Positions 1-64,000 are shown, numbered from the stretch's first letter. The stretch: DNA of 64,000 nucleotides from Isurus oxyrinchus (GCA_026770705.1 JANJGN010000838.1:62001-126000), one strand, 5' to 3'. Notes: generated from the sequence alone by a model not told the origin. Program-made: numbers and translations.

Positions 1-540
1 AGCACTACCTCAGTACTGACCCTCCAACAGTGCAGCAATCCTTCAGTACTGACCCTCCAACAATACAGCACTCCCTCAGTACTGAACTGAAGTGTCTGCC
101 TGAATTAAGTGCTTTGTGGTGAAGGAACCTACATTGATATCACACCTTTCACATTCTCAGGGTCCCTCTTCAGTACTGACCCTCTGACAGTGCAGCATTG
201 CTTCAGTACTGACTCTCTTACAGTGCAGCACTCCCTCAGTACTGACCCTCTGACAGTGCAGCACTCCCTCAATACTGACCCTCTGACAGTGCAGCATTGC
301 TTCAGTACTGACCCTCTGACAGTGCAGCACTCCCTCAGTACTGACCCTCTGACAGTGCAGCACTCCCTCAGTACTGACTCTCTGACAGTGCAGCACTCCC
401 TCAGTACTGACCCTCTGACAGTGCAGCACTCCCTCAGTACTGACCCTCTGACAGTGCAGCACTCCCTCAGTACTGACCCTCTGACAGTGCAGCACTCCCT
501 CAGTACTGACCCTCTGACAGTGCAGCACCTCTTCAGTACA
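1..540 (+). repeat. 33-bp minisatellite (ctgacagtgcagcactccctcagtactgaccct)n, interrupted at ~81-165 by a short duplicate of the intron sequence that precedes the C2 exon
   Basis: Head-to-tail 33-bp units (TDPLTVQHSLS periodicity in ORF track); 81-165 matches 1962-2045 and 50232-50320. Confidence 0.9.
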
Positions 541-1544
541 GGGTCCTGAATCTTTGGAAGTCTCTCCTTAATCCTTGGGTGTGGAGGATCTCAGAGACTC
601 TCATGTAATTGAGAAGTCACCATGAGCACAGCAGCAGTCAGAATAGACAGATCTACAACCCAACACTCACACTTGCTGCACAGTTTCACCACCAAACCAC
701 AAGAATTAAGCAAACTGGCTGAAAATAAAGATGACAATTCAGCCTGTGTGGAAAGGTCAGAAGTTTATTGTTTCCTGTTTGTCTCTGATCTGCAGTGCAG
801 ATAAATATTAGAAAACCACAGAATCAAACAGCACAGAAAGAGGCCACTCAGCCCATTGTCCCTGTCCTGGTCTCCTGGGACAGATATCCAATTGGTCCCA
901 ATCTCCCATTCTCTCACACTCTGCAAGTATTTTGAAAGATCCTATTGAATCTGCTTCCACCGCCCTTTCAGGCAGCACCTTCCAGATCACAGCAACTCGC
1001 TGTGCACAATAAAACCTAACCTGCCTGCTCAGTGATGGTTACTCCCATCTGAGGGGATTTATATTCATGAATTTGGATTCAATCTGGAACAGGAAGAATT
1101 TGAAGGACGATGGGGGAAGAGAGGTGGATTGAAACCAATTGTGTGCTTCTTTTAAAGAGCTAGCACAGCCAAGATGGCATGAATGGCCTCCTGCTATTCT
1201 GTGTGATTCTGTGATATGATGAAGAAAGTTCCTTTTCAGCAACAGTTTACCTCTTCTGCTGAAACTCTTCATGTTGGAGAAGAGGAAGTGATGGTTTCCA
1301 TCAGCGTTTAGTTTGTGTTCCAGTTCAGTTTTAACCGAAACTCAGTGAAGCGGATGGTGAAGGTCATGAACCCACCACAGCGGCACCTCCAACACATGCA
1401 GAGCTCAGGCTAGAGGCACTTTGTTAGTGTGTTTCACAGGGTCTGCTGGAGTAGGGTCAGTGCTGAGCTTGGGGACAAGTCAGTCTACAATGCTGCATCG
1501 GAATCAACAATACAACAATATGGGGTTTGGATCAGAAATAATTT

Positions 1545-1970
1545 GATCCTCTGACAGTGCAGCACTCCCTCAGTACTGATTCTCCAACAGTGCAGCACTC
1601 CCTCAGTACTGACCCTCTGACAGTGTGTGTTCCAGTTCAGTTTTAACCGAAACTCAGTGAAGCGGTTCTGATCCTCCAACAGTGCAGCACTCCCTCAGTA
1701 CTGATCCTCCAACAGTTCAGCACTCCCTCAGTACTGATTCTCTGACAGTGAAGTACTTGCTCAGTACTGACTATGCGGCAGTGCAGCTTTCACAGTACCT
1801 GCCCTCCAAAAGTGCAGCAGGTCATCAGTACTCACGCGCCAAGAGGGCAGCTCTCCCTCAGTACTGACCCTCTGACAGTGCAGCACTACCTCAGTACTGA
1901 CCCTCCAACAGTGCAGCACTCCATCAGTACTGACCCTCCAACAATACAGCACTCCCTCACTACTGAACTG
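1545..1970 (+). repeat. Degenerate 33-bp minisatellite
   Basis: Same unit as 1-540. Confidence 0.8.
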
Positions 1971-2096
1971 AATTGTCTGCCTGAATTAAGTGCTTTGTGG
2001 TGAAGGAACCTACATTGATATCACACCTTTCACATTCTCAGGGTGTCTCAAAGCGTTTCACAGTCAATGTAAGTAATGATCTTTATTTGTTTTCAG

Positions 2097-2378
2097 ACAC
2101 ACCACAGAATCTCTCAATTAATTCTCTTGATATGATTAACGCTTCATCAATCAATATAATTGAGGGGAATTCTGCAGTGATAATCTGCTCCGTCGAGAGC
2201 TTCCCAGCTTCTAACCTGACGTGGCGACATCTTAATGTCCCAATGAACAGAACAAGTTCCAACAATGAGCTGTGGTTGGTGATTCCTCACGTTACATCCA
2301 GGGACACTGGAGACTATCAGTGTGTGGCAGAGAATGAACATGGAGCAGTGGAGGGATTTATAACCATCACTGTGGAAT
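2097..2378 (+). CDS. Gene A (5' part outside window): membrane-proximal Ig C2-type exon of a Siglec-like receptor
   Basis: ttttcag|AC...GAA T|gtgagt, 282 nt, phase 1-1; TPQNLSI...IICSVESFPASNLTW...DTGDYQCVAENEHG. Confidence 0.88.
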
Positions 2379-2414
2379 GTGAGTTACACAGAGTTGAACG
2401 TTCTCTTGTTGTTA

Positions 2415-3450
2415 GCTCATGGGATGTGGGCATTGTTGACAAGACCAGAAATTATTGCCCATCTGTAACTGCCCCTTGAGAAGGTGGTGGTGAGCTGCCT
2501 TCTTTAACCACTACATTCCCTGTGGTGTAGGTACACCCTCAGTGCTGTTAGGGTGGGAGTTCCAGGATTTTGTCCCAGTGATGGTGAAAGAACGGCCAAT
2601 ATATTTCCAAGTCCCAGGGCAGACCACCACCTCAAGTTCGCTTCCAAATCACACACCTCACTGACTTGGAACTGTCTTGGTGGAAGAGGTTAAGAGTTTG
2701 GAAGGTGCTGTCGAAGGAGCCTTGGTGAGTTGCTGCAGTGCATCTTGTAGATGGTGCACACACTGCTGCCATTGTGTGCCATTGGTGGAGGGTATGAATG
2801 TTTATGCTGGTGGATGGGCTGTCGATCAAACAAGCTGCTCCTGGATGGTGTCGAGCTTCTTGAGTGTTGTTGGAGCTGCACTTATTCAGGCAATTGGAGA
2901 TTATTCCATCACACTCCTGACTTGTGCCTTGTCGATGGTGGACAGGCTTTGGGGGGTCAGGAGGTGAGTTACTCACCGCAGAGTTCCCAGCCTCTTACCC
3001 GCTCTTGTAGCCACATTATTTCCTGTTGCTGGGTTGTTGCCAGGGCCAATAGCCTTTGCTGTATCCAGTATCATCAGCTAATTGCTGATGTCACGTGGAG
3101 TCAATCGAATTGTCTGAAAGCTGACATCTGTGATGCTGGGACCCTCTGGAGGAGGCCGAGATGGATCATCCACTCAGCACTTCTGGCTGAACATGGTTGC
3201 CAATGCTTCAGCCTTGTCGTTTGCACTGATGTGCTGAGCTCCCCCATCATTAAGGATGGGGATATTTGTGGAACATCCTCCTCCTGTTAGATCTTTAATT
3301 GTCCATCACCATTCATGACTGGATGTGGCAGGACTGCAGAGCTTAGATCTGACCCGTTGGTTGTGGGATCGCTTTGCTCTGTCTATAGCATGTTGTTTCC
3401 GCTGTTTGGTGTGTATGTAGTCCTGTGTGTCACCTCAGCAGCTTGGCACC
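2415..3450 (-). mobile_element. Non-LTR retrotransposon (LINE) ORF2/3' fragments
   Basis: Minus strand matches the 'MEYSP..WMSAAPTTLKKLDTIQ' RT C-terminal region seen in other copies; duplicated at 50670-51710. Confidence 0.7.
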
Positions 3451-3644
3451 TCTGTTATATGTGAATCCTCCTTATAGAAACCTGGATGTACATGGATATT
3501 ATCAATAAATATTACATAGATAAATGTTATTTGTATAGACCTTTCATGCATAGACAATATCACTTCACAAGTTCAGAATTACTACATGTACATAGGGAAC
3601 CATTCTCAAACTGTACCGGAGTCATTCATTGGCTGATTTTACAG

Positions 3645-3741
3645 GGCGAGATTCCAATGAATGGAAAGCAGGATTGCTTGGAGCTGGAATCTGTTTGAGT
3701 GTTGGACTGAGTGGATTCTTCATCTTCAAGTGTGTGAGAAA
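3645..3741 (+). CDS. Gene A transmembrane exon (uncharged TM core)
   Basis: ttttacag|GG...AGA AA|gtaagt, 97 nt, phase 1-2; RDSNEWKAGLLGAGICLSVGLSGFFIFKCVRK. Confidence 0.85.
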
Positions 3742-4029
3742 GTAAGTGGGAAGGTTTAATTGGTTGTTTTTGAAAATGTTTTCTTCAAACTTCTCTCCTT
3801 ATAGAAAGAACTTGCATTTCTATAGCACCTTTCACAACCCAAAACCCTTCACAGCCCCTGAAGAGCTTTGATGTTCACCTACTGTTTAACATCTCATCCA
3901 ACATTCACTGTTTCACAACTCAGTCCTGTAACAGGCAGTGTTGACCCGGACCATAAGATACCTTGTGACCTACTGAGGATGTGAAAGGAGCTATATAAAT
4001 GAAAACCTTTCTTTTGTTAGTGAATGCAA

Positions 4030-4210
4030 TCTCTTTCCTCTTTCCATGTTTCATTCACTCTCTCTTATCTCCACTAATGCTCTCCTTCTCATTCTCTCTC
4101 TCATTCACTCTCTCTTATCTCCACTAATGCTCTCCTTCTCATTCTCTCTCTCATTCACTCTCTCTCCAATCTCCACTAATGCTCTCCTTCTCATTCTCTC
4201 TCTCATCCTC
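4030..4210 (+). repeat. CT-rich ~41-bp tandem repeat
   Basis: Repeated atctccactaatgctctccttctcattctctctctcattcactctctc; longer paralogous array at 52290-52570. Confidence 0.75.
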
Positions 4211-4242
4211 CTACACGTTGTTCAGTCTCTCACATTTTTAAG

Positions 4243-4303
4243 GAGCGCTGAGCAACATCTGCTCCTTCAGAAGATCCACCTCAACAGCTGGATTGAGCAG
4301 TGA
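4243..4303 (+). CDS. Gene A putative terminal exon: short Tyr-free cytoplasmic tail
   Basis: tttttaag|G in phase 2 gives KSAEQHLLLQKIHLNSWIEQ*; conserved at 52610-52670. Confidence 0.55.
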
Positions 4304-4516
4304 ATTGAAACTCGCTCAACGACTGCTCAGCTTTACACAGGAATCACGTCACAGAGTCAGGACACAAAGGGTTAACAGTTTGTTTACAACACAACACTAA
4401 GGCCCTACGTTTCAGTGAAAGGGTTTTCACAATTGTTCCCCAATTCCTGATTTTACTCACAGAGACACATCAACCCTTTCTCATTAAACACACAGAGGGA
4501 GCAGCACAGGAAGAGG

Positions 4517-4586
4517 TCATTCAGCCCAAGCAGAGCGTGTGGGCAGTTCCTCCCCAGGCGAGCAGTTGGACAGGTACTGGGTAAGT
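4517..4586 (+). promoter_or_regulatory. Candidate promoter / non-coding first exon module with ETS(PU.1)-like site and splice donor
   Basis: tgtgggcagttcctcccc...tgg|gtaagt; recurs with donors at 9727, 39973, 52948 and 55038, each of those upstream of a leader exon that has its own acceptor. Confidence 0.45.
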
Positions 4587-5095
4587 AACGGAACGATTGG
4601 AATTCACTTCCACCACCAACACCGTCCTTTGTTAATGTTGTGACTTTATATATAATCAGATTCCAATGATTTTATGCCTTTGAAAGATTTCTACAGATTA
4701 TTGAGATCTGGGTGAGAGGCTCAGGTCTGTTGTACAGAACATCTTTCTGGTTAAATTATGCAGACAGGTTACACACAGTCTACGATTATATTCCCTCAGG
4801 TCTAGAAGATTAAAGGAGTGATGTAACTGAGGGGTTCAAACTGATTAAACACTCGATAGGGTAGATAGAGAGAAGCTATTCCCTCGAGTGGGGGTGGGTG
4901 GTGGGGGTCGGGTGGAGTCCAGAACAAGGGGGCTGGAACTTCAGATTGGAGCCAGGCCGTTCAGGGGTGATGTCAGGAAGCACTTCTTCACACAAAGGGG
5001 AGTGGAAATCTGGAACTCTCTCCCCAATAATCAAACCCAACACCGAATACACATCATGTTGATAGTCACTCTGTCCATTTCCATCTCTATTACAG

Positions 5096-5200
5096 AAGAG
5101 AGGCGAGGTGAAAGCAGGAATCAAATCGAACCATCGTGTTGATGAATATCGAGGTCCTGTTTATGAAAACTGTGAGCGTGGTTGGGCTTTGAGGAATCAG
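5096..5200 (+). CDS. Orphan cytoplasmic-tail exon with YEN motif
   Basis: ctctattacag|AAG...CAG|gtgagt, 105 nt, phase 0-0; KRGEVKAGIKSNHRVDEYRGPVYENCERGWALRNQ; homologous to 6482 exon. Donor lies in LINE-like sequence so the 3' end is uncertain. Confidence 0.55.
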
Positions 5201-5329
5201 GTGAGTCACACACCACAGGATCCCCAGCCTCTCAGCTGCTCCAGTAGCCTGGTTATTGATATGGCTGCTCCAGTCCTGTATCTGCAATGTTTTATACAGT
5301 CACTCCCAAACCCAACCAAACTCACACCC

Positions 5330-6384
5330 AACACCGTTCAGAATCAATAATCAAACCCCGTTCAGTATCAATAATCAAACCCCGTTCAGAATCAATAATC
5401 AAACCCCGTTCAGAATTAATAATCAAACACCGTTCAGAATCAATAATCAAACCCCGTTCAGTATCAATAATCAAACCCCTTTCAGAATCAATAATCAAAC
5501 ACTGTTCAGAATCAATAAACAAACCCCGTTCAGTATCAATAATCAAACTCCGTTCAGGTTCAATAATCAAACACCGTTTAGAATCAATAATCAAACCCCG
5601 TTCAATGTCAATAATCAAACCCCATTCAGTATCAATAATCAAACTCCTTTCAGAATCAATAATCAAACCCAGTTCAGTATCAATAATCAAACCCAGTTCA
5701 GTATCAATAATCAAACCCCTTTCAGGATCAATAATCAAACTCCGTTCAGAATCAATAATCAAACCCCGTTCAGTGTCAATAATCAAACCCCGTTCAGTAT
5801 CAATAATCAAAACCCGTTCATAATCAATAATCAAACCCCGTACAGTTTCAATAATCAAACCCCGTTCAGAATCAATAATCAAACCCCGTTCAGTGTCAAT
5901 AATCAATCCCCGTTCAGTATCAATAATCAACCCCCGATCAGTATCAATAATCAACCCCCGTTCAGTATCAATAATCAAACCCCGTTCAGTATCAATAATC
6001 AACCCCCGTTCAGTGTCAATAATCAAACCCCATTCAGTAACAATAATCAAACCCCGTTCAGTATCAATAATCAAACCCCGTTCAGTATCAATAATCAAAC
6101 CCCGTTCAGTATCAATAATCAAACCCCGTTCAGAATCAATAAACAAATCCCATTCAGTATCAATAATCAAACCCCGTTCAGTATCAATAATCAAACCCCG
6201 TTCAGTATCAATAATCAAACCCCGTTCAATATTAATAATCAAACCCCGTTCAGTATCAATAATCAAACCCTGTTCAGTATCAATAATCAAACCCCATTCA
6301 GTGTCAATATTCAAACCTTGTTCAGAATCAATAATCAAACCCCGTTCAGAATCAATAATCAAACCCTGTTCAGTGTCAATAATT
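5330..6384 (+). repeat. 24-bp tandem repeat (aataatcaaaccccgttcagtatc)n, ~44 copies
   Basis: Direct reading; 8-aa periodicity INNQTPFS. Confidence 0.95.
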
Positions 6385-6481
6385 AATGTATGTATTGTGG
6401 GTGGAATTTTCGATTTGGATCAATAATACTAAACACTGATCACTCTGATTGTCACTCTGATCATTTCTGTTTCTATTACAG

Positions 6482-6598
6482 AAGAAAGATGAGAAGGATC
6501 TGGAAATGAAATCTAACCGCGGAGTCAATCCTGATACAGATGATGATCTTTACGCAAACTGTGATTTTGCCAAGGATTCTGTTTATGGGAATTTATAA
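6482..6598 (+). CDS. Orphan terminal cytoplasmic exon with LYANC and SVYGNL tyrosine motifs
   Basis: ttctattacag|AAG..., phase 0; KKDEKDLEMKSNRGVNPDTDDDLYANCDFAKDSVYGNL*. Confidence 0.65.
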   Translation, partial: KKDEKDLEMKSNRGVNPDTDDDLYANCDFAKDSVYGNL

Positions 6599-7698
6599 AC
6601 TGAGCAAGAATGAGACACACACAGTGTGGGGAGAATACAGAATGGGAGAATCATTCAAAACTCCAATTTACCTTCCTAATATCCACAGGAACTCACTCCC
6701 AGGAAATAGATTTAAACCTCTTGTTACAATCTGATGGAATTTCTTCGGAATGATCTATCCAGGATGATTGTCTGTGGGTTTCAATTCGAACATCCTCCTT
6801 CAGAATTGTCCCTCACTGTTGGAAACATCCTTCCCTCCATTCTGATTGTAAATGTCTTTAGATATCGTTCGATGATGTACCAGGACATAACGGACAAATT
6901 CAATCCCGTGTCCGTGATTAAGAGTTAATTTTCATTCTGTTATTCACCTTCCTGTCTGTCAGTGTTTAGAATATTCATCAGCCAGTGCAGACTTCAGGAA
7001 ATGCAGGATCGGTGGATAATTGGAACAGAGGAGATTGGTAAAATTTACACCATTTTGTAGTCAAATGTATTTTCAGAAATATATTTGGATTTTACACTTC
7101 ATTGTTAAACAGCGAAACGAACAACAATCTGGGATACAATTTGATTGGAGATTTGAGAAATTCTCTGCAGCTTAGAAGATAACATGTGCTACAGTGCCAC
7201 CAATGATGGGAGTTCATCAGTACAACGTGACATGTTTACATTGATATAGCCAATGAACATTGGAAATTATGATGTGAAAATTTGGTTGCAGGTTTATCTT
7301 CTTCAATATGTCATGGATGGATGAGACAGCTTTGATAACAGAATGAGATATAGCTGCAATAAACCACAATTTTAGTCCTTCACACTTGGAGAGTACATTT
7401 AGCATCCAACCTGAAGGCTGAGTGGATGGGTGGACTGTGCGATGTGTTACAGATTACAGAGACCAACATCCTTGATCAGTATTCCGCTCTGTGTTTGATG
7501 AGATGCTTGGATCAAAGATTGGAAAATAAATAATCCTCCTGCATTGATCTATAACTGGTCTCTCCCTCTATCAGTGTCCTGAGGACAGAATTGGGTTCGA
7601 TGTCCAAAATCAGACACATGCTTTGACTGCCCATTGAATAGGAACAGGAGGAGGTCATTCAGCCCCCTCGAGCCTGCTACACAGGAACAAGAGAGCAC

Positions 7699-7887
7699 CT
7701 GAAATAAAAACAGAAAATGCTGGAGAAACTGAGTAGGTCTGGCAGCATCTGTGCAGAGATAAACAGAATAATCATTTCGAGTCCGTATGACCCTTCTTCA
7801 GAGTCTATAAGCAAAAACTCTGTTTCTCTCTCCACAGCTGCTGCCAGACCTGCTGAGTTAATGCAGCATTTTCTGTTTTTATTTCAG
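7699..7887. mobile_element. Short foldback element made of inverted Penelope-type terminal sequence
   Basis: ctgaaataaaaacagaaaatgctg... / ...cagcattttctgtttttatttcag inverted arms; same sequence begins the 8605 element. Confidence 0.6.
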
Positions 7888-8604
7888 ATTTACAGCATCT
7901 GCAGTATTTATTTTTAATGAGAGGAGGACATTCAGCACCTGAGCCTGTTACACAGGAACAGGAGGAGGCCCATTCAGCCTCCTTGGGCCTGTTACACAGG
8001 AACAGCAGGAGGCCCATTCAGCACCTGAGCCTGTTACACAGGAACAGGAGAAGGCCCATCAGCCTCATGAGCCTATTACACAGGAACAGGAAGAGGCCAT
8101 TCAGTCTCTCAACACCCTTCAACAGGAACAGGAGAGACTCTCAGCCCCTCGAGCCTGTTACACAGGAAAAGGAGGAGTCCTATTCAGCCCCATAGAGCCT
8201 GTAACACAGGAACAAGAGGAGGCCATTCAGTCACATTAGCCTGTTATCCAGGAACAGGAAGAGCACATTCAGTCTCTCAACCCTCTTACACAGGAATAGG
8301 AAACCCATTCAGCCCCTTGAGCCTGTTACACAGGAAGAGGAGGAGGCCCATTCAGCCCCCTCGAGCCTGTTACACAGGAACAGGAGGAGGCCCATTCTGT
8401 CCCCTCGAGCCTGTTACACAGGAAGAGGAGGAGGCCCATTCACCCTCCTCGAGCCTGTTACACAGGAACAGGAGGAGGCCCATTCTGTCCCCTTGAGCCT
8501 GTTTCACAGGTACAGGAGACCCATTCAGTCTCCACAAGCTTGTTACACAGGAACTTTAGGGGCTCCATTCAGCCACTCAAGCCTGTTCCACAAGAACAGG
8601 AGCA

Positions 8605-9437
8605 AAAACAAAAATAGCTGGAAAAACTCAGCAGGTCTGACAGGATCTGCGGAGAGGAACACACTTGACGTTTTGGGTCTGTATGACTCTTCATCAGAAC
8701 TAAGGAAATCGAGAAATGAGGTGACGTTTTAGCTGGTAGAGGGGGTGGGACAGGTAGAGCTGGATTGTGGGCCAGTGATAGGTGGAGGTAAAGAAGAGGT
8801 TGCCAAAGATGTGATAGACAAAAGGACAAAGGGGTGTTGACGGTGGTGATATTATCTGAGGAATGTGCTAATGGGGACATTAAGGGTAGAAAGCAGGACG
8901 AGCAAGAGACAGATAGTCCTAGTGGGGGTGGGGTGGGGGGAAAGGATTGAAATAGGCTAAAAGGTAGAGATACAACAACAGATGTAAAACATTTAAAAAT
9001 AATGGAAATAGGTGGGAAAAGAAAAATATATAAATAAAAAAAAATATTAAAAATGATAAATTATTGGAAAAAGGGAGATTGGAAAGGGGGTGGGGATGGA
9101 GGAAAGAGTTCATGATCTGAAAGTGTTGAACTCAATATTCAGTCGGGAAGGCTGTAAAGTGCCAGGTCGGAAGATGAGGTGTTGTTCCTCCAGTTTGTGT
9201 TGGGCTTCACTGGAACAATGCAGCAGGCCAAGGACGGACATGTGGGCATGAGAGCAGGGTGGGGTGTTAAAATGGCAAGTGACAGGGAGGTCTGGGTCAT
9301 GCTTGTGGACATACCGAAGGTGTTCATCAGAGCGATCACCCAGTCTGTGTTTGGTCTGTCCCATGTAGAGGAGACCACATTGGGAGCAGTGAAGGCAGTA
9401 GATTAAATTGAGGGAAGTGCAAGTGAAATGCTGCTTC
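8605..9437 (-). mobile_element. Penelope-like retroelement 3' fragment (GIY-YIG endonuclease)
   Basis: Minus ORF 9110-9364 GQTKHRLGDR..EHLR...PVTCHFN...KLEEQHLIFR.GTLQP..LNIEF. Confidence 0.85.
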
Positions 9438-9799
9438 CAATGATGCTCCTAATGTACTCGAGCCTGGTACACAGGAACTGGGGAAGGCCAATTCAGCCCC
9501 TTTAGCCTTTTACACAGGAACAGGAGGAGGCCCACTCAGCCCCTCGAGCCTATAACACAGGAACAGGAGGAGGCCCATTCAGCCCCCTCAAGCCTGTTAC
9601 ACAGGAATAGGAGGAGGCCCATTCAGCCCCATCAAGCCTGTTACACAGGAACAGGAGGAGGCCCATTCAGCCCAAGCAGAGCGTGTGGGCAGTTCCTCCC
9701 CAGGCAAGCAGTCAGACAGGTCCTGGGTAAGTAACGGATCGATTGGAAATCACGGGGGAAGTTCTGAGGGCTCCTAACACATTGTCCTGTCTTCTAAAT

Positions 9800-10085
9800 C
9801 AGCACCTTAATACTGACCCTTCAACAGTGCGGCACTCCCTCAGTACTGATCCTCTAACAGTGCAGCACTCCCTGATTAATGTCCCTCTGACAGTGCAGTA
9901 CTCCCTCAGTACTGACCCTCCAACAGTGCAGCACTCCCTGATAAATGTCCCTCTGACAGTGCAGCACTCCCTCAGTACTGACCCTCCAACAGTGGAGATC
10001 CCCCTCAGTACTGACCTTACAATAGTACAACACTTGCTCAGTAATGACCATCCGACAGTGCAGCACTTGCTCAGTACTGACACTG
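9800..10085 (+). repeat. 33-bp minisatellite
   Basis: Same unit; paralogous array at 54460-54680. Confidence 0.8.
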
Positions 10086-10493
10086 GGGAGTTTCAGTCTA
10101 CTCTGTGGGGCAGACGTCCCCTGAATGGGGTCTTGAATCCCACAATGTTCAGAGCCCCTGAATTTGGCTGTGAAACCCACTGACCCACAGGAGAAACTCC
10201 TGGTCAATGACTGTCCACCTCTGAGCAGAAATATCACCACAGGGTCAGGACACAAACGGTTAACAGTTCACCAAGATCTCAAAACATGAGCGTCTTGAGG
10301 TGGTGAAAGGTGCTATAGAAATGCAAATCCTTCAATGTTCTTCTTTCTTAAAGCCTTGTAACTCTCTGCAGAGCACCTATCATCCCACAGAGAATCAAAT
10401 TAGTCTGTGAAGACATTGTCTAAAAGCAGTTCTGATCTCTCGAGAGCATTCGGACAAGAGGTGACGTCTCATTAACTCCTTTCTCTTTCACAG

Positions 10494-13281
10494 CTTGAGA
10501 GTGAGAAGTGGATGGAATATCTGGGAGTGGACGATGATCGGGAAATCTACTTCCTCTTGTCACTTTCCCAAGGTAATATCATCATCAGCTCAGACAGAAT
10601 TATGTTTAACAGTCTTTGTAAAAGATCATTCTTATCTCTTAATCTCTGAAACCTCCTGCAACTCAACCAAACAACTTCCCAGATCTCTGTGTTACTGCAA
10701 TTCCGGCCTCTTGACCATCCCTCGATTCCCATCACTCCAATACTGGCGGCCGTGCCTTCAGCTGCCTGGGGCCTGAGCTCTGGAATTCACTCCCTAAACC
10801 TCGGGGATGGGGGAGCTCAGAGGGTTTCATTTTACTGAGAATCACCACGACCACATCACAGCTGCAGTCAGAATAGACAGAGAGTCCAGCCCTCACTCTT
10901 CCTGCACAGTTTCACCATAGCAACCACAATATGGAAATTTAAAAATACTGAAAGTTAAACCGAAGCCAAGCCAGTCAGTTTAGAGAGATGAGATGTTTAC
11001 ACAGTTTCTCTGTGTATCTTGTAGACACTGTGTTGGGTGGAAGACTGGCTTCACTAAACAGGGTCCTGAGGACCATGAGCCAATGTAGAATGAACTTGTC
11101 CACTCCTGTGTCCAGGATTCTCTTCCATCCATTATGAAACCTTGGGGAGTTCCTTGTGTGTCCTGTAGATGGTCCACACTGCAGCTACTGTGCCCCAGTG
11201 ATGGAGGGAGTGGATATCGAGTCTAGTGGATCTACAAACCTTCCAGAGTTAAATATTGACATTTCTCTCCCCAGTTGGACTGTCACAAGAGTGGAAAGGC
11301 GACACTCCACGAGAGGTGGCAGCGCAGGAAGGTTCCTGTGTACAGATTCCATGTCATTACAGTTAATCATCACATTTCGTAGGGAGATCACGTGTCGGAA
11401 TCTGGTTGAAAGGAATAGATGGGAACCCTACAGCCTAAATGGTCTATAGCCTTTCACTCCGAGGGTCACAGTCACAGGGATCAAAGATTCCGCCATCGTA
11501 CCCGGCTGTCTGGAGACCTGAAAGATGGCGACTGTTCCCTGATTATAAACAACATCAGACGGAAAGATGCAGGACCTTATTTTTTTCAGAATAGAATTTG
11601 ACAGCAGGAAGAGTTACAGCTACTATCCTGTAACCCAGCTTCACGTTTCTGGTAAGTGCTGTGTTATAATTACTCAACAATTCACATTCAACACTCAATG
11701 GAAATAACACAAACTGTGACGTTTACATATTAACACAAAACACAGCTTATTATAACACACTGTCTGATTCTCAATAACCTGGTGATAGCTTCCAGTTCAG
11801 TCCTAAAGCAACCTCTAATACTCACTTTAATATCAATGATGAAAAGCATTAACTGTATTCTCAGGTTACCACACCCATCAATCTCTCCTGTCCTGTTTAA
11901 AAGTCTGACGTATCGATAAAAGAAAGATGTGCATTTCTGCAGCGCAATTTACCACCTCAGGAGGATCCAAATCCCTTCACAGCCAATGAAATTATTCCTG
12001 AATTGTAGTCACAGATGTTAAACACAGCAGTCAGTTTGTGCACAGCAAGATCCAACAAACCACAATGTAATAAATCACCCAGATCACTGAGGAAATGAGA
12101 AGCCAGTGAACTCAAACCTCTGGTCTGATGAAGAGTCATACGGACTCGAAACGTTAACCCTGTCTTCCTCTCCACTGATACTGTCAGACCTGCTGAGTCT
12201 TTCCAGCAATTTTTGTTTTTGTTTCAGATTTCCAGCATCCGCAGTATTCTGCTTTTAACTCCAATCTCTGGACTGAGCCTCTTCTCTCATCCAGTATTCT
12301 CAATTCACATGTCTCGGAGTGAACGTGTATTAAGCTGAGAGACAGAAACACTACTGCCAAAGAGCAAGAAAATCTTTCCTGATCATTGTAACCTCTCAGT
12401 TCTGATATCATCCTTGTAAAAGTGCTTTCTCTTGTGGGACTGTGATTTCTATTTGAACTGATGCTTCACGTTATATTTGTCTAAAAGGATCCATTCTCTG
12501 TCTGTTAGATTTCACAGATAAACCCACGATATTCCCTGCTGAAATTATTGCAGGAAAGCGTGTGGATGTAAGCTGCACCTTCAACACAACGTGCAATGGA
12601 ACAGCAGCACCTGTCTTAACCTGGGACACTCCCACTGACGTACCTGGATCAGTCTCAAACACTGTAACTCAGCATGGTGTCACTCTGTCCTATACTTCTG
12701 TTCTGACCCTGATCCCATCACTCAAACACCACGGACACAATCTCAGCTGCAGAGTGAGATATCCATCTGTTTCATCGGAGCGGACCCTCGTACTAACTGT
12801 GCAAGGTAATTACATACACCTTTCATTCTACATCAGCACTCCCTCAGCGCAGACCCTCTGACAGTGCAGCCCGTTCTCAGTATCCACATTCTAAGGCCTC
12901 TCTAAGTGCTTCAAAGTCGATAGAAGTTAATTGATCTTTATTTGATTATTGCTGAATGAAGAGACAAGCTGTCTAAACTTTACATCTCGCACACACCATT
13001 CTCCATGGCAACACCTCCACCTGTCAGAGTCCAATTGCCAACCAATCAGCACTCTCTTCCCATTAAGTATAAATTGTTGTTCACTTTCTGTTGATAATCC
13101 TGTGAACGGGCTTCTTGATTCCTGCCATGACATCTGAATGTCCAAATGAACAGAACAAGTTCCAACAATGAGCTGTGGTTGGTGATTCCTCATGTTACAT
13201 CCAGGGACACTGGAGACTATCAGTGTGTGTCAGAGAATGAACATGGAGCAGTGGATGGGTTCATAACCATCAGTGTGGAAC
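10494..13281 (+). pseudogene. Gene B: Siglec-like pseudogene (leader 10494-10572, V 11275-11651, C2 12509-12805, 5'-truncated C2 13129-13281; no TM exon)
   Basis: Leader has a 1-bp deletion (tctac vs tcttac); V exon has TAA at 11364-11366 and further frameshifts including an extra T before the FR motif; last C2 exon lacks its 5' half and acceptor. Confidence 0.85.
12125..12155 (+). ncRNA. Minimal hammerhead-ribozyme-like motif in a Penelope-type terminal fragment
   Basis: CTGATGA-a-GAGTC-atacg-GACTC-GAAA-CGTT; identical copy at 56725-56755. Confidence 0.45.
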
Positions 13282-15719
13282 GTGAGTTACACAGACTTCA
13301 ACATCTCTCTCAGATTTGAACACTACACAAACACCATCGAACATACACACCTAAATAGACACGTGCAGACACACATATATGACCACACACAAAGACACAC
13401 TCACACACAAACACTAACACTCACTCCCTCATGGGTTACCTGACCTCCCTCAGTACTGCATTGGAGGTTGGCCTGAATTCTGGGATTTGTGTTCCCATTC
13501 ATATTTATGGAAGAATATGGAAATTACTATTACAGACACTCAGATGCTTAGAGACACTCACAGATACTCTCTGCGTCTCCAACTCTCTCTCTCCTTTTAA
13601 GAAGCTTCCTGAAACCTAACCCTTTGACGAATCACCAACCCAACTCTTCCTTATCTGATTCTGTGTGATTTTCTTTGTGTATCTGAGAGTAAGAGAGAGT
13701 TGGAGAGGTTTAGGAAGAGAATTCCTGCTGGTGAAAAGCTTACATAATGTTCTCACTATTTCCGTGCACATAATTCCCATTATGTGCAATGCCCCTGTTT
13801 ATAATGATGACTGCCTATGTAAACGTCACGCTGTAGTTACAGCCACCCACCAGTGGTGGCATTGTAGCCCTTAATCCTTGTGTTTCCCAGCTTTCCCAGC
13901 AACTCCACTTCCCAGTTTGCTACACAAGCTGTGAGTTCATCGGAATTCAATTATTTCTCAAACGGTGGATTTGATGTCATTTTATTGAAAACTTCCTCAG
14001 CGCCTCCCTGAAGGGTTTACACTCTCCGGGTGGCAGGAATAGGCTGGATGTTGGGGAGTTCATCTTTTCCCAGAGAGTAGGGATCCTCGGGAATGTGCTG
14101 TCAGTGGGTGTGGTGGTTGCTGTTTCTCTGTCACCTTCAAGAGGGATCTGGAGTGGTTACTGACTGGGGGAGAGATCATGGAAGCGGAGAATGATACAGC
14201 ACAGGAGGAGGCCATTCAGCCCATTGAGCCTGTGCCAGGTCTTTCAATGTGCTATCCCATCAGATCCACTAACCACCACTCCACTTTGCCCCCATCTTCC
14301 TCCTTCAAGTGTTTATCCAATTTCCCTTTTGAAAGTTCCTATTGAATCTACTTCCACCGCCCTTTCAGGCAGCACCTTCCAGATCACAACAACTCATTCT
14401 GTCAAAACAAATTCTCCTCATCTCCCCCTCCAGTTCGTCAATCTGTGTCCCTCTGGTTACCGACCCTCCTGCCCCTTAAATACATCGATACTGTTCACCT
14501 CAACCACTCCCTGTGGGAGCGAGTTCCACATTCTCCCCTCTCTCTGGGTAAAGATTGGAACTGTTTATTAAGCGGGGGGTGTTAGTCCGTGGGGGAGTCC
14601 ATCTCAATCCTGCCCGATTGAGCCAGTGAGCCAGTGTACAAACTCACACCAAGTCCCATTCACCCATCACCTCTGTGCTTACTGATACACACTGGCTCCC
14701 TGTCTGACAGCAGAATTGGAGGAGAGCAGAGATCTCAGAGGTTTTTAGGGTTGGAGGAGGTTACAGTGATAGAGAGTGTAGAGGGGGGATGGTGGGGTAA
14801 GAAATCAATGATGAGAATTTGAAATTTGAGTCATTGCTGGACTGAGAGTTAGTGTAGGTCAGCCAGTGACAGGGCAGCGATCGGCTGAATAGAAAATCAG
14901 GGATAAAAACTGGGGGATGAGGTCTACCCTGATGTTAGGACTCGGATAACAATGCCCTGAAACTTCGTGTCTTTTGCTGATTTTAGTCAGAATTTCCCAT
15001 GAAGACAACACAGCAGCTCCTAGAATAGACAGGCTGTTCAGTGTCACTCTTCCTGTCCATTCTCACCATGCTAGATACTTCAATAAGGGAGCAAGATAAC
15101 TGAAAGAGACAAGGGAGGCAAAGCTGTCTGTGTGTAGAACTGTCAAATATTCTGAGTTATCATAATTGTCTCTGACCTGCTGCAGAGTTTAAATTTCACA
15201 GAACATTAGCACTTTGCAGCTCAGAGAGAGACCATTGACTCACTGCCTGAAAGGGCGGTGGAAGCAGATTCAACAGGAACTTTCAGAAGGGGAACTGGAT
15301 AAATACTTGAAGAGGACATTTTGCAGGGCTGTGGAGGAGAGAGCAGAGGTGAGAGTGGGACTAATTGGACAGATATTTCAAAGGCCCAGCACAGGCTCGA
15401 TGAGCCAAATGGCTTCCTTTTGTTCCCGATCATTCGACAATCTGATAAATTAAGCCCCACATCAATAACTCTTAAGGCTCCAGCTGCAGGGATGGATCTT
15501 TGAGAAGGACAGGGAACAAGAGGTTTCTGATATCATTTTCAATTTTATTGACAATTAGATAACAGTATAGATTTGTTGAATATTTGAGTCTCTAAAGAGT
15601 AGAGGTAATCTGCACTTACGCCCAGATCTTGTGGTAGTAACCTTGTCTGGAGGTGTCTTTAAATGCTCACAGTGATCTGTGGGATTGTCATTCTTGGATG
15701 TTCTCCCTGGTTTCAATTG

Positions 15720-18544
15720 GCATTTTGCCCTTGATGCAACTGGGGAGGTTTTAAACTAACATGGCAGGGGATGGGATCCCGAGAGGAGGTTCAGCAGAGG
15801 GAGATGCACAGCCAAAATTAGAAGAGAGAGCAAGTGAACCTGGAAGGCAGAGAAATTATTGGCCAGTTAAGGCACAAGATAGCGTGGCAAAGTTGGATTG
15901 TATTTATTTTAATGCAAGGAGTCTTGACGAATAAAGCAGATGAGTTGAGGTCACAAATAACACATGGATGTATGATGTCATTGCTGTCACAGAGACATGG
16001 TTGAGAGAGGGGCAGGATTGGCAGCTCAATATTACAGGATACAGGGTCTTCTGGCAAGACAGGGAAGGAGGTAAAAGAGGAGGGGGTATTGCAAGATTGA
16101 TCAAGGAATCAGTTATTGCAGTGAGGAGGGAAGACACCTTAGGGGGCTCCTCAAATGAAGCCATATGGGTAGAAACTAAAAACAAATAAGGAGCAATCAG
16201 CTTGCTGAGAGTGTTCTACAGGCCCAATGACACTCAGAGAAATAGAATTGCAGATACAAAGGCAACATTCAGAGAAGTATAAAAATAATCGGGTTGTAAT
16301 CGTGGGGCTTTTCACCTTCCCCAACAATAACTGGGTTAGTCATAGTGTGATAGTTTTAGAGGGGGCAGAATTGTTAAAATGCATCCAGGAGAGATTTTTA
16401 AGCCAGTACATAGAAGATCCTACAAGAGAGGGGTCGGTCCTGGAGTAAATTTTAAGGAATGTAACCAGGCAAGTGGTAGACGTATCAGTGGGGGAGCATT
16501 GTGCAGATAGTGATCATCATTCCATTAGATTCTAGGTTGTTATGGAAAAGAACAAGGATGGGCCAGAAATCTGAGTTCTCAATTGGGGAAAGGCTGATTT
16601 TAATAAGATCAAATATGATTTGGCCAGAGTGGAACTGGGAGCAGCTACCTTTAGGGAAATCTGCGTCAGAGCAATGGGACTCATTCAAGAAGGAAGTGGG
16701 GAGAGTACAGGGCCAACATATTCCAGTAAAGGCAAAGGGTGGGACCAACAAATGCAGGGAATCCTGGATGTCGAGAGATTTACAGGATTGGATAAAGAGA
16801 AAAAGGGAGGCTTATGGCAGATACCGAGGGCTCAAAACAGTGGAAGCCTTAGAAGAGTATAGAATGTGTAGGGGGGACCTTAAAAAGAAAATTAGTAGAG
16901 CAAAAAGGGGGCATGAAGAAACATTAGCAGGAAAAATGAAGGAAAATCCAAAGTTATTTTACAAGTACATTAAGAGTAAGAGGATAACTAGGGAAAGATT
17001 AAGGCCCATTAAGGACCATATTGGTAGTTTGTGTGTGGAGCCGGAAGACGTAGGTAGGGTTCTAAATGAACACTTTGTGTCAGTGTTCACAAGTGAGAGG
17101 GGCAATGAGGGTTTGGAAATCAGGCAGAAGGACTGTGATATAGTTAAAGAAATTAGAATAGAAAGGAACGAGGTTCTAAGTGGTCTGGCAGTCTCAAACG
17201 TAGATATATCTGCAGGCCCGGATGAAATGTATCTCAGGCTGTTGAGTGAGGCAAAGGAGGAGATAGCAGGGGTGCTGGCAATAATTTTCAATACATCTCT
17301 GGCCAGAGGAGAGGTACCAGAGGACTGGAGGACAGCCAATGTGGTACCGTTATTCAAGAAGGGAGGAAGGGATAAACCAGGGAACAACAGGCCAGTCAGT
17401 CTAACCTCAGTGGTGGGGAAACCATTGGAAGCAATTCTGAGGGACAGAATTAATCTACACTTGGAGAGGCAGGGATTAATCAAGGACAGTCAGCATGGTC
17501 TTGTTAAGGGGAGGTCATGTCTGACCAGTTTGATTGAATTTTTTGAAGAGGTGACCAATTGTGTAGATGAGGGCAATGAATTTGACATAGTCAACTTGGA
17601 CTTCAGCAAGGCTTTTGATAAGGTCCCGCATGGGAGACTGTAAACGAAAGTAAGAGCCCATGGGATCCGGGAATTTGGCAAATTGGATCAAGAATTGGCT
17701 GAGTGCCAGGAAGTAGAGGGTGATGGTCGAGGGGTGTTTTTGTGACTGGATGCCTGTGTCCAGTGGGGTTCCACAGGGATCGGTGCTGGGTCCCTTGCTG
17801 TTTGTGGTATATATAAACGGTCTAAACTTGAATGTAGGAAGGTTGATCAGTGAGTTCGCGGATGATATGGAAATTGATGGGGGGGTAAATAATGAGGAGG
17901 ATAGCCTTAGATGACAGGGGGATATAGACGGGCTGGTCAGATGGGCTGATCAGTGCCAAAGGGAATTTAACCTGGATAAGTGTGAGGTGATGCACTTGGG
18001 CAGGATAAACAAGGCACAGGAATAGACAATGAATGGTAGGACCCTGGAAAGTAACAAGGATCAGAGGGACCTTGGTGTGCATGTCCACCGTTCCCTTAAA
18101 GTTGTGGGACAGGTGGATAAGGTGGTTAAGAAGGCATATGGAATACTTGCCTTTATTAGCCGAGAGATAGAATATAAGAGCAGGGAGGTTATGCTGGAAC
18201 TGTATAGAACACTGGTTAGGCCACAGCTAGAATATTGCGTGCAGTTCTGGAACCCACATTATAGGAAGAATGTGATTGCCCTAGAGAGGGTGCAGAGGAG
18301 ATTTACCAGGATGTTGCATAGATTGAATCTGGAACTCACTGCCTGAAAGGGTGGGAGAGGCAGAAACCCTCATAACATTTAAGAAGTATTTGGATGTGCA
18401 CTTGTGATGCCATCGCATACAAGGCTTTGGGCCCAGTGCATTAATGGGATTAGAATAATTAGGTACTTGTTTGACCGACGCAGATTCGATGGGCCAAAGG
18501 GCCTTTTACTGTGCTGTAGAACCCTGTGAATCTATGACTCTATG
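15720..18544 (+). mobile_element. CR1-type LINE, near-complete degenerate ORF2 (APE endonuclease + RT) and 3' tail
   Basis: YDVIAVTETWL; PEDWRTANVVPLFKKG; LDFSKAFDKVPH; SGVPQGSVLGPLLF; FADD; LVRPQLEYCVQFW; ends in ctatgactctatg. Confidence 0.92.
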
Positions 18545-19069
18545 GGCTGAATTTCCTGCCTGTCGGGGGGGTGGGTCTGAATATTTAAATGAGGCAGGAT
18601 GATGTCAGGGTTTCCTCCTGATGTCATCCCGCATCATCATAGTGTCACTGAGCAGGCCCCGCCCCCTGCTCGCCAACGGGAAAATTCAGCCCGATGACTC
18701 CATGCAACAGGACTGTAAGGTGATTGAGGAGCGGGAATGGATCTGATTTCTCCTTGGTTAGGCCTCACCGCTGATCCTTTGTGTGTAATAACTCCATAGG
18801 TCCCTGGTTCTGAACAGAAACCTTGGAGATGAAGTCCCGTCCTTTCACTGAGGATACCCTCCATTGTGTTGTGTGGCACTACCACCATGCTGGATGAGCA
18901 GGTTATTGTTGAGTCAATGCCTCTTAATGTCGATTACACCTTTATCACTTTGCTTATGATGAAGAGTAAATTGATAAGGTAGTGATTGTCCAGGTTAGAT
19001 TTGTCCTGCTGGATTGGACATACCCCTGAGCAGTTTTTCACATTGCAGGTTCAGCAGGCCCTCCCTTCG

Positions 19070-21277
19070 ATGCTCTGTAAAGGACATTGTCCAAGAGCAG
19101 GCACAGTGGAGTGTCGAGAGTCACAGTCAAAATGTTGTAAGTGATCTCAAAGCCTTGTAAGGACTCTGCCAGCCAACAGCCTGAGATGGACACACATGTG
19201 GACAGTACTGACACCTGCCAATGAGCCCCTCATTTTCTAACCGTGACAGGCTGTCCCCATCATTTCCCACTGCCAAGTTGTTGAAGAATATCCGATCACA
19301 AAGATTCCAGTATGATGCCCTGCCTGTCTTTAGAAATGACTCCCCGGGAGATGCCTTGCTCATCCCAATAAGGTCAAGTTGAATCAGGAGATACTTCAAA
19401 GATGCTTCCTCAGTTTCTGTAGTGTGGAATCTCACCATTCCCTCTTGCAGCTGCTGGCATTTGTATTGTGCTAAATGGACTAGATCAATTGACAAACTTG
19501 CATTCTCCAGCCGGTGTAATGTTGGAGCTCCTTTGAAACTGCCAATGTTGTTGAAACTTTCTGCATATTTCAATGTTACGTCATGAACTGAGGTGAAAGG
19601 GTAGTATGTGAAAGTGGGACAAAAATAAATCCATTGGCTTTTGACCAGACCAGACAATCCTGGCAGTGGGTGGGGCCAGAAAATCCAACCCCTATGGGAG
19701 ATTTTCAGTTTATTTGATGTGCCCAGAGAGATCAATAAAGACAACAATCCATTATTTATTGGCAAGCCACGTCAGGATATGTGTGAGAGGTGGAATATCG
19801 ATCACCGCTCCTAGTCTCGTCGTGTACATCATCGCCATTTCCTGGTTTGTCAGTCACCACATGTCTATGTTCCTGATGGGATACCGGATGGTCATTCTTA
19901 TTGCTTGAAGGTTCCCCGTTGTGTAGGGTCTGTTTGGATCAGCGCACGGCTCTTTGTAGCTGCATCAGCCTTTGCTCTAGTGCCCTGCCGCTGTCAATGG
20001 CCCTTTCTGCCACAAGCCTTGCAGGATTGGTGGAAAGCTGGGCATTTCCTTGGTGCCTGCAGAAGGCCACACCTTCCACACGTCTCACTAGGTTTGGATG
20101 TTCTAGTGAGTGTGTCAACAATTGATGTTGTACTGAGGACCTGTAAGCTTCGTTGACCTGCGAGGATCACTTCGTATTTATGTCCATCCTTGAGTAGCTC
20201 TTCAATGCTATAGGTTTTGGTCTTATCTAGCAGATCTTTCTGGAAGGCCTCCATGGGAGTGGATGCGATCGCCAACTCAACAACTGTGTCTGGAGGCTCT
20301 GTGTTTGAAATCACAGTGCGTACCCTTTTCTCTACATCGGCTGATGAAGTGGTCTATGGATTGTGTAGGCTGATGAAATGACATAAACTCTAGTTGATGA
20401 ATATGGAGTTTAACCTGATTCTGAACCTGTCTTCCAATATCGTCCATATCTATTGGGGATCCTTTCGCTCTTCTGCTGTTAATGCTGATGTGTTCAGCCT
20501 GTGTAGACCTTCATTCCCAATCGCGAGGTGAATTTTTATGGCTTGTTCGTCTGGTTCAGTCACACCTGAATCAGGAAACCAGAGCTCTGTACGCTGTTTA
20601 AACATTCTGAATTCAGATAGTCGGTCAGCTACATCCCAGTTCAAACTGGGGAATTTCGTGGACATTCTGACAATATTCCTTTGACCTTCCTTCTCCTACA
20701 GGACCTGGGATGAGTGTCGCTTTAGCCCCTTTCGTGCGCTTTTCCGAAGCTCCGCCCACGAAGATGGGTTGTGGCAGGAACACACCACGGAGTAATGGAG
20801 TCTTTGTTTTTTATTCAATTTGCTGTTCAGCAATTTCGAAGCCGCCCGTTACAATCACTAACTTCTCTGGGCTGATTTTTATAATGGTTTTTGTGTGCTT
20901 GACTCTCCCTCGCTCACTATCGATCCAGCCCACACCCTGGTCACTCGCCTTCCCTGACTGAGCTAACCCGCTGCTGGTCCTGGCGATACACACTGTCCCA
21001 CTCACTGACCTACAGGCCGTGTGCTGTAATCTCACCACGAGGGATCCGTCTGCTCCCCAGCTCTTTACTTGAGCTCTTTCCCGTCACTGTGTCTTCAAAG
21101 GTTTCCTGAGCAGTCAGTACACTGCGATTTCAACCCTCTCTGATGCTGTGTCTCTGTTGTGGTCTGACCAAAGCGTCGAGGGTCATCTCATGTCATGTAG
21201 CTCGATCTAAGGCTGTTCACCACGTCATACCTGTACTGAATCTTGCTGCCAGAATGTTTGGCCACCGCTGATCACCA
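19070..21277 (-). mobile_element. Gypsy-like LTR retrotransposon internal remnant (gag with Zn knuckles, degenerate start of pol)
   Basis: Minus ORFs FPSLNW..EFRMFKQRTELWF and CGRCG...CPAFHQSCKACGRKGH; PBS-like TGGTGATCAGCGG abutting the LTR. Confidence 0.75.
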
Positions 21278-22782
21278 TGTTGTGTTTTTATAATGATATA
21301 AAGGCACCAGCCACTGATACGGAATTGGGTAAATACATTGTGGGTTCAGTTATTTAGAACAGGGACATGAGAACAGATATACAAGGATAGAAAGCTGGGA
21401 GACACCTGCAGCCAAACTGTGTGAGCTGTGTTCTGCTCACAGGCCAAAGTGAAACTTGGACTGGATGGTGTTACCATCCCAGCTGATGTTACTACTGGGC
21501 AAGTCAGATCCCAGGGTGGAACTCAGCTTGATAGGTCCTAACTTTTATTTTTTATTTAGGAATGTGGAGTGCAGCTACTGAACAGAGTCACAGGAGTCAT
21601 CTGATGAACTTCTAACTAAAGAATAAAACATTTATTAAACTAGGAAAGACAAACTATATTACATTACTCCTTCACCCAGACCTATACCTTTGCAGATTCA
21701 TAAGTAGAACACATGTTACAATAGCTATCTTATACTCTCATGTTCACAATAAGTGCACAGTCGATGTAAACCAATAGACGACCTGTGGTCAGGGACACCA
21801 CATTCAGAAAGAAACTGACAGAACCCACTTGAAACAAATGCTATGTCTCCCTCCTCATCTGTCCCCAGACGTTTGTTACACTGTGGGACCACCAGTCTCA
21901 CTGAACTGAGATATCCATATGAGGGTTTCCAATCTCCACTCTCCAAGAACTCGCTTTGGAATCTTCTCCAACATGACACTTTCACTCAGACACCTTCCAC
22001 AAGGGTCCACTTTCACTGTTTCAAACTCTCCTTCCCATGTTCCTGCCCCTTGGATCGCCACGTGCATTCAGCCTTCCTTCCACGCCCTGTCTCTCCAATG
22101 CTCAGCCGTGTCAATGGAACACCATGGCTTCACATGGCCGTAGTAATGAGTCACCAACCTGTGGTGTCTCCTAGGATCTTCTGGCTTCTCGCAAGCCTAT
22201 TTTGCTTTAGGCCTGTGTCCTGCTGCTTTCTCCCTTTATGCTTGAAGCCTTCTTCTGCTCCTCACTCTTAACTTCACTTAACAGGGCCTTTTCCAGATTT
22301 GACAAGAAGGTCTTCTTGGGCCCTTTCTCCTGTTCCACTCGATGGTTTTGGCTTCTTCTTTACTTTGGGACTGACTATCTGTCCCAATCCTTTGCTGCTT
22401 CTCCTGGCAACTCCTTTCAACAGAACTGAAAGTATTTTTCTGTTTTTCTCGGTCTCTGTGTGTCCCTCCCTCTGCATCACTGTTGCTAGGCAACAGCACA
22501 GTTTATTCTACCTTGTGTTTGTTTTGACTTCCCTTCAAGAGTCATAAAAACTCATTAGATAGGTGGCTTCTTCCAAAGTGAAACCAAAACTCAAGTTCCC
22601 CCTTTTCAAAACACCCAAATACAGAAATACAAACTAAACTTCAACTTACAGATATACGTTATGCCTAACACACACAAATACACAGAGAACTTCCTTAAGC
22701 CAAGCCCAGTTCTGAAAAATCACATGACACACTTCCCCTCGAGTGATGTCATGCTGCTGTCCCTGAAAGGCATATTACAACA
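21278..22782 (-). mobile_element. 5' LTR of the Gypsy-like element, with a probable nested LTR-like insert (~21487-22698)
   Basis: tgttgt...acaaca termini; PBS-like sequence adjacent at 21262-21277; nested boundaries approximate. Confidence 0.5.
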
Positions 22783-23408
22783 GTGTTATCACTTGGCAGG
22801 TGATGTGTGCCAGGCAGACCAAGTCCCTGAGAGAAAGGTGGTCACACGATCATAATGATTCTTGATTTTTTTATTTATTATGAGATGTGTGCACTGAATT
22901 CAGAAGCAATAAGTCCACCAAGATCTTTTGAGATTTAAAAAAATAAATTAAAATATTTATCATCAAAATAAAAGATTTTAAGCACAGACGTAAGACTACA
23001 ATGACTGCTATAATAACTCCTAAAATTCCTAATTAACCTGACTCCCAGTTACACTCCCTTTAAGGCAACAGACCAAAAATAGATGTTAGATTTGAAACAA
23101 ACTCAGCAAGTTAACACAATGCCCTGGACAATGGAATTCCAAATGGATTTTCCCCAACTTCAGTTCTGTTGGATAGCAGGCTTGTGCACAAACAGGGTCC
23201 TGAGGACCATGAGCCAATGTAGAATGAACTTGTCCACTCCTGTTTCCAGGATTCACTTCCATCTATTGTGATACCTTGGGGAGTTCATTGTGTGTCCTGT
23301 AGCTGGTCCACACTGCAGCCACTGTGCCCCAGTGAAGGAGGGGGTGGATATCGAGTCTAGTGGATTGACAAAACACACAGAGTTAAATATTGATATTTCT
23401 CTCCCCAG

Positions 23409-23795
23409 TTGGATTGTCACAAGAGTGGAAAGGCAACACTCCACGATTTGTGACAGCACAGGAAGGTTCGTGTGTACAGATTCCATGTAATTACAGTTAT
23501 CCAGCACGTTTAGTAGGGAGAGCACGTGTCGGAATCTGGTATGTGATATGGTACACATGGAATACATGGAATACAAGGTCTAGAGGGATCATAGCATTTC
23601 ACTCCAAGAATCACATTCGCGAGTTAACATGGTTCCACCATCGGACCCGGCTGTCTGGAGACCTGAAAGATGGCGACTGTTCCCTGATTATAAACAACAT
23701 CAGATGGGAAGATGCAGGATATTATTATTTCAGAATAGAATTTGACGGCAACAATAGTTACAGCTACTATCCTGAAACCCAGCTTCATGTTTCTG
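23409..23795 (+). CDS. Gene C, Siglec V-set exon 1 (intact; sialic-acid-binding Arg present)
   Basis: ctccccag|TT...TCT G|gtaagt, 387 nt; W at domain start, GSCVQIPC, DCSL, DAGYYYFRIE (Arg codon 23732-23734). Confidence 0.92.
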
Positions 23796-24049
23796 GTAAG
23801 TGCTGTGTTATAATTACTCAACAATTCACATCCAACACTCAATGGGAAATAATAGTGTCTGATTTGCTTGTTTTTTGGCCGTGTTAACCAGCGTCAATAT
23901 TTTTAATGATTTGTCTATTTCTGCTCCCAGATCCATGAGCTTATTGTGTGTGATTGAATCCACATCATAGCTGTAAAGTAAACCGAGCTGAGGGGTGATG
24001 ACACCTGCCCCCTGAGTGAAGTGTCTCCTCCCCACTACACCTTCCACCC

Positions 24050-26005
24050 CTTACACTGTCTGTGTAATCTCCTGTCCCATCTCCAGCCTCTCTTTCACCT
24101 CCAAAGTCCTTGAATGTGTTTCCATCTCCCGAATCCGTTCCCATCTTTCCCGGAACTCCATGTTTGAATCCCTCCAATCAGGTTCCCACCCCAGCCACTG
24201 TGCTGAAACAGCTCTTATCAAGGTCACAAATGGCATCCTGTGTGACTGTGACAAAGGTCAACTTTCCCTCCTCGTCCTTCTCGATCTGTCTGCAGCCTTT
24301 GACACGCTCGACCACATCATCCTCCTCCAACACCTCTCCACTGTCGTCCAGCTGGGTGGGACTGCTCTCCCCTGGCTCCATTCTTATCCATCTCATCGTA
24401 GCCAGAGAATCACTTGCAATGGCTTTGCAGCATCATCTGAACAGTGTTAGTTTTCACCTGTCCACTGAGGATCCCCAGCTCTACCTCACCACCACCTCTC
24501 TCGACTCCTCCACTGCTGCTAAATTATCAGGCTGCTTATCCGACATCCAGTACTGGATGGGCAGAAATTCCCTCCAATTAAATATTGGGAAGACTGAAGC
24601 CATTGTCTTCATTCCCCGCTCCAAACTCTGTTCCCTCGCTACCAACTCCATTCCTCTCCCTGGCAGCTCTCTGAGATTGAAGCCAATCTGTTCACAGCTT
24701 TGTTGTCCCATTTGATCCTGAGATGAGCTTCCGGCCTCATATCTGCGCCCTCACTAACACCGTCTATTTCCACCTCCGTAACATCGCACAACATCACCCT
24801 GTCTCAGCTCATCTGCTGCTGAAACCCTCATCCACGCCTTCATTACCTCCAGACTCGACTGTTCCAACACACGCTCCATACTCCATAAACTTGAGGCCAT
24901 CCAAAACTGCTGACCAAGTCCTTACTCACACCAAGTCCCGTTCCCTTATCACCCGCTCTGCTCGATGACCGAGACTGGCTCCTGGTCAAGCAAAGTCTCA
25001 ATGTCCAAATTTTCATCTTTGTTTCCTCATTATCCCTGTAATCTCCTCTTCCACCTCCAGCCCCTACAACCCACCCTATCTCTGTAACCTCCTCCAGCCC
25101 CTACAACACTCCCAATCTCTGTAAATTATTTCAGTCCCTATAACCACCCCTCCCTCATAAACCTCTTCCAGCTCCAACAACGGTCCATTTCTCTGTAACC
25201 TTCTCCAACCGGTGCAACAACCCCTATCTCTGTAACGTCCTCCAGTCTCTACAGCACTCTCTATCTCTGTAACCTCCTCCAGTCCCTATAAAACTCCCAA
25301 TCTCTATAACCCCATCCTGTACCTACAAACCCCCTATCTCCATAACATTTCCCATTCCCATCCACCCTCCCTATCTCTGTCACCATCTTTATCCCCTAAA
25401 GCCTCCCTTTCACTGTAGATTTCTCCAGTCCCTCCAAACCCCCTGTCTCTGTAACCTACTCATGCCCCTAATGCCTCCCTTACCCTGTAACATCCACCAG
25501 TCCCTACACCCACCCCCCTTTCACTGTAACTCCTCCAGCCCCTACAACCCTCCCTATCTCTGTAACCTCCTGCATACTCTACAACCCTCCCTAGCTCTGT
25601 GAACTCCTACAGCCTCTCCAAATTTTCCTAATTTGTAGCCTCTCTACAGCCTCTGTACAAACTACAGCACCTACAACCCCCCCGGGATCACTGCGCTCCT
25701 CCAATTCCAAACTCTTGACCATCACCGGATGCTATCGCTCCAAAATTGGCGGCCATGCCTTCAGCTGCCTGGGACCATAAGCTCTGGAATTCCCACCCGA
25801 AACCTCTCCAACTCTCTCTCTCTCTCTCTGTCTCTGTCTCTTTTTCTCTTTCTCTCTGTCTCTCCAAAACACCGACCTCTTCTGGCCAGCTGTTGCTAAT
25901 ATCTCCACATGTGTCTGGGTGACATACTTTGTTTTATGACACTCTTGTGTAGCACCTTGGGGTGATTTGTCATATTAAAGTTGTTGTGTAAATATAAGTT
26001 GTTGC
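24050..26005 (+). mobile_element. L2-type LINE RT fragment followed by ~36-bp tandem tail repeats (25030-25680) and 3' end
   Basis: SKVLECV; FESLQSG; ETALIKVTN; LLVLLDLSAAFDT; LQLNIGKTEAI. Confidence 0.8.
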
Positions 26006-26549
26006 CCTTTGACCCGTGACCCCAGCTCGAGTCTTATTTTTGAGGGAATGTACAACCTCCTTAGATTTCTGACCAAAATGTCATTTGAATATTTTTACTG
26101 AGCGAATGCCAAGCCCCGATACCGAGCGAGAGCCTCCTCATTTGCGCAGTTTAAGGTGATGAGTCAGGCCCTTAGTCCGTAGAAGGGATTCTCCTCGGTA
26201 ATGTGCAGCCTTGTTTGTGTCTCTCCACAAGCGCATGAGGGGTTTGTACAGAGGCTGCAGCGCTGGAGGGGGTCTGCACAGGGGTCCTGGCCTGTCCTGA
26301 GCCGGTTTTAGCAAGGACCACTCTGGCCTTGGCAGCTGAAAGCCAGCCATTGGACAGACGGGGCCTGTCACAAGGAGCCTGTTAGTCACTCCCCCCCCCC
26401 CGTGTCTCCTGTGCTCGGATCCAGACCATGTTGGCTGGTGGATCTGGCTCAGGAAGGGTCCTCCCCATGGGACCCCCAGATGGAAGGTGGGTCGAGCGGG
26501 TCAGTCACCTGCATGTTTATTCTGCAGCTTTAATATTTTAAGAAGGTAA

Positions 26550-27330
26550 GAATGTAGGAACATAAGAAATAGGGACAGGAGCAGGCCATTCAGCCCCTCG
26601 AGCCTGCTCTCACTGATCTGGTTGTGGCCTTAACTCCATTTTCCTGCCTGTCCCCCAAACCCTTGACTCCCTTGTCGATCAAAAACCTGCCTCACTCAGC
26701 CTTGAGTCTGTTCAATGGCCCAGCCTCCACTGCTCTCTGGGGAAGAGAATTCCACAGGCTAGCGCCCCTCTGAGAGAGGAAATTCCTCCTCATCTCAGTC
26801 TTAAATGGGGGAGCCCTCATTCCGAAACTGTGCTCCCTGGTTCTAGATTCCCCCACGAGGGGGAAACATCCTCCCAGCATCCACCCTGTCAAGCCCCCTC
26901 GGAATCGGATATGTTTCAATAAGGTCACCCCTCATTCTTCTAAACTCCAATGGATACAGGCCCAACCTGCTCACCATTTCCTCACAGGACAAACCCTTTA
27001 ATCCCAGGAATCAGCCCAGTGCACCTCCTCTGAACTGCCTCCAATGCAAGTCTATCCCTCCCTAAGTAAGGAGACCAGAACTGTACACACCGCTCCTGAT
27101 ACAATCGCACCCTATACAGTTGTGGCAAGACTTCCCTCCTTTTATACTCCATCCCTTTGCAATAAAGGCCAACATTCCACTTGCCTTCCTCATTCCGTGG
27201 TGTTCCTGAATGCTGACTTTCTGTGATTCATGTACCAGGACACCCAGATCCCTCTGTACTGCATTCTGCAGCCTCTCTCCATTTAAATAATATCCTGTTT
27301 TTCTATTCTTCCTGACAATATAATTTGTTG
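26550..27330 (-). mobile_element. CR1-type LINE 3' fragment
   Basis: Minus ORFs QRDLGVLVHESQK and EMRRNFLSQR..SLWNSLPQRAVEA. Confidence 0.8.
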
Positions 27331-27441
27331 CATTCCTCCTCATTATTGACCATCCCCCCAATTCAGCCTCATCTGTAAATATCGGGTTCAGTGGATCCAC
27401 AAAACATCCAGAGATAAATATTGAGATTTCTCTCTCCCCAG

Positions 27442-27807
27442 CTGAACCCTCACAAGAGTGGAAAGGTGACACTCCACGAGAGGTGACAGTGCAGGAAGGT
27501 TCGTGTGTACAGATTCCGTGTCATTACAGTTATCCATCGTGTCTGGAAAACCAACCGCGAGGTGGACTCTGGTTTAATAATGAGGAACGGGAAACATCGT
27601 CTATAGCCTTTCACTCCAAGGATCACAGTCACGAGTTACCACGGTTCCACCATCGGACCCGACTGTCTGGAGACCTGAAAGATGGCGACTGTTCTCTGAT
27701 TATAAACAACATCACACGGGAAGATGCAGGAACTTATTATTTCAGAATAGAATTTGACAGCAGGAGCAGTCACAGCTACTATCCTGTAACCCAGCTTCAC
27801 GTTTCTG
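27442..27807 (+). CDS. Gene C, Siglec V-set exon 2 (intact; Arg present; extra Cys in BC loop)
   Basis: ctccccag|CT...TCT G|gtaagt, 366 nt; (A)EPSQEW..GSCVQIPCHYSYPSC..DCSL..YYFRIE. Confidence 0.92.
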
Positions 27808-28178
27808 GTAAGTGCTGTGTTATAATTACTCAACAAATCACATTCAACACTCAATGGGAAATAACACAAACTGTGACGTTTACATATTAACACAAAACAC
27901 AGCTTATTATAACACACTGTCTGATTGTCAATAACCTGGTGATAGCTTCCAGTTCAGTCCTAAAGCAACCTCTAATACTCACTTTAATATCAATGATTAA
28001 ATGTATTCCACTTCCATTGATCACTCTAATTGTGTCTAACAGTCTATCAGGATCGTTGAAACATCTCAGTTCTGATATCATCCTTGTAAAAGTGCTTTCT
28101 CTTGTGGGTCTGTGGTTTCTATTTGAGCTGACGCTTCATGTTATATTTCTCTAAAAGGATCCATTCCCTGTCTGTTAG

Positions 28179-28475
28179 ATTTCACAGATAAACCCACGAT
28201 TTTCCCTGCTGAAATTATTGCAGGAAAGCGTGTGGATGTAAGCTGCACCTTCAACACAACGTGCAATGGAACAGCAGCACCTGTCTTAACCTGGGACATT
28301 CCCACTGACGTACCTGGATCAGTCTCAAACACTGTAACTCAGCATGGTGTCACTCTGACCTATACTTCTGTTCTGACCCTGATCCCATCACTCAAGCACC
28401 ACGGACACACTCTCAGCTGCAGAGTGAGATATCCATCTGTTTCATCGGAGCGGACCCTCGTACTAACTGTGCAAG
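28179..28475 (+). CDS. Gene C, Siglec domain-2-type C2 exon
   Basis: ctgttag|AT...CAA G|gtaagt, 297 nt; DFTDKPTI..SCTFNTTC..LTW..HHGHTLSCRV. Confidence 0.9.
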
Positions 28476-28653
28476 GTAAGTACAGACATCCTTTATTCTA
28501 CATTGGCCATTATAGTCCACATGGTACACAGTAAAAACCCATAAAATACAGTTTGTTTAACAACAGATCATCTGCTTTTATTGATAAAAATTCACCTCTG
28601 ACATTGCAGAGCTCCCTTCCTACTGACCCCCCGACAGCGCAGCTGTCACTCAG

Positions 28654-28656
<3 letters not shown>

Positions 28657-28723
<67 letters not shown>

Positions 28724-29900
28724 CACAAACACACACACAGACATACGCACACACATACACAGATGCACACACACAGACAGAGATACACATAGATGCACAC
28801 ACAGAGACACATAGACACCGATNNNNNNNNNNNNNNNNNNNNNNNNNNNNNNNNNNNNNNNNNNNNNNNNNNNNNNNNNNNNNNNNNNNNNNNNNNNNNN
28901 NNNNNNNNNNNNNNNNNNNNNNNNNNNNNNNNNNNNNNNNNNNNNNNNNNNNNNNNNNNNNNNNNNNNNNNNNNNNNNNNNNNNNNNNNNNNNNNNNNNN
29001 NNNNNNNNNNNNNNNNNNNNNNNNNNNNNNNNNNNNNNNNNNNNNNNNNNNNNNNNNNNNNNNNNNNNNNNNNNNNNNNNNNNNACTAACACAGACACAC
29101 ACATGCACACACACATACAGACACACACACACAGACATACGCACACACACAGACACACACACATAGACACACACAAACATCCACATCGACAAACACAAAC
29201 ACACACACACACAGACATATGCACACACACACACACAGATGCACTCACACAGACAGAGACACACATAGTTGCACACACAGAGACANNNNNNNNNNNNNNN
29301 NNNNNNNNNNNNNNNNNNNNNNNNNNNNNNNNNNNNNNNNNNNNNNNNNNNNNNNNNNNNNNNNNNNNNNNNNNNNNNNNNNNNNNNNNNNNNNNNNNNN
29401 NNNNNNNNNNNNNNNNNNNNNNNNNNNNNNNNNNNNNNNNNNNNNNNNNNNNNNNNNNNNNNNNNNNNNNNNNNNNNNNNNNNNNNNNNNNNNNNNNNNN
29501 NNNNNNNNNNNNNNNNNNNNNNNNNNNNNNNNNNNNNNNNNNNNNNNNNNNNNNNNNNNNNNNNNNNNNNNNNNNNNNNNNNNNNNNNNNNNNNNNNNNN
29601 NNNNNNNNNNNNNNNNNNNNNNNNNNNNNNNNNNNNNNNNNNNNNNNNNNNNNNNNNNNNNNNNNNNNNNNNNNNNNNNNNNNNNNNNNNNNNNNNNNNN
29701 NCGCAGACACACACACACACATACAGACACACACACACAGACATACGCACACACACAGACACACACACACATCCACATCGACTAACACAGACACACACAC
29801 AGGAATACGCACACACACAGACACACACACACAGAGACACACAAACATCCACATACACAAACACAGACACATACACACACACACAGACATACGCACGCAC
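28657..29900 (+). repeat. (CA)n-rich microsatellite containing two assembly gaps (N at 28823-29084 and 29286-29701)
   Basis: Direct reading. Confidence 0.95.
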
Positions 29901-30979
29901 AGTTCCTGATCTCTCAGTTCCGCACTGGATCACTCTGGATCACTGTCCTGGTTTTTGGGCTGTGTTGAAACATTCAGTTTGGACTCTCTTTAAAACCGAT
30001 CTCTTTGACAAAGCTTTTGGTGAAACAAACATACGAACACAGGAATGAGGAGCAGCAGGAGGCCACTCAGCCCCTCGAGCCTGTTCCACCTTTCCATAAG
30101 GTCATGGATGATCTGATTGTAACCTCAACCCCACATTCCCTGCTCACCCTTGATGACCTTTCACCCCTTTGTGAATCAAGAACCTATCAAGCTTCACCTT
30201 ATTCTCCCTGTCAAAATGGACAATTTCATCTTTTCCCACGTTATACACTATTTGCCAGATTTTGCCCATTCACTTAAAAACTCTGTGTCACTTTGTAGGC
30301 TCCTTATGTCCCCTTCACAAGGTCATCTGTCCCTAACATCACCTCATGTGACTCAGGGTCTAGACAGGTTTTAGTCAACAGTGAACAGGCAGAAATTGGA
30401 GTTTGATTAATAACCAAATATTTCATTGATAAAATTATCAATAATTGTTACATTGAAAAGGGTGACCTGTATTTATTGAATGATCAGATTGTCCCAAAAC
30501 ACTTTACAGTCAATGAGATATATTTGAAGCAATGTCATGTTGTAATGTAGGAAATACGGCACCAAAATGTGTACAGCAAGATCCCACACAAGGTGACAGT
30601 GATCTGATAATGGATTATTTTAGTGAGGTTGGTTGATACGTATATAGAGATCACATGTATAGGGTGGGTCACTAATGTCCATTTAGTGAGGAAAACCTGT
30701 CCATTTTAACAGGTCTGGGTGTATAAGTGACTCCAGTCTGTAACACCAACATGGTTAACTCTTACCTGCCCTCTGAACTGGTCTCCCAGTTTGGGACAAA
30801 CCAGTGGTTCAGGAGGAAGACCCCCCACCACCTTCTCAAGGGGAAACTAGGGATGGACAATAAATGTCAGCATTGCCCGAGAATGAGTATTTAAACACTG
30901 AGTGAGTGTATCGCTTCTCGAGATACATCGGAGCATCATTGTAAACCTGTAGTGCAGTAATTAATGGCTGTTTTTACAG

Positions 30980-31076
30980 GTAGAGACTCCAGTAAATGGA
31001 CAGTAGGATTGTTCACGGCTGGGATCATGTTGAGTGTTTTCCTGGCTGGAATCTTCATCTTCATCTGTGTGAGAAA
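30980..31076 (+). CDS. Gene C transmembrane exon (uncharged)
   Basis: tttttacag|GT...AGA AA|gtaagt, 97 nt; RDSSKWTVGLFTAGIMLSVFLAGIFIFICVRK. Confidence 0.88.
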
Positions 31077-31599
31077 GTAAGTCTGAAGATTTAACTTGAT
31101 TTTAATATAAACATTTGCTTCAATGCTCTTTCCTTAAGTCGGTAATTGTTTCCCTTGGGATCAGCACCAGGTCCCTCTCTGTAAGTGATCCCTGTGTCCA
31201 CTATGATCCGGAGAGAACCTTTCATTGTCCTGTATCCAGGTAAATGATCACGAGACCCAGAGATTCCTCACTCTGCACGATTACTCCTGGATTGTATCAG
31301 GTCACCTTGTGATTCCACACAAGCGGAGTGACCACACCCCGAAGATTGGTTCATTCACCGGGAACGGCTTTGCAATGTTCCAGGGACTTGAATAAGTAAC
31401 TGTACATTCCCACGTTGTATCTGCCTCTCTCTGATTTAGATTCACAGGGATGATATCAGAACTGAGAGGTTATAACCATCACAAGGATTGAACAGTCTGG
31501 GTAGTGGGACTAATTGGACAGTTCTTACAAAGGGCCAGCACAGGCACGATGGGCTGAGTGGCTTCTTCCTAAGCTGCGAGATTTTAAATCCCTACATCG

Positions 31600-32050
31600 A
31601 ATGTGGCTGTCACTGGTGAGGCCGCTATTAATTGCCCATCTCTAATTGCCCCTTGAGAAGGTGGGGGTGAGCTGCCTTCTTGACCCGCTGCAGTCCATGT
31701 GGTGTAGGTACACCCACAGTGCTGTTAGAGAGGGAGTTCCAGGATTTTGACCCAGCGACAGTGAAGGAACGGTGATATATTTCCAAGTCAGGATGGTGAG
31801 TGACTTGGAGGGGAACTTCCAGGTGGTGGTGTTCCCATGTGTCTGCTGCCCTTGTCCTTCTAGATGGTAGAGGTCGTGGGTTTGGAAGGTGCTGTTGAAG
31901 GAGCCTTGCTGAGTTGCTGCAGTGCATCTTGTAGATGGTACACACACTGCTGCCACTGTGTGTTCATGGTGGAGGGAGTGAATGTTTAATGTGGGGGATG
32001 GGGTGTCGATCAATCGGGCTGCTTTGTTCTGGATGGTGTCGAGCTTCTTA
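31600..32050 (-). mobile_element. LINE 3' fragment
   Basis: Same family as 2415-3450 (SLHH..TVAAVC; SFTVAGSKSWNSL). Confidence 0.7.
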
Positions 32051-32183
32051 ATTCTGTGCTTTGTGCAGAAGTGATTTAAAGAGACAGTCCAGTCGTTGGT
32101 GTAAGTTTACAGTGGGCTCTGTGTCTGTGCTGCACTGACTCTCTGCTATATGATAACCACAGTGTGATATTGTGTTATTGCAG

Positions 32184-32265
32184 GAGAAAGACAGCGACGC
32201 AGGAGAGAGTTTCAGGGACCAGTGACATTGCATTGACCCCCAGTCCACTCTCTGTGAAACACCAG
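32184..32265 (+). CDS. Gene C first cytoplasmic exon
   Basis: ttattgcag|G...CAG|gtacag, 82 nt, phase 2-0; RKTATQERVSGTSDIALTPSPLSVKHQ; bridges the phases of the TM and terminal exons. Confidence 0.72.
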
Positions 32266-32400
32266 GTACAGGAACTGTTTACACTCACTCCAAAGCTTCA
32301 ATCTCAGTGTGTAGACAACACGTGTCCCAGATTCCCTGCCCAGTTACCCACTGATTTGTACCTGTGGAGTCAGCAATGGTTCAGTATCATGCTGTCTCTC

Positions 32401-33155
32401 TGTTATGACACAGCAACTGGTAAAGGCTGTTGTTTAAAATCCCAGAGGGAAACTTTAAACAACTGTCATAACCTATATTTCCCAGTGGAATGTTTGAGAT
32501 GCAGCTCTAAATTCAGGAATAAGACCACCAGTTCTCGAGATGGGTTTATATCAAACTACATGAGACATTTATTAATTTACACAAGTTAAGCATATGCACA
32601 TGGCTACAAGCTAGTACTATCATAACTTTAACAAATTCCCAAACAAATCTCCTCTAAGATAACCCACAGAATTTAAGCAGATTCCAGCAAAGCATTTTCA
32701 CCTCACAAATTCCAAATGAGGTTCCTTTCACTTTGGTTCCTTTGCAGACAGGTGTAGGCTTACAGCTGCTTTGATGTTACAAGCCTCTGCTCTGCACACA
32801 CAAAACTGCTCAAGTTATACCCAGTGCTTCTCTTTGAATGTAAATTCTCATTGTATCATCAGGACCTTTGAACTCCATTTCTTTTAACAATAAATCCCCT
32901 TTCATTGTCTCAATTTTATTAGTAATATAAATGTTGATTGGTTTAACATTTCGCCCCCAGACATTGAATGCTCTATTTAAAAATGCAAATTACCACTTTA
33001 CCTCTTTGTTTACATCTCAAAACTACTATACATCAAAGCACCCAGACTGGCTGGCTTTAATCCAATTAAAATACACACACACACACCCACAGACTGAACT
33101 TCTGTCTAAATAGACAATTTCCAATTACATTACATACATTAGTAGATTCATAACA
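32401..33155 (-). mobile_element. Solo-LTR-like element
   Basis: 8-bp inverted ends tgttatga...tcataaca, near-TSD ctctc/ctctg; related copy at ~38410-39240. Confidence 0.65.
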
Positions 33156-33283
33156 CTCTGTCTCTGTCCCTTCATCTCTATCTCTCTCTCTAATCCTCTC
33201 TCTGATTACAAGGTTCATATTATTGAGCCTCACACCAGGCACCTGTGTGCAGAATCCAAGCCGTCACTCGCCAGAGCCATTAC

Positions 33284-33925
33284 CGAGGGAGTGCGGGACT
33301 GACAGAGGGTCAGTACTGAGGGAGTGCTGCACTGCCGGAGTGTCAGTACTGAGGGAGTACTGCACTGCCGGAGGGTCAGTACTGAGGGAGTGCTGCACTG
33401 TCGGAGGGTCAGTACTGAGGGAGTGCTGCACTGCCGGAGGGTCAGTACTGAGGGAGCGCTGCACTGTCGGAGGGTCAGTACTGAGGAAGTGCTGCACAGT
33501 CGGAGGGTCAGTACTGAGGGAGTGCTGCACTGTCGGAGGGTCAGTACTGAGGGAGTGCTGCACTGTCGGAGGGTCAGTACTGAGGGAGCACTGCACTGTC
33601 GGAGGGTCAGTACTGAGGGAGTGCTGCACTGTCGGAGGGTCAGTACTGAGGGAGTGCTGCACTGCCGGAGAGTCAGTACTGAGGGAGCGCTGCACTGTCG
33701 GAGGGTCAGTACTGAGGAAGTGCTGCACAGTCGGAGGGTCAGTACTGAGGGAGTGCTGCACTGTCGGAGGGTCAGTACTGAGGGAGTGCTGCACAGTCGG
33801 AGGGTCAGTACTGAGGGAGCACTGCACTGTCGGAGGGTCAGTACTGAGGGAGCACTGCGCTGTCGGAGGGTCAGTACTGAGGGAGTGCTGCACTGTCGGA
33901 GGGTCAGTACTGAGAGAGCACTGCA
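33284..33925 (-). repeat. 33-bp minisatellite, reverse orientation, ~19 units
   Basis: Direct reading. Confidence 0.92.
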
Positions 33926-34074
33926 CATGCCTTAGGTGGTTTCTTTCATAAGACATGGGAAGGAGGATTAAACCCACTGAGCCACGACTGACACTAACGA
34001 GGCTGCAGAATAATTTAACCCTATCAGTGCCAGTAAATGATGTGAGGATGTCTTCTGTTTCCATTTCTCTGTAG

Positions 34075-34323
34075 GGTAAACAGAACGTGCTGATTACTGA
34101 GCCCCGGAACACAACCAGAGACACAACTAGTGAGGGAGAGACCTCAGCTCCCCGGGGTCTCTCTGAAGGTCCAGTGGGAGGCGATGCTGGACATGGAATC
34201 CCTGACAATCCTGACAACCTTCTCTACGCCAATCCCCAAGTCTTCAGGGTGTCCAGTGGTGATGCGTCTGTCCACAGGGAAGAGGAGACGGAATACGCAC
34301 AGATCAGATTCAAGCGAAACTGA
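34075..34323 (+). CDS. Gene C terminal exon with ITIM-like LLYANP and ITSM-type TEYAQI
   Basis: ctctgtag|GGT, phase 0; GKQNVLITEP...NLLYANPQVF...EEETEYAQIRFKRN*. Confidence 0.88.
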   Translation, partial: GKQNVLITEPRNTTRDTTSEGETSAPRGLSEGPVGGDAGHGIPDNPDNLLYANPQVFRVSSGDASVHREEETEYAQIRFKRN

Positions 34324-34519
34324 GTGTGAAACGGGGAGAGGGGGTGAGGAGGTTTGTGGATGGTGGCAGGGATTATGATTCCTTGGAACATGAGACAACC
34401 CACTGGGGGAGAGGGGGAGAGAGGGAGGAAGGGACTGAATGGGTCTGTGGTTGGTGAGGTTTGGAATGAAATGTTTCCCCAGTAATGACTTGATGCTGAG
34501 TCATTGGGGACAGAGATTC

Positions 34520-34730
34520 AGTGTCTCTCTCTCTCTCTCTCACTCTGTCTCTCTATCTCTCTCTCCTTCTCTGTTTCTCTCTGTCTCTCTATCTCTCTCC
34601 CTCTGCTTCTCTGTCTATCTCTCTCTCTCTGTCTCTCTATCTCTCTCGTCTTCTCTGTCTGTCTCTCTCTGCCTCTCCCAGTCTGTCTCACTATCTCTCC
34701 TTCTCTGTCTATCGCTCTCTCTCTCTCCTC
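34520..34730 (+). repeat. (TC)-rich low-complexity tract in the putative 3' UTR
   Basis: Direct reading. Confidence 0.85.
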
Positions 34731-35989
34731 ATTTAACATGGTCCTTATTAACTGGCTTTGTTAACTCAGCTTTTTGTCACCTGTCCCTAATATCTCATTA
34801 CGTGTCTCAGAGATGGATTTATATGTGGTTAACAATCCACTGAAGAGTTTTGGGACAGTTTGCTACATTAAAGGTGCTATGTTAATGCAAGTTATTGTAG
34901 TATCTTGGACCTGCCTCGATTCAGAATGGAACCAAGGAGGCTCCTTCGACAGGGCGTGTGTGCAACAGGCTCGCAATAAATGCATTGCACGGCAACAACT
35001 AAGCATGTCCCTTGATGCTGATGCATCCCAGTCCTGCTGTGTGGACACATCACAACCGAGGGACTGCCTGACTGCGTGCAGCCAACATGGCCGAATAGTA
35101 ATTAGCAGAAATGTGACGTCACTGAACTTTGTTAACATTTCAGAATGTGCTTTCTGAATTCTGCAACTTGTTTATTCTGTGATAGATTACAAGAAGCTTT
35201 TGCATTTTCTATAATATTACATTTATTGTCACAAGGGATTGAAATGCCCAGACAACTCTGTACAGATATATTTTTATTAAACATCTTACTCTAGGACAAC
35301 CTTCCTGCTCCAATCTGTTAATTCATATCATTGCATTTCCCCACCAAATTATGTAAATTCCTGTGTCCACATTTATCATGAAAATTTCCCATGTAAACAT
35401 GTCACACTGTACTTACACTCTCCTGCCAGTGGTGGTGCTGTAAACACACCAAATTCTTTCTCAGAGACTGCAGGATATCTCCCAGTTGTCTTTACAATAT
35501 TATTAAAATACAGGGAATGGGTACAATCTTCACACTGTGTTTACGACGTTGTAAAGACAGAGAGCTCGTGAAACCTCCCCCCCCTCCACAGTGTTGTGGG
35601 CAGGGTCAGTTCTGGCTGTGAGACCCCCACACTCATCCCACGCCCCCTGTTCATTTCTCCATCCCTGCTCTAACTTAGCGCTTTTACACATGAAGTGCGG
35701 GGCCCACAGGAAAGTGTGGAAGGGCTGCCCATCGCAGCTGGAACAAGGATCCTGGCGGGTCTCCCAGGATAGAATGGCGGAGTGGGGGAGGGGAAGCAGT
35801 GGGGTCAATATCCATACTCTCCACAACACCCCCATCACTGTCACTACCAAGAGGGAACATCAGTCTCAAGACAAAGGCCAGAGTGTGACCAACTGAGACT
35901 GAAACCAGCATCAACCAGTGTCCCAGCAAATAAGGTCAGAGTAGGGGAGATGGGGAAAAGACAGAAAGGTTCTTAAACTGAATGCACGC

Positions 35990-36730
35990 AAGCGAGAATC
36001 TAACCATCTCCCCTTGACATTAAATGGCAGCACCATCATTGGATCCCCCATGGTTAACAGCCTGGGGGTTACCATTGACGAGAATCTGAACTGGGTCAGC
36101 CACATAAACATTGTGGCTACAAGAGCAGCTCAGAGGCTGGGAATCTTGCGGTGAGTAACTCACCTCCTGACTCCTCAAATCCTGTCCATCATCGACATAG
36201 CACAAGGCAGGAGTGTGAATGGAATACTCTCCACTTGCCTGGATGAGTGCAGCTCCAACAACACTCAAGAAGCTCGACACCACCCTGGACAAAGCAGCCC
36301 CGCTTGATTGGCTGTCCCTCAACCACAGCAACACTCACTCCCTCCATCGTCAATGCACAGTGGCAGCAGTGTGTCCCATCTACAACCTGACCTTCAGCAA
36401 CTCAGCAAGGTTCCTTCAACAGCACCTTCCAAACCCACGATCTCTACCATTGAGAAGGACAAGGGCAGCAGGCATAGGGGAACACCACCACCTGGAAGTT
36501 CACCTCCAAGCCACACATCATCCTGATTTTGAAATATATCGCCATTGCTTCACTGCCACTAGGGTCAAAATCTTGGACTTCCTTCTCTAACTGCATTGTG
36601 GGTGTACCTACACCACATGGAGTGTAGAGGTTCAGGAAGGCAGCTCACCACCACCTTCTCAAGGTAATTAGGGATGGGCCATAAATGCTGGCCTAGCCAG
36701 TGATGCCCACTTCCCATGGACGAATGAATA
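35990..36730 (+). mobile_element. LINE ORF2 C-terminal/3' fragment
   Basis: MEYSPLAWMSAAPTTLKKLDT. Confidence 0.78.
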
Positions 36731-36734
36731 TATA

Positions 36735-39700
36735 AAACATAAAGTTGGAACAAAATGAATGAAGTCATAGCACAAATAGAGATTAATGGGTACGATAAGA
36801 TGGACACTGCAGAGAGTTGGTTGCAAGGTGACCAAGGTTGGAAATTGAAAATTGAAGGATATTTGGACTTTTTGAAAGTATAGAAAAAATGAAAAGGAGG
36901 TGGGGTAGCTCTGTTAATAAAAGATGAGACCTGTAAAATAGTGAGAAATGATCTTGGCTCAGATGTCAAGATGCACAGTCAGTTTGGGTGAATATAAGAA
37001 ATTACAAGGGAAATAAATCGCTGCTGGGTTGGTCTATACTCCCACTGACAGTAGTTACACTGCAGGGACAGATTATAAATCAATACATGCAGAGGTTTGT
37101 GTGAAAGGCACCACAATAATCATGGGAATTTTCAATCGTCATACAGATTAGGCAAATCAAATTAGCAAATGGAGCTTTCAGCGAGATTTCACAGATTGTA
37201 TTCAGGACAGTATTTTAGAACAATCCAACATAGAACCAACCAGGGAAGAGGCTGTTTTAGTCCTGGCAATATTTAATGAGACAAGAATAATTAACATTCC
37301 ATTGCAAAGGATCCTCAAGGGAAGAATAATCATACCGTGTTGAAATTTAACATTCAGTTTAGAAACTTGGGTCTTAAACTAGTGTCATAAACTTAACTAA
37401 AGGCAATTACAAGGGTTAAAAGCAGAGTCGGCACAAGTAGAGTGGGACAGCAGGTTAAAGGGGGGATGGAGGTAGATGAGGAGTAACAGGCGTCTAAAGA
37501 GATCTTTCATAAATGCCAATGACAATATTTTCCAGTAAGAAAGAAAGAATCTATAAGAAGGATGGAGCATCGGTGTCTAACTCAGGAAGCTAAGGACGGT
37601 ATCCAATTGTGAGATAAAGCCGGCAATGTTGGGATGTTTAGTGATAGGCTGGAGATTGGGAATATTTGAGAAACCAGAAAAGTGAGGGGAGAAATATAAG
37701 GAGGCAGAAATGATGATATGAGAGTAAACTAGCAAGAACCATAAACAATGACAGTGAGATGTTGTACATTAAAATAAGAGAGAAGCTCCAGTAATAATGG
37801 GACACATAGAAAATCAGACTGGGGAATTAATAATGGGAAACAAGGAAATGACAGAGACTTTCAACAAGAATTTTGTGTCTGTCTTCACAGTAAAAATCTC
37901 TAAAACCATCCCAATAGCAGGAGAAAGTCACGGTGCAACAAGGAGGGAGGAACATAAAACAATCACTATCACCAGAGAAAAAGTATTAAGAAAACTAATG
38001 AGACAGATGCTGACAAGTCCCATGGAGCAGACGGCCTGAATGTGAGGGTCTGAAAGGAAATGGCTGCAGAGACAGTGGATGCATTGGTTGTAATCTTCCG
38101 GAATTCCTTAGATTATGGGAAGGTCCCAGCGGATTGGAAAAACATAAATGAAACACATCTGTTCAATAAAGGGGGGAGGCAGAAAGCAAGAAACCACAGG
38201 TCAGTTAGTCTAATATCTGTCATTGAGAAAATACCAGAATTCATTATGAAGGAGGGAGCAGCAGGACATTTAGAAAACCATAATTCAATCAGACAGAGTC
38301 AACATGGGTTTGTGAAAGGGATATCATGTTTGAAAAAATAATTAGATTTCCTCGAGGATGTAACAAGTGGATTGGATAAAGGGGAAACTGTAGATGTGGT
38401 GTATTAGGGACTATGACACAGCCAAGGGTAAAGGCTGAGTTGTTCAAATCCCAGAGGGAAAATTGAAACAACTGTCGTAACCCAATCTTGCTGTTTGTAA
38501 TTTCGAGATGAAGACTTTGAATTCAGAAGGAATAAAACCACCGAGGCTTGTGGGGTTTTAATACAAAACTAAATGAAACATTTATTAATTTAACAACAAA
38601 ATTTAACACATACACATTGGCTACAAATAACTACTATAAAAACTTTTTAACAAATCCCCCAATTAATCACCCCCACGTAAATCTCTACTAAGGCAACAAT
38701 GAACCATTGACATAATATAGACACCAGGCAAAGCACATTTGACATTCCGAATTCCGAATGAGGTTCCTTTGCAAGTTGGTTGGAGGTTACAGGTTGGTTC
38801 GGTCTGAAATGCTCCTGCCTCACACACACAAACTCCTTCCTTTATATAGCTAGCTTTCCCTTTGAATGTAAATTTTCCATTGTATCACTCTGACTTCTGA
38901 ACTCCAGCTCTTCGAACAATAAACCCCCCTTTCATAGCACCAATTTCATTAGTAAGTTCAAGAAAAAACACATCTTTTTGGCTCCTTCTAACTAGGTGCA
39001 AGATTTTACCCCCGGTCTGGAATGGTTTATTCAACAATTGCTAATGAACACTTTACTGTTCTCCTCACAATTCACCCAATTAACATCTCAAAACTACTAA
39101 ACATCAAAGCACACAGACCAGCTGACTTTAATCCAATTAAGACACACACAGACACACCCCTATACATGGACTACCACTAGAATTCTATTTTAAATAATAA
39201 TTTCCAAGCACATTTTACACACAAATATATCTTCATGACATTGCATTTCCAAAAGACATTCGATAAGGAGCCACATCAAAGGATACTGCACAGGGTGAAA
39301 TTGGATGGTGTTGGGGGTGATATATTAATACGGATAGAGGACTGGCTAACTGACAGGAAACAGAGAGCCAGGATAAATGGGTGATTTTCAGCTTGATAAA
39401 CTGTAACTAGTGGAGAGCCGCAGGGATCAGTGCTGAGGCCTCAACTATTCACAATCGACATTAGTGACGTGGATGAAGAGACTGACTGTACTGTAGGCAG
39501 ATTTTCTGACTGCATGGTGAAGATAGGTAGGAAATATATAAAACAAAAACAGAATTACCTGGAAAAACTCAGCAGGTCTGGCAGCATCGGCAGAGAAGAA
39601 AAGAGTTGACGTTCCAAGTCCTCATGACCCTTCACCTGTGAGGAGGACACAAAGGGGCACAGAGGGAGATAAATAGTTTCAGTGAGGGGATAAAAAAATG

Positions 39701-39740
39701 AGTGGATGGAATATAAGGAGTGAAAATGTCAGGGTGTCCA
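36735..39740 (+). mobile_element. Degenerate CR1-type LINE ORF2, split by a solo-LTR-like insert (~38410-39240)
   Basis: VPADWK; HLFNKGGRQK; QHGFVKG; RT motif DVVY|FQK.FDK interrupted by the insert. Confidence 0.78.
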
Positions 39741-40422
39741 GCTGATCCTACTTGTTCTGTTCTTATATTCTTATACAGACACAGGGTTTACTGACAGTGC
39801 ACAGCAAAGTGCTGTTCTCTCACTTTGTTCCAACTTCCTCATTTTGTCTCACAGAGACACATCAACCCTTTCTAATTAAATACACAGAGGGAGCAGCACA
39901 GGAACAGGTCATTCAGCCCAAGCAGAGCGTGTGGGCAGTTCCTCCCCAGGCGAGCAGTCGGACAGGTCCTGGGTAAATAACGGAACGATTGGAATTCACT
40001 TCCACCACCAACACCGTCCTTTGTTGATGTTGTGACTTTATAAAGACAGATTCCAATGATTGATGCCTTTGAAAGATTTCTACTGATTATTGAGATCTGG
40101 GTGTGAGGCTCAAGTCTGTTGTACAGAACATCTTTCTAGCTCAAGGGATGAGGGAAGTGGAGTGACATGAGATTTTGGATGCCCTGAGGTGGTGAAAGGT
40201 GCTATACAAATGCAAATCCTTCAATGTTTTTCTTCCTTAAAGCCTTGTAACTCTCTGCAGAGCACCTATCATCCCACAGAGAATCAAATTAGTCAGTGAA
40301 GTCATAGTCTAAAAGGAGTTCTGATTTCTCGAGAGCTGTCGGACAAGAGGTGAGGTCTCATTAACTCCTTTCTCTTTCAGAGTTTGAGAGTGAGAAGTGA
40401 ATGGAATATCTGGGAGTGGACA

Positions 40423-40462
40423 ATGATCGGGAAATCTTACTTCATCCTGTCACTTCTCCAAG
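40423..40462 (+). CDS. Gene D signal-peptide exon (coding part)
   Basis: ATG...CAA G|gtaata, 40 nt, phase 1; MIGKSYFILSLLQ continuing into VGLS of the V exon. Confidence 0.82.
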
Positions 40463-41645
40463 GTAATATCATCGTCAGCTTGGACAGATTTATGGTAAAG
40501 AGTCTTTGTAAAGATCATTCTTATTGAGCTCTGATTGGGAACTAATTCAGCAGTGAGCCAGTGTACAAACTCATACCAAGTCCCATTCACCCATCACCCC
40601 TGTGCTCACTGATATACACTGACTCCCTGTCTGACAGCAGAATTGGAGGAGAATAGAGATCTCAGAGGGTTGTAGGGGCTGGAGACGGTTACACAATTAG
40701 GCAGGATTGTAGCAGCTAGAGCAGAATCTTAAACTTCAGGTGATGTCGAATGTTGGTCAGTGAGAGATGGGGAGTGATGGGTTGAGAAGTAAATCAGGGA
40801 AAAAAACTGGGGGATGAAATCTATCCAGGCGCTAGGATTCTGATAGCAATAACCTGAAATTTGTGTCTTTTGCTGATTTTAGACAGCATTTCCCATGAAG
40901 ACAGCACAGCAGCTCCTAGAATAGACAGGCTGTTCAGTGTCACACTTCCTGCCCATTCTCACCATGCTAGATACTTCAATCAGGGAGCAAGATAACTGAA
41001 AGAGAGAAGGGAGGCAAAGCTGTCTGTGTGTAAAACTGTCAAATATTCTGAGTTATCATGATTGATTCTGATCTGCTGCAGAGTTTAAATTTCACCGAAT
41101 CTGAGCACTTTGCAGCTCAGAGAGAGACCATTGACTCACTGCCTGAAAGGGCGGTGGAAGCAGATTCAACAGGAACTTTCAGAAGGGGAACTAGATAAAT
41201 ACTTGAAGGGAAATTTGCAGGGATGTGTGAAAGGTGCTGGAGAGGAATTGGGAAAGAGCCAGCACATGCACGATGGGTCAAATGAGCTCCTCCTGTGTTG
41301 TATCATTCAACAATCAGACAATTTTAGATCCTTATCAGCAAATCTTCAGAATCCTGCTGAAGTCACGGATATTTCAGAAGGACAGGGAACAAGAGGTTTC
41401 TGGTATCAGCGTTTCATATGGGACCCAGTTCAGTTTGAACAAATAAACAACGTCATCTTTGAAAGTCATGAACCCACCACAGCGGCACCTCCGACACATG
41501 CAGAGCTCAGGCTAGAGGCACTTTGTTAGTGTGTTTCACAGGGTCTGCTGGAGTAGGGTCAGTGCTGGGCTTGGGGACAAGTCAGTCTACAATGCTGCAT
41601 CGGAATCAACAATACAACAATATGGGGTTTGGATCAGAAATAATC

Positions 41646-41872
41646 CCTTAGACAATGAGGATCCAAAGAGATTCCTTAGACAATGAAGATCCAAAGAGAT
41701 TCCTTAGACAATGAGGATCCAAAGAGATTCCTTAGACAATGAGGATCCAAAGAGATTCCTTAGACAATGAAGATCCAAAGAGATTCCTTAGACAATGAGG
41801 ATCCAAAGAGATTCCTTAGACAATGAAGATCCAAAGAGATTCCTTAGACAATGAGCATCCAAAGAGATTTCT
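41646..41872 (+). repeat. 28-bp tandem repeat (ccttagacaatgaggatccaaagagatt) x8
   Basis: Direct reading; ~3.5 copies at the paralogous site 54217-54310. Confidence 0.92.
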
Positions 41873-42479
41873 TATTCCATTGGTTGTCTAATTGTGGTCC
41901 ATGATTTTCCAAGGGGTCCTTGGCAGAATCAAATTATCGAGCACGAGAGAGAAAAACACCGGAGAGAACGGGAAAGGTGGGTTGGGTTCATGACTTTCAA
42001 AGATGGTGTTGTTTATTTGTTCAAACTGAACTGGGCCCCACACAAAACGCTGATACCAGAAACCTCTCGTTCCCTGTTCTTCTGAAATATCCGTGACTTC
42101 AGCAGGATTCTGAAGAGTTGCTGATGGAGGAACAGACACCCAATTTTTTTTTTTGGTGAAGTTCAGTCAGGAACCAATAACATTTTGTTTCAAGTAGACG
42201 TTGTTTGAGATTCAAGACACTTGCTAAGAGAATAAGGCGACAAGATTCCATTTTTGCACAGACACCCTGGGGTCTGCCCTCGGCCCCCCCCAAAAATGAC
42301 AAATTGTGCTCCGAGCCCCCCGCGCACGTGTGAACCTCCCGAGGTCTGTGAGGACTCGGCGTTCCGGCTCTCTGCTCACGATGCACGAGGTCGGTCTGGA
42401 TCTCAGGCCAAGGTGGGATGGAGGAACACAGGGAGAACGGATACAGATACATCATTCACCAAAAGTTACACCACACATT

Positions 42480-43125
42480 AACCAGGTCAGAAAAATAGCA
42501 GTCCAAACGCTAGACTTTATTCCGAAAGGGAGTGAATTTAAAAGCAGGGAAGTGATGGAAAACCTGTATTGAACCTTGGTCAGTCTACATTGACCGTGCT
42601 GCCTGCAGTTCTGGTCACCATGTTATAAAAAGGATATAGAGACACTGGAGAGGGCGCAGAGAAGATTGACAATGATGATCCCAGAAATGTGGGGGTAAAC
42701 ATATGAGGACAGGACTGACGGGCTGGGTCTCTCTTCCCTAGAAGAGACAAGGCTGAGGGGATGACCTAATCCAGGTGTTTAAAACTGAGAAAGGTTTCGA
42801 TGGAGTGGATACAGAGAGAGTATTTCCTCTTGTTGGGAGAGGAGACGAGAACTAGGGGCCCTCAATATGAGATCATCACTGATAAACCCAATGGGGAATT
42901 CCGGAGAAACGTCTTTACCCAGAGAGTGGGGAGAATGTGGAACTCGCTCCCACAGGGAGTGGCTGGGGTGAATAGTATTGATGTATTTAAGACGGAACCT
43001 GGATTAACACATGAGGGAGAAAGGACCATAGGGGTATGATGGTAGGTTTAGAGGAAAGTTTTTAGTTGACTGGGTAGACAGAGAATATTTCCCCTTGTGG
43101 GGAGGAGAATAACTAGAGGCCGAGT
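42480..43125 (+). mobile_element. CR1-type LINE 3' fragments
   Basis: EFRRNVFTQRVGRMWNSLPQGV. Confidence 0.72.
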
Positions 43126-43584
43126 GATTGGTGATTCCTTAAACATTGAAGAGAGAATGAACACCAATCAGATTGAATCAGATTAGCCAATCAGCTGTGT
43201 TGAAGAGCAGACAGGAATGTTAGGCTAATTAGTGATTCATGACGGTGATAATGGGGGGAGTTCTGAGGGCTCCTAATCCATTGTCCTGTCTTGTAAATCA
43301 GCACTGAATGGATCTCAATTGGTGTGTCTTGTAGACACTGTGTTGGGACGAAGACTAGCTTCACTAAACAGGGTCCTGAGGACCATGAGCCAATGTAGAA
43401 TGAACTTGTCCACTCCTGTGTCCAGGATTCTCTACCATCCATTGTGAAACCTTGGGGAGTTCCTTGTGTGTCCTGTAGATGGTCCACACTGCAGCCACTG
43501 TGCCCCAGTGATGGAGGGGGTGGATATCGAGTCTAGTGGATCTACAAACTATCCAGGGTTAAATATTGATATTTCTCTCCCCAG

Positions 43585-43953
43585 TTGGACTGTCACAAAA
43601 GTGGAAAGGTGACACTCCACGAGAGGTGTCAGCGCAGGAAGGTTCCTGTGTACAGATTCCATGTCATTACAGTTATCCAGCAAAATCTGAAAACCGACCG
43701 CGAGGTGGACTCTGGTTTAATAATGAGGAACAGATTCCCTGGGCTCCCATTGCCTTTCACTCCAAGGATCACAGTCACGAGTTACCACGGTTCCACCATC
43801 GGACCCGGCTGTCAGGAGACCTGCAAGATGGCGACAGTTCCCTGATTATAAACAACATCAGACGGGAAGATGCAGGACCTTATTTTTTCAGAATAGAATT
43901 TGACAATGGTCCGAGCCATAACTATTACCCTGTAACCCAGCTTCACGTTTCTG
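43585..43953 (+). CDS. Gene D Siglec V-set exon (Arg present; E-strand Cys replaced by Ser)
   Basis: ccccag|TT...TCT G|gtaagt, 369 nt; GSCVQIPC..DGDSSL..YFFRIE. Confidence 0.92.
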
Positions 43954-44353
43954 GTAAGTGCTGTGTTATAATTACTCAACAATTCACATCCAACACTCAA
44001 TGGGAAATAACACAAACTGTGACGTTTACATATTAACACAAAACACAGCTTATTATAACACACTGTCTGATTCTCAATAACCTCGTGATAGCTTCCAGAT
44101 CAGTCCTAAAGCAACCTCTAATACTCACTTTAATATCAATGATGAAATGCATTGACTGTGTCCATTAATGTTATCAGGTTATCCATTCTCATCGATCTCT
44201 CTAATCCAGTTTAAAAGTCTTTCCTGATCATTGTAACCTCTCAGTTCTGACATCATCCTTGTAAAAGTGCTTTCTCTTGTGGGACTGTGGTTTCTATTTG
44301 AACTGATGCTTCACGTTATATTTCTCTAAAAGGATCCATTCTCTGTCTGTTAG

Positions 44354-44650
44354 ATTTCACAGATAAACCCAAGATATTCCCTGCTGAAATTATTGCAGGA
44401 AAGCGTGTGGATGTAAGCTGCACCTTCAACACAACGTGCAATGGAACAGCAGCACCTGTCTTAACCTGGGACACTCCCACTGACGTACCTGGATCTGTCT
44501 CAAACACTGTAACTCAGCATGGTGTCACTCTGACCTATACTTCTGTTCTGACCCTGACCCCGTCACTCAAACACCATGGACACACTCTCAGCTGCAGAGT
44601 GAGATATCCATCTGTTTCATCGGAGCGGACCCTCGTACTAACTGTGCAAG
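44354..44650 (+). CDS. Gene D C2 exon 1 (Siglec domain-2 type)
   Basis: 297 nt, phase 1-1, near-identical to 28179-28475. Confidence 0.9.
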
Positions 44651-44659
44651 GTAAGTATG

Positions 44660-46075
44660 GACATCCAGTGTCTGGTGAGATAGTTGATACATTGGTTTTC
44701 ATCTTCCAAAACTCCCTAGATTGAGGGAAGGTCCCATTAGATTGGAAGATAGGAAATGTAGCTCCATTATTCAAAAAGAGAGGGAGACAGAAATTGGGCA
44801 ACTATAGGTTTAACATCTGTCATAGGGAAATTGTTAGGAGCTATTATTAAAGACGTTATAGCAGGGCACTCCAATAAGCTCAATGTCATCAGGCATAGTC
44901 AACATTGTTTTGTGACAGGGCAATTGCATTTAGCCAACTTATTGGATTTCTTTGAGGAAGTAACATGTGAATAAAGGGGAACTGGTGGATGTACTGTACC
45001 TATACATCCAGGAGGCATTGGATAAAGTGCCACATCACAGGTTATTGTGGATAATAAAAGCTCATTATGTAGAGGCTAACATTTCGGCATGGTTAGAAGA
45101 TTGGCTAGCTAGCAGGAAGCAGCGAGTAGGCATAAATGGGTCTTTTTCAGGTTGGCAGAATGTGAGGATTGATGTGCCACAGGGGTCAGTGCTGGGACCA
45201 CAACAGTTATCAATTTCTGTAAATCATTTTGATGAAGGGATTGTTGGGATGGTAACTAAATTTGCTGATGATACAGGGATATGAAATGGTCCATTTTGAC
45301 AGGAGAAATGAAAGAGAAGCATGTTATCTAAGTGGTGAGAGATTGCATTGTTCTGAAGTGCAGAGGGATCTGGGTGTTCCAGTGCATGAATCATAAAAGG
45401 CCAATATCCAGGTTCAGCAAATAACTAGGAAAGCTAATAATACGTTATCATTGATTGTGAGGGGGAATTGAATACAAAAGTAGGGAGGCTACACTTCAGT
45501 TGTACAGGGAACTGCTGAGACCACATTAGGAGTACTGTGTACAGTATTGGTCCCCTTATTTAAGGAAGGATGTAAATGCGTTGGAAGCAGTTCAGAGAAG
45601 GTTGACCAGACCAATACCTGGAATGGGTGGGTTTGTCTGATGAGGAAAGGCTGGACAGACTAGGATTGGATCAGCTGGAGTTGAGAAGAGTAAGAGGCGA
45701 CTTGATTGAAACATGTAAGATCCTGAGGGGTCTTGACAGGGTGGGTGTGGAGAGGGAGTTTCCTCTTATGGAAGAATCTAGAACTAGGGGTGACTGATTA
45801 AAAGTAACGGGACGTACATTTAAGAGAGAGATGAGATGAAATTGTTTTCTATCAGGGTTTGTGAGTCTTTGGAACTCTCTTCCTGAAATGATGGGAGAAA
45901 CAGGGTCTTCAGATATTTTTAAAGCAGAGCAGCACAGATCCTTGGTCAGCAAGGGGGTGAGAGGTGATCGGGGGTGGATGGGATGCAGATTTCAGGTTAA
46001 TATCAGATCAGCCAAGATCTTATTAAATGATGGACCAGCCTCAAGGGGCTGAATGGCCTACTCCTGCTCCTTGTT
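44660..46075 (+). mobile_element. CR1-type LINE 3' half (RT)
   Basis: GELVDVLYL..ALDKVPH; VPQGSVLGP; KFADDT. Confidence 0.85.
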
Positions 46076-46174
46076 TACCTATTCTACATCAGCTGTGATA
46101 GTCATGACTTTGCACAGCAAGATCCCACAAACTGCTCTCTGTTTAGCAACAGATCACCTATCTGATAAAAATTC

Positions 46175-47232
46175 ACCTCTGACAGTGCAGCACTCTCTCA
46201 GAACTGACACTCCAACAGTTCAGCACCACCTCTCCACTGACCCTCTGACAATGTAGCGCTCCCTCAGTACTGACCCTCCAACAGTTCAGCACCATCTCTC
46301 TACTGACCCTCTGACAATGCATCACTCCCTCAGTACTGACCACCTGACAGTGCAGTGCTCCCGCAGCACTGACCCACCGACAATGCTGCAATCCCTAGGT
46401 ACTGACCCTCCGACAGTGCAGCACTCCCTCAGTACTGAGAGTCAGTACTGCGGGAGTGCTGCACTGTCGGACGGTCAGTACTGAGGGAGTGCTGCACTGT
46501 CAGAGGGCAGTACTGAGAGAGTGCCACACTGTCAGAGTGTCAGTACTGAGGGAGTGCTGCACTGTCAGAGGGTCAGTACTGAGGGAGTGCTGCACTTCGG
46601 AGGGTGAATACTGAGGGAGTGCTGCACTGTCAGAGGGTCATTACTGAGGGATTGCTGCAATGTCAGAGGGTCATTACTGAGGGAGTGCTGCACTGTCGGA
46701 GGGTCAGTATTGAGGGAGTGCTGCACTGTCGGAGGGTGAATACTGAGGGAGTGCTGCACTGTCGGAGGGTGAATACTGAGGGAGTGCTGCACTGTCATCG
46801 GGTCAGTACTGAGGGAGTGCTGAACTTTCAGAGGGTCAGTACTGAGGGGGTGCTGCACTGTTGGAGGGTGAGTACTGAGGTGGTGCTGCACCATTGGGGG
46901 TTCAGTACTGACGGAGTGCTGCACTGTCACCGGGTCAGTACTGAGGGAGTGCTGCACTGTCAGAGGGTCAGTACTGAGGGCTGCTGCACTGTCAGAGGGT
47001 CAGTACTGAGGGAGTGCTACACTGTCAGAGGGTGAGTACTGAGGGAGTGCTGCACTGTCAGAGGGTCAGTACTGATGGAGTGCTGCACTGTCAGAGGGTC
47101 AGTACTGATGGAGTGCTGTACTGTCGGAGGGTCAGTACTGAGGGAGTGCTGCACCGTCGGAGGGTGAGTACTGAGGGGGTGCTGCACCTTTGGGGGGTCA
47201 GTATTGAGGGAGTGCTGCACCGTTGGGGGGGT
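46175..47232. repeat. 33-bp minisatellite as two oppositely oriented arrays meeting at ~46438
   Basis: + units 46175-46437, - units 46440-47232. Confidence 0.88.
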
Positions 47233-47882
47233 CATTGCCGAGTGAGTGCTGCTCTGTCTGAGAATTATCACTTGTATCAAAATGTTTTTAACTTTACTGT
47301 TGTTCCCACTTCAGCTGCAACTGCTCCACATCCCCATGTGTTAACTGGAGCATGTCAGCCTGGAGTTACGTGGAATTGCAGAGCAGAATCTGCTCTCACA
47401 CATTGAAGCTGGCAATCGCTAAGTGTCCCTCAGTGATGATGTTTTCTGATGGAATGAAACTTGGCAAAGCCGTGGGTAGTGATAAGGAGAGATTGGGCAT
47501 GAGAGGGGCAGGATCAGGGTGAGGTGGGCAGACACATGGCTGATGCAGTTCAGCGCAGTGTCGTGTGAAGTGACGCACTTTGTCAGGATGAATACAGACA
47601 GATATTGGACAGTAATGATTTGGACAGGTGTAGGTGAGCAGAGACCTGGGCGTCTCTCTGCACACATTCTGAAAGATTAAAGGACAACTTGTTGAGGTGA
47701 TGAAGAAAGAAAATGTCTTCCTTGTGTTAACAGACTGAGGAACCGAGTTAAAAGCAAAGAGATCATGCGGGAACTTTATAAATCACTGGTTAGAACTCAG
47801 CTGGAATATTGTTCAGAACGCTGGGCCTCCACACTTCAGGAAAGATGTAAGAGCTTCAGACAGGGTGTCCAAGAGGACAAAA

Positions 47883-48235
47883 CAGTAAAAACTGGGACAT
47901 AAGAGTCCTGCTCCAAACTGGTCTTGTATAGCTTAACGTATAACACCAGTAAAACTGGGAAATAAGAGTACTGCTCCAAACTGGTCTTGTATAGCTTAAT
48001 ATAAAACACCAGTAAAACTGGGAAATAAGAGTCCTGGTCCAAACTGGTCTTGTATAGCTTAATATAGAACACCAGTAAAACTGGGAAATAAGAGTCCTGG
48101 TCCAAACTGGTCTTGCATAGCTTAATATAGAACAACAGTAAAACTGGGAAATAAGATTACTGGTCCAAACTAGTCTTGTATAGAATAATATAGAACACCA
48201 GTAAAACTGCGAGATAAGAGTACTGATCTGAACTG
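47883..48235 (+). repeat. 63-bp tandem repeat, ~5.5 copies
   Basis: cagtaaaactgggaaataagag...ttaatatagaacac units starting 47883, 47947, 48010, 48073, 48136, 48199. Confidence 0.88.
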
Positions 48236-48249
48236 ATTTTTTGCTTCTG

Positions 48250-48720
48250 GGTGGAGAAGAGATTGAGCAGAAGGGGTCCAGGGATGAAGGATTTTAGCTA
48301 CAAGGTTGGGTTGGAGAAGCTGGGGTTGTTCTCCTTGGAACAAAGGAGATTGAGGGGGGATCTGATCGAGGTGTACAAGATGATGATGGGTTTAGATACG
48401 ATAGACAAAGAGAAGCTATTGCCATTAGCTGATGGTACAAGGACTGGGGGACACAGATTGAAGGTTTTGTGCAGAGGGAGTGATGTGAGGAGGAACTTTT
48501 TTATAGAGTGAGTGGTAATGAGCTGGAACTCGCTGCCTACGAGGATGGTGGAAGTGGAGACGATGAACGATTTCAAAAGGAAATTGGACGGACACTTGGA
48601 AATAAACTTGCAGGGATACGAGGACAGAGCGGGGGGAATGGGACTGAGTGGATTGCTCTACAGAGAAACAGCATGAACTGGATGGGCCAATGGCCTCCTT
48701 CTGTGTTCTGAGTGTCTGTG
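48250..48720 (+). mobile_element. CR1-type LINE 3' fragment
   Basis: LEKLGLFSLEQRRLRGDLIEVYK; near-identical inverted copy at ~59815-60300. Confidence 0.85.
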
Positions 48721-48796
48721 ACCCTATTGAAAAATCAGAGGACAAATCCAAATTGTTTTCTGCTTGTCAGTTAACATCTGGAACTTTCTATTCCAG

Positions 48797-49084
48797 TTGC
48801 TCCAGATAAGCCAGTTATTGTGCTCCTGAAGGATTTACAGGAGGGGACTCCTGCACATATCATCTGTAAATGCCTCTACACCTGCCCTGATAACCACCCC
48901 AATCTAACCTGGAGTGAATTGCTGACTTCCTCGGTCAGCACCATCACAGAGAACGGTGGTGATGTTTCCGCTCCACTGACCTTTAACCCTTCGTTCAAGC
49001 ATCATGGACGAACTCTCTGCTGTACGTGTGACTACTCTCAAACCAGCCATCGAGTGGTCAACTCAGTTACTCTGAGTGTAAAGT
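48797..49084 (+). CDS. Gene D C2 exon 2 (a second domain-2-like, Cys-rich domain)
   Basis: ttccag|TT...AAG T|gtaagt, 288 nt; APDKPVI..ICKCLYTCPDNHPNLTW..FKHHGRTLCCTCDY. Confidence 0.85.
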
Positions 49085-49592
49085 GTAAGTATTGGTTAGA
49101 ACATCCTGCTTGTGATGGAGGGGGAGTCAGTCTCCTACTAAATCAGGCATTGGAGAAGGTGCAAGTGGGATTGACAAGGATGATTCCAGAACTGAGAGGT
49201 TATAACTATCAGGAAAGACTGAACAAGCTGGGCTTCTTTTCTCTAGAAAAGAGAAGGCTGAGGGGGTGACCTGATCGAGGTCCTTAAAATGGTGAAAGGG
49301 TTTCGATAGGGTAGATGTGGAGAAGATGCCTCCACTTGTCGGAGTGACGAAGAGTTAGGGGCCATCAATATAAGATCATCACTAATAAAATGGTGCACAC
49401 TGCAAACAATGTGCGTTCATGGTGGAGGGAGTGAATGTTGAAGATGGTGGGTGGGATGCCAATCAATCGGGCTGCGTTGTCCTGGATGGTGTCGAGCTTC
49501 TTGAGTGTTGTTGGAGCTGCACTCATCCCGGCAACTGGAGAGAATTCCATCACACTCAGTGTTTAATGTGTTGATAATTTTGTATTTGAAAG

Positions 49593-49850
49593 ATTCTCCT
49601 CACAACACATCTGTCAGGCTGACACTGGAAAAAGGAAAGGTGATTTCTCTAAGTTGTTCCAGTGACGAGAATCCAGCAGTCCACAATTTCACCTGGTTTA
49701 AGATCTCCCAAGGAAAGGTGACGAATCTGGCGCTCGCTGGTCAAACTATTACAGTTCCTTCTGGATTCGATGAGGAAATCTCCTACTACTGTGAAGCAAC
49801 AAGTATCCTGGGCAGTTCCCAGTCTCTGCCCATTAGAATTCCCACTGAAT
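49593..49850 (+). CDS. Gene D C2 exon 3 (CD22/sialoadhesin-like)
   Basis: gaaag|AT...GAA T|gtgagt, 258 nt; YSPHNTSV..LSCSSDENPAVHNFTWFK..YYCEA. Confidence 0.85.
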
Positions 49851-50355
49851 GTGAGTAATTTCAATCCTGACTTTTAAACAATTCCACATCTTGTCCAAAC
49901 TCCGAGGTGAACCAAATCTCCCCTTGGGTGTTGCTGAAAACATGCTGTCGAAGGTTTCAGTCTCGTCAGGACAGAGTCACGAGAAAACCCAATCTCAAAG
50001 GGAACAGCCATTTCTGATGCGGGGGAAGAGGGCGTGCTGATTGGCTGGCAAGTCGACATTTCTCCACAGTTTGTTCACAATTCTCAGTGATGGTCACCAT
50101 GAAACTACCAGATTGTTGTAAAAACCCTTCAGTACTGTCCCTCCAACAGTGCAGATCTCCCTCGCTACTGACTCTCTGATAGTGTAGCACCCTCTCAGTA
50201 CTGACCTTCTGACATTGCAGGACTCCCTCAGTACTGAACTGAAGTGTCTGCCTGAATTAAGTTCTTTGTGGTGAAGGAACCTACATTGATATCACACCTT
50301 TCACATTCTCAGGGTCTCTCAAAGTGTTTCACAGTCAATGTAAGTAACTGATCAG

Positions 50356-50637
50356 ACACACCACAGAATCTCTCAATTAATTCTCTTGATATAATTAACG
50401 CTTCATCGATCAATATAATTGAGGGGAATTCTGCAGTGATAATCTGCTCTGTCGAGAGCTTCCCAGCTTCTAACCTGACGTGGCGACATCTTAATGTCCC
50501 AATGAACAGAACAAGTTCCAACAATGAGCTGTGGTTGGTGATTCCTCACGTTACATCCAGGGACACGGGACACTATCAGTGTGCGGCAGAGAAGGAACAT
50601 GGAGCAGTGGAGGGATTTATAACCATCTCTGTGGAAC
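50356..50637 (+). CDS. Gene D C2 exon 4 (ORF intact, weakened acceptor)
   Basis: 282 nt paralogue of 2097-2378; polypyrimidine tract deleted. Confidence 0.72.
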
Positions 50638-50669
50638 GTGAGTTACACAGAATTGAACATTCTTGTGTT

Positions 50670-51710
50670 ATTAGCTCATGGGATGTGGGCATTGTTGACA
50701 AGACCAGAAATTATTGCCCATCTGTAACTGCCCCTTGAGAAGGTGGTGGTGAGCTGCCTTCTTTAACCACTGCAGTCCATGTGGTGTAGGCACACCCACA
50801 GTGCTGTTAGGGAGGGAGTTCCAGGATTTTGTCCCAGTGATGGTGAAGGAACGGCCGATATAGTTCCAAGTCACAGGGCAGACCACCACCTCAAGTTCAC
50901 CTCCAAATCACACACCACACTGACTTGGAACTGTCTTGGTGGAAGAGGTTAAGAGTTTGGAAGGTGCTGTCGAAGGAGCCTTGGTGAGTTGCTGCAGTGC
51001 ATCTTGTAGATGGTGCACACTGCTGCCATTGTGTGCCAGTGGTGGAGGGTATGAATGTTTATGCTGGTGGATGGGCTGTCGATCAAACAAGCTGCTCCTG
51101 GATGGTGTTGAGGTTCTTGAGTGTTGTTGGAGCTGCACTCATCCAGCCAAGTGGAGATTATTCCATCACACTCCTGACTTGTGCCTTGTCAATGGTGGAC
51201 AGGCTTTGGGTGGTCAGGAGTTGAATTACTCACCACAGAGTTCCCAGCCTCTGACCCGCTCTTGTAGCCACATTATTTCCTGTTGCTGGGTTGTTGCCAG
51301 GGCCAATAGCCTTTGCTGTATCCAGTATCATCAGCTGATTCCTGATGTCACGTGGAGTCAATCGAATTGTCTGAAAGCTGACATCTGTGATGCTGGGACC
51401 CTCTGGAGGAGGCCGAGAAGGAGCATCCATTCAGCACTTCTGGCTGAACATGGTTGCCAATGCTTCAGCCTTGTCGTTTGCACTGATGTGCTGAGCTCCC
51501 CCATCATTAAGGATGGGGATATTTGTGGAGCATCCTCCTCCGGTTAGATCATTAATTGTCCATCACCATTCATGACTGGATGTGGCAGGACTGCAGAGCT
51601 TAGATCTGACCCGTTGGTTGTGGGATCGCTTTGCTCTGTCTATAGCATGTTGTTTCCGCTGTTTGGCGTGTATGTAGTCCTGTGTGTCACCTCAGCAGCT
51701 TGGCACCTCT
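50670..51710 (-). mobile_element. LINE fragments (duplicate of 2415-3450)
   Basis: Near-identical sequence in the same intron position. Confidence 0.72.
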
Positions 51711-51901
51711 GTTATATGTGAATCCTCCTTATAGAAACCTGCATGTACATGGATATTATCAATAAATATTACATAGATAAATGTTATTTGTATAAATCTT
51801 TCATGCATAGACAATATCACTTCACAAGTTCAGAATTACTACATGTACATAGGGAACCATTCTCAAACTGTACCGGAGTCATTCATTGGCTGATTTTACA
51901 G

Positions 51902-51998
51902 GGCGAGATTCCAATGAATGGAAAGCAGGATTGCTTGGAGCTGGAATCTGTTTGAGTGTTGGACTGAGTGGATTCTTCATCTTCAAGTGTGTGAGAAA
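51902..51998 (+). CDS. Gene D transmembrane exon
   Basis: Same 97-nt sequence as 3645-3741. Confidence 0.85.
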
Positions 51999-52609
51999 GT
52001 AAGTGTGAAGGTTTAATTGGTTGTTTTCGAAAATGTTTTCTTCAAACTTCTCTCCTTATAGAAAGAACTTTCATTTCTATAGCACCTTTTACAACCCAAA
52101 CCCCTTCACAGCCCCTGAAGAATTTTGATGTTCACCTACTGTTTAACATCTCATCCAACACTCAATGTTTCACAACTCAGACCTGTAACAGGCAGTGTTG
52201 ACCCGGACCATAAGATACCTTGTGACCTACTGAGGATGTGAAAGGTGCTATATAAATGAAAACCTTTCTTTTGTTAGTGAATGCAATCTCTTTCCTTTTT
52301 CCATGTTTCATTCACTCTCTCTTATCTCCACTAATGTTGGCCTTCTCATTCTCTCTCTCTCTCATTCACTCTCTCTCCAATCTCCACTAACACTCTATTT
52401 CTCATTCTCTCTCTCATTCACTCTCTCTCTTATCTCCACTAATGCTCTCCTTCTCATTCTCGCTCTCATTCACTCTCTCTCCAGTCTCCACTAATGCTCT
52501 CCTTCTCATTCTCTCTCTCATTCACTCTCTCTCCTATCTCCACTAATGCTCTCCTTCTCATTCTCTCTCTCGTCCTCTTACACAATGTTCAGTATCTCAC
52601 ATTTTTAAG

Positions 52610-52670
52610 GAGCGCTGAGCAACATCTGCTCCTTCAGAAGATCCACCTCAACACCTGGAGTGAGCAGTGA
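52610..52670 (+). CDS. Gene D putative terminal exon, short Tyr-free tail
   Basis: KSAEQHLLLQKIHLNTWSEQ*; the eight exons of D total 1692 nt = 563 aa + stop. Confidence 0.55.
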
Positions 52671-53357
52671 ATTGAAACTCGCTCACCAACTGCTCAGCTT
52701 TACACAGGAATCACGTCACAGAGTCAGGACACAAAGGGTTAACAGTTTGTTTACAACACAACACTAAGGCCCTACGTTTCAGTGAAAGGGTTTTCACAAT
52801 TGTTCCCCAATTCCTGATTTTACTCACAGAGAAACATCAACCCTTTCTCATTAAATACACAGAGGGAGCAGCACAGGAAGAGGTCATTCAGCCCAAGCAG
52901 AGCGTGTGGGCAGTTCCTCCCCAGGCGAGTAGTCGGACAGGTCCTGGGTAAGTAACGGAACGACTGGAATTCACTTCCACGACCAACACCATCCTTTGTT
53001 GATGTTGTGACTTTATAAAGACAGATTCCAATAACTGATGCCTTTGAAAGATTTCTACTGATTATTGAGATCTGGGTGTGAGGCTCAAGTCTGTTGTACA
53101 GAACATTTTTCTAGCTCAAGGGATGAGGGAAGAGCAGGGACATGAGCTTTGGGGTGTCCTGAGGTGGTGAAAGGCGATATAGAAATGCAAGTCCTTCATT
53201 GTTTTACTTTCTTAAAGCCTTGTAACTCTCTGCAGAGCACATATCATCCCACAGAGAATGAAATTAGTCTGTGAAGACATTGTCTAAAAGCAGTTCTGAT
53301 CTCTCGAGAGGTGTCGGACAAGAGGTGAGGTCTCGTTAACTCATTTCTCTTTCACAG

Positions 53358-53430
53358 CTTGAGAACCAATGAAATACCTGGGAGTGGGCAATGATCAGGA
53401 AATCTTACTTCCTCCTGTCACTTCTCCAAG
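53358..53430 (+). pseudogene. Orphan signal-peptide exon (ATG 53391, MIRKSYFLLSLLQ) with no V exon behind it
   Basis: ttcacag|...CAA G|gtaata; followed by rearranged intron pieces and then a second leader. Confidence 0.65.
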
Positions 53431-55447
53431 GTAATATCATTGTCAGCTCGGACAGATTTATGGCTAATCATCTTTGTAAAACATAATTCTTATTGAGCTC
53501 TGATTGGGAACAGATTCAGGAGTGAGCCAGTGTACAATCTCACACCAAGTCCCATTCACCCATCACCCCTGTGCTCACTGATATACACTGACTCCCTGTC
53601 TGACAGCAGAATTGGTGGAGAGCAGAGGACTTTGAGGTTTGCATGGTTGGAGGAGAAAGTGATTGGAGAAGAGGAATGGAGGGAATGGAAATTGAGGATG
53701 AGAATCTTAAACTCGAGGCTCTGCTGGACTGGGAGCCAGTGCAGGTCAGCGAGTGGCGGAAGGCGTGAGGTGTTGAGTTGAGAAACAGTGATAAATACTG
53801 GGGGATGAAGTCTATCCTGATGCTTGGACTCCGATAGCAAAGGAATGAAATTTGTGTTTTTTGCTGATTTTAGTCAGAATTTCCCATGAAGACAACACAG
53901 CAGCTCCTAGAATAGACAGGCTGTTCAGTGTCACACTTCCTGTCCATTCTCACCATGCTAGATACTTCAATAAGGGAGCAAGATAACTGAAAGAGAGAAG
54001 GAAGGTAAAGCTGTCCGTGTGTAAAGGTGTCAATATTCAGTTTGCATATTTGTCTTTCTCTCGACACATGCAGAGCTCAGGCTAGAGGCGCTTTGTTAGT
54101 GTGTTTCACAGTGTCTGCTGGAGTAGGGTCAGTGCTGAGCTTGGGGATAAGTCAGTCTACAATGCTGCATCGGAATCAACAATACAACAATATGGGGTTT
54201 GGATCAGAAATAATCCCTCAGACAATGAGGATCCAAAGAGATTCCTTAGACAATGAGGATCCAAAAAGATTCCTTAGACATGAGGATCCAAAGAGATTCC
54301 TTAGACAATGAACATACAAAGTGCACCAATGATAGTGAATCAGATTAGCCAATCAGCTGTGTTGAAGAGCAGACAGGAATGTTAGGCTAATTAGTGATTC
54401 ATGACGGTGATAATGGGGGGAGTTCTGACGGCTCCTAATCCATTGTCCTGTCTTGTAAATCAGCACCTTAATACTGACCCTCCAACAGTGCAGCACTCCC
54501 TCAGTACTGATCCTCCAACATTGCAGCACTCCCTGATTAATGTCCCTCTGACAGTGCAGCACTCCCTCAGTACTGACCCTGAAACAGTGGAGATCTCCCT
54601 CAGTACTGACCTTACAATAGTGCAACACTCGCTCAGTAATGACCATCCGACAGTGCAGCACTTGCTCAGTACTGACACTGGGGAGTTTCAGTCTACTCTG
54701 TGGGGCAGACGTCCCCTGAATCGGGTCTTGAATCCCACAACATTCTGACCCCCTGAATTTGGCTGTGAAACCCACTGACCCACAGGAGAAACTCCTGGTC
54801 AATGACTGTCCACCTGTGAGCAGAAATATCACCACAGGGTCAGGACACAAAGTTCACCAACATCTCAAAACATGAGCTGCTCTGTCACTTTGATCCAACT
54901 TCCTCATTTTGTCTCACAGAGACACATCAACCCTTTCTCACTAAATACACAGAGGGGGCAGCACAGGAAGAGGTCATTCAGCCCAAGCAGAGCGTGTGGG
55001 CAGTTCCTCCCCAGGCGAGCAGTCGGACAGGTCCTGGGTAAGTAACGGAACGATTGGAATTCACTTCCACGACCAACACCGTCCTTTGTTGATGTTGTGA
55101 CTTTATAAAGACAGATTCCAATGATTGATGCCTTTGAAAGATTTCTACTGGTTATTGACATCTGGATGTGAGTCTCAGGTCTGTTGTACAGAACATCTTT
55201 CTAGCTCAAGGGATGAGGGAAGTGCAGAGACATGAGCTTTGGGGCATCCTGAGGAGGTGAAAGGTGCTATAGAAATGCAAATCCTTCATTGATTTTCTTT
55301 CTTAAAGCCTTGTAACTCTCTGCAGAGCACCTATCATCCCACAGAGAATCAAATTCTTCTGTGAAGATATTGTCTAAAAGCTGTTCTGATCTCTTGAAAG
55401 CTGTCGGACAATAGGTGAAGTCTCATTAACTCCTTTCTCTTTCACAG

Positions 55448-57880
55448 CTTGAGAGTGAGAAGTGGATGGACTATCTGGGAGTGGACAATGATCGGGAAAT
55501 CTTACTTCCTCCTGTCACTTCTCCAAGGTAATATCATCGTCAGTATGGACAGATTTATGTTTAACAGTTTTTGTAAAAGATCATTCTTATCTCTTTATCT
55601 CTGTAACGTCCTGCAACTCAACCAAACAACTTCCCAGATCTCTGTGTTACTCCAATTCCGGCCTCTTGACCATCCCCCGATTCCCATCACTCCAATAGTG
55701 GCGGCCGTGCCTTCAGCTGCCTGGGGCCTGAGCTCTGGAATTCACTCCCTAAACCTCGGCGATGGAGGAGATCAGAGGGTTTCATTTTACTGAGAATCAC
55801 CACGACCACATCACAGCTGCAGTCAGAATAGACAGAGAGTCCAGCCCTCACACTTCCTGCACAGTTTCACCATAGCAACCACAATAAAGAAGTAAAATAA
55901 CTGAAAGTTAAACCGAAGCCAAACCAGTCGGTGTAGAGAGATGAGATGTTTACACAGTTTCCCTGTGTATCTTGTAGACACTGTGTTGGGTGGAAGACTG
56001 GCTTCAGTAAACAGAGTCCTGAGGACCATGAGCCAATGTAGAATGAACTTGTCCACTCCTGTGTCCAGGATTCTCTTCCATCCATTGTGAAACCTTGGGG
56101 AGTTCCTTGTGTGTCCTGTAGATGGTCCTCACTGCAGCCACTGTGCCCCAGTGATGGAGGGGGTGGATATCGAGTCTAGTGGATTGACAAACCATCCAGA
56201 GTTAAATATTGATATTTATATTACCCTGTAACCCGGCTTCACGTTTCTGGTAAGTGCTGCGTTATAATTACTCAACAATTCACATCCAACACTCAATGGG
56301 AAATAACACTAACTGTGACGTTTACATATTAACACAAAACACAGCTTATTATAACACACTGTCTGATTCTCAATAACCTGGTGATCGCTTCCAGTTCAGT
56401 CCTAAAGCAACCTCTAATACTCACTTTAATATCAATGATGAAAAGCATTAACTGTATTATCAGGTTATCCATTCCCATCAATCTCTCCTGTCCTGTTTAA
56501 AAGTCTGACGTATCGATAAAAGAAAGATGTGCATTTCTGCAGCGCAATTTACCACCTCAGGAGTATCCAAATCCCTTCACAGCCAATGAAATTATTCCTG
56601 AATTGTAGTCACAGATGTTAAACACAGCAGGCAGTTTGTGCACAGCAAGATCCAACAAACCACAAGGTGATAAATCACCCAGATCACTGAGGAAATGAGA
56701 AGCCAGTGAACTCAAACCTCTGGTCTGATGAAGAGTCATACGGACTCGAAACGTTAACCCTGTCTTCCTCTCCACTGATACTGTCAGACCTGCTGAGTCT
56801 TTCCAGCAATTTTTGTTTTGGTTTCAGATTTCCAGCATCCGCAGTATTCTGCTTTTAACTCCAATCTCTGGTCTGAGCCTCTTCTCTCATCCAGTATTCT
56901 CAATTCACATGTCTCGGAGTGAACGTGTATTAAGCTGAGAGACAGAAACACTACTGCCAAAGAGCAAGAAAATCTTTCCTGATCATTGTAACCTCTCAGT
57001 TCTGATATCATCCTTGTAAAAGTGCTTTCTCTTGTGGGACTGTGATTTCTATTTGAACTGATGCTTCACGTTATATTTCTCTAAAAGGATCCATTCTCTG
57101 TCTGTTAGATTTCACAGATAAACCCACGATATTCCCTGCTGAAATTATTGCAGGAAAGCGTATGGATGTAAGCTGCACCTTCAACACAACGTGCAATGGA
57201 ACAGCAGCACCTGTCTTAACCTGGGACACTCCCACTGACGTCCCTGGATCAGTCTCAAACACTGTAACTCAGCATGGTGTCACTCTGACCTATACTTCTG
57301 TTCTGACCCTGATCCCATCACTCAAACACCACGGACACACTCTCAGCTGCAGAGTGAGATATCCATCTGTTTCATCGGAGCGGACCCTCGTACTAACTGT
57401 GCAAGGTAATTACATACACTTTCATTCTACATCAGCACTCCCTCAGCGCTGACCCTCTGACAGTGCAGCCCATTCTCAGTATCCACATTCTAAGGCCTCT
57501 CTAAGTGCTTCAAAGTCGATAGAAGTTAATTGATCTTTATTTGATTATTGCTGAATGAAGAGACAAGCTGTCTAAACTTTACATCTCGCACACACCATTC
57601 TCCATGGCAACACCTCCACCTATCAGAGACCACTTGCCAACCAATCAGCACTCTCTTCCCATTAAGTATAAATTGTTGTTCACTTTCTGTTGGTAATCCT
57701 GTGAACGGGCTTCTTGATTCCTGCCCTGACATCTTAATGTCCCAATGAACAGAACAACTTCCAACAATGAGCTGTGGTTAGTGATTCCTCACATTACATC
57801 CAGGGACACTGGAGACTATCAGTGTGTGGCAGAGAATGAACATGGAGCAGTGGAGGGATTCATAACCATCACTGTGGAAC
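55448..57880 (+). pseudogene. Gene E ectodomain: leader (ATG 55488-55527), V exon deleted (remnant 56219-56249), intact C2 57109-57405, 5'-truncated C2 57728-57880
   Basis: Paralogue of gene B block; intron 'gatattt' joins directly to the last ~31 nt of a V exon. Confidence 0.75.
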
Positions 57881-59558
57881 GTGAGTGTACACAGACTTCA
57901 ACATCTCTCGCAGATTCGAACACGACACAAACACCCTCAAACATACACATCTAAGTAGACACATGCAGACACACATATATGACCACACAGAAAGACACAC
58001 TCACACACAAACACACTAACACACACTCCCCTGTGGGCTACCTGACCTCCCTCAGTACTGCCCTGGAGAGTTGGCCTGAATTCTGGGATTTGTGTTCCCA
58101 TTCATATTTATGCAAGAATATGGAAATTACAAAGTCTATTACAGACAGTCAGATGCATAGAGACACTCACAGATACTCTCTGCCTCTCCAACTCTCTCTC
58201 TCCCTTTAAGAAGCTTCCTGAAAGCTCACCCTTCGAACAATCACCGGTCCCAAATCCTCCTTATCTGATTTGTGTGATTTTCTTTGTGTATTTGAGAGTA
58301 AGCGAGAGGTGGAGAGGTTTAGGAGGAGAATTCCTGTTGGTGAAAAGCTTACATCATGTTCTCACCTTTCCAGTGCCCATATTTTACATGATGTCCAATG
58401 TCCTTGTTCATAATGGGAATTGCCTATGTAAACATCACGCTGTAGTTACAGTCTCCTACCAGTGGTGGCATTGTAGCACTTAATCCTTGTGTTTCCCAGC
58501 TTTTCAAGCAACTCCACTTCCCAGTTTGCTCCACAAGCTGTGAGTTCATTGGAATTCAATTATTTCTCAAACGGTAGATTTGATGCCATTTTATTGAAAA
58601 CTTCCTCAGTGCCTCCCTGAAGGGTTTACACTCTCTGGGAAGCAGGAATAGGCTGGATGTTGGGGAGTTCATCTTTTCCCAAAGAGTAGTGATCCTCGGG
58701 AATGTGCTGTCAGTGGGTGTGGTGGTTGCTGATTCTCTGTCGCCTTCAAGAGGGATCTGGAGTCATTACTGACTGGGGGAGAGATCATGGAAACGGAGAA
58801 TGATACAGCACAGGAGGAGGCCATTCAGTCCATTGTGCCTGTGCCAGGTCTTTCAATGTTCTATCCAATCAGATCCAATAACCACCATTCCAATTTGCCA
58901 CCATCTTCCTCCTTTAAGTATTTATCCAATTTCCCTTTTGAAAGTTCCTATTGAATCTGCTTCCACCGCCCTTTCAGGCAGCACCTTCCAGATCACAACA
59001 ACTCGCTCTGTCAAAACAAATTCTCCTCATCTCCCCCTTCGGTTCGTCAATCTGTGTCCCTCTGGTTACCGAGCCTCCTGCCCCTTAAGTACATTGATAC
59101 TGTTCACCTCAACCACTCCCTGTGGGAGCGAGTTCCACATTCTCCCCTCTCTCTGGGTAAAGATTGGAACTGTTTATTAAGTGAGGCCTGTAAGTCCGTG
59201 GGGGAGTCCATCTCGATCCTGCCCGATTCGTACACGCGTCCGAGATGGATTTCCACCCTGCACTAAACGTTTCCAGAATTTTCTACAGCACAATCCTGTA
59301 CACAACGATTGGGAGAAACATTGGACAGGGAGTCCAACAGCACAATGATCCATTCTCACCAATGTTCCACGCTAAGGGGAAAGTTCCGATTGTCCACTCT
59401 TAGAGTGTTTACAATGAAAACATTCATTCCACATTGAATCCCAGTGGATGGGTCAATAATACAGCAAATGTTGCAGTGATATGAAGCTTGATTGTTCAGC
59501 CAGAGTGAGAGATTGAAAGCGGAGAGTCAGTGATGATTTCTTTCTGTGTGTTCTCTAG

Positions 59559-59698
59559 ACAGTGGAGGAGAGATTCTGCACGTGATCCTGATCCTGGGAA
59601 TACGAGCTGTGATATTCCTTGTGGCTGTGGTTATCACTATCGCTGGAGTCTGTGTCTGGGAGAGACAAACAGTGAAAGCAAGTCGACAGACTGTTTGA
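59559..59698 (+). CDS. Activating-type TM/short-tail exon with intramembrane Arg
   Basis: ttctctag|AC, phase 1; SGGEILHVILILGIRAVIFLVAVVITIAGVCVWERQTVKASRQTV*; Arg codon 59603-59605; frame not listed in the ORF track. Confidence 0.8.
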
Positions 59699-59814
59699 AG
59701 CTTTGTACAGCAACAATCTGGTCAGTCAGTGCGGACAAATAACGTGTGATGTTGGGTTAAGTTGTAATGAAACTGGTCAGTGTCCTGGTTAGAATCACCT
59801 TCGTATCAGAGAGG

Positions 59815-60400
59815 CATTCCAGCACAGTGGGAGCCCATTCAGCCCATTGAGTCCATGCTGTCTCTCTGTAGAGCAATACAGTCAGTCCCATTTCCCCCGC
59901 TCTATCCCCGTATCCCTGCAAGTTTATTTCCCCTCAAGTGTCCAACCAATTTCCTTTTGAAATCGTTCGTCTCCGCTTCCACCATCCTCGTAGGCAGCGA
60001 GTTCCAGCTCATTACCACTCGCTGTGTAAAAAAGTTACTCCTCACATCCCCCCTCTGCCCAAAACCTTTAATCTGTGTCCCCCAGTCCTTGTCCCATCAG
60101 CTAATGGCAACAGCTTCTCTTTGTCTGCCTTATCTAAACCCATCATCATCTTGTACACCTCGATCAGATCCCCCCTCAATCTCCTTTGCTCCAAGGAGAA
60201 CAACCCCAGCTTCTCCAACCCAACCTTGTAGCTAAAATCCCTCATCCCTGGACCCATTCTGCTCAATCTCCTCCCCACCCTCTCAAGGACCCTCACTTCC
60301 TTCCCAAAGTGAGGAGACCAGAACTGGACACAATACTCTAGTTGTCACCTAAACAGAGCTTTATAAATGTTCAGCATAACCTCCCTGTGTTTGTACTCAA
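59815..60400 (-). mobile_element. CR1-type LINE 3' fragment
   Basis: Minus ORF 60042-60296 LGLFSLEQRRLRGDLIEVYK. Confidence 0.85.
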
Positions 60401-61124
60401 TCCCTCCATTTATGAAAAGCTTATTCTTTCCATCAGCACAAACAGCAATTTCCAAGCGGACTCCCATCAGCAGACAGAGTGCAATGAAACATCGGCATGC
60501 CTGCTTCTTAATGTACGGAGAGAAACCTGGAACGAGAGATTCTCCTTCTTCTCCTCAGCAAGCTGAAACTTTTCCTTATACCTGGTGCTCCCCAGTCCTG
60601 CTGTGTGGACACATCATAACCACGGCATTGTCTGGCTGTGTGCAGCCAACATGGTCGAATAGGAATGAACAGAAATGTGACATTGCTAAACTCTGTTCTC
60701 TGATTGGAATGTGCTTTCTGAATGCTGCACCTTTTTCATGCTGCGATAGATTGTAAGAAGCATTTGGGTTATGAATAAAATTACATTGATTAACACAAGT
60801 GATTAAAATGCTCAGGCTGTTCTGTAGATATTTAAAGATTAAAATTCTTGTTTTGCTGCAAAATACTTGGCTCAAAGACATTACTTCATATTGTCATGTT
60901 TTCCAATCAGATGAATTCCTCTGTCCATCTTTATAATAGAAATTTCCAATGTAAACATGTCACATTGTAGCTGCACACACTTGCCAGTGGCTGGTGTGAT
61001 ATCAAAGCTGTCTTGCTGTCGAGAAACAGCGAGAAATATTCCTGTTGTGTGCATGAACTTCATGTTAGCATGAGACACAGGCATCAGATACAATTTTGTG
61101 CAATTTGTACAATGTTCTTTAGAC

Positions 61125-61675
61125 AGCGGAGCACTCCCTCAGTACTGACCCTCCAACAGTGCTGCACTCCCTCAGTTCAGACCCTCCTACAGTGCAGCAC
61201 TCCCTCAGATCAGACCCTCCGACAATGCAGCACTCCCTCAGTTCAAACCCTCCGACAGTGCAGCACTCCCTCAGTTCAGACCCTCCGACTTTGCAGCACT
61301 CCCTCAGTTCAAACCCTCAGACAGTGCAGCACTCCCTCAGTTCAGAACCTCCGACAGTGCAGCACTCTCTCAGTTCAGACCCTCCGACAGTGCAGCCCTC
61401 CCTCATTTCAGACCCTCCGACAGTGCAGCACTCCCTCAGTTCAGGCCTCCGACAGTGCAGCACTCCTTCAGTTCAGACCCTCCGACAGTGCAGCACTCCC
61501 TCAGTTCAAACCATCCGACAGTGCAGCACTCCCTCAGTTCAAACCCTCCGACAGTGCAGCTCTCCCTCAGTTCAGAGCCTCCGACAGTGCAGCACTCCCT
61601 CAGTTCAGACCCTCCGACAGTGCAGCACTCCCTCAGTACTGAACCTCCGACAGTGCCGCACTACCTCAGTACTTC
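61125..61675 (+). repeat. 33-bp minisatellite, variant unit (cagttcagaccctcc)
   Basis: Direct reading. Confidence 0.9.
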
Positions 61676-62789
61676 TCTGCCGATGCTGCCAGACCTGCTG
61701 AGTTTTTCCAGGTATTTCTGTTTCTGTTTCTGTTTTGGATTTCCAGCATCTGCAGTTGTTTTGATTTTAGTCCTGGGCAGTTCCTCAGCAAGGATTCAGG
61801 CCACAAAACATTGCGAGTGCTGTGGATCTGCGCCACGATTTAGAGAGCTGTGCTTGGCACGCCTATTCTAGTCCCAGTCCAGTGTGGTGGGGACAGCCTG
61901 GCAGTCCTGGGTTGGTGGTGCCCAGCATGGTGTGCAGGACGTGGTCAGTCCCTCACACACGTCCATCCTGGGGGTGGGTGGCTTGATACTAGGCCGCAGG
62001 TGGCACAATCCCAGTCAGGGGAAGCATTTGCAGCCGGTCAATGGGGAACAGGTAATATAGAGGGTAGGGGTGGGGGTGGGAATCGAGGGGGGCCGGTGGT
62101 CTCTGTAAGTCACAGTACAATGGGCCTCTAGTTGGAGAGAGGTCAGGTCTACATGGGGCATTGGGATGTCAACATCAGACAGTCTAGGGAGGAGGACTGG
62201 GATGTCAACCCCGAACACAATAAGATCAAGGATTAGAGAGGAAGGGAGGAGACTGATTGGAAGGAGGGGAATGTGCACATTATGCTCCTCCAGCACGATG
62301 GGAGGGACTGTGATGGTTACGGGGGTGGGGGGGGTGAAGTGGGAGGGGATAGACGCTTACCTGGTGGTATTGCCTCAGCCTCACCCTTTTTCAAGCTGAT
62401 CCAATGTCGCAGTTGAAGAATAAGCTACAAAACAAATTGGCAGGGGAGGTCTCCCAGGGCCTGTGGGAGACATCACCCACTGCATCTTTGGCCTGTTTGA
62501 AGGGGCACCCGAACAATTCCGGCTTTTCCAAATGATGAGGAAGACACAGCTGCACCCCGAGTCCCCTACTGGGGATCCAGAAGGTTGCAATAGCGCTGCG
62601 AGGGACTCATGGGCTCCACAGTGACTCCCTAATTAGCGACTGGAAGGTTTATGTTCATTTATCTTTATTATCCGTTCATATTGAGCAATGGAGCTCCTGA
62701 TCTGACACCTTTCTGTACCTCGTCCAATGCTTCTGTTATCAGGACTTCCACATCGATGTGAAAGAGCCATGATGATAGCAGACAGTCGC

Positions 62790-62885
62790 ACAATGGGAAT
62801 GGCACTAGGCCAGTGATCCAGAGGCCCAGGTGAATGCTTTGGAGGTACGGGTTCAAATCCCACCACGGCAGCTGGAGGAATTTAG
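62790..62885 (+). mobile_element. tRNA-derived SINE head
   Basis: B-box-like ggttcaaatcc followed by caccacggcagctgg; no full cloverleaf evident. Confidence 0.45.
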
Positions 62886-63169
62886 ATTCGATTAATCAAT
62901 AAATTTAATTGATTGATACATTTTTTTCTTATTCATTTCAGGGATGTTGGTGTCGCTGACTAGGCCAGTATTTGTTGCCCATCCCCATTTGCCTTTGAGA
63001 ACATATGGATATCTGAGTTAGGATCAGGAGTAGGTCACTCAGTCCCTCGAACCTGCTCCGCCATTCAGTAAGATCATGGCTGATCTGATTGTCACCTCAA
63101 CCTCACATTCCTGCCTACCCCCAATGACCTTTCACCCCATTGTTAATCAAGAATCTATCTAGCTCTGTG

Positions 63170-63485
63170 GAAGGGGAGCCAATCAATCGGGCTGCTTTGT
63201 CCTGGATGGTGTCAAGCTTCTTGAGTGTTGTTGGAGCTGCACTCATCCAGGCATGTGGAGAGTATTCCATCACACTCCTGACTTGTGCGTTGTAGATGGT
63301 GGACAGGATTTGGGGAGTCAGGAGGTGAGTTACTGTCTGCAGGGTTCCCAGCCTCTGACCTGCTCTTGCAGCCACAGTGTTTATATGGCTGGTCCAGTTC
63401 AGTTTCTGCTCAATGGTAACTCCCAGGATGTTGATATTGGGGGATTCAGTGATGGTAATGCCATTGAATGCCAAGGGGCGATGGT
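63170..63485 (-). mobile_element. LINE ORF2 fragment
   Basis: NILGVTIEQKLNWTSHI..YNAQVRSVMEYSPHAWMSAAPTTLKKLDTIQDKAARLI. Confidence 0.82.
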
Positions 63486-64000
63486 TATGAATGGTCTGTG
63501 GGATATTCTGGTACAAAATGTCAACACTCGGACTCCAGATGCAATATTCAAGTGGTTCCTTTATTAGGCATGTGGGGAGCAAACGCTGAGCAGTCCAGGC
63601 GCTTCTCCACCGAGGTTCAAATGAGCACAGTTTATATATTTTTTACTCTCAGTTACAAGGTAATGGTATTAGTTAGACAAAGGCCACAGCACAATGACCC
63701 TCCGGTGGGCTGATAATTGTGTTCTTGTACAGTAATTACAGGGCAGAGACTGGCTATTGTCCTTTTGAGACAGCAAAGAATCTATGTTTGTTCGATACAA
63801 AAGGTTTCCGGAGGCTGACTGGATGTGGTTCAAGGCCATCGGACGGTGTGAAATAACCTTCCCCAATTCTTGATTGAGTCACCCTGTGTCCTTGTGTGTG
63901 TGTCTCCCATTTCCTCATTGCAAATTTCCAGCTGAGCCCTTTGTACAGGTTTTTAGCTTTCACGTAAGGATGTGATTGTCTGTGTACGCTTTGTCACCCT

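Follow-up and report, generated by a model that had tools for sequence, protein, structure and literature searches.

A probable tandem cluster of modular Siglec-type receptor genes in Isurus oxyrinchus, with three alternative membrane/tail modules

The 64,000-nucleotide stretch of Isurus oxyrinchus DNA analysed here (hereafter, the window) very probably represents part of a large, transposon-rich and tandemly duplicated cluster of modular Siglec-family immune receptor genes subject to birth-and-death evolution. Five Siglec-type gene units, termed A to E, are arranged in tandem within the window, with every exon lying on the + strand. A border check of the whole window revealed canonical AG..GT borders at each exon, with the borders of the V and C2a exons all being phase 1. 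Three alternative membrane/tail modules were distinguished, namely, an inhibitory type, another type rich in tyrosines, and an activating type anchored by an arginine. According to the proposed gene plan, interchangeable phase-1 Ig exons (one to several V-set exons with the sialic acid arginine, C2a, and optional further C2 exons) would be combined with one such module. In type I, an uncharged transmembrane segment (TM) would precede the CD33-like tyrosine pair LLYAN[P/I] ... TEYAQI, whereas type II would join a different uncharged TM to YENC, YANC and a terminal SVYGNL; in the Arg-TM module, an arginine would lie within the TM and the tail would be nearly absent. The roles assigned to these modules, i.e., SHP phosphatase recruitment by type I, Grb2-type and ITIM-type docking by type II, and coupling to an ITAM adaptor chain by the Arg-TM module, are predictions based on motifs.

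Siglec-type V exons were found at 23409-23795, 27442-27807 and 43585-43953 (V23, V27 and V43, respectively), and the placement of these V domains within the Siglec family, as proposed in an earlier sequence-only reading of this DNA, was borne out. The best 18 PDB matches returned by phmmer are Siglecs, with E values from 2.5e-14 (Siglec-5) to 5e-9, followed by pIgR and JAML at 4e-8 or weaker. The V-C2 profile scored 104 bits for Siglec-5, 101 for CD33, 99 for MAG, 98 for Siglec-10, 57 for Siglec-15 and 45 for CD22, while Pfam assigned V-set and Ig_CD22 to the ectodomain exons. The Y[FY]FRIE arginine motif of V23, V27 and V43 aligns, in the form YFFRIE, with YFFRVE of Siglec-5, and W13 aligns with W2 of sialoadhesin. 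By sequence, the cysteine pattern SCVQIPC ... DCSL, predicted to provide the B-E intrasheet pair and a link to domain 2, is found in V23 and V27, with V43 presenting a serine at the position of the E-strand cysteine. Separately, of the named Atlas clusters, 'CD33' is the nearest (0.98), taken here as a lead only.

It is quite unlikely that these domains retain the Siglec fold but recognize protein or other ligands, with the arginine being a relic. Such a reading would be in keeping with the C-C' and G-strand patches being where the V exons diverge most, with the missing structural cysteine of V43, and with tandem V-V and V-V-V arrays (P0011, P0017, P0021) that are not known among mammalian Siglecs. 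It is opposed, however, by the presence of Y[FY]FRIE in all of the window's intact V exons and likewise in those shark V domains that were examined, by the retention of the A-strand tryptophan and, by sequence, of the three-cysteine pattern, and by every strong PDB match being a sialic acid-binding Siglec.

Among the genes of the probable Siglec cluster, gene C was predicted to combine an uncharged TM with a tail containing LLYANP and TEYAQI, and the TM and two cytoplasmic exons concerned were indeed located:

23409-23795, + strand: gene C V1 exon, first-position type (VGLSQEW..), with a loop insertion common to Cetorhinus P0011
27442-27807, + strand: gene C V2 exon, internal type (AEPSQEW..), with the YYFRIE arginine
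28179-28475, + strand: gene C C2a exon (Pfam, borders)
28657-29901, no strand: degenerate (AC)n array in a gene C intron, holding both assembly gaps (28823-29084 and 29286-29701)
30980-31076, + strand: gene C uncharged TM exon
32184-32265, + strand: gene C cytoplasmic exon 1 (RKTATQERVSGTSDIALTPSPLSVKHQ)
34075-34323, + strand: gene C terminal exon, encoding NLLYANP and TEYAQI; the Carcharodon P0010 tail is 86% identical

Gene C accordingly reads V-V-C2, uncharged TM and tyrosine-containing tail, with intact coding exons; no leader exon for this gene was found in the window. Both N runs fall inside the (AC)n array, between the C2a exon (ending at 28475) and the TM exon (starting at 30980), and are crossed by no reading frame. 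We infer the likely chain of gene C across these gaps from the orthologous models P0020, P0131 and P0011. The exon order of the type I module is matched by shark proteins P0010, P0020, P0131 and P0025. The distal motif, TEYAQI, fits the CD33 type, whereas the proximal LLYANP, which replaces the LLYANI or LLYASI of paralogous shark proteins, is not a canonical ITIM because of the proline at +3. With the gene C tail, HMMER gave no significant match outside sharks.

The second tyrosine-rich module is carried by gene A, the 5' end of which lies outside the window:

2097-2378, + strand: gene A C2x Ig exon, 282 nt (Pfam Ig_3/I-set; borders ag and gtgagt), a 94.7% nucleotide copy of 50356-50637
3645-3741, + strand: gene A uncharged TM exon (GRDSNEWKAGLLGAGICLSVGLSGFFIFKCVR) with a phase-2 donor, matching the TM of P0071 and P0047
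4496-4580, + strand: gene A middle cytoplasmic exon (GSSTGRGHSAQAERVGSSSPGEQLDRYW; located by tblastn using P0047, P0071 and P0060; borders)
5096-5200, + strand: gene A cytoplasmic exon X1 (..DEYRGPVYENCERGWALRNQ; P0079, P0060; borders)
6482-6598, + strand: gene A last exon X2 (..DDLYANCDFAKDSVYGNL-stop; P0071, P0079; borders)

Over the portion inside the window, gene A is intact, comprising an uncharged TM and a tail of four exons containing YENC, YANC and SVYGNL, in an exon order matched by shark protein models P0079, P0071 and P0060. The YxN/SVYGNL tail exons at 5096-5200 and 6482-6598, previously taken to be orphans, are gene A's own tail, reached via the middle exon. Gene A and unit D had also been assigned an uncharged TM and a short, tyrosine-free tail. 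In both, the TM exon (51902-51998 in unit D) ends in a phase-2 GTAAGT donor rather than in a stop. Because the gene A TM exon continues via 4496-4580 into X1 and X2, this gene carries tyrosine motifs and is not signal-less. For unit D, the assignment stands by virtue of a CAG>TAG change at 52930-52932 in the middle exon, which leaves a short tail lacking tyrosines. Unit D thus contains five Ig exons, an uncharged TM and a TAG-truncated tail:

40423-40462, + strand: unit D leader exon (MIGKSYFILSLLQ)
43585-43953, + strand: unit D V exon, E-strand cysteine replaced by serine (DGDSSL), nearest to the V of Carcharodon Arg-TM proteins (91%)
44354-44650, + strand: unit D C2a exon
48797-49084, + strand: unit D C2y exon
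49593-49850, + strand: unit D C2z exon
50356-50637, + strand: unit D C2x exon
51902-51998, + strand: unit D uncharged TM exon, of the gene A kind
52863-52947, + strand: unit D middle cytoplasmic exon, premature TAG at 52930-52932
53391-53430, + strand: intact leader exon (MIRKSYFLLSLLQ), not followed by any V exon

Neither an X1 nor an X2 exon was found downstream of the unit D middle exon, and we infer the link from V/C2a (44650) to C2y (48797).

The third module, an arginine-containing TM with a short tail, was located at exactly 59559-59698, where it terminates unit E. The sister of this unit, unit B, is a pseudogene, with the Arg-TM exon being absent downstream:

10534-13301, + strand: unit B pseudogene, whole (exon copies, borders)
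10534-10572, + strand: unit B leader, 39 nt, with a 1-bp deletion
11275-11651, + strand: unit B V exon, 377 nt, frameshifted, in three frames
12509-12805, + strand: unit B C2a exon, intact
13131-13301, + strand: unit B C2x exon, 3' half
55488-55527, + strand: unit E leader exon; contigs run from its donor into a V-exon start absent from the window (loose end at 55527)
~56218-56249, + strand: unit E V exon 3'-end remnant; the stretch corresponding to 43575-43922 is lost along with the acceptor
57109-57405, + strand: unit E C2a exon
57730-57918, + strand: unit E C2x 3' half, a remnant skipped in the spliced form
59559-59698, + strand: unit E terminal exon, with the Arg-containing TM and a 12-residue tail; the joint 57405>59559 is found in contigs of four runs

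The Arg-TM exon, which occurs once in the window, translates as DSGGEILHVILILGIRAVIFLVAVVITIAGVCVWERQTVKASRQTV-stop, with ..ILILGIRAVIF.. as TM and ERQTVKASRQTV as tail, presenting the basic TM residue and short, tyrosine-free tail of an Arg-TM partner. This terminal exon is conserved in Carcharodon and Scyliorhinus proteins in which V-C2 is joined directly to it (P0001, P0002, P0056, P0036, P0037 and P0074). Unit E is itself without its V exon; assembly errors or variants could account for the defects of units D and E. Spliced joints (GT..AG) at 56249>57109 and 57405>59559 were observed in RNA-like contigs from four runs and two organisms. When a transcript joining a Siglec ectodomain exon to the Arg-TM exon was sought, the latter joint was thus recovered in all four runs, which we guess to be RNA because the contigs show exon-exon joints. 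As every contig containing the C2a>Arg-TM joint presents G rather than the window's A at 57162, the spliced RNA may originate from a paralogue or other allele instead of unit E.

That the window holds a working inhibitory/activating pair, with unit E being a V-bearing activating Siglec, is unlikely. Either the V deletion would be an artefact of assembly or haplotype, or the unit D leader and V exons (40423, 43585) would be spliced over a long distance to the Arg-TM exon. Two Carcharodon Arg-TM proteins, P0036 and P0037, have V domains whose nearest relative is V43 (91%), units D and E are 95-98% identical upstream of V and through C2a, and the V>C2a and C2a>Arg-TM joints both appear in contigs. 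Yet, unit E offers no equivalent of 43575-43922, including the acceptor, and no N run is found there; position 57162 differs between the window and all contigs; V43 lacks the E-strand cysteine; and, among the contigs listed, none joins 44650 to 59559. No intact inhibitory/activating pair was found in the 64-kb window. The pairing is a property of the family, based on gene models from other sharks and spliced RNA, and is not demonstrated as a working pair at this locus. As such, the paired-receptor layout described in the sequence-only reading holds for the Arg-TM and ITIM partners of other sharks but not for the window, where the only Arg-TM unit, E, is missing its V exon and its sister B is pseudogenic. 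Within Carcharodon and Scyliorhinus, Arg-TM and ITIM-tailed models are 85-91% identical across their N-terminal ectodomains; partner identities are 86.8% over 235 residues for P0002/P0039, 91% over 300 residues for P0036/P0025, and 85.5% for P0074/P0024. P0001 (Arg-TM) and P0010 (type I) are, moreover, found on one Carcharodon contig.

The ectodomain exons had been described as near-identical, which fits the stalk, the part homogenised in the window, but not the ligand-binding V domain. C2a exons share 96-98% amino acid identity between units (dS 0.01-0.07), the C2x exons of A and D differ by 5 replacements in 92 codons, and the intron next to V, together with the C2a exon, is 95-100% identical between units. 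By contrast, V exons share 71-82% amino acid identity (dS 0.29-0.40). Accordingly, a ligand-binding domain near-identical in both partners was not found in the window, where the Arg-TM unit lacks V. In the proposed scheme, the cluster would turn over by birth and death, with the duplication unit extending from one gene's tail to the leader of the gene that follows; the C2a exon and adjoining intron would be held alike by gene conversion or by recent duplication, and V exons would retain two deeply diverged patches, namely, the C-C' region and the G-strand loop. The two gaps, the many satellites, and copies that are 93-98% alike could also suggest assembly artefacts, with the repeated units being false duplicates or collapsed copies of fewer genes. 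This is highly improbable, however, given that V exons differ by 13-20% at the nucleotide level, that transposon insertions, deletions and flanks differ as well, and that related sharks present comparably large clusters on long contigs.

This probable shark cluster has several features in common with the mammalian CD33-related Siglecs (CD33, Siglec-5, -7, -8 and -10). The V-set domain has an F-strand arginine and, by sequence, both a B-E intrasheet cysteine pair and a further cysteine; the second domain is C2-set, and the genes, in which each domain has its own phase-1 exon, form tandem clusters. In the tail, a proximal [L/I]xYAxx motif is followed by a distal TEY[A/S]x[I/V], an arrangement that may resemble that of human CD33-related Siglecs. 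The shark family may be related to these mammalian Siglecs by ancient descent or may have expanded on its own; it differs in that MAG scores about as well as CD33 in PDB searches, the tail has no match outside sharks, the proximal motif of gene C is LLYANP, some members contain two or three tandem V domains, and a second tail type (YENC, YANC, SVYGNL) exists. KIR, LILR and the teleost NITR and LITR likewise form tandem clusters with birth-and-death turnover, exchange of ITIM and charged-TM cassettes, and variable ligand-binding domains, yet are of a different Ig domain lineage. More than 120 elasmobranch relatives in RefSeq are named CD33-like or Siglec-N (e.g., Siglec-14) by an automatic pipeline. 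XP_041037179.1 (Carcharodon carcharias), XP_078389734.1 (Cetorhinus maximus) and P0002 (Scyliorhinus canicula 'Siglec-14 isoform X2') belong to the same family, being 76-91% identical across V, C2a, TM and tail. These names have no study behind them. In the literature searched, no paper describing the shark family was found, and the system can be called undescribed with respect to that literature, though not to RefSeq, which already carries the names; to these, the window adds the gene-level state (pseudogenes, deletions, divergence mosaic) in another species.

Paired Siglec-5/14 (PMC4042635) and Siglec-11/16 (PMC5701461) similarly combine an ITIM-type tyrosine partner with a basic-TM, short-tailed partner, related ectodomains, and signs of homogenisation between neighbours. 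In the primate pairs, homogenisation affects the ligand-binding V domain, which PMC5701461 calls 'extremely similar'. As compared to Siglec-5/14, it is C2a and the intron that are homogenised in the shark, with V at 71-82% in the window, the local Arg-TM unit lacking V, and partners in other sharks being 85-91% identical overall. A teleost paper reported fish to be without CD33-related Siglecs. It is conceivable, if doubtful, that elasmobranchs keep an ancestral CD33-type Siglec system (a tail combining an ITIM with a TEY motif, and an activating counterpart with a charged TM), such that the paired design would predate the split of cartilaginous and bony vertebrates and have been lost in teleosts, with selection preserving cassette-like, hypervariable C-C'/G-loop V patches and conversion homogenising the ectodomain elsewhere.

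The window is a real and well-formed, though in part decayed, piece of a cluster of shark Siglec-like receptor genes, and it carries three signalling modules. When open frames from the window itself and shark proteins were used as tblastn queries, all Siglec-type exons were found on the forward strand; all exon borders were checked and are preceded by AG and followed by GT. The Ig exons are of phase 1/1 and have lengths that are multiples of three (V, 366-387 nt; C2a, 297 nt; other C2 types, 282, 288 and 258 nt), and the leader exon (MIGKSYFLLSLLQ) is 40 nt long and has a donor of phase 1. These exons are real. Five tandem units, A to E, are assembled from them as follows.

Exons of the five receptor units and stray exon copies (TM, transmembrane exon; C2a, C2x, C2y and C2z, kinds of C2-type Ig exon)
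Gene A, forward strand, 5' end beyond the window: C2x 2097-2378; uncharged TM 3645-3741; middle exon 4496-4580; X1 5096-5200; X2 6482-6598
Unit B, forward strand: leader 10534 (1-bp deletion, 39 nt); V 11275-11651; C2a 12509-12805, intact; half C2x
Gene C, forward strand: V1 23409-23795; V2 27442-27807; C2a 28179-28475; TM 30980-31076; cyt1 32184-32265; cyt2 34075-34323
Unit D, forward strand: leader 40423; V 43585-43953; C2a 44354-44650; C2y 48797-49084; C2z 49593-49850; C2x 50356-50637; TM 51902-51998; middle exon 52863-52947
Unit E, forward strand: leaders 53391 and 55488; V remnant ~56218-56249; C2a 57109-57405; half C2x; TM with arginine (Arg-TM) 59559-59698
Stray copies of the middle cytoplasmic exon: 9664-9726, 39880-39972 and 54945-55037, lying 450-540 bp upstream of leaders 10534, 40423 and 55488

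Because the stray middle exon copies lie upstream of leaders, the duplication unit extends from one gene's tail to the following gene's leader. A Cetorhinus predicted protein, P0047, appears to read from a middle exon of the stray type into the next gene. Unit B, with its V exon of 377 nt read in three frames, is a pseudogene, and a search 3' of this unit returned no second Arg-TM exon. In unit D, we infer the link from C2a to C2y over 4.1 kb; a close counterpart of C2y was absent among the proteins fetched. The unit D C2x acceptor (50330-50356), as compared to that of gene A (2070-2097), has lost some 12 nt of the pyrimidine tract, leaving gtaagtaactgatcag|AC, and is probably weak. Leader 53391-53430 is intact and has a good donor, but the 2.1 kb that separate it from the following leader contain no V exon. 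No convincing leader for gene C was found between 13 and 23.4 kb by blastn, by motif search or by scanning for an ATG, a hydrophobic stretch and a phase-1 donor.

Across the 64 kb, G+C content ranges from 42 to 50%, and fragments of LINE reverse transcriptase, together with a 33-bp minisatellite, are abundant.

Repeats in the window
33-bp minisatellite, seven arrays, both orientations: 1-540, 1544-1966, 9754-10084, 33278-33926, 46173-47262, 54415-54676 and 61122-61673
LINE-type reverse-transcriptase fragments, forward strand: 15968-18346, 37797-38341 and 44967-45284 (Pfam RVT_1 for 16501-17640 and 44967-45281 only)

The minisatellite, one frame of which reads ..STDPLTVQHSL.., occurs both between and inside receptor units in arrays that are 77-95% alike, and is a possible substrate for unequal exchange. 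The LINE fragments are located between units and in the intron 3' of the unit D C2a exon. A 24-bp tandem repeat (5330-6383; ~44 copies, ~90% alike) fills the X1-X2 intron of gene A. Both runs of N fall within a single degenerate (AC)n array (28657-29901) that begins 182 nt past the gene C C2a donor and ends ~1.1 kb before the gene C TM acceptor; as the gaps are intronic, no reading frame need cross them. It is the orthologous models P0020, P0131 and P0011, with the same exon order, and these only, that argue for joining the two halves of gene C.

When the V exon at 43566-44033 was compared with all PDB chains using phmmer, the best 18 matches were all Siglecs, namely, Siglec-5 (2.5e-14), Siglec-7, Siglec-8, MAG, CD33, Siglec-10, sialoadhesin and Siglec-15, ahead of any other Ig family. 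In alignments of the domain encoded here (V43, named for its start at 43585), YFFRIE falls on YFFRVE of Siglec-5, which contains the essential arginine, SCVQIPC falls on LCVLVPC, and W13 falls on W2 of sialoadhesin. With a V-C2 profile built from eight shark proteins, Siglec-5 scored 104 bits, CD33 101, MAG 99, Siglec-10 98, Siglec-8 91, Siglec-15 57 and CD22 45. Taken together, these matches, alignments and scores point clearly to the Siglec family, of the MAG/CD33 sort, with the profile scores not separating MAG-like from CD33-related members. V43 reads DGDSSL (43820-43840), where every other copy and homologue inspected reads DGDCSL, and so presents serine at the position aligned with the Siglec-5 cysteine; V43 has lost the E-strand cysteine that would take part in the intrasheet disulfide.

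Gene C contains two V exons. V1 begins VGLSQEW, as in domains that follow a leader, and has a loop insertion in common with Cetorhinus P0011 and Carcharodon P0131, and V2 begins AEPSQEW, as do V domains at internal positions in P0017, P0018 and P0021. With V1 of the first-position type and V2 of the internal type, a tandem V-V reading of gene C agrees with the models of other sharks. Two or three consecutive V domains are seen in models P0011, P0017, P0018, P0021 and P0036; we know of no mammalian Siglec with more than one.

The sequence-only reading had distinguished four membrane and tail modules, one of them without signalling motifs and another comprising orphan tyrosine-bearing exons; three tail modules are now recognized. 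In A, C and D alike, the uncharged TM exon closes with AGAAA|GTAAGT, a phase-2 donor; read-through past it gives K-stop, and this is probably what lay behind the earlier call of short tails. In the type I module, the gene C TM donor leads to cyt1 and cyt2, which encode NLLYANP and TEYAQI and resemble the tails of Carcharodon P0010 and P0020 (86% identical). Compared with Pfam (a set without PF27822, SIGLECL1_C), the type I tail exon gave no matches; against 1.84 billion representative proteins it gave 11, and all 10 of those whose names were looked up were from sharks. No type I cytoplasmic exons were found behind A and D, which led to recognition of the type II module. Here, the gene A TM donor leads to the middle exon (KGSSTGRGHSAQAERVGSSSPGEQLDRYW), then to X1 (..PVYENC..) and finally to X2 (..DLYANCDFAKDSVYGNL-stop), giving a second type of tyrosine-bearing tail that contains YxN three times and S-x-Y-x-x-L at its end. 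The same TM and exon types occur in Stegostoma P0079, Carcharodon P0071 and Mustelus P0060, and since their exon order matches, the supposed orphan YxN/SVYGNL exons belong to the tail of gene A itself. Unit D has the TM and middle exon of gene A with CAG changed to TAG at 52930-52932, and no X1 or X2 was found behind it up to the next leader. Of the short, tyrosine-free tails proposed for A and D, that of D thus stands at 23 residues, but as a truncation by TAG, and that of A gives way to the type II tail.

The third module is the Arg-TM exon (DSGGEILHVILILGIRAVIFLVAVVITIAGVCVWERQTVKASRQTV-stop), which occurs once in the window and is 89% and 82% identical to the C-termini of Carcharodon P0001 and S. 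canicula P0002, respectively. It terminates V-C2a proteins (P0001, P0002, P0056 and P0037), the V-V-C2a protein P0036 and the long multi-Ig protein P0074, and as such behaves as a cassette. Logan contigs of four runs, presumed to be RNA (three from one organism and one from a second), were aligned to 55400-59900. Two GT..AG joints, with short sides of 21-29 nt each, were found in all four runs and coincide exactly with predicted exon borders, namely, 56248(+1)-57108(+1), from the V donor to C2a, and 57403(+2)-59557(+2), from the C2a donor to the Arg-TM acceptor. The paired-receptor proposal had hinged on a transcript joining a Siglec ectodomain exon to the Arg-TM exon, and the latter joint is of this kind. 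At 57162, every contig has G and the window A, and contigs leaving the leader donor at 55527 run into a V-exon start that is absent from unit E; the spliced molecules may come from paralogues or other alleles. Over the C2x remnant (57665-57966), contig depth in the run named X1 was very high; none of the contigs in this interval matches the window at 57780, and all continue into a full C2x exon, so that C2x-bearing paralogues elsewhere seem to make a strong contribution to that sample.

Sequence equivalent to 43575-43922, which takes in the V acceptor and almost all of the V exon, is missing from unit E. With unit B, the sister of E, a pseudogene and V43 bearing serine for cysteine, the window contains no intact inhibitory/activating pair, contrary to what had been proposed for the locus. 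At the level of the family, pairing is supported by V domains and ectodomains of other sharks. In a quick tree of 59 V domains with few well-supported branches, V43 lies closest to the V domains of Carcharodon Arg-TM proteins P0036 and P0037 (91%), and catshark Arg-TM proteins group by V domain with ITIM-tailed proteins from their own species. Ectodomain identities between Arg-TM and ITIM-tailed proteins are 86.8% over 235 aa (P0002 and P0039), 91% over 300 aa (P0036 and P0025) and 85.5% over 248 aa (P0074 and P0024), and P0001 and P0010 lie on one Carcharodon contig. Based on motifs and on what is known of mammalian Siglecs, sialic acid binding, phosphatase or Grb2 docking and adaptor coupling are putative functions of these receptors.

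The translated exons best match predicted shark proteins (88% for Carcharodon carcharias and 75% for Scyliorhinus canicula, with no identical match), and the tail is 76-86% identical to those of Cetorhinus maximus and Carcharodon. Of the 157 relatives found in a profile search, 120 were listed, and sharks, skates and rays account for essentially all of these (two are nameless). The listed matches included no tetrapod references and bear NCBI pipeline names such as CD33-like, MAG-like and Siglec-5 to -15. Literature searches on shark Siglecs, or on DAP12 or FcR gamma in cartilaginous fish, returned nothing relevant. Databases (RefSeq) thus already contain the family, which, as far as could be seen, lacks a description in the literature. 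Siglec-1, CD22 (Siglec-2), MAG (Siglec-4) and Siglec-15 have been named as the ancient Siglec set (PMC9630641), and a study of teleosts reported CD33-related Siglecs to be absent from fish genomes (PMC7226832). Given that sharks and rays possess a large CD33-like receptor family with inhibitory-type, second-type and Arg-TM modules, the modular inhibitory/activating design would either be much older than thought or have arisen twice. The value of the window itself is limited by the damage to several units and the presence of the family in RefSeq.

Units B, C, D and E were aligned from 5' of V to past C2a. Between units, identity is 97-99% in the C2a exon (dS 0.01-0.07), 95-98% for all pairs in that half of the V-C2a intron which lies next to V, and only 80-87% in the V exon (dS 0.29-0.40; dN 0.11-0.22). 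Among these units, the near-identity first described for ectodomain exons therefore holds for C2a, along with the adjoining intron, and not for V. Divergence of V is concentrated in two patches, 43640-43760 (the C-C' region) and 43880-43939 (before the G strand), that are 53-82% identical in 60-nt steps, and the E-F framework between them is 92-95% identical. In the patches, dS is ~1 or more with dN/dS below 1, as compared to a dS of 0.13-0.16 in the remainder of V. As such, the patches resemble sequence variants of old age that have been retained, more than the outcome of recent point mutation, in surroundings that have been homogenized or recently copied. This local mosaic offers a concrete, testable case of a receptor cluster that keeps ligand diversity and shares its stalk. 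In Siglec-5/14 and Siglec-11/16, conversion affects the ligand-binding end (PMC5701461); in the shark cluster the arrangement is reversed, with the stalk side homogenized and the V domain diverged.
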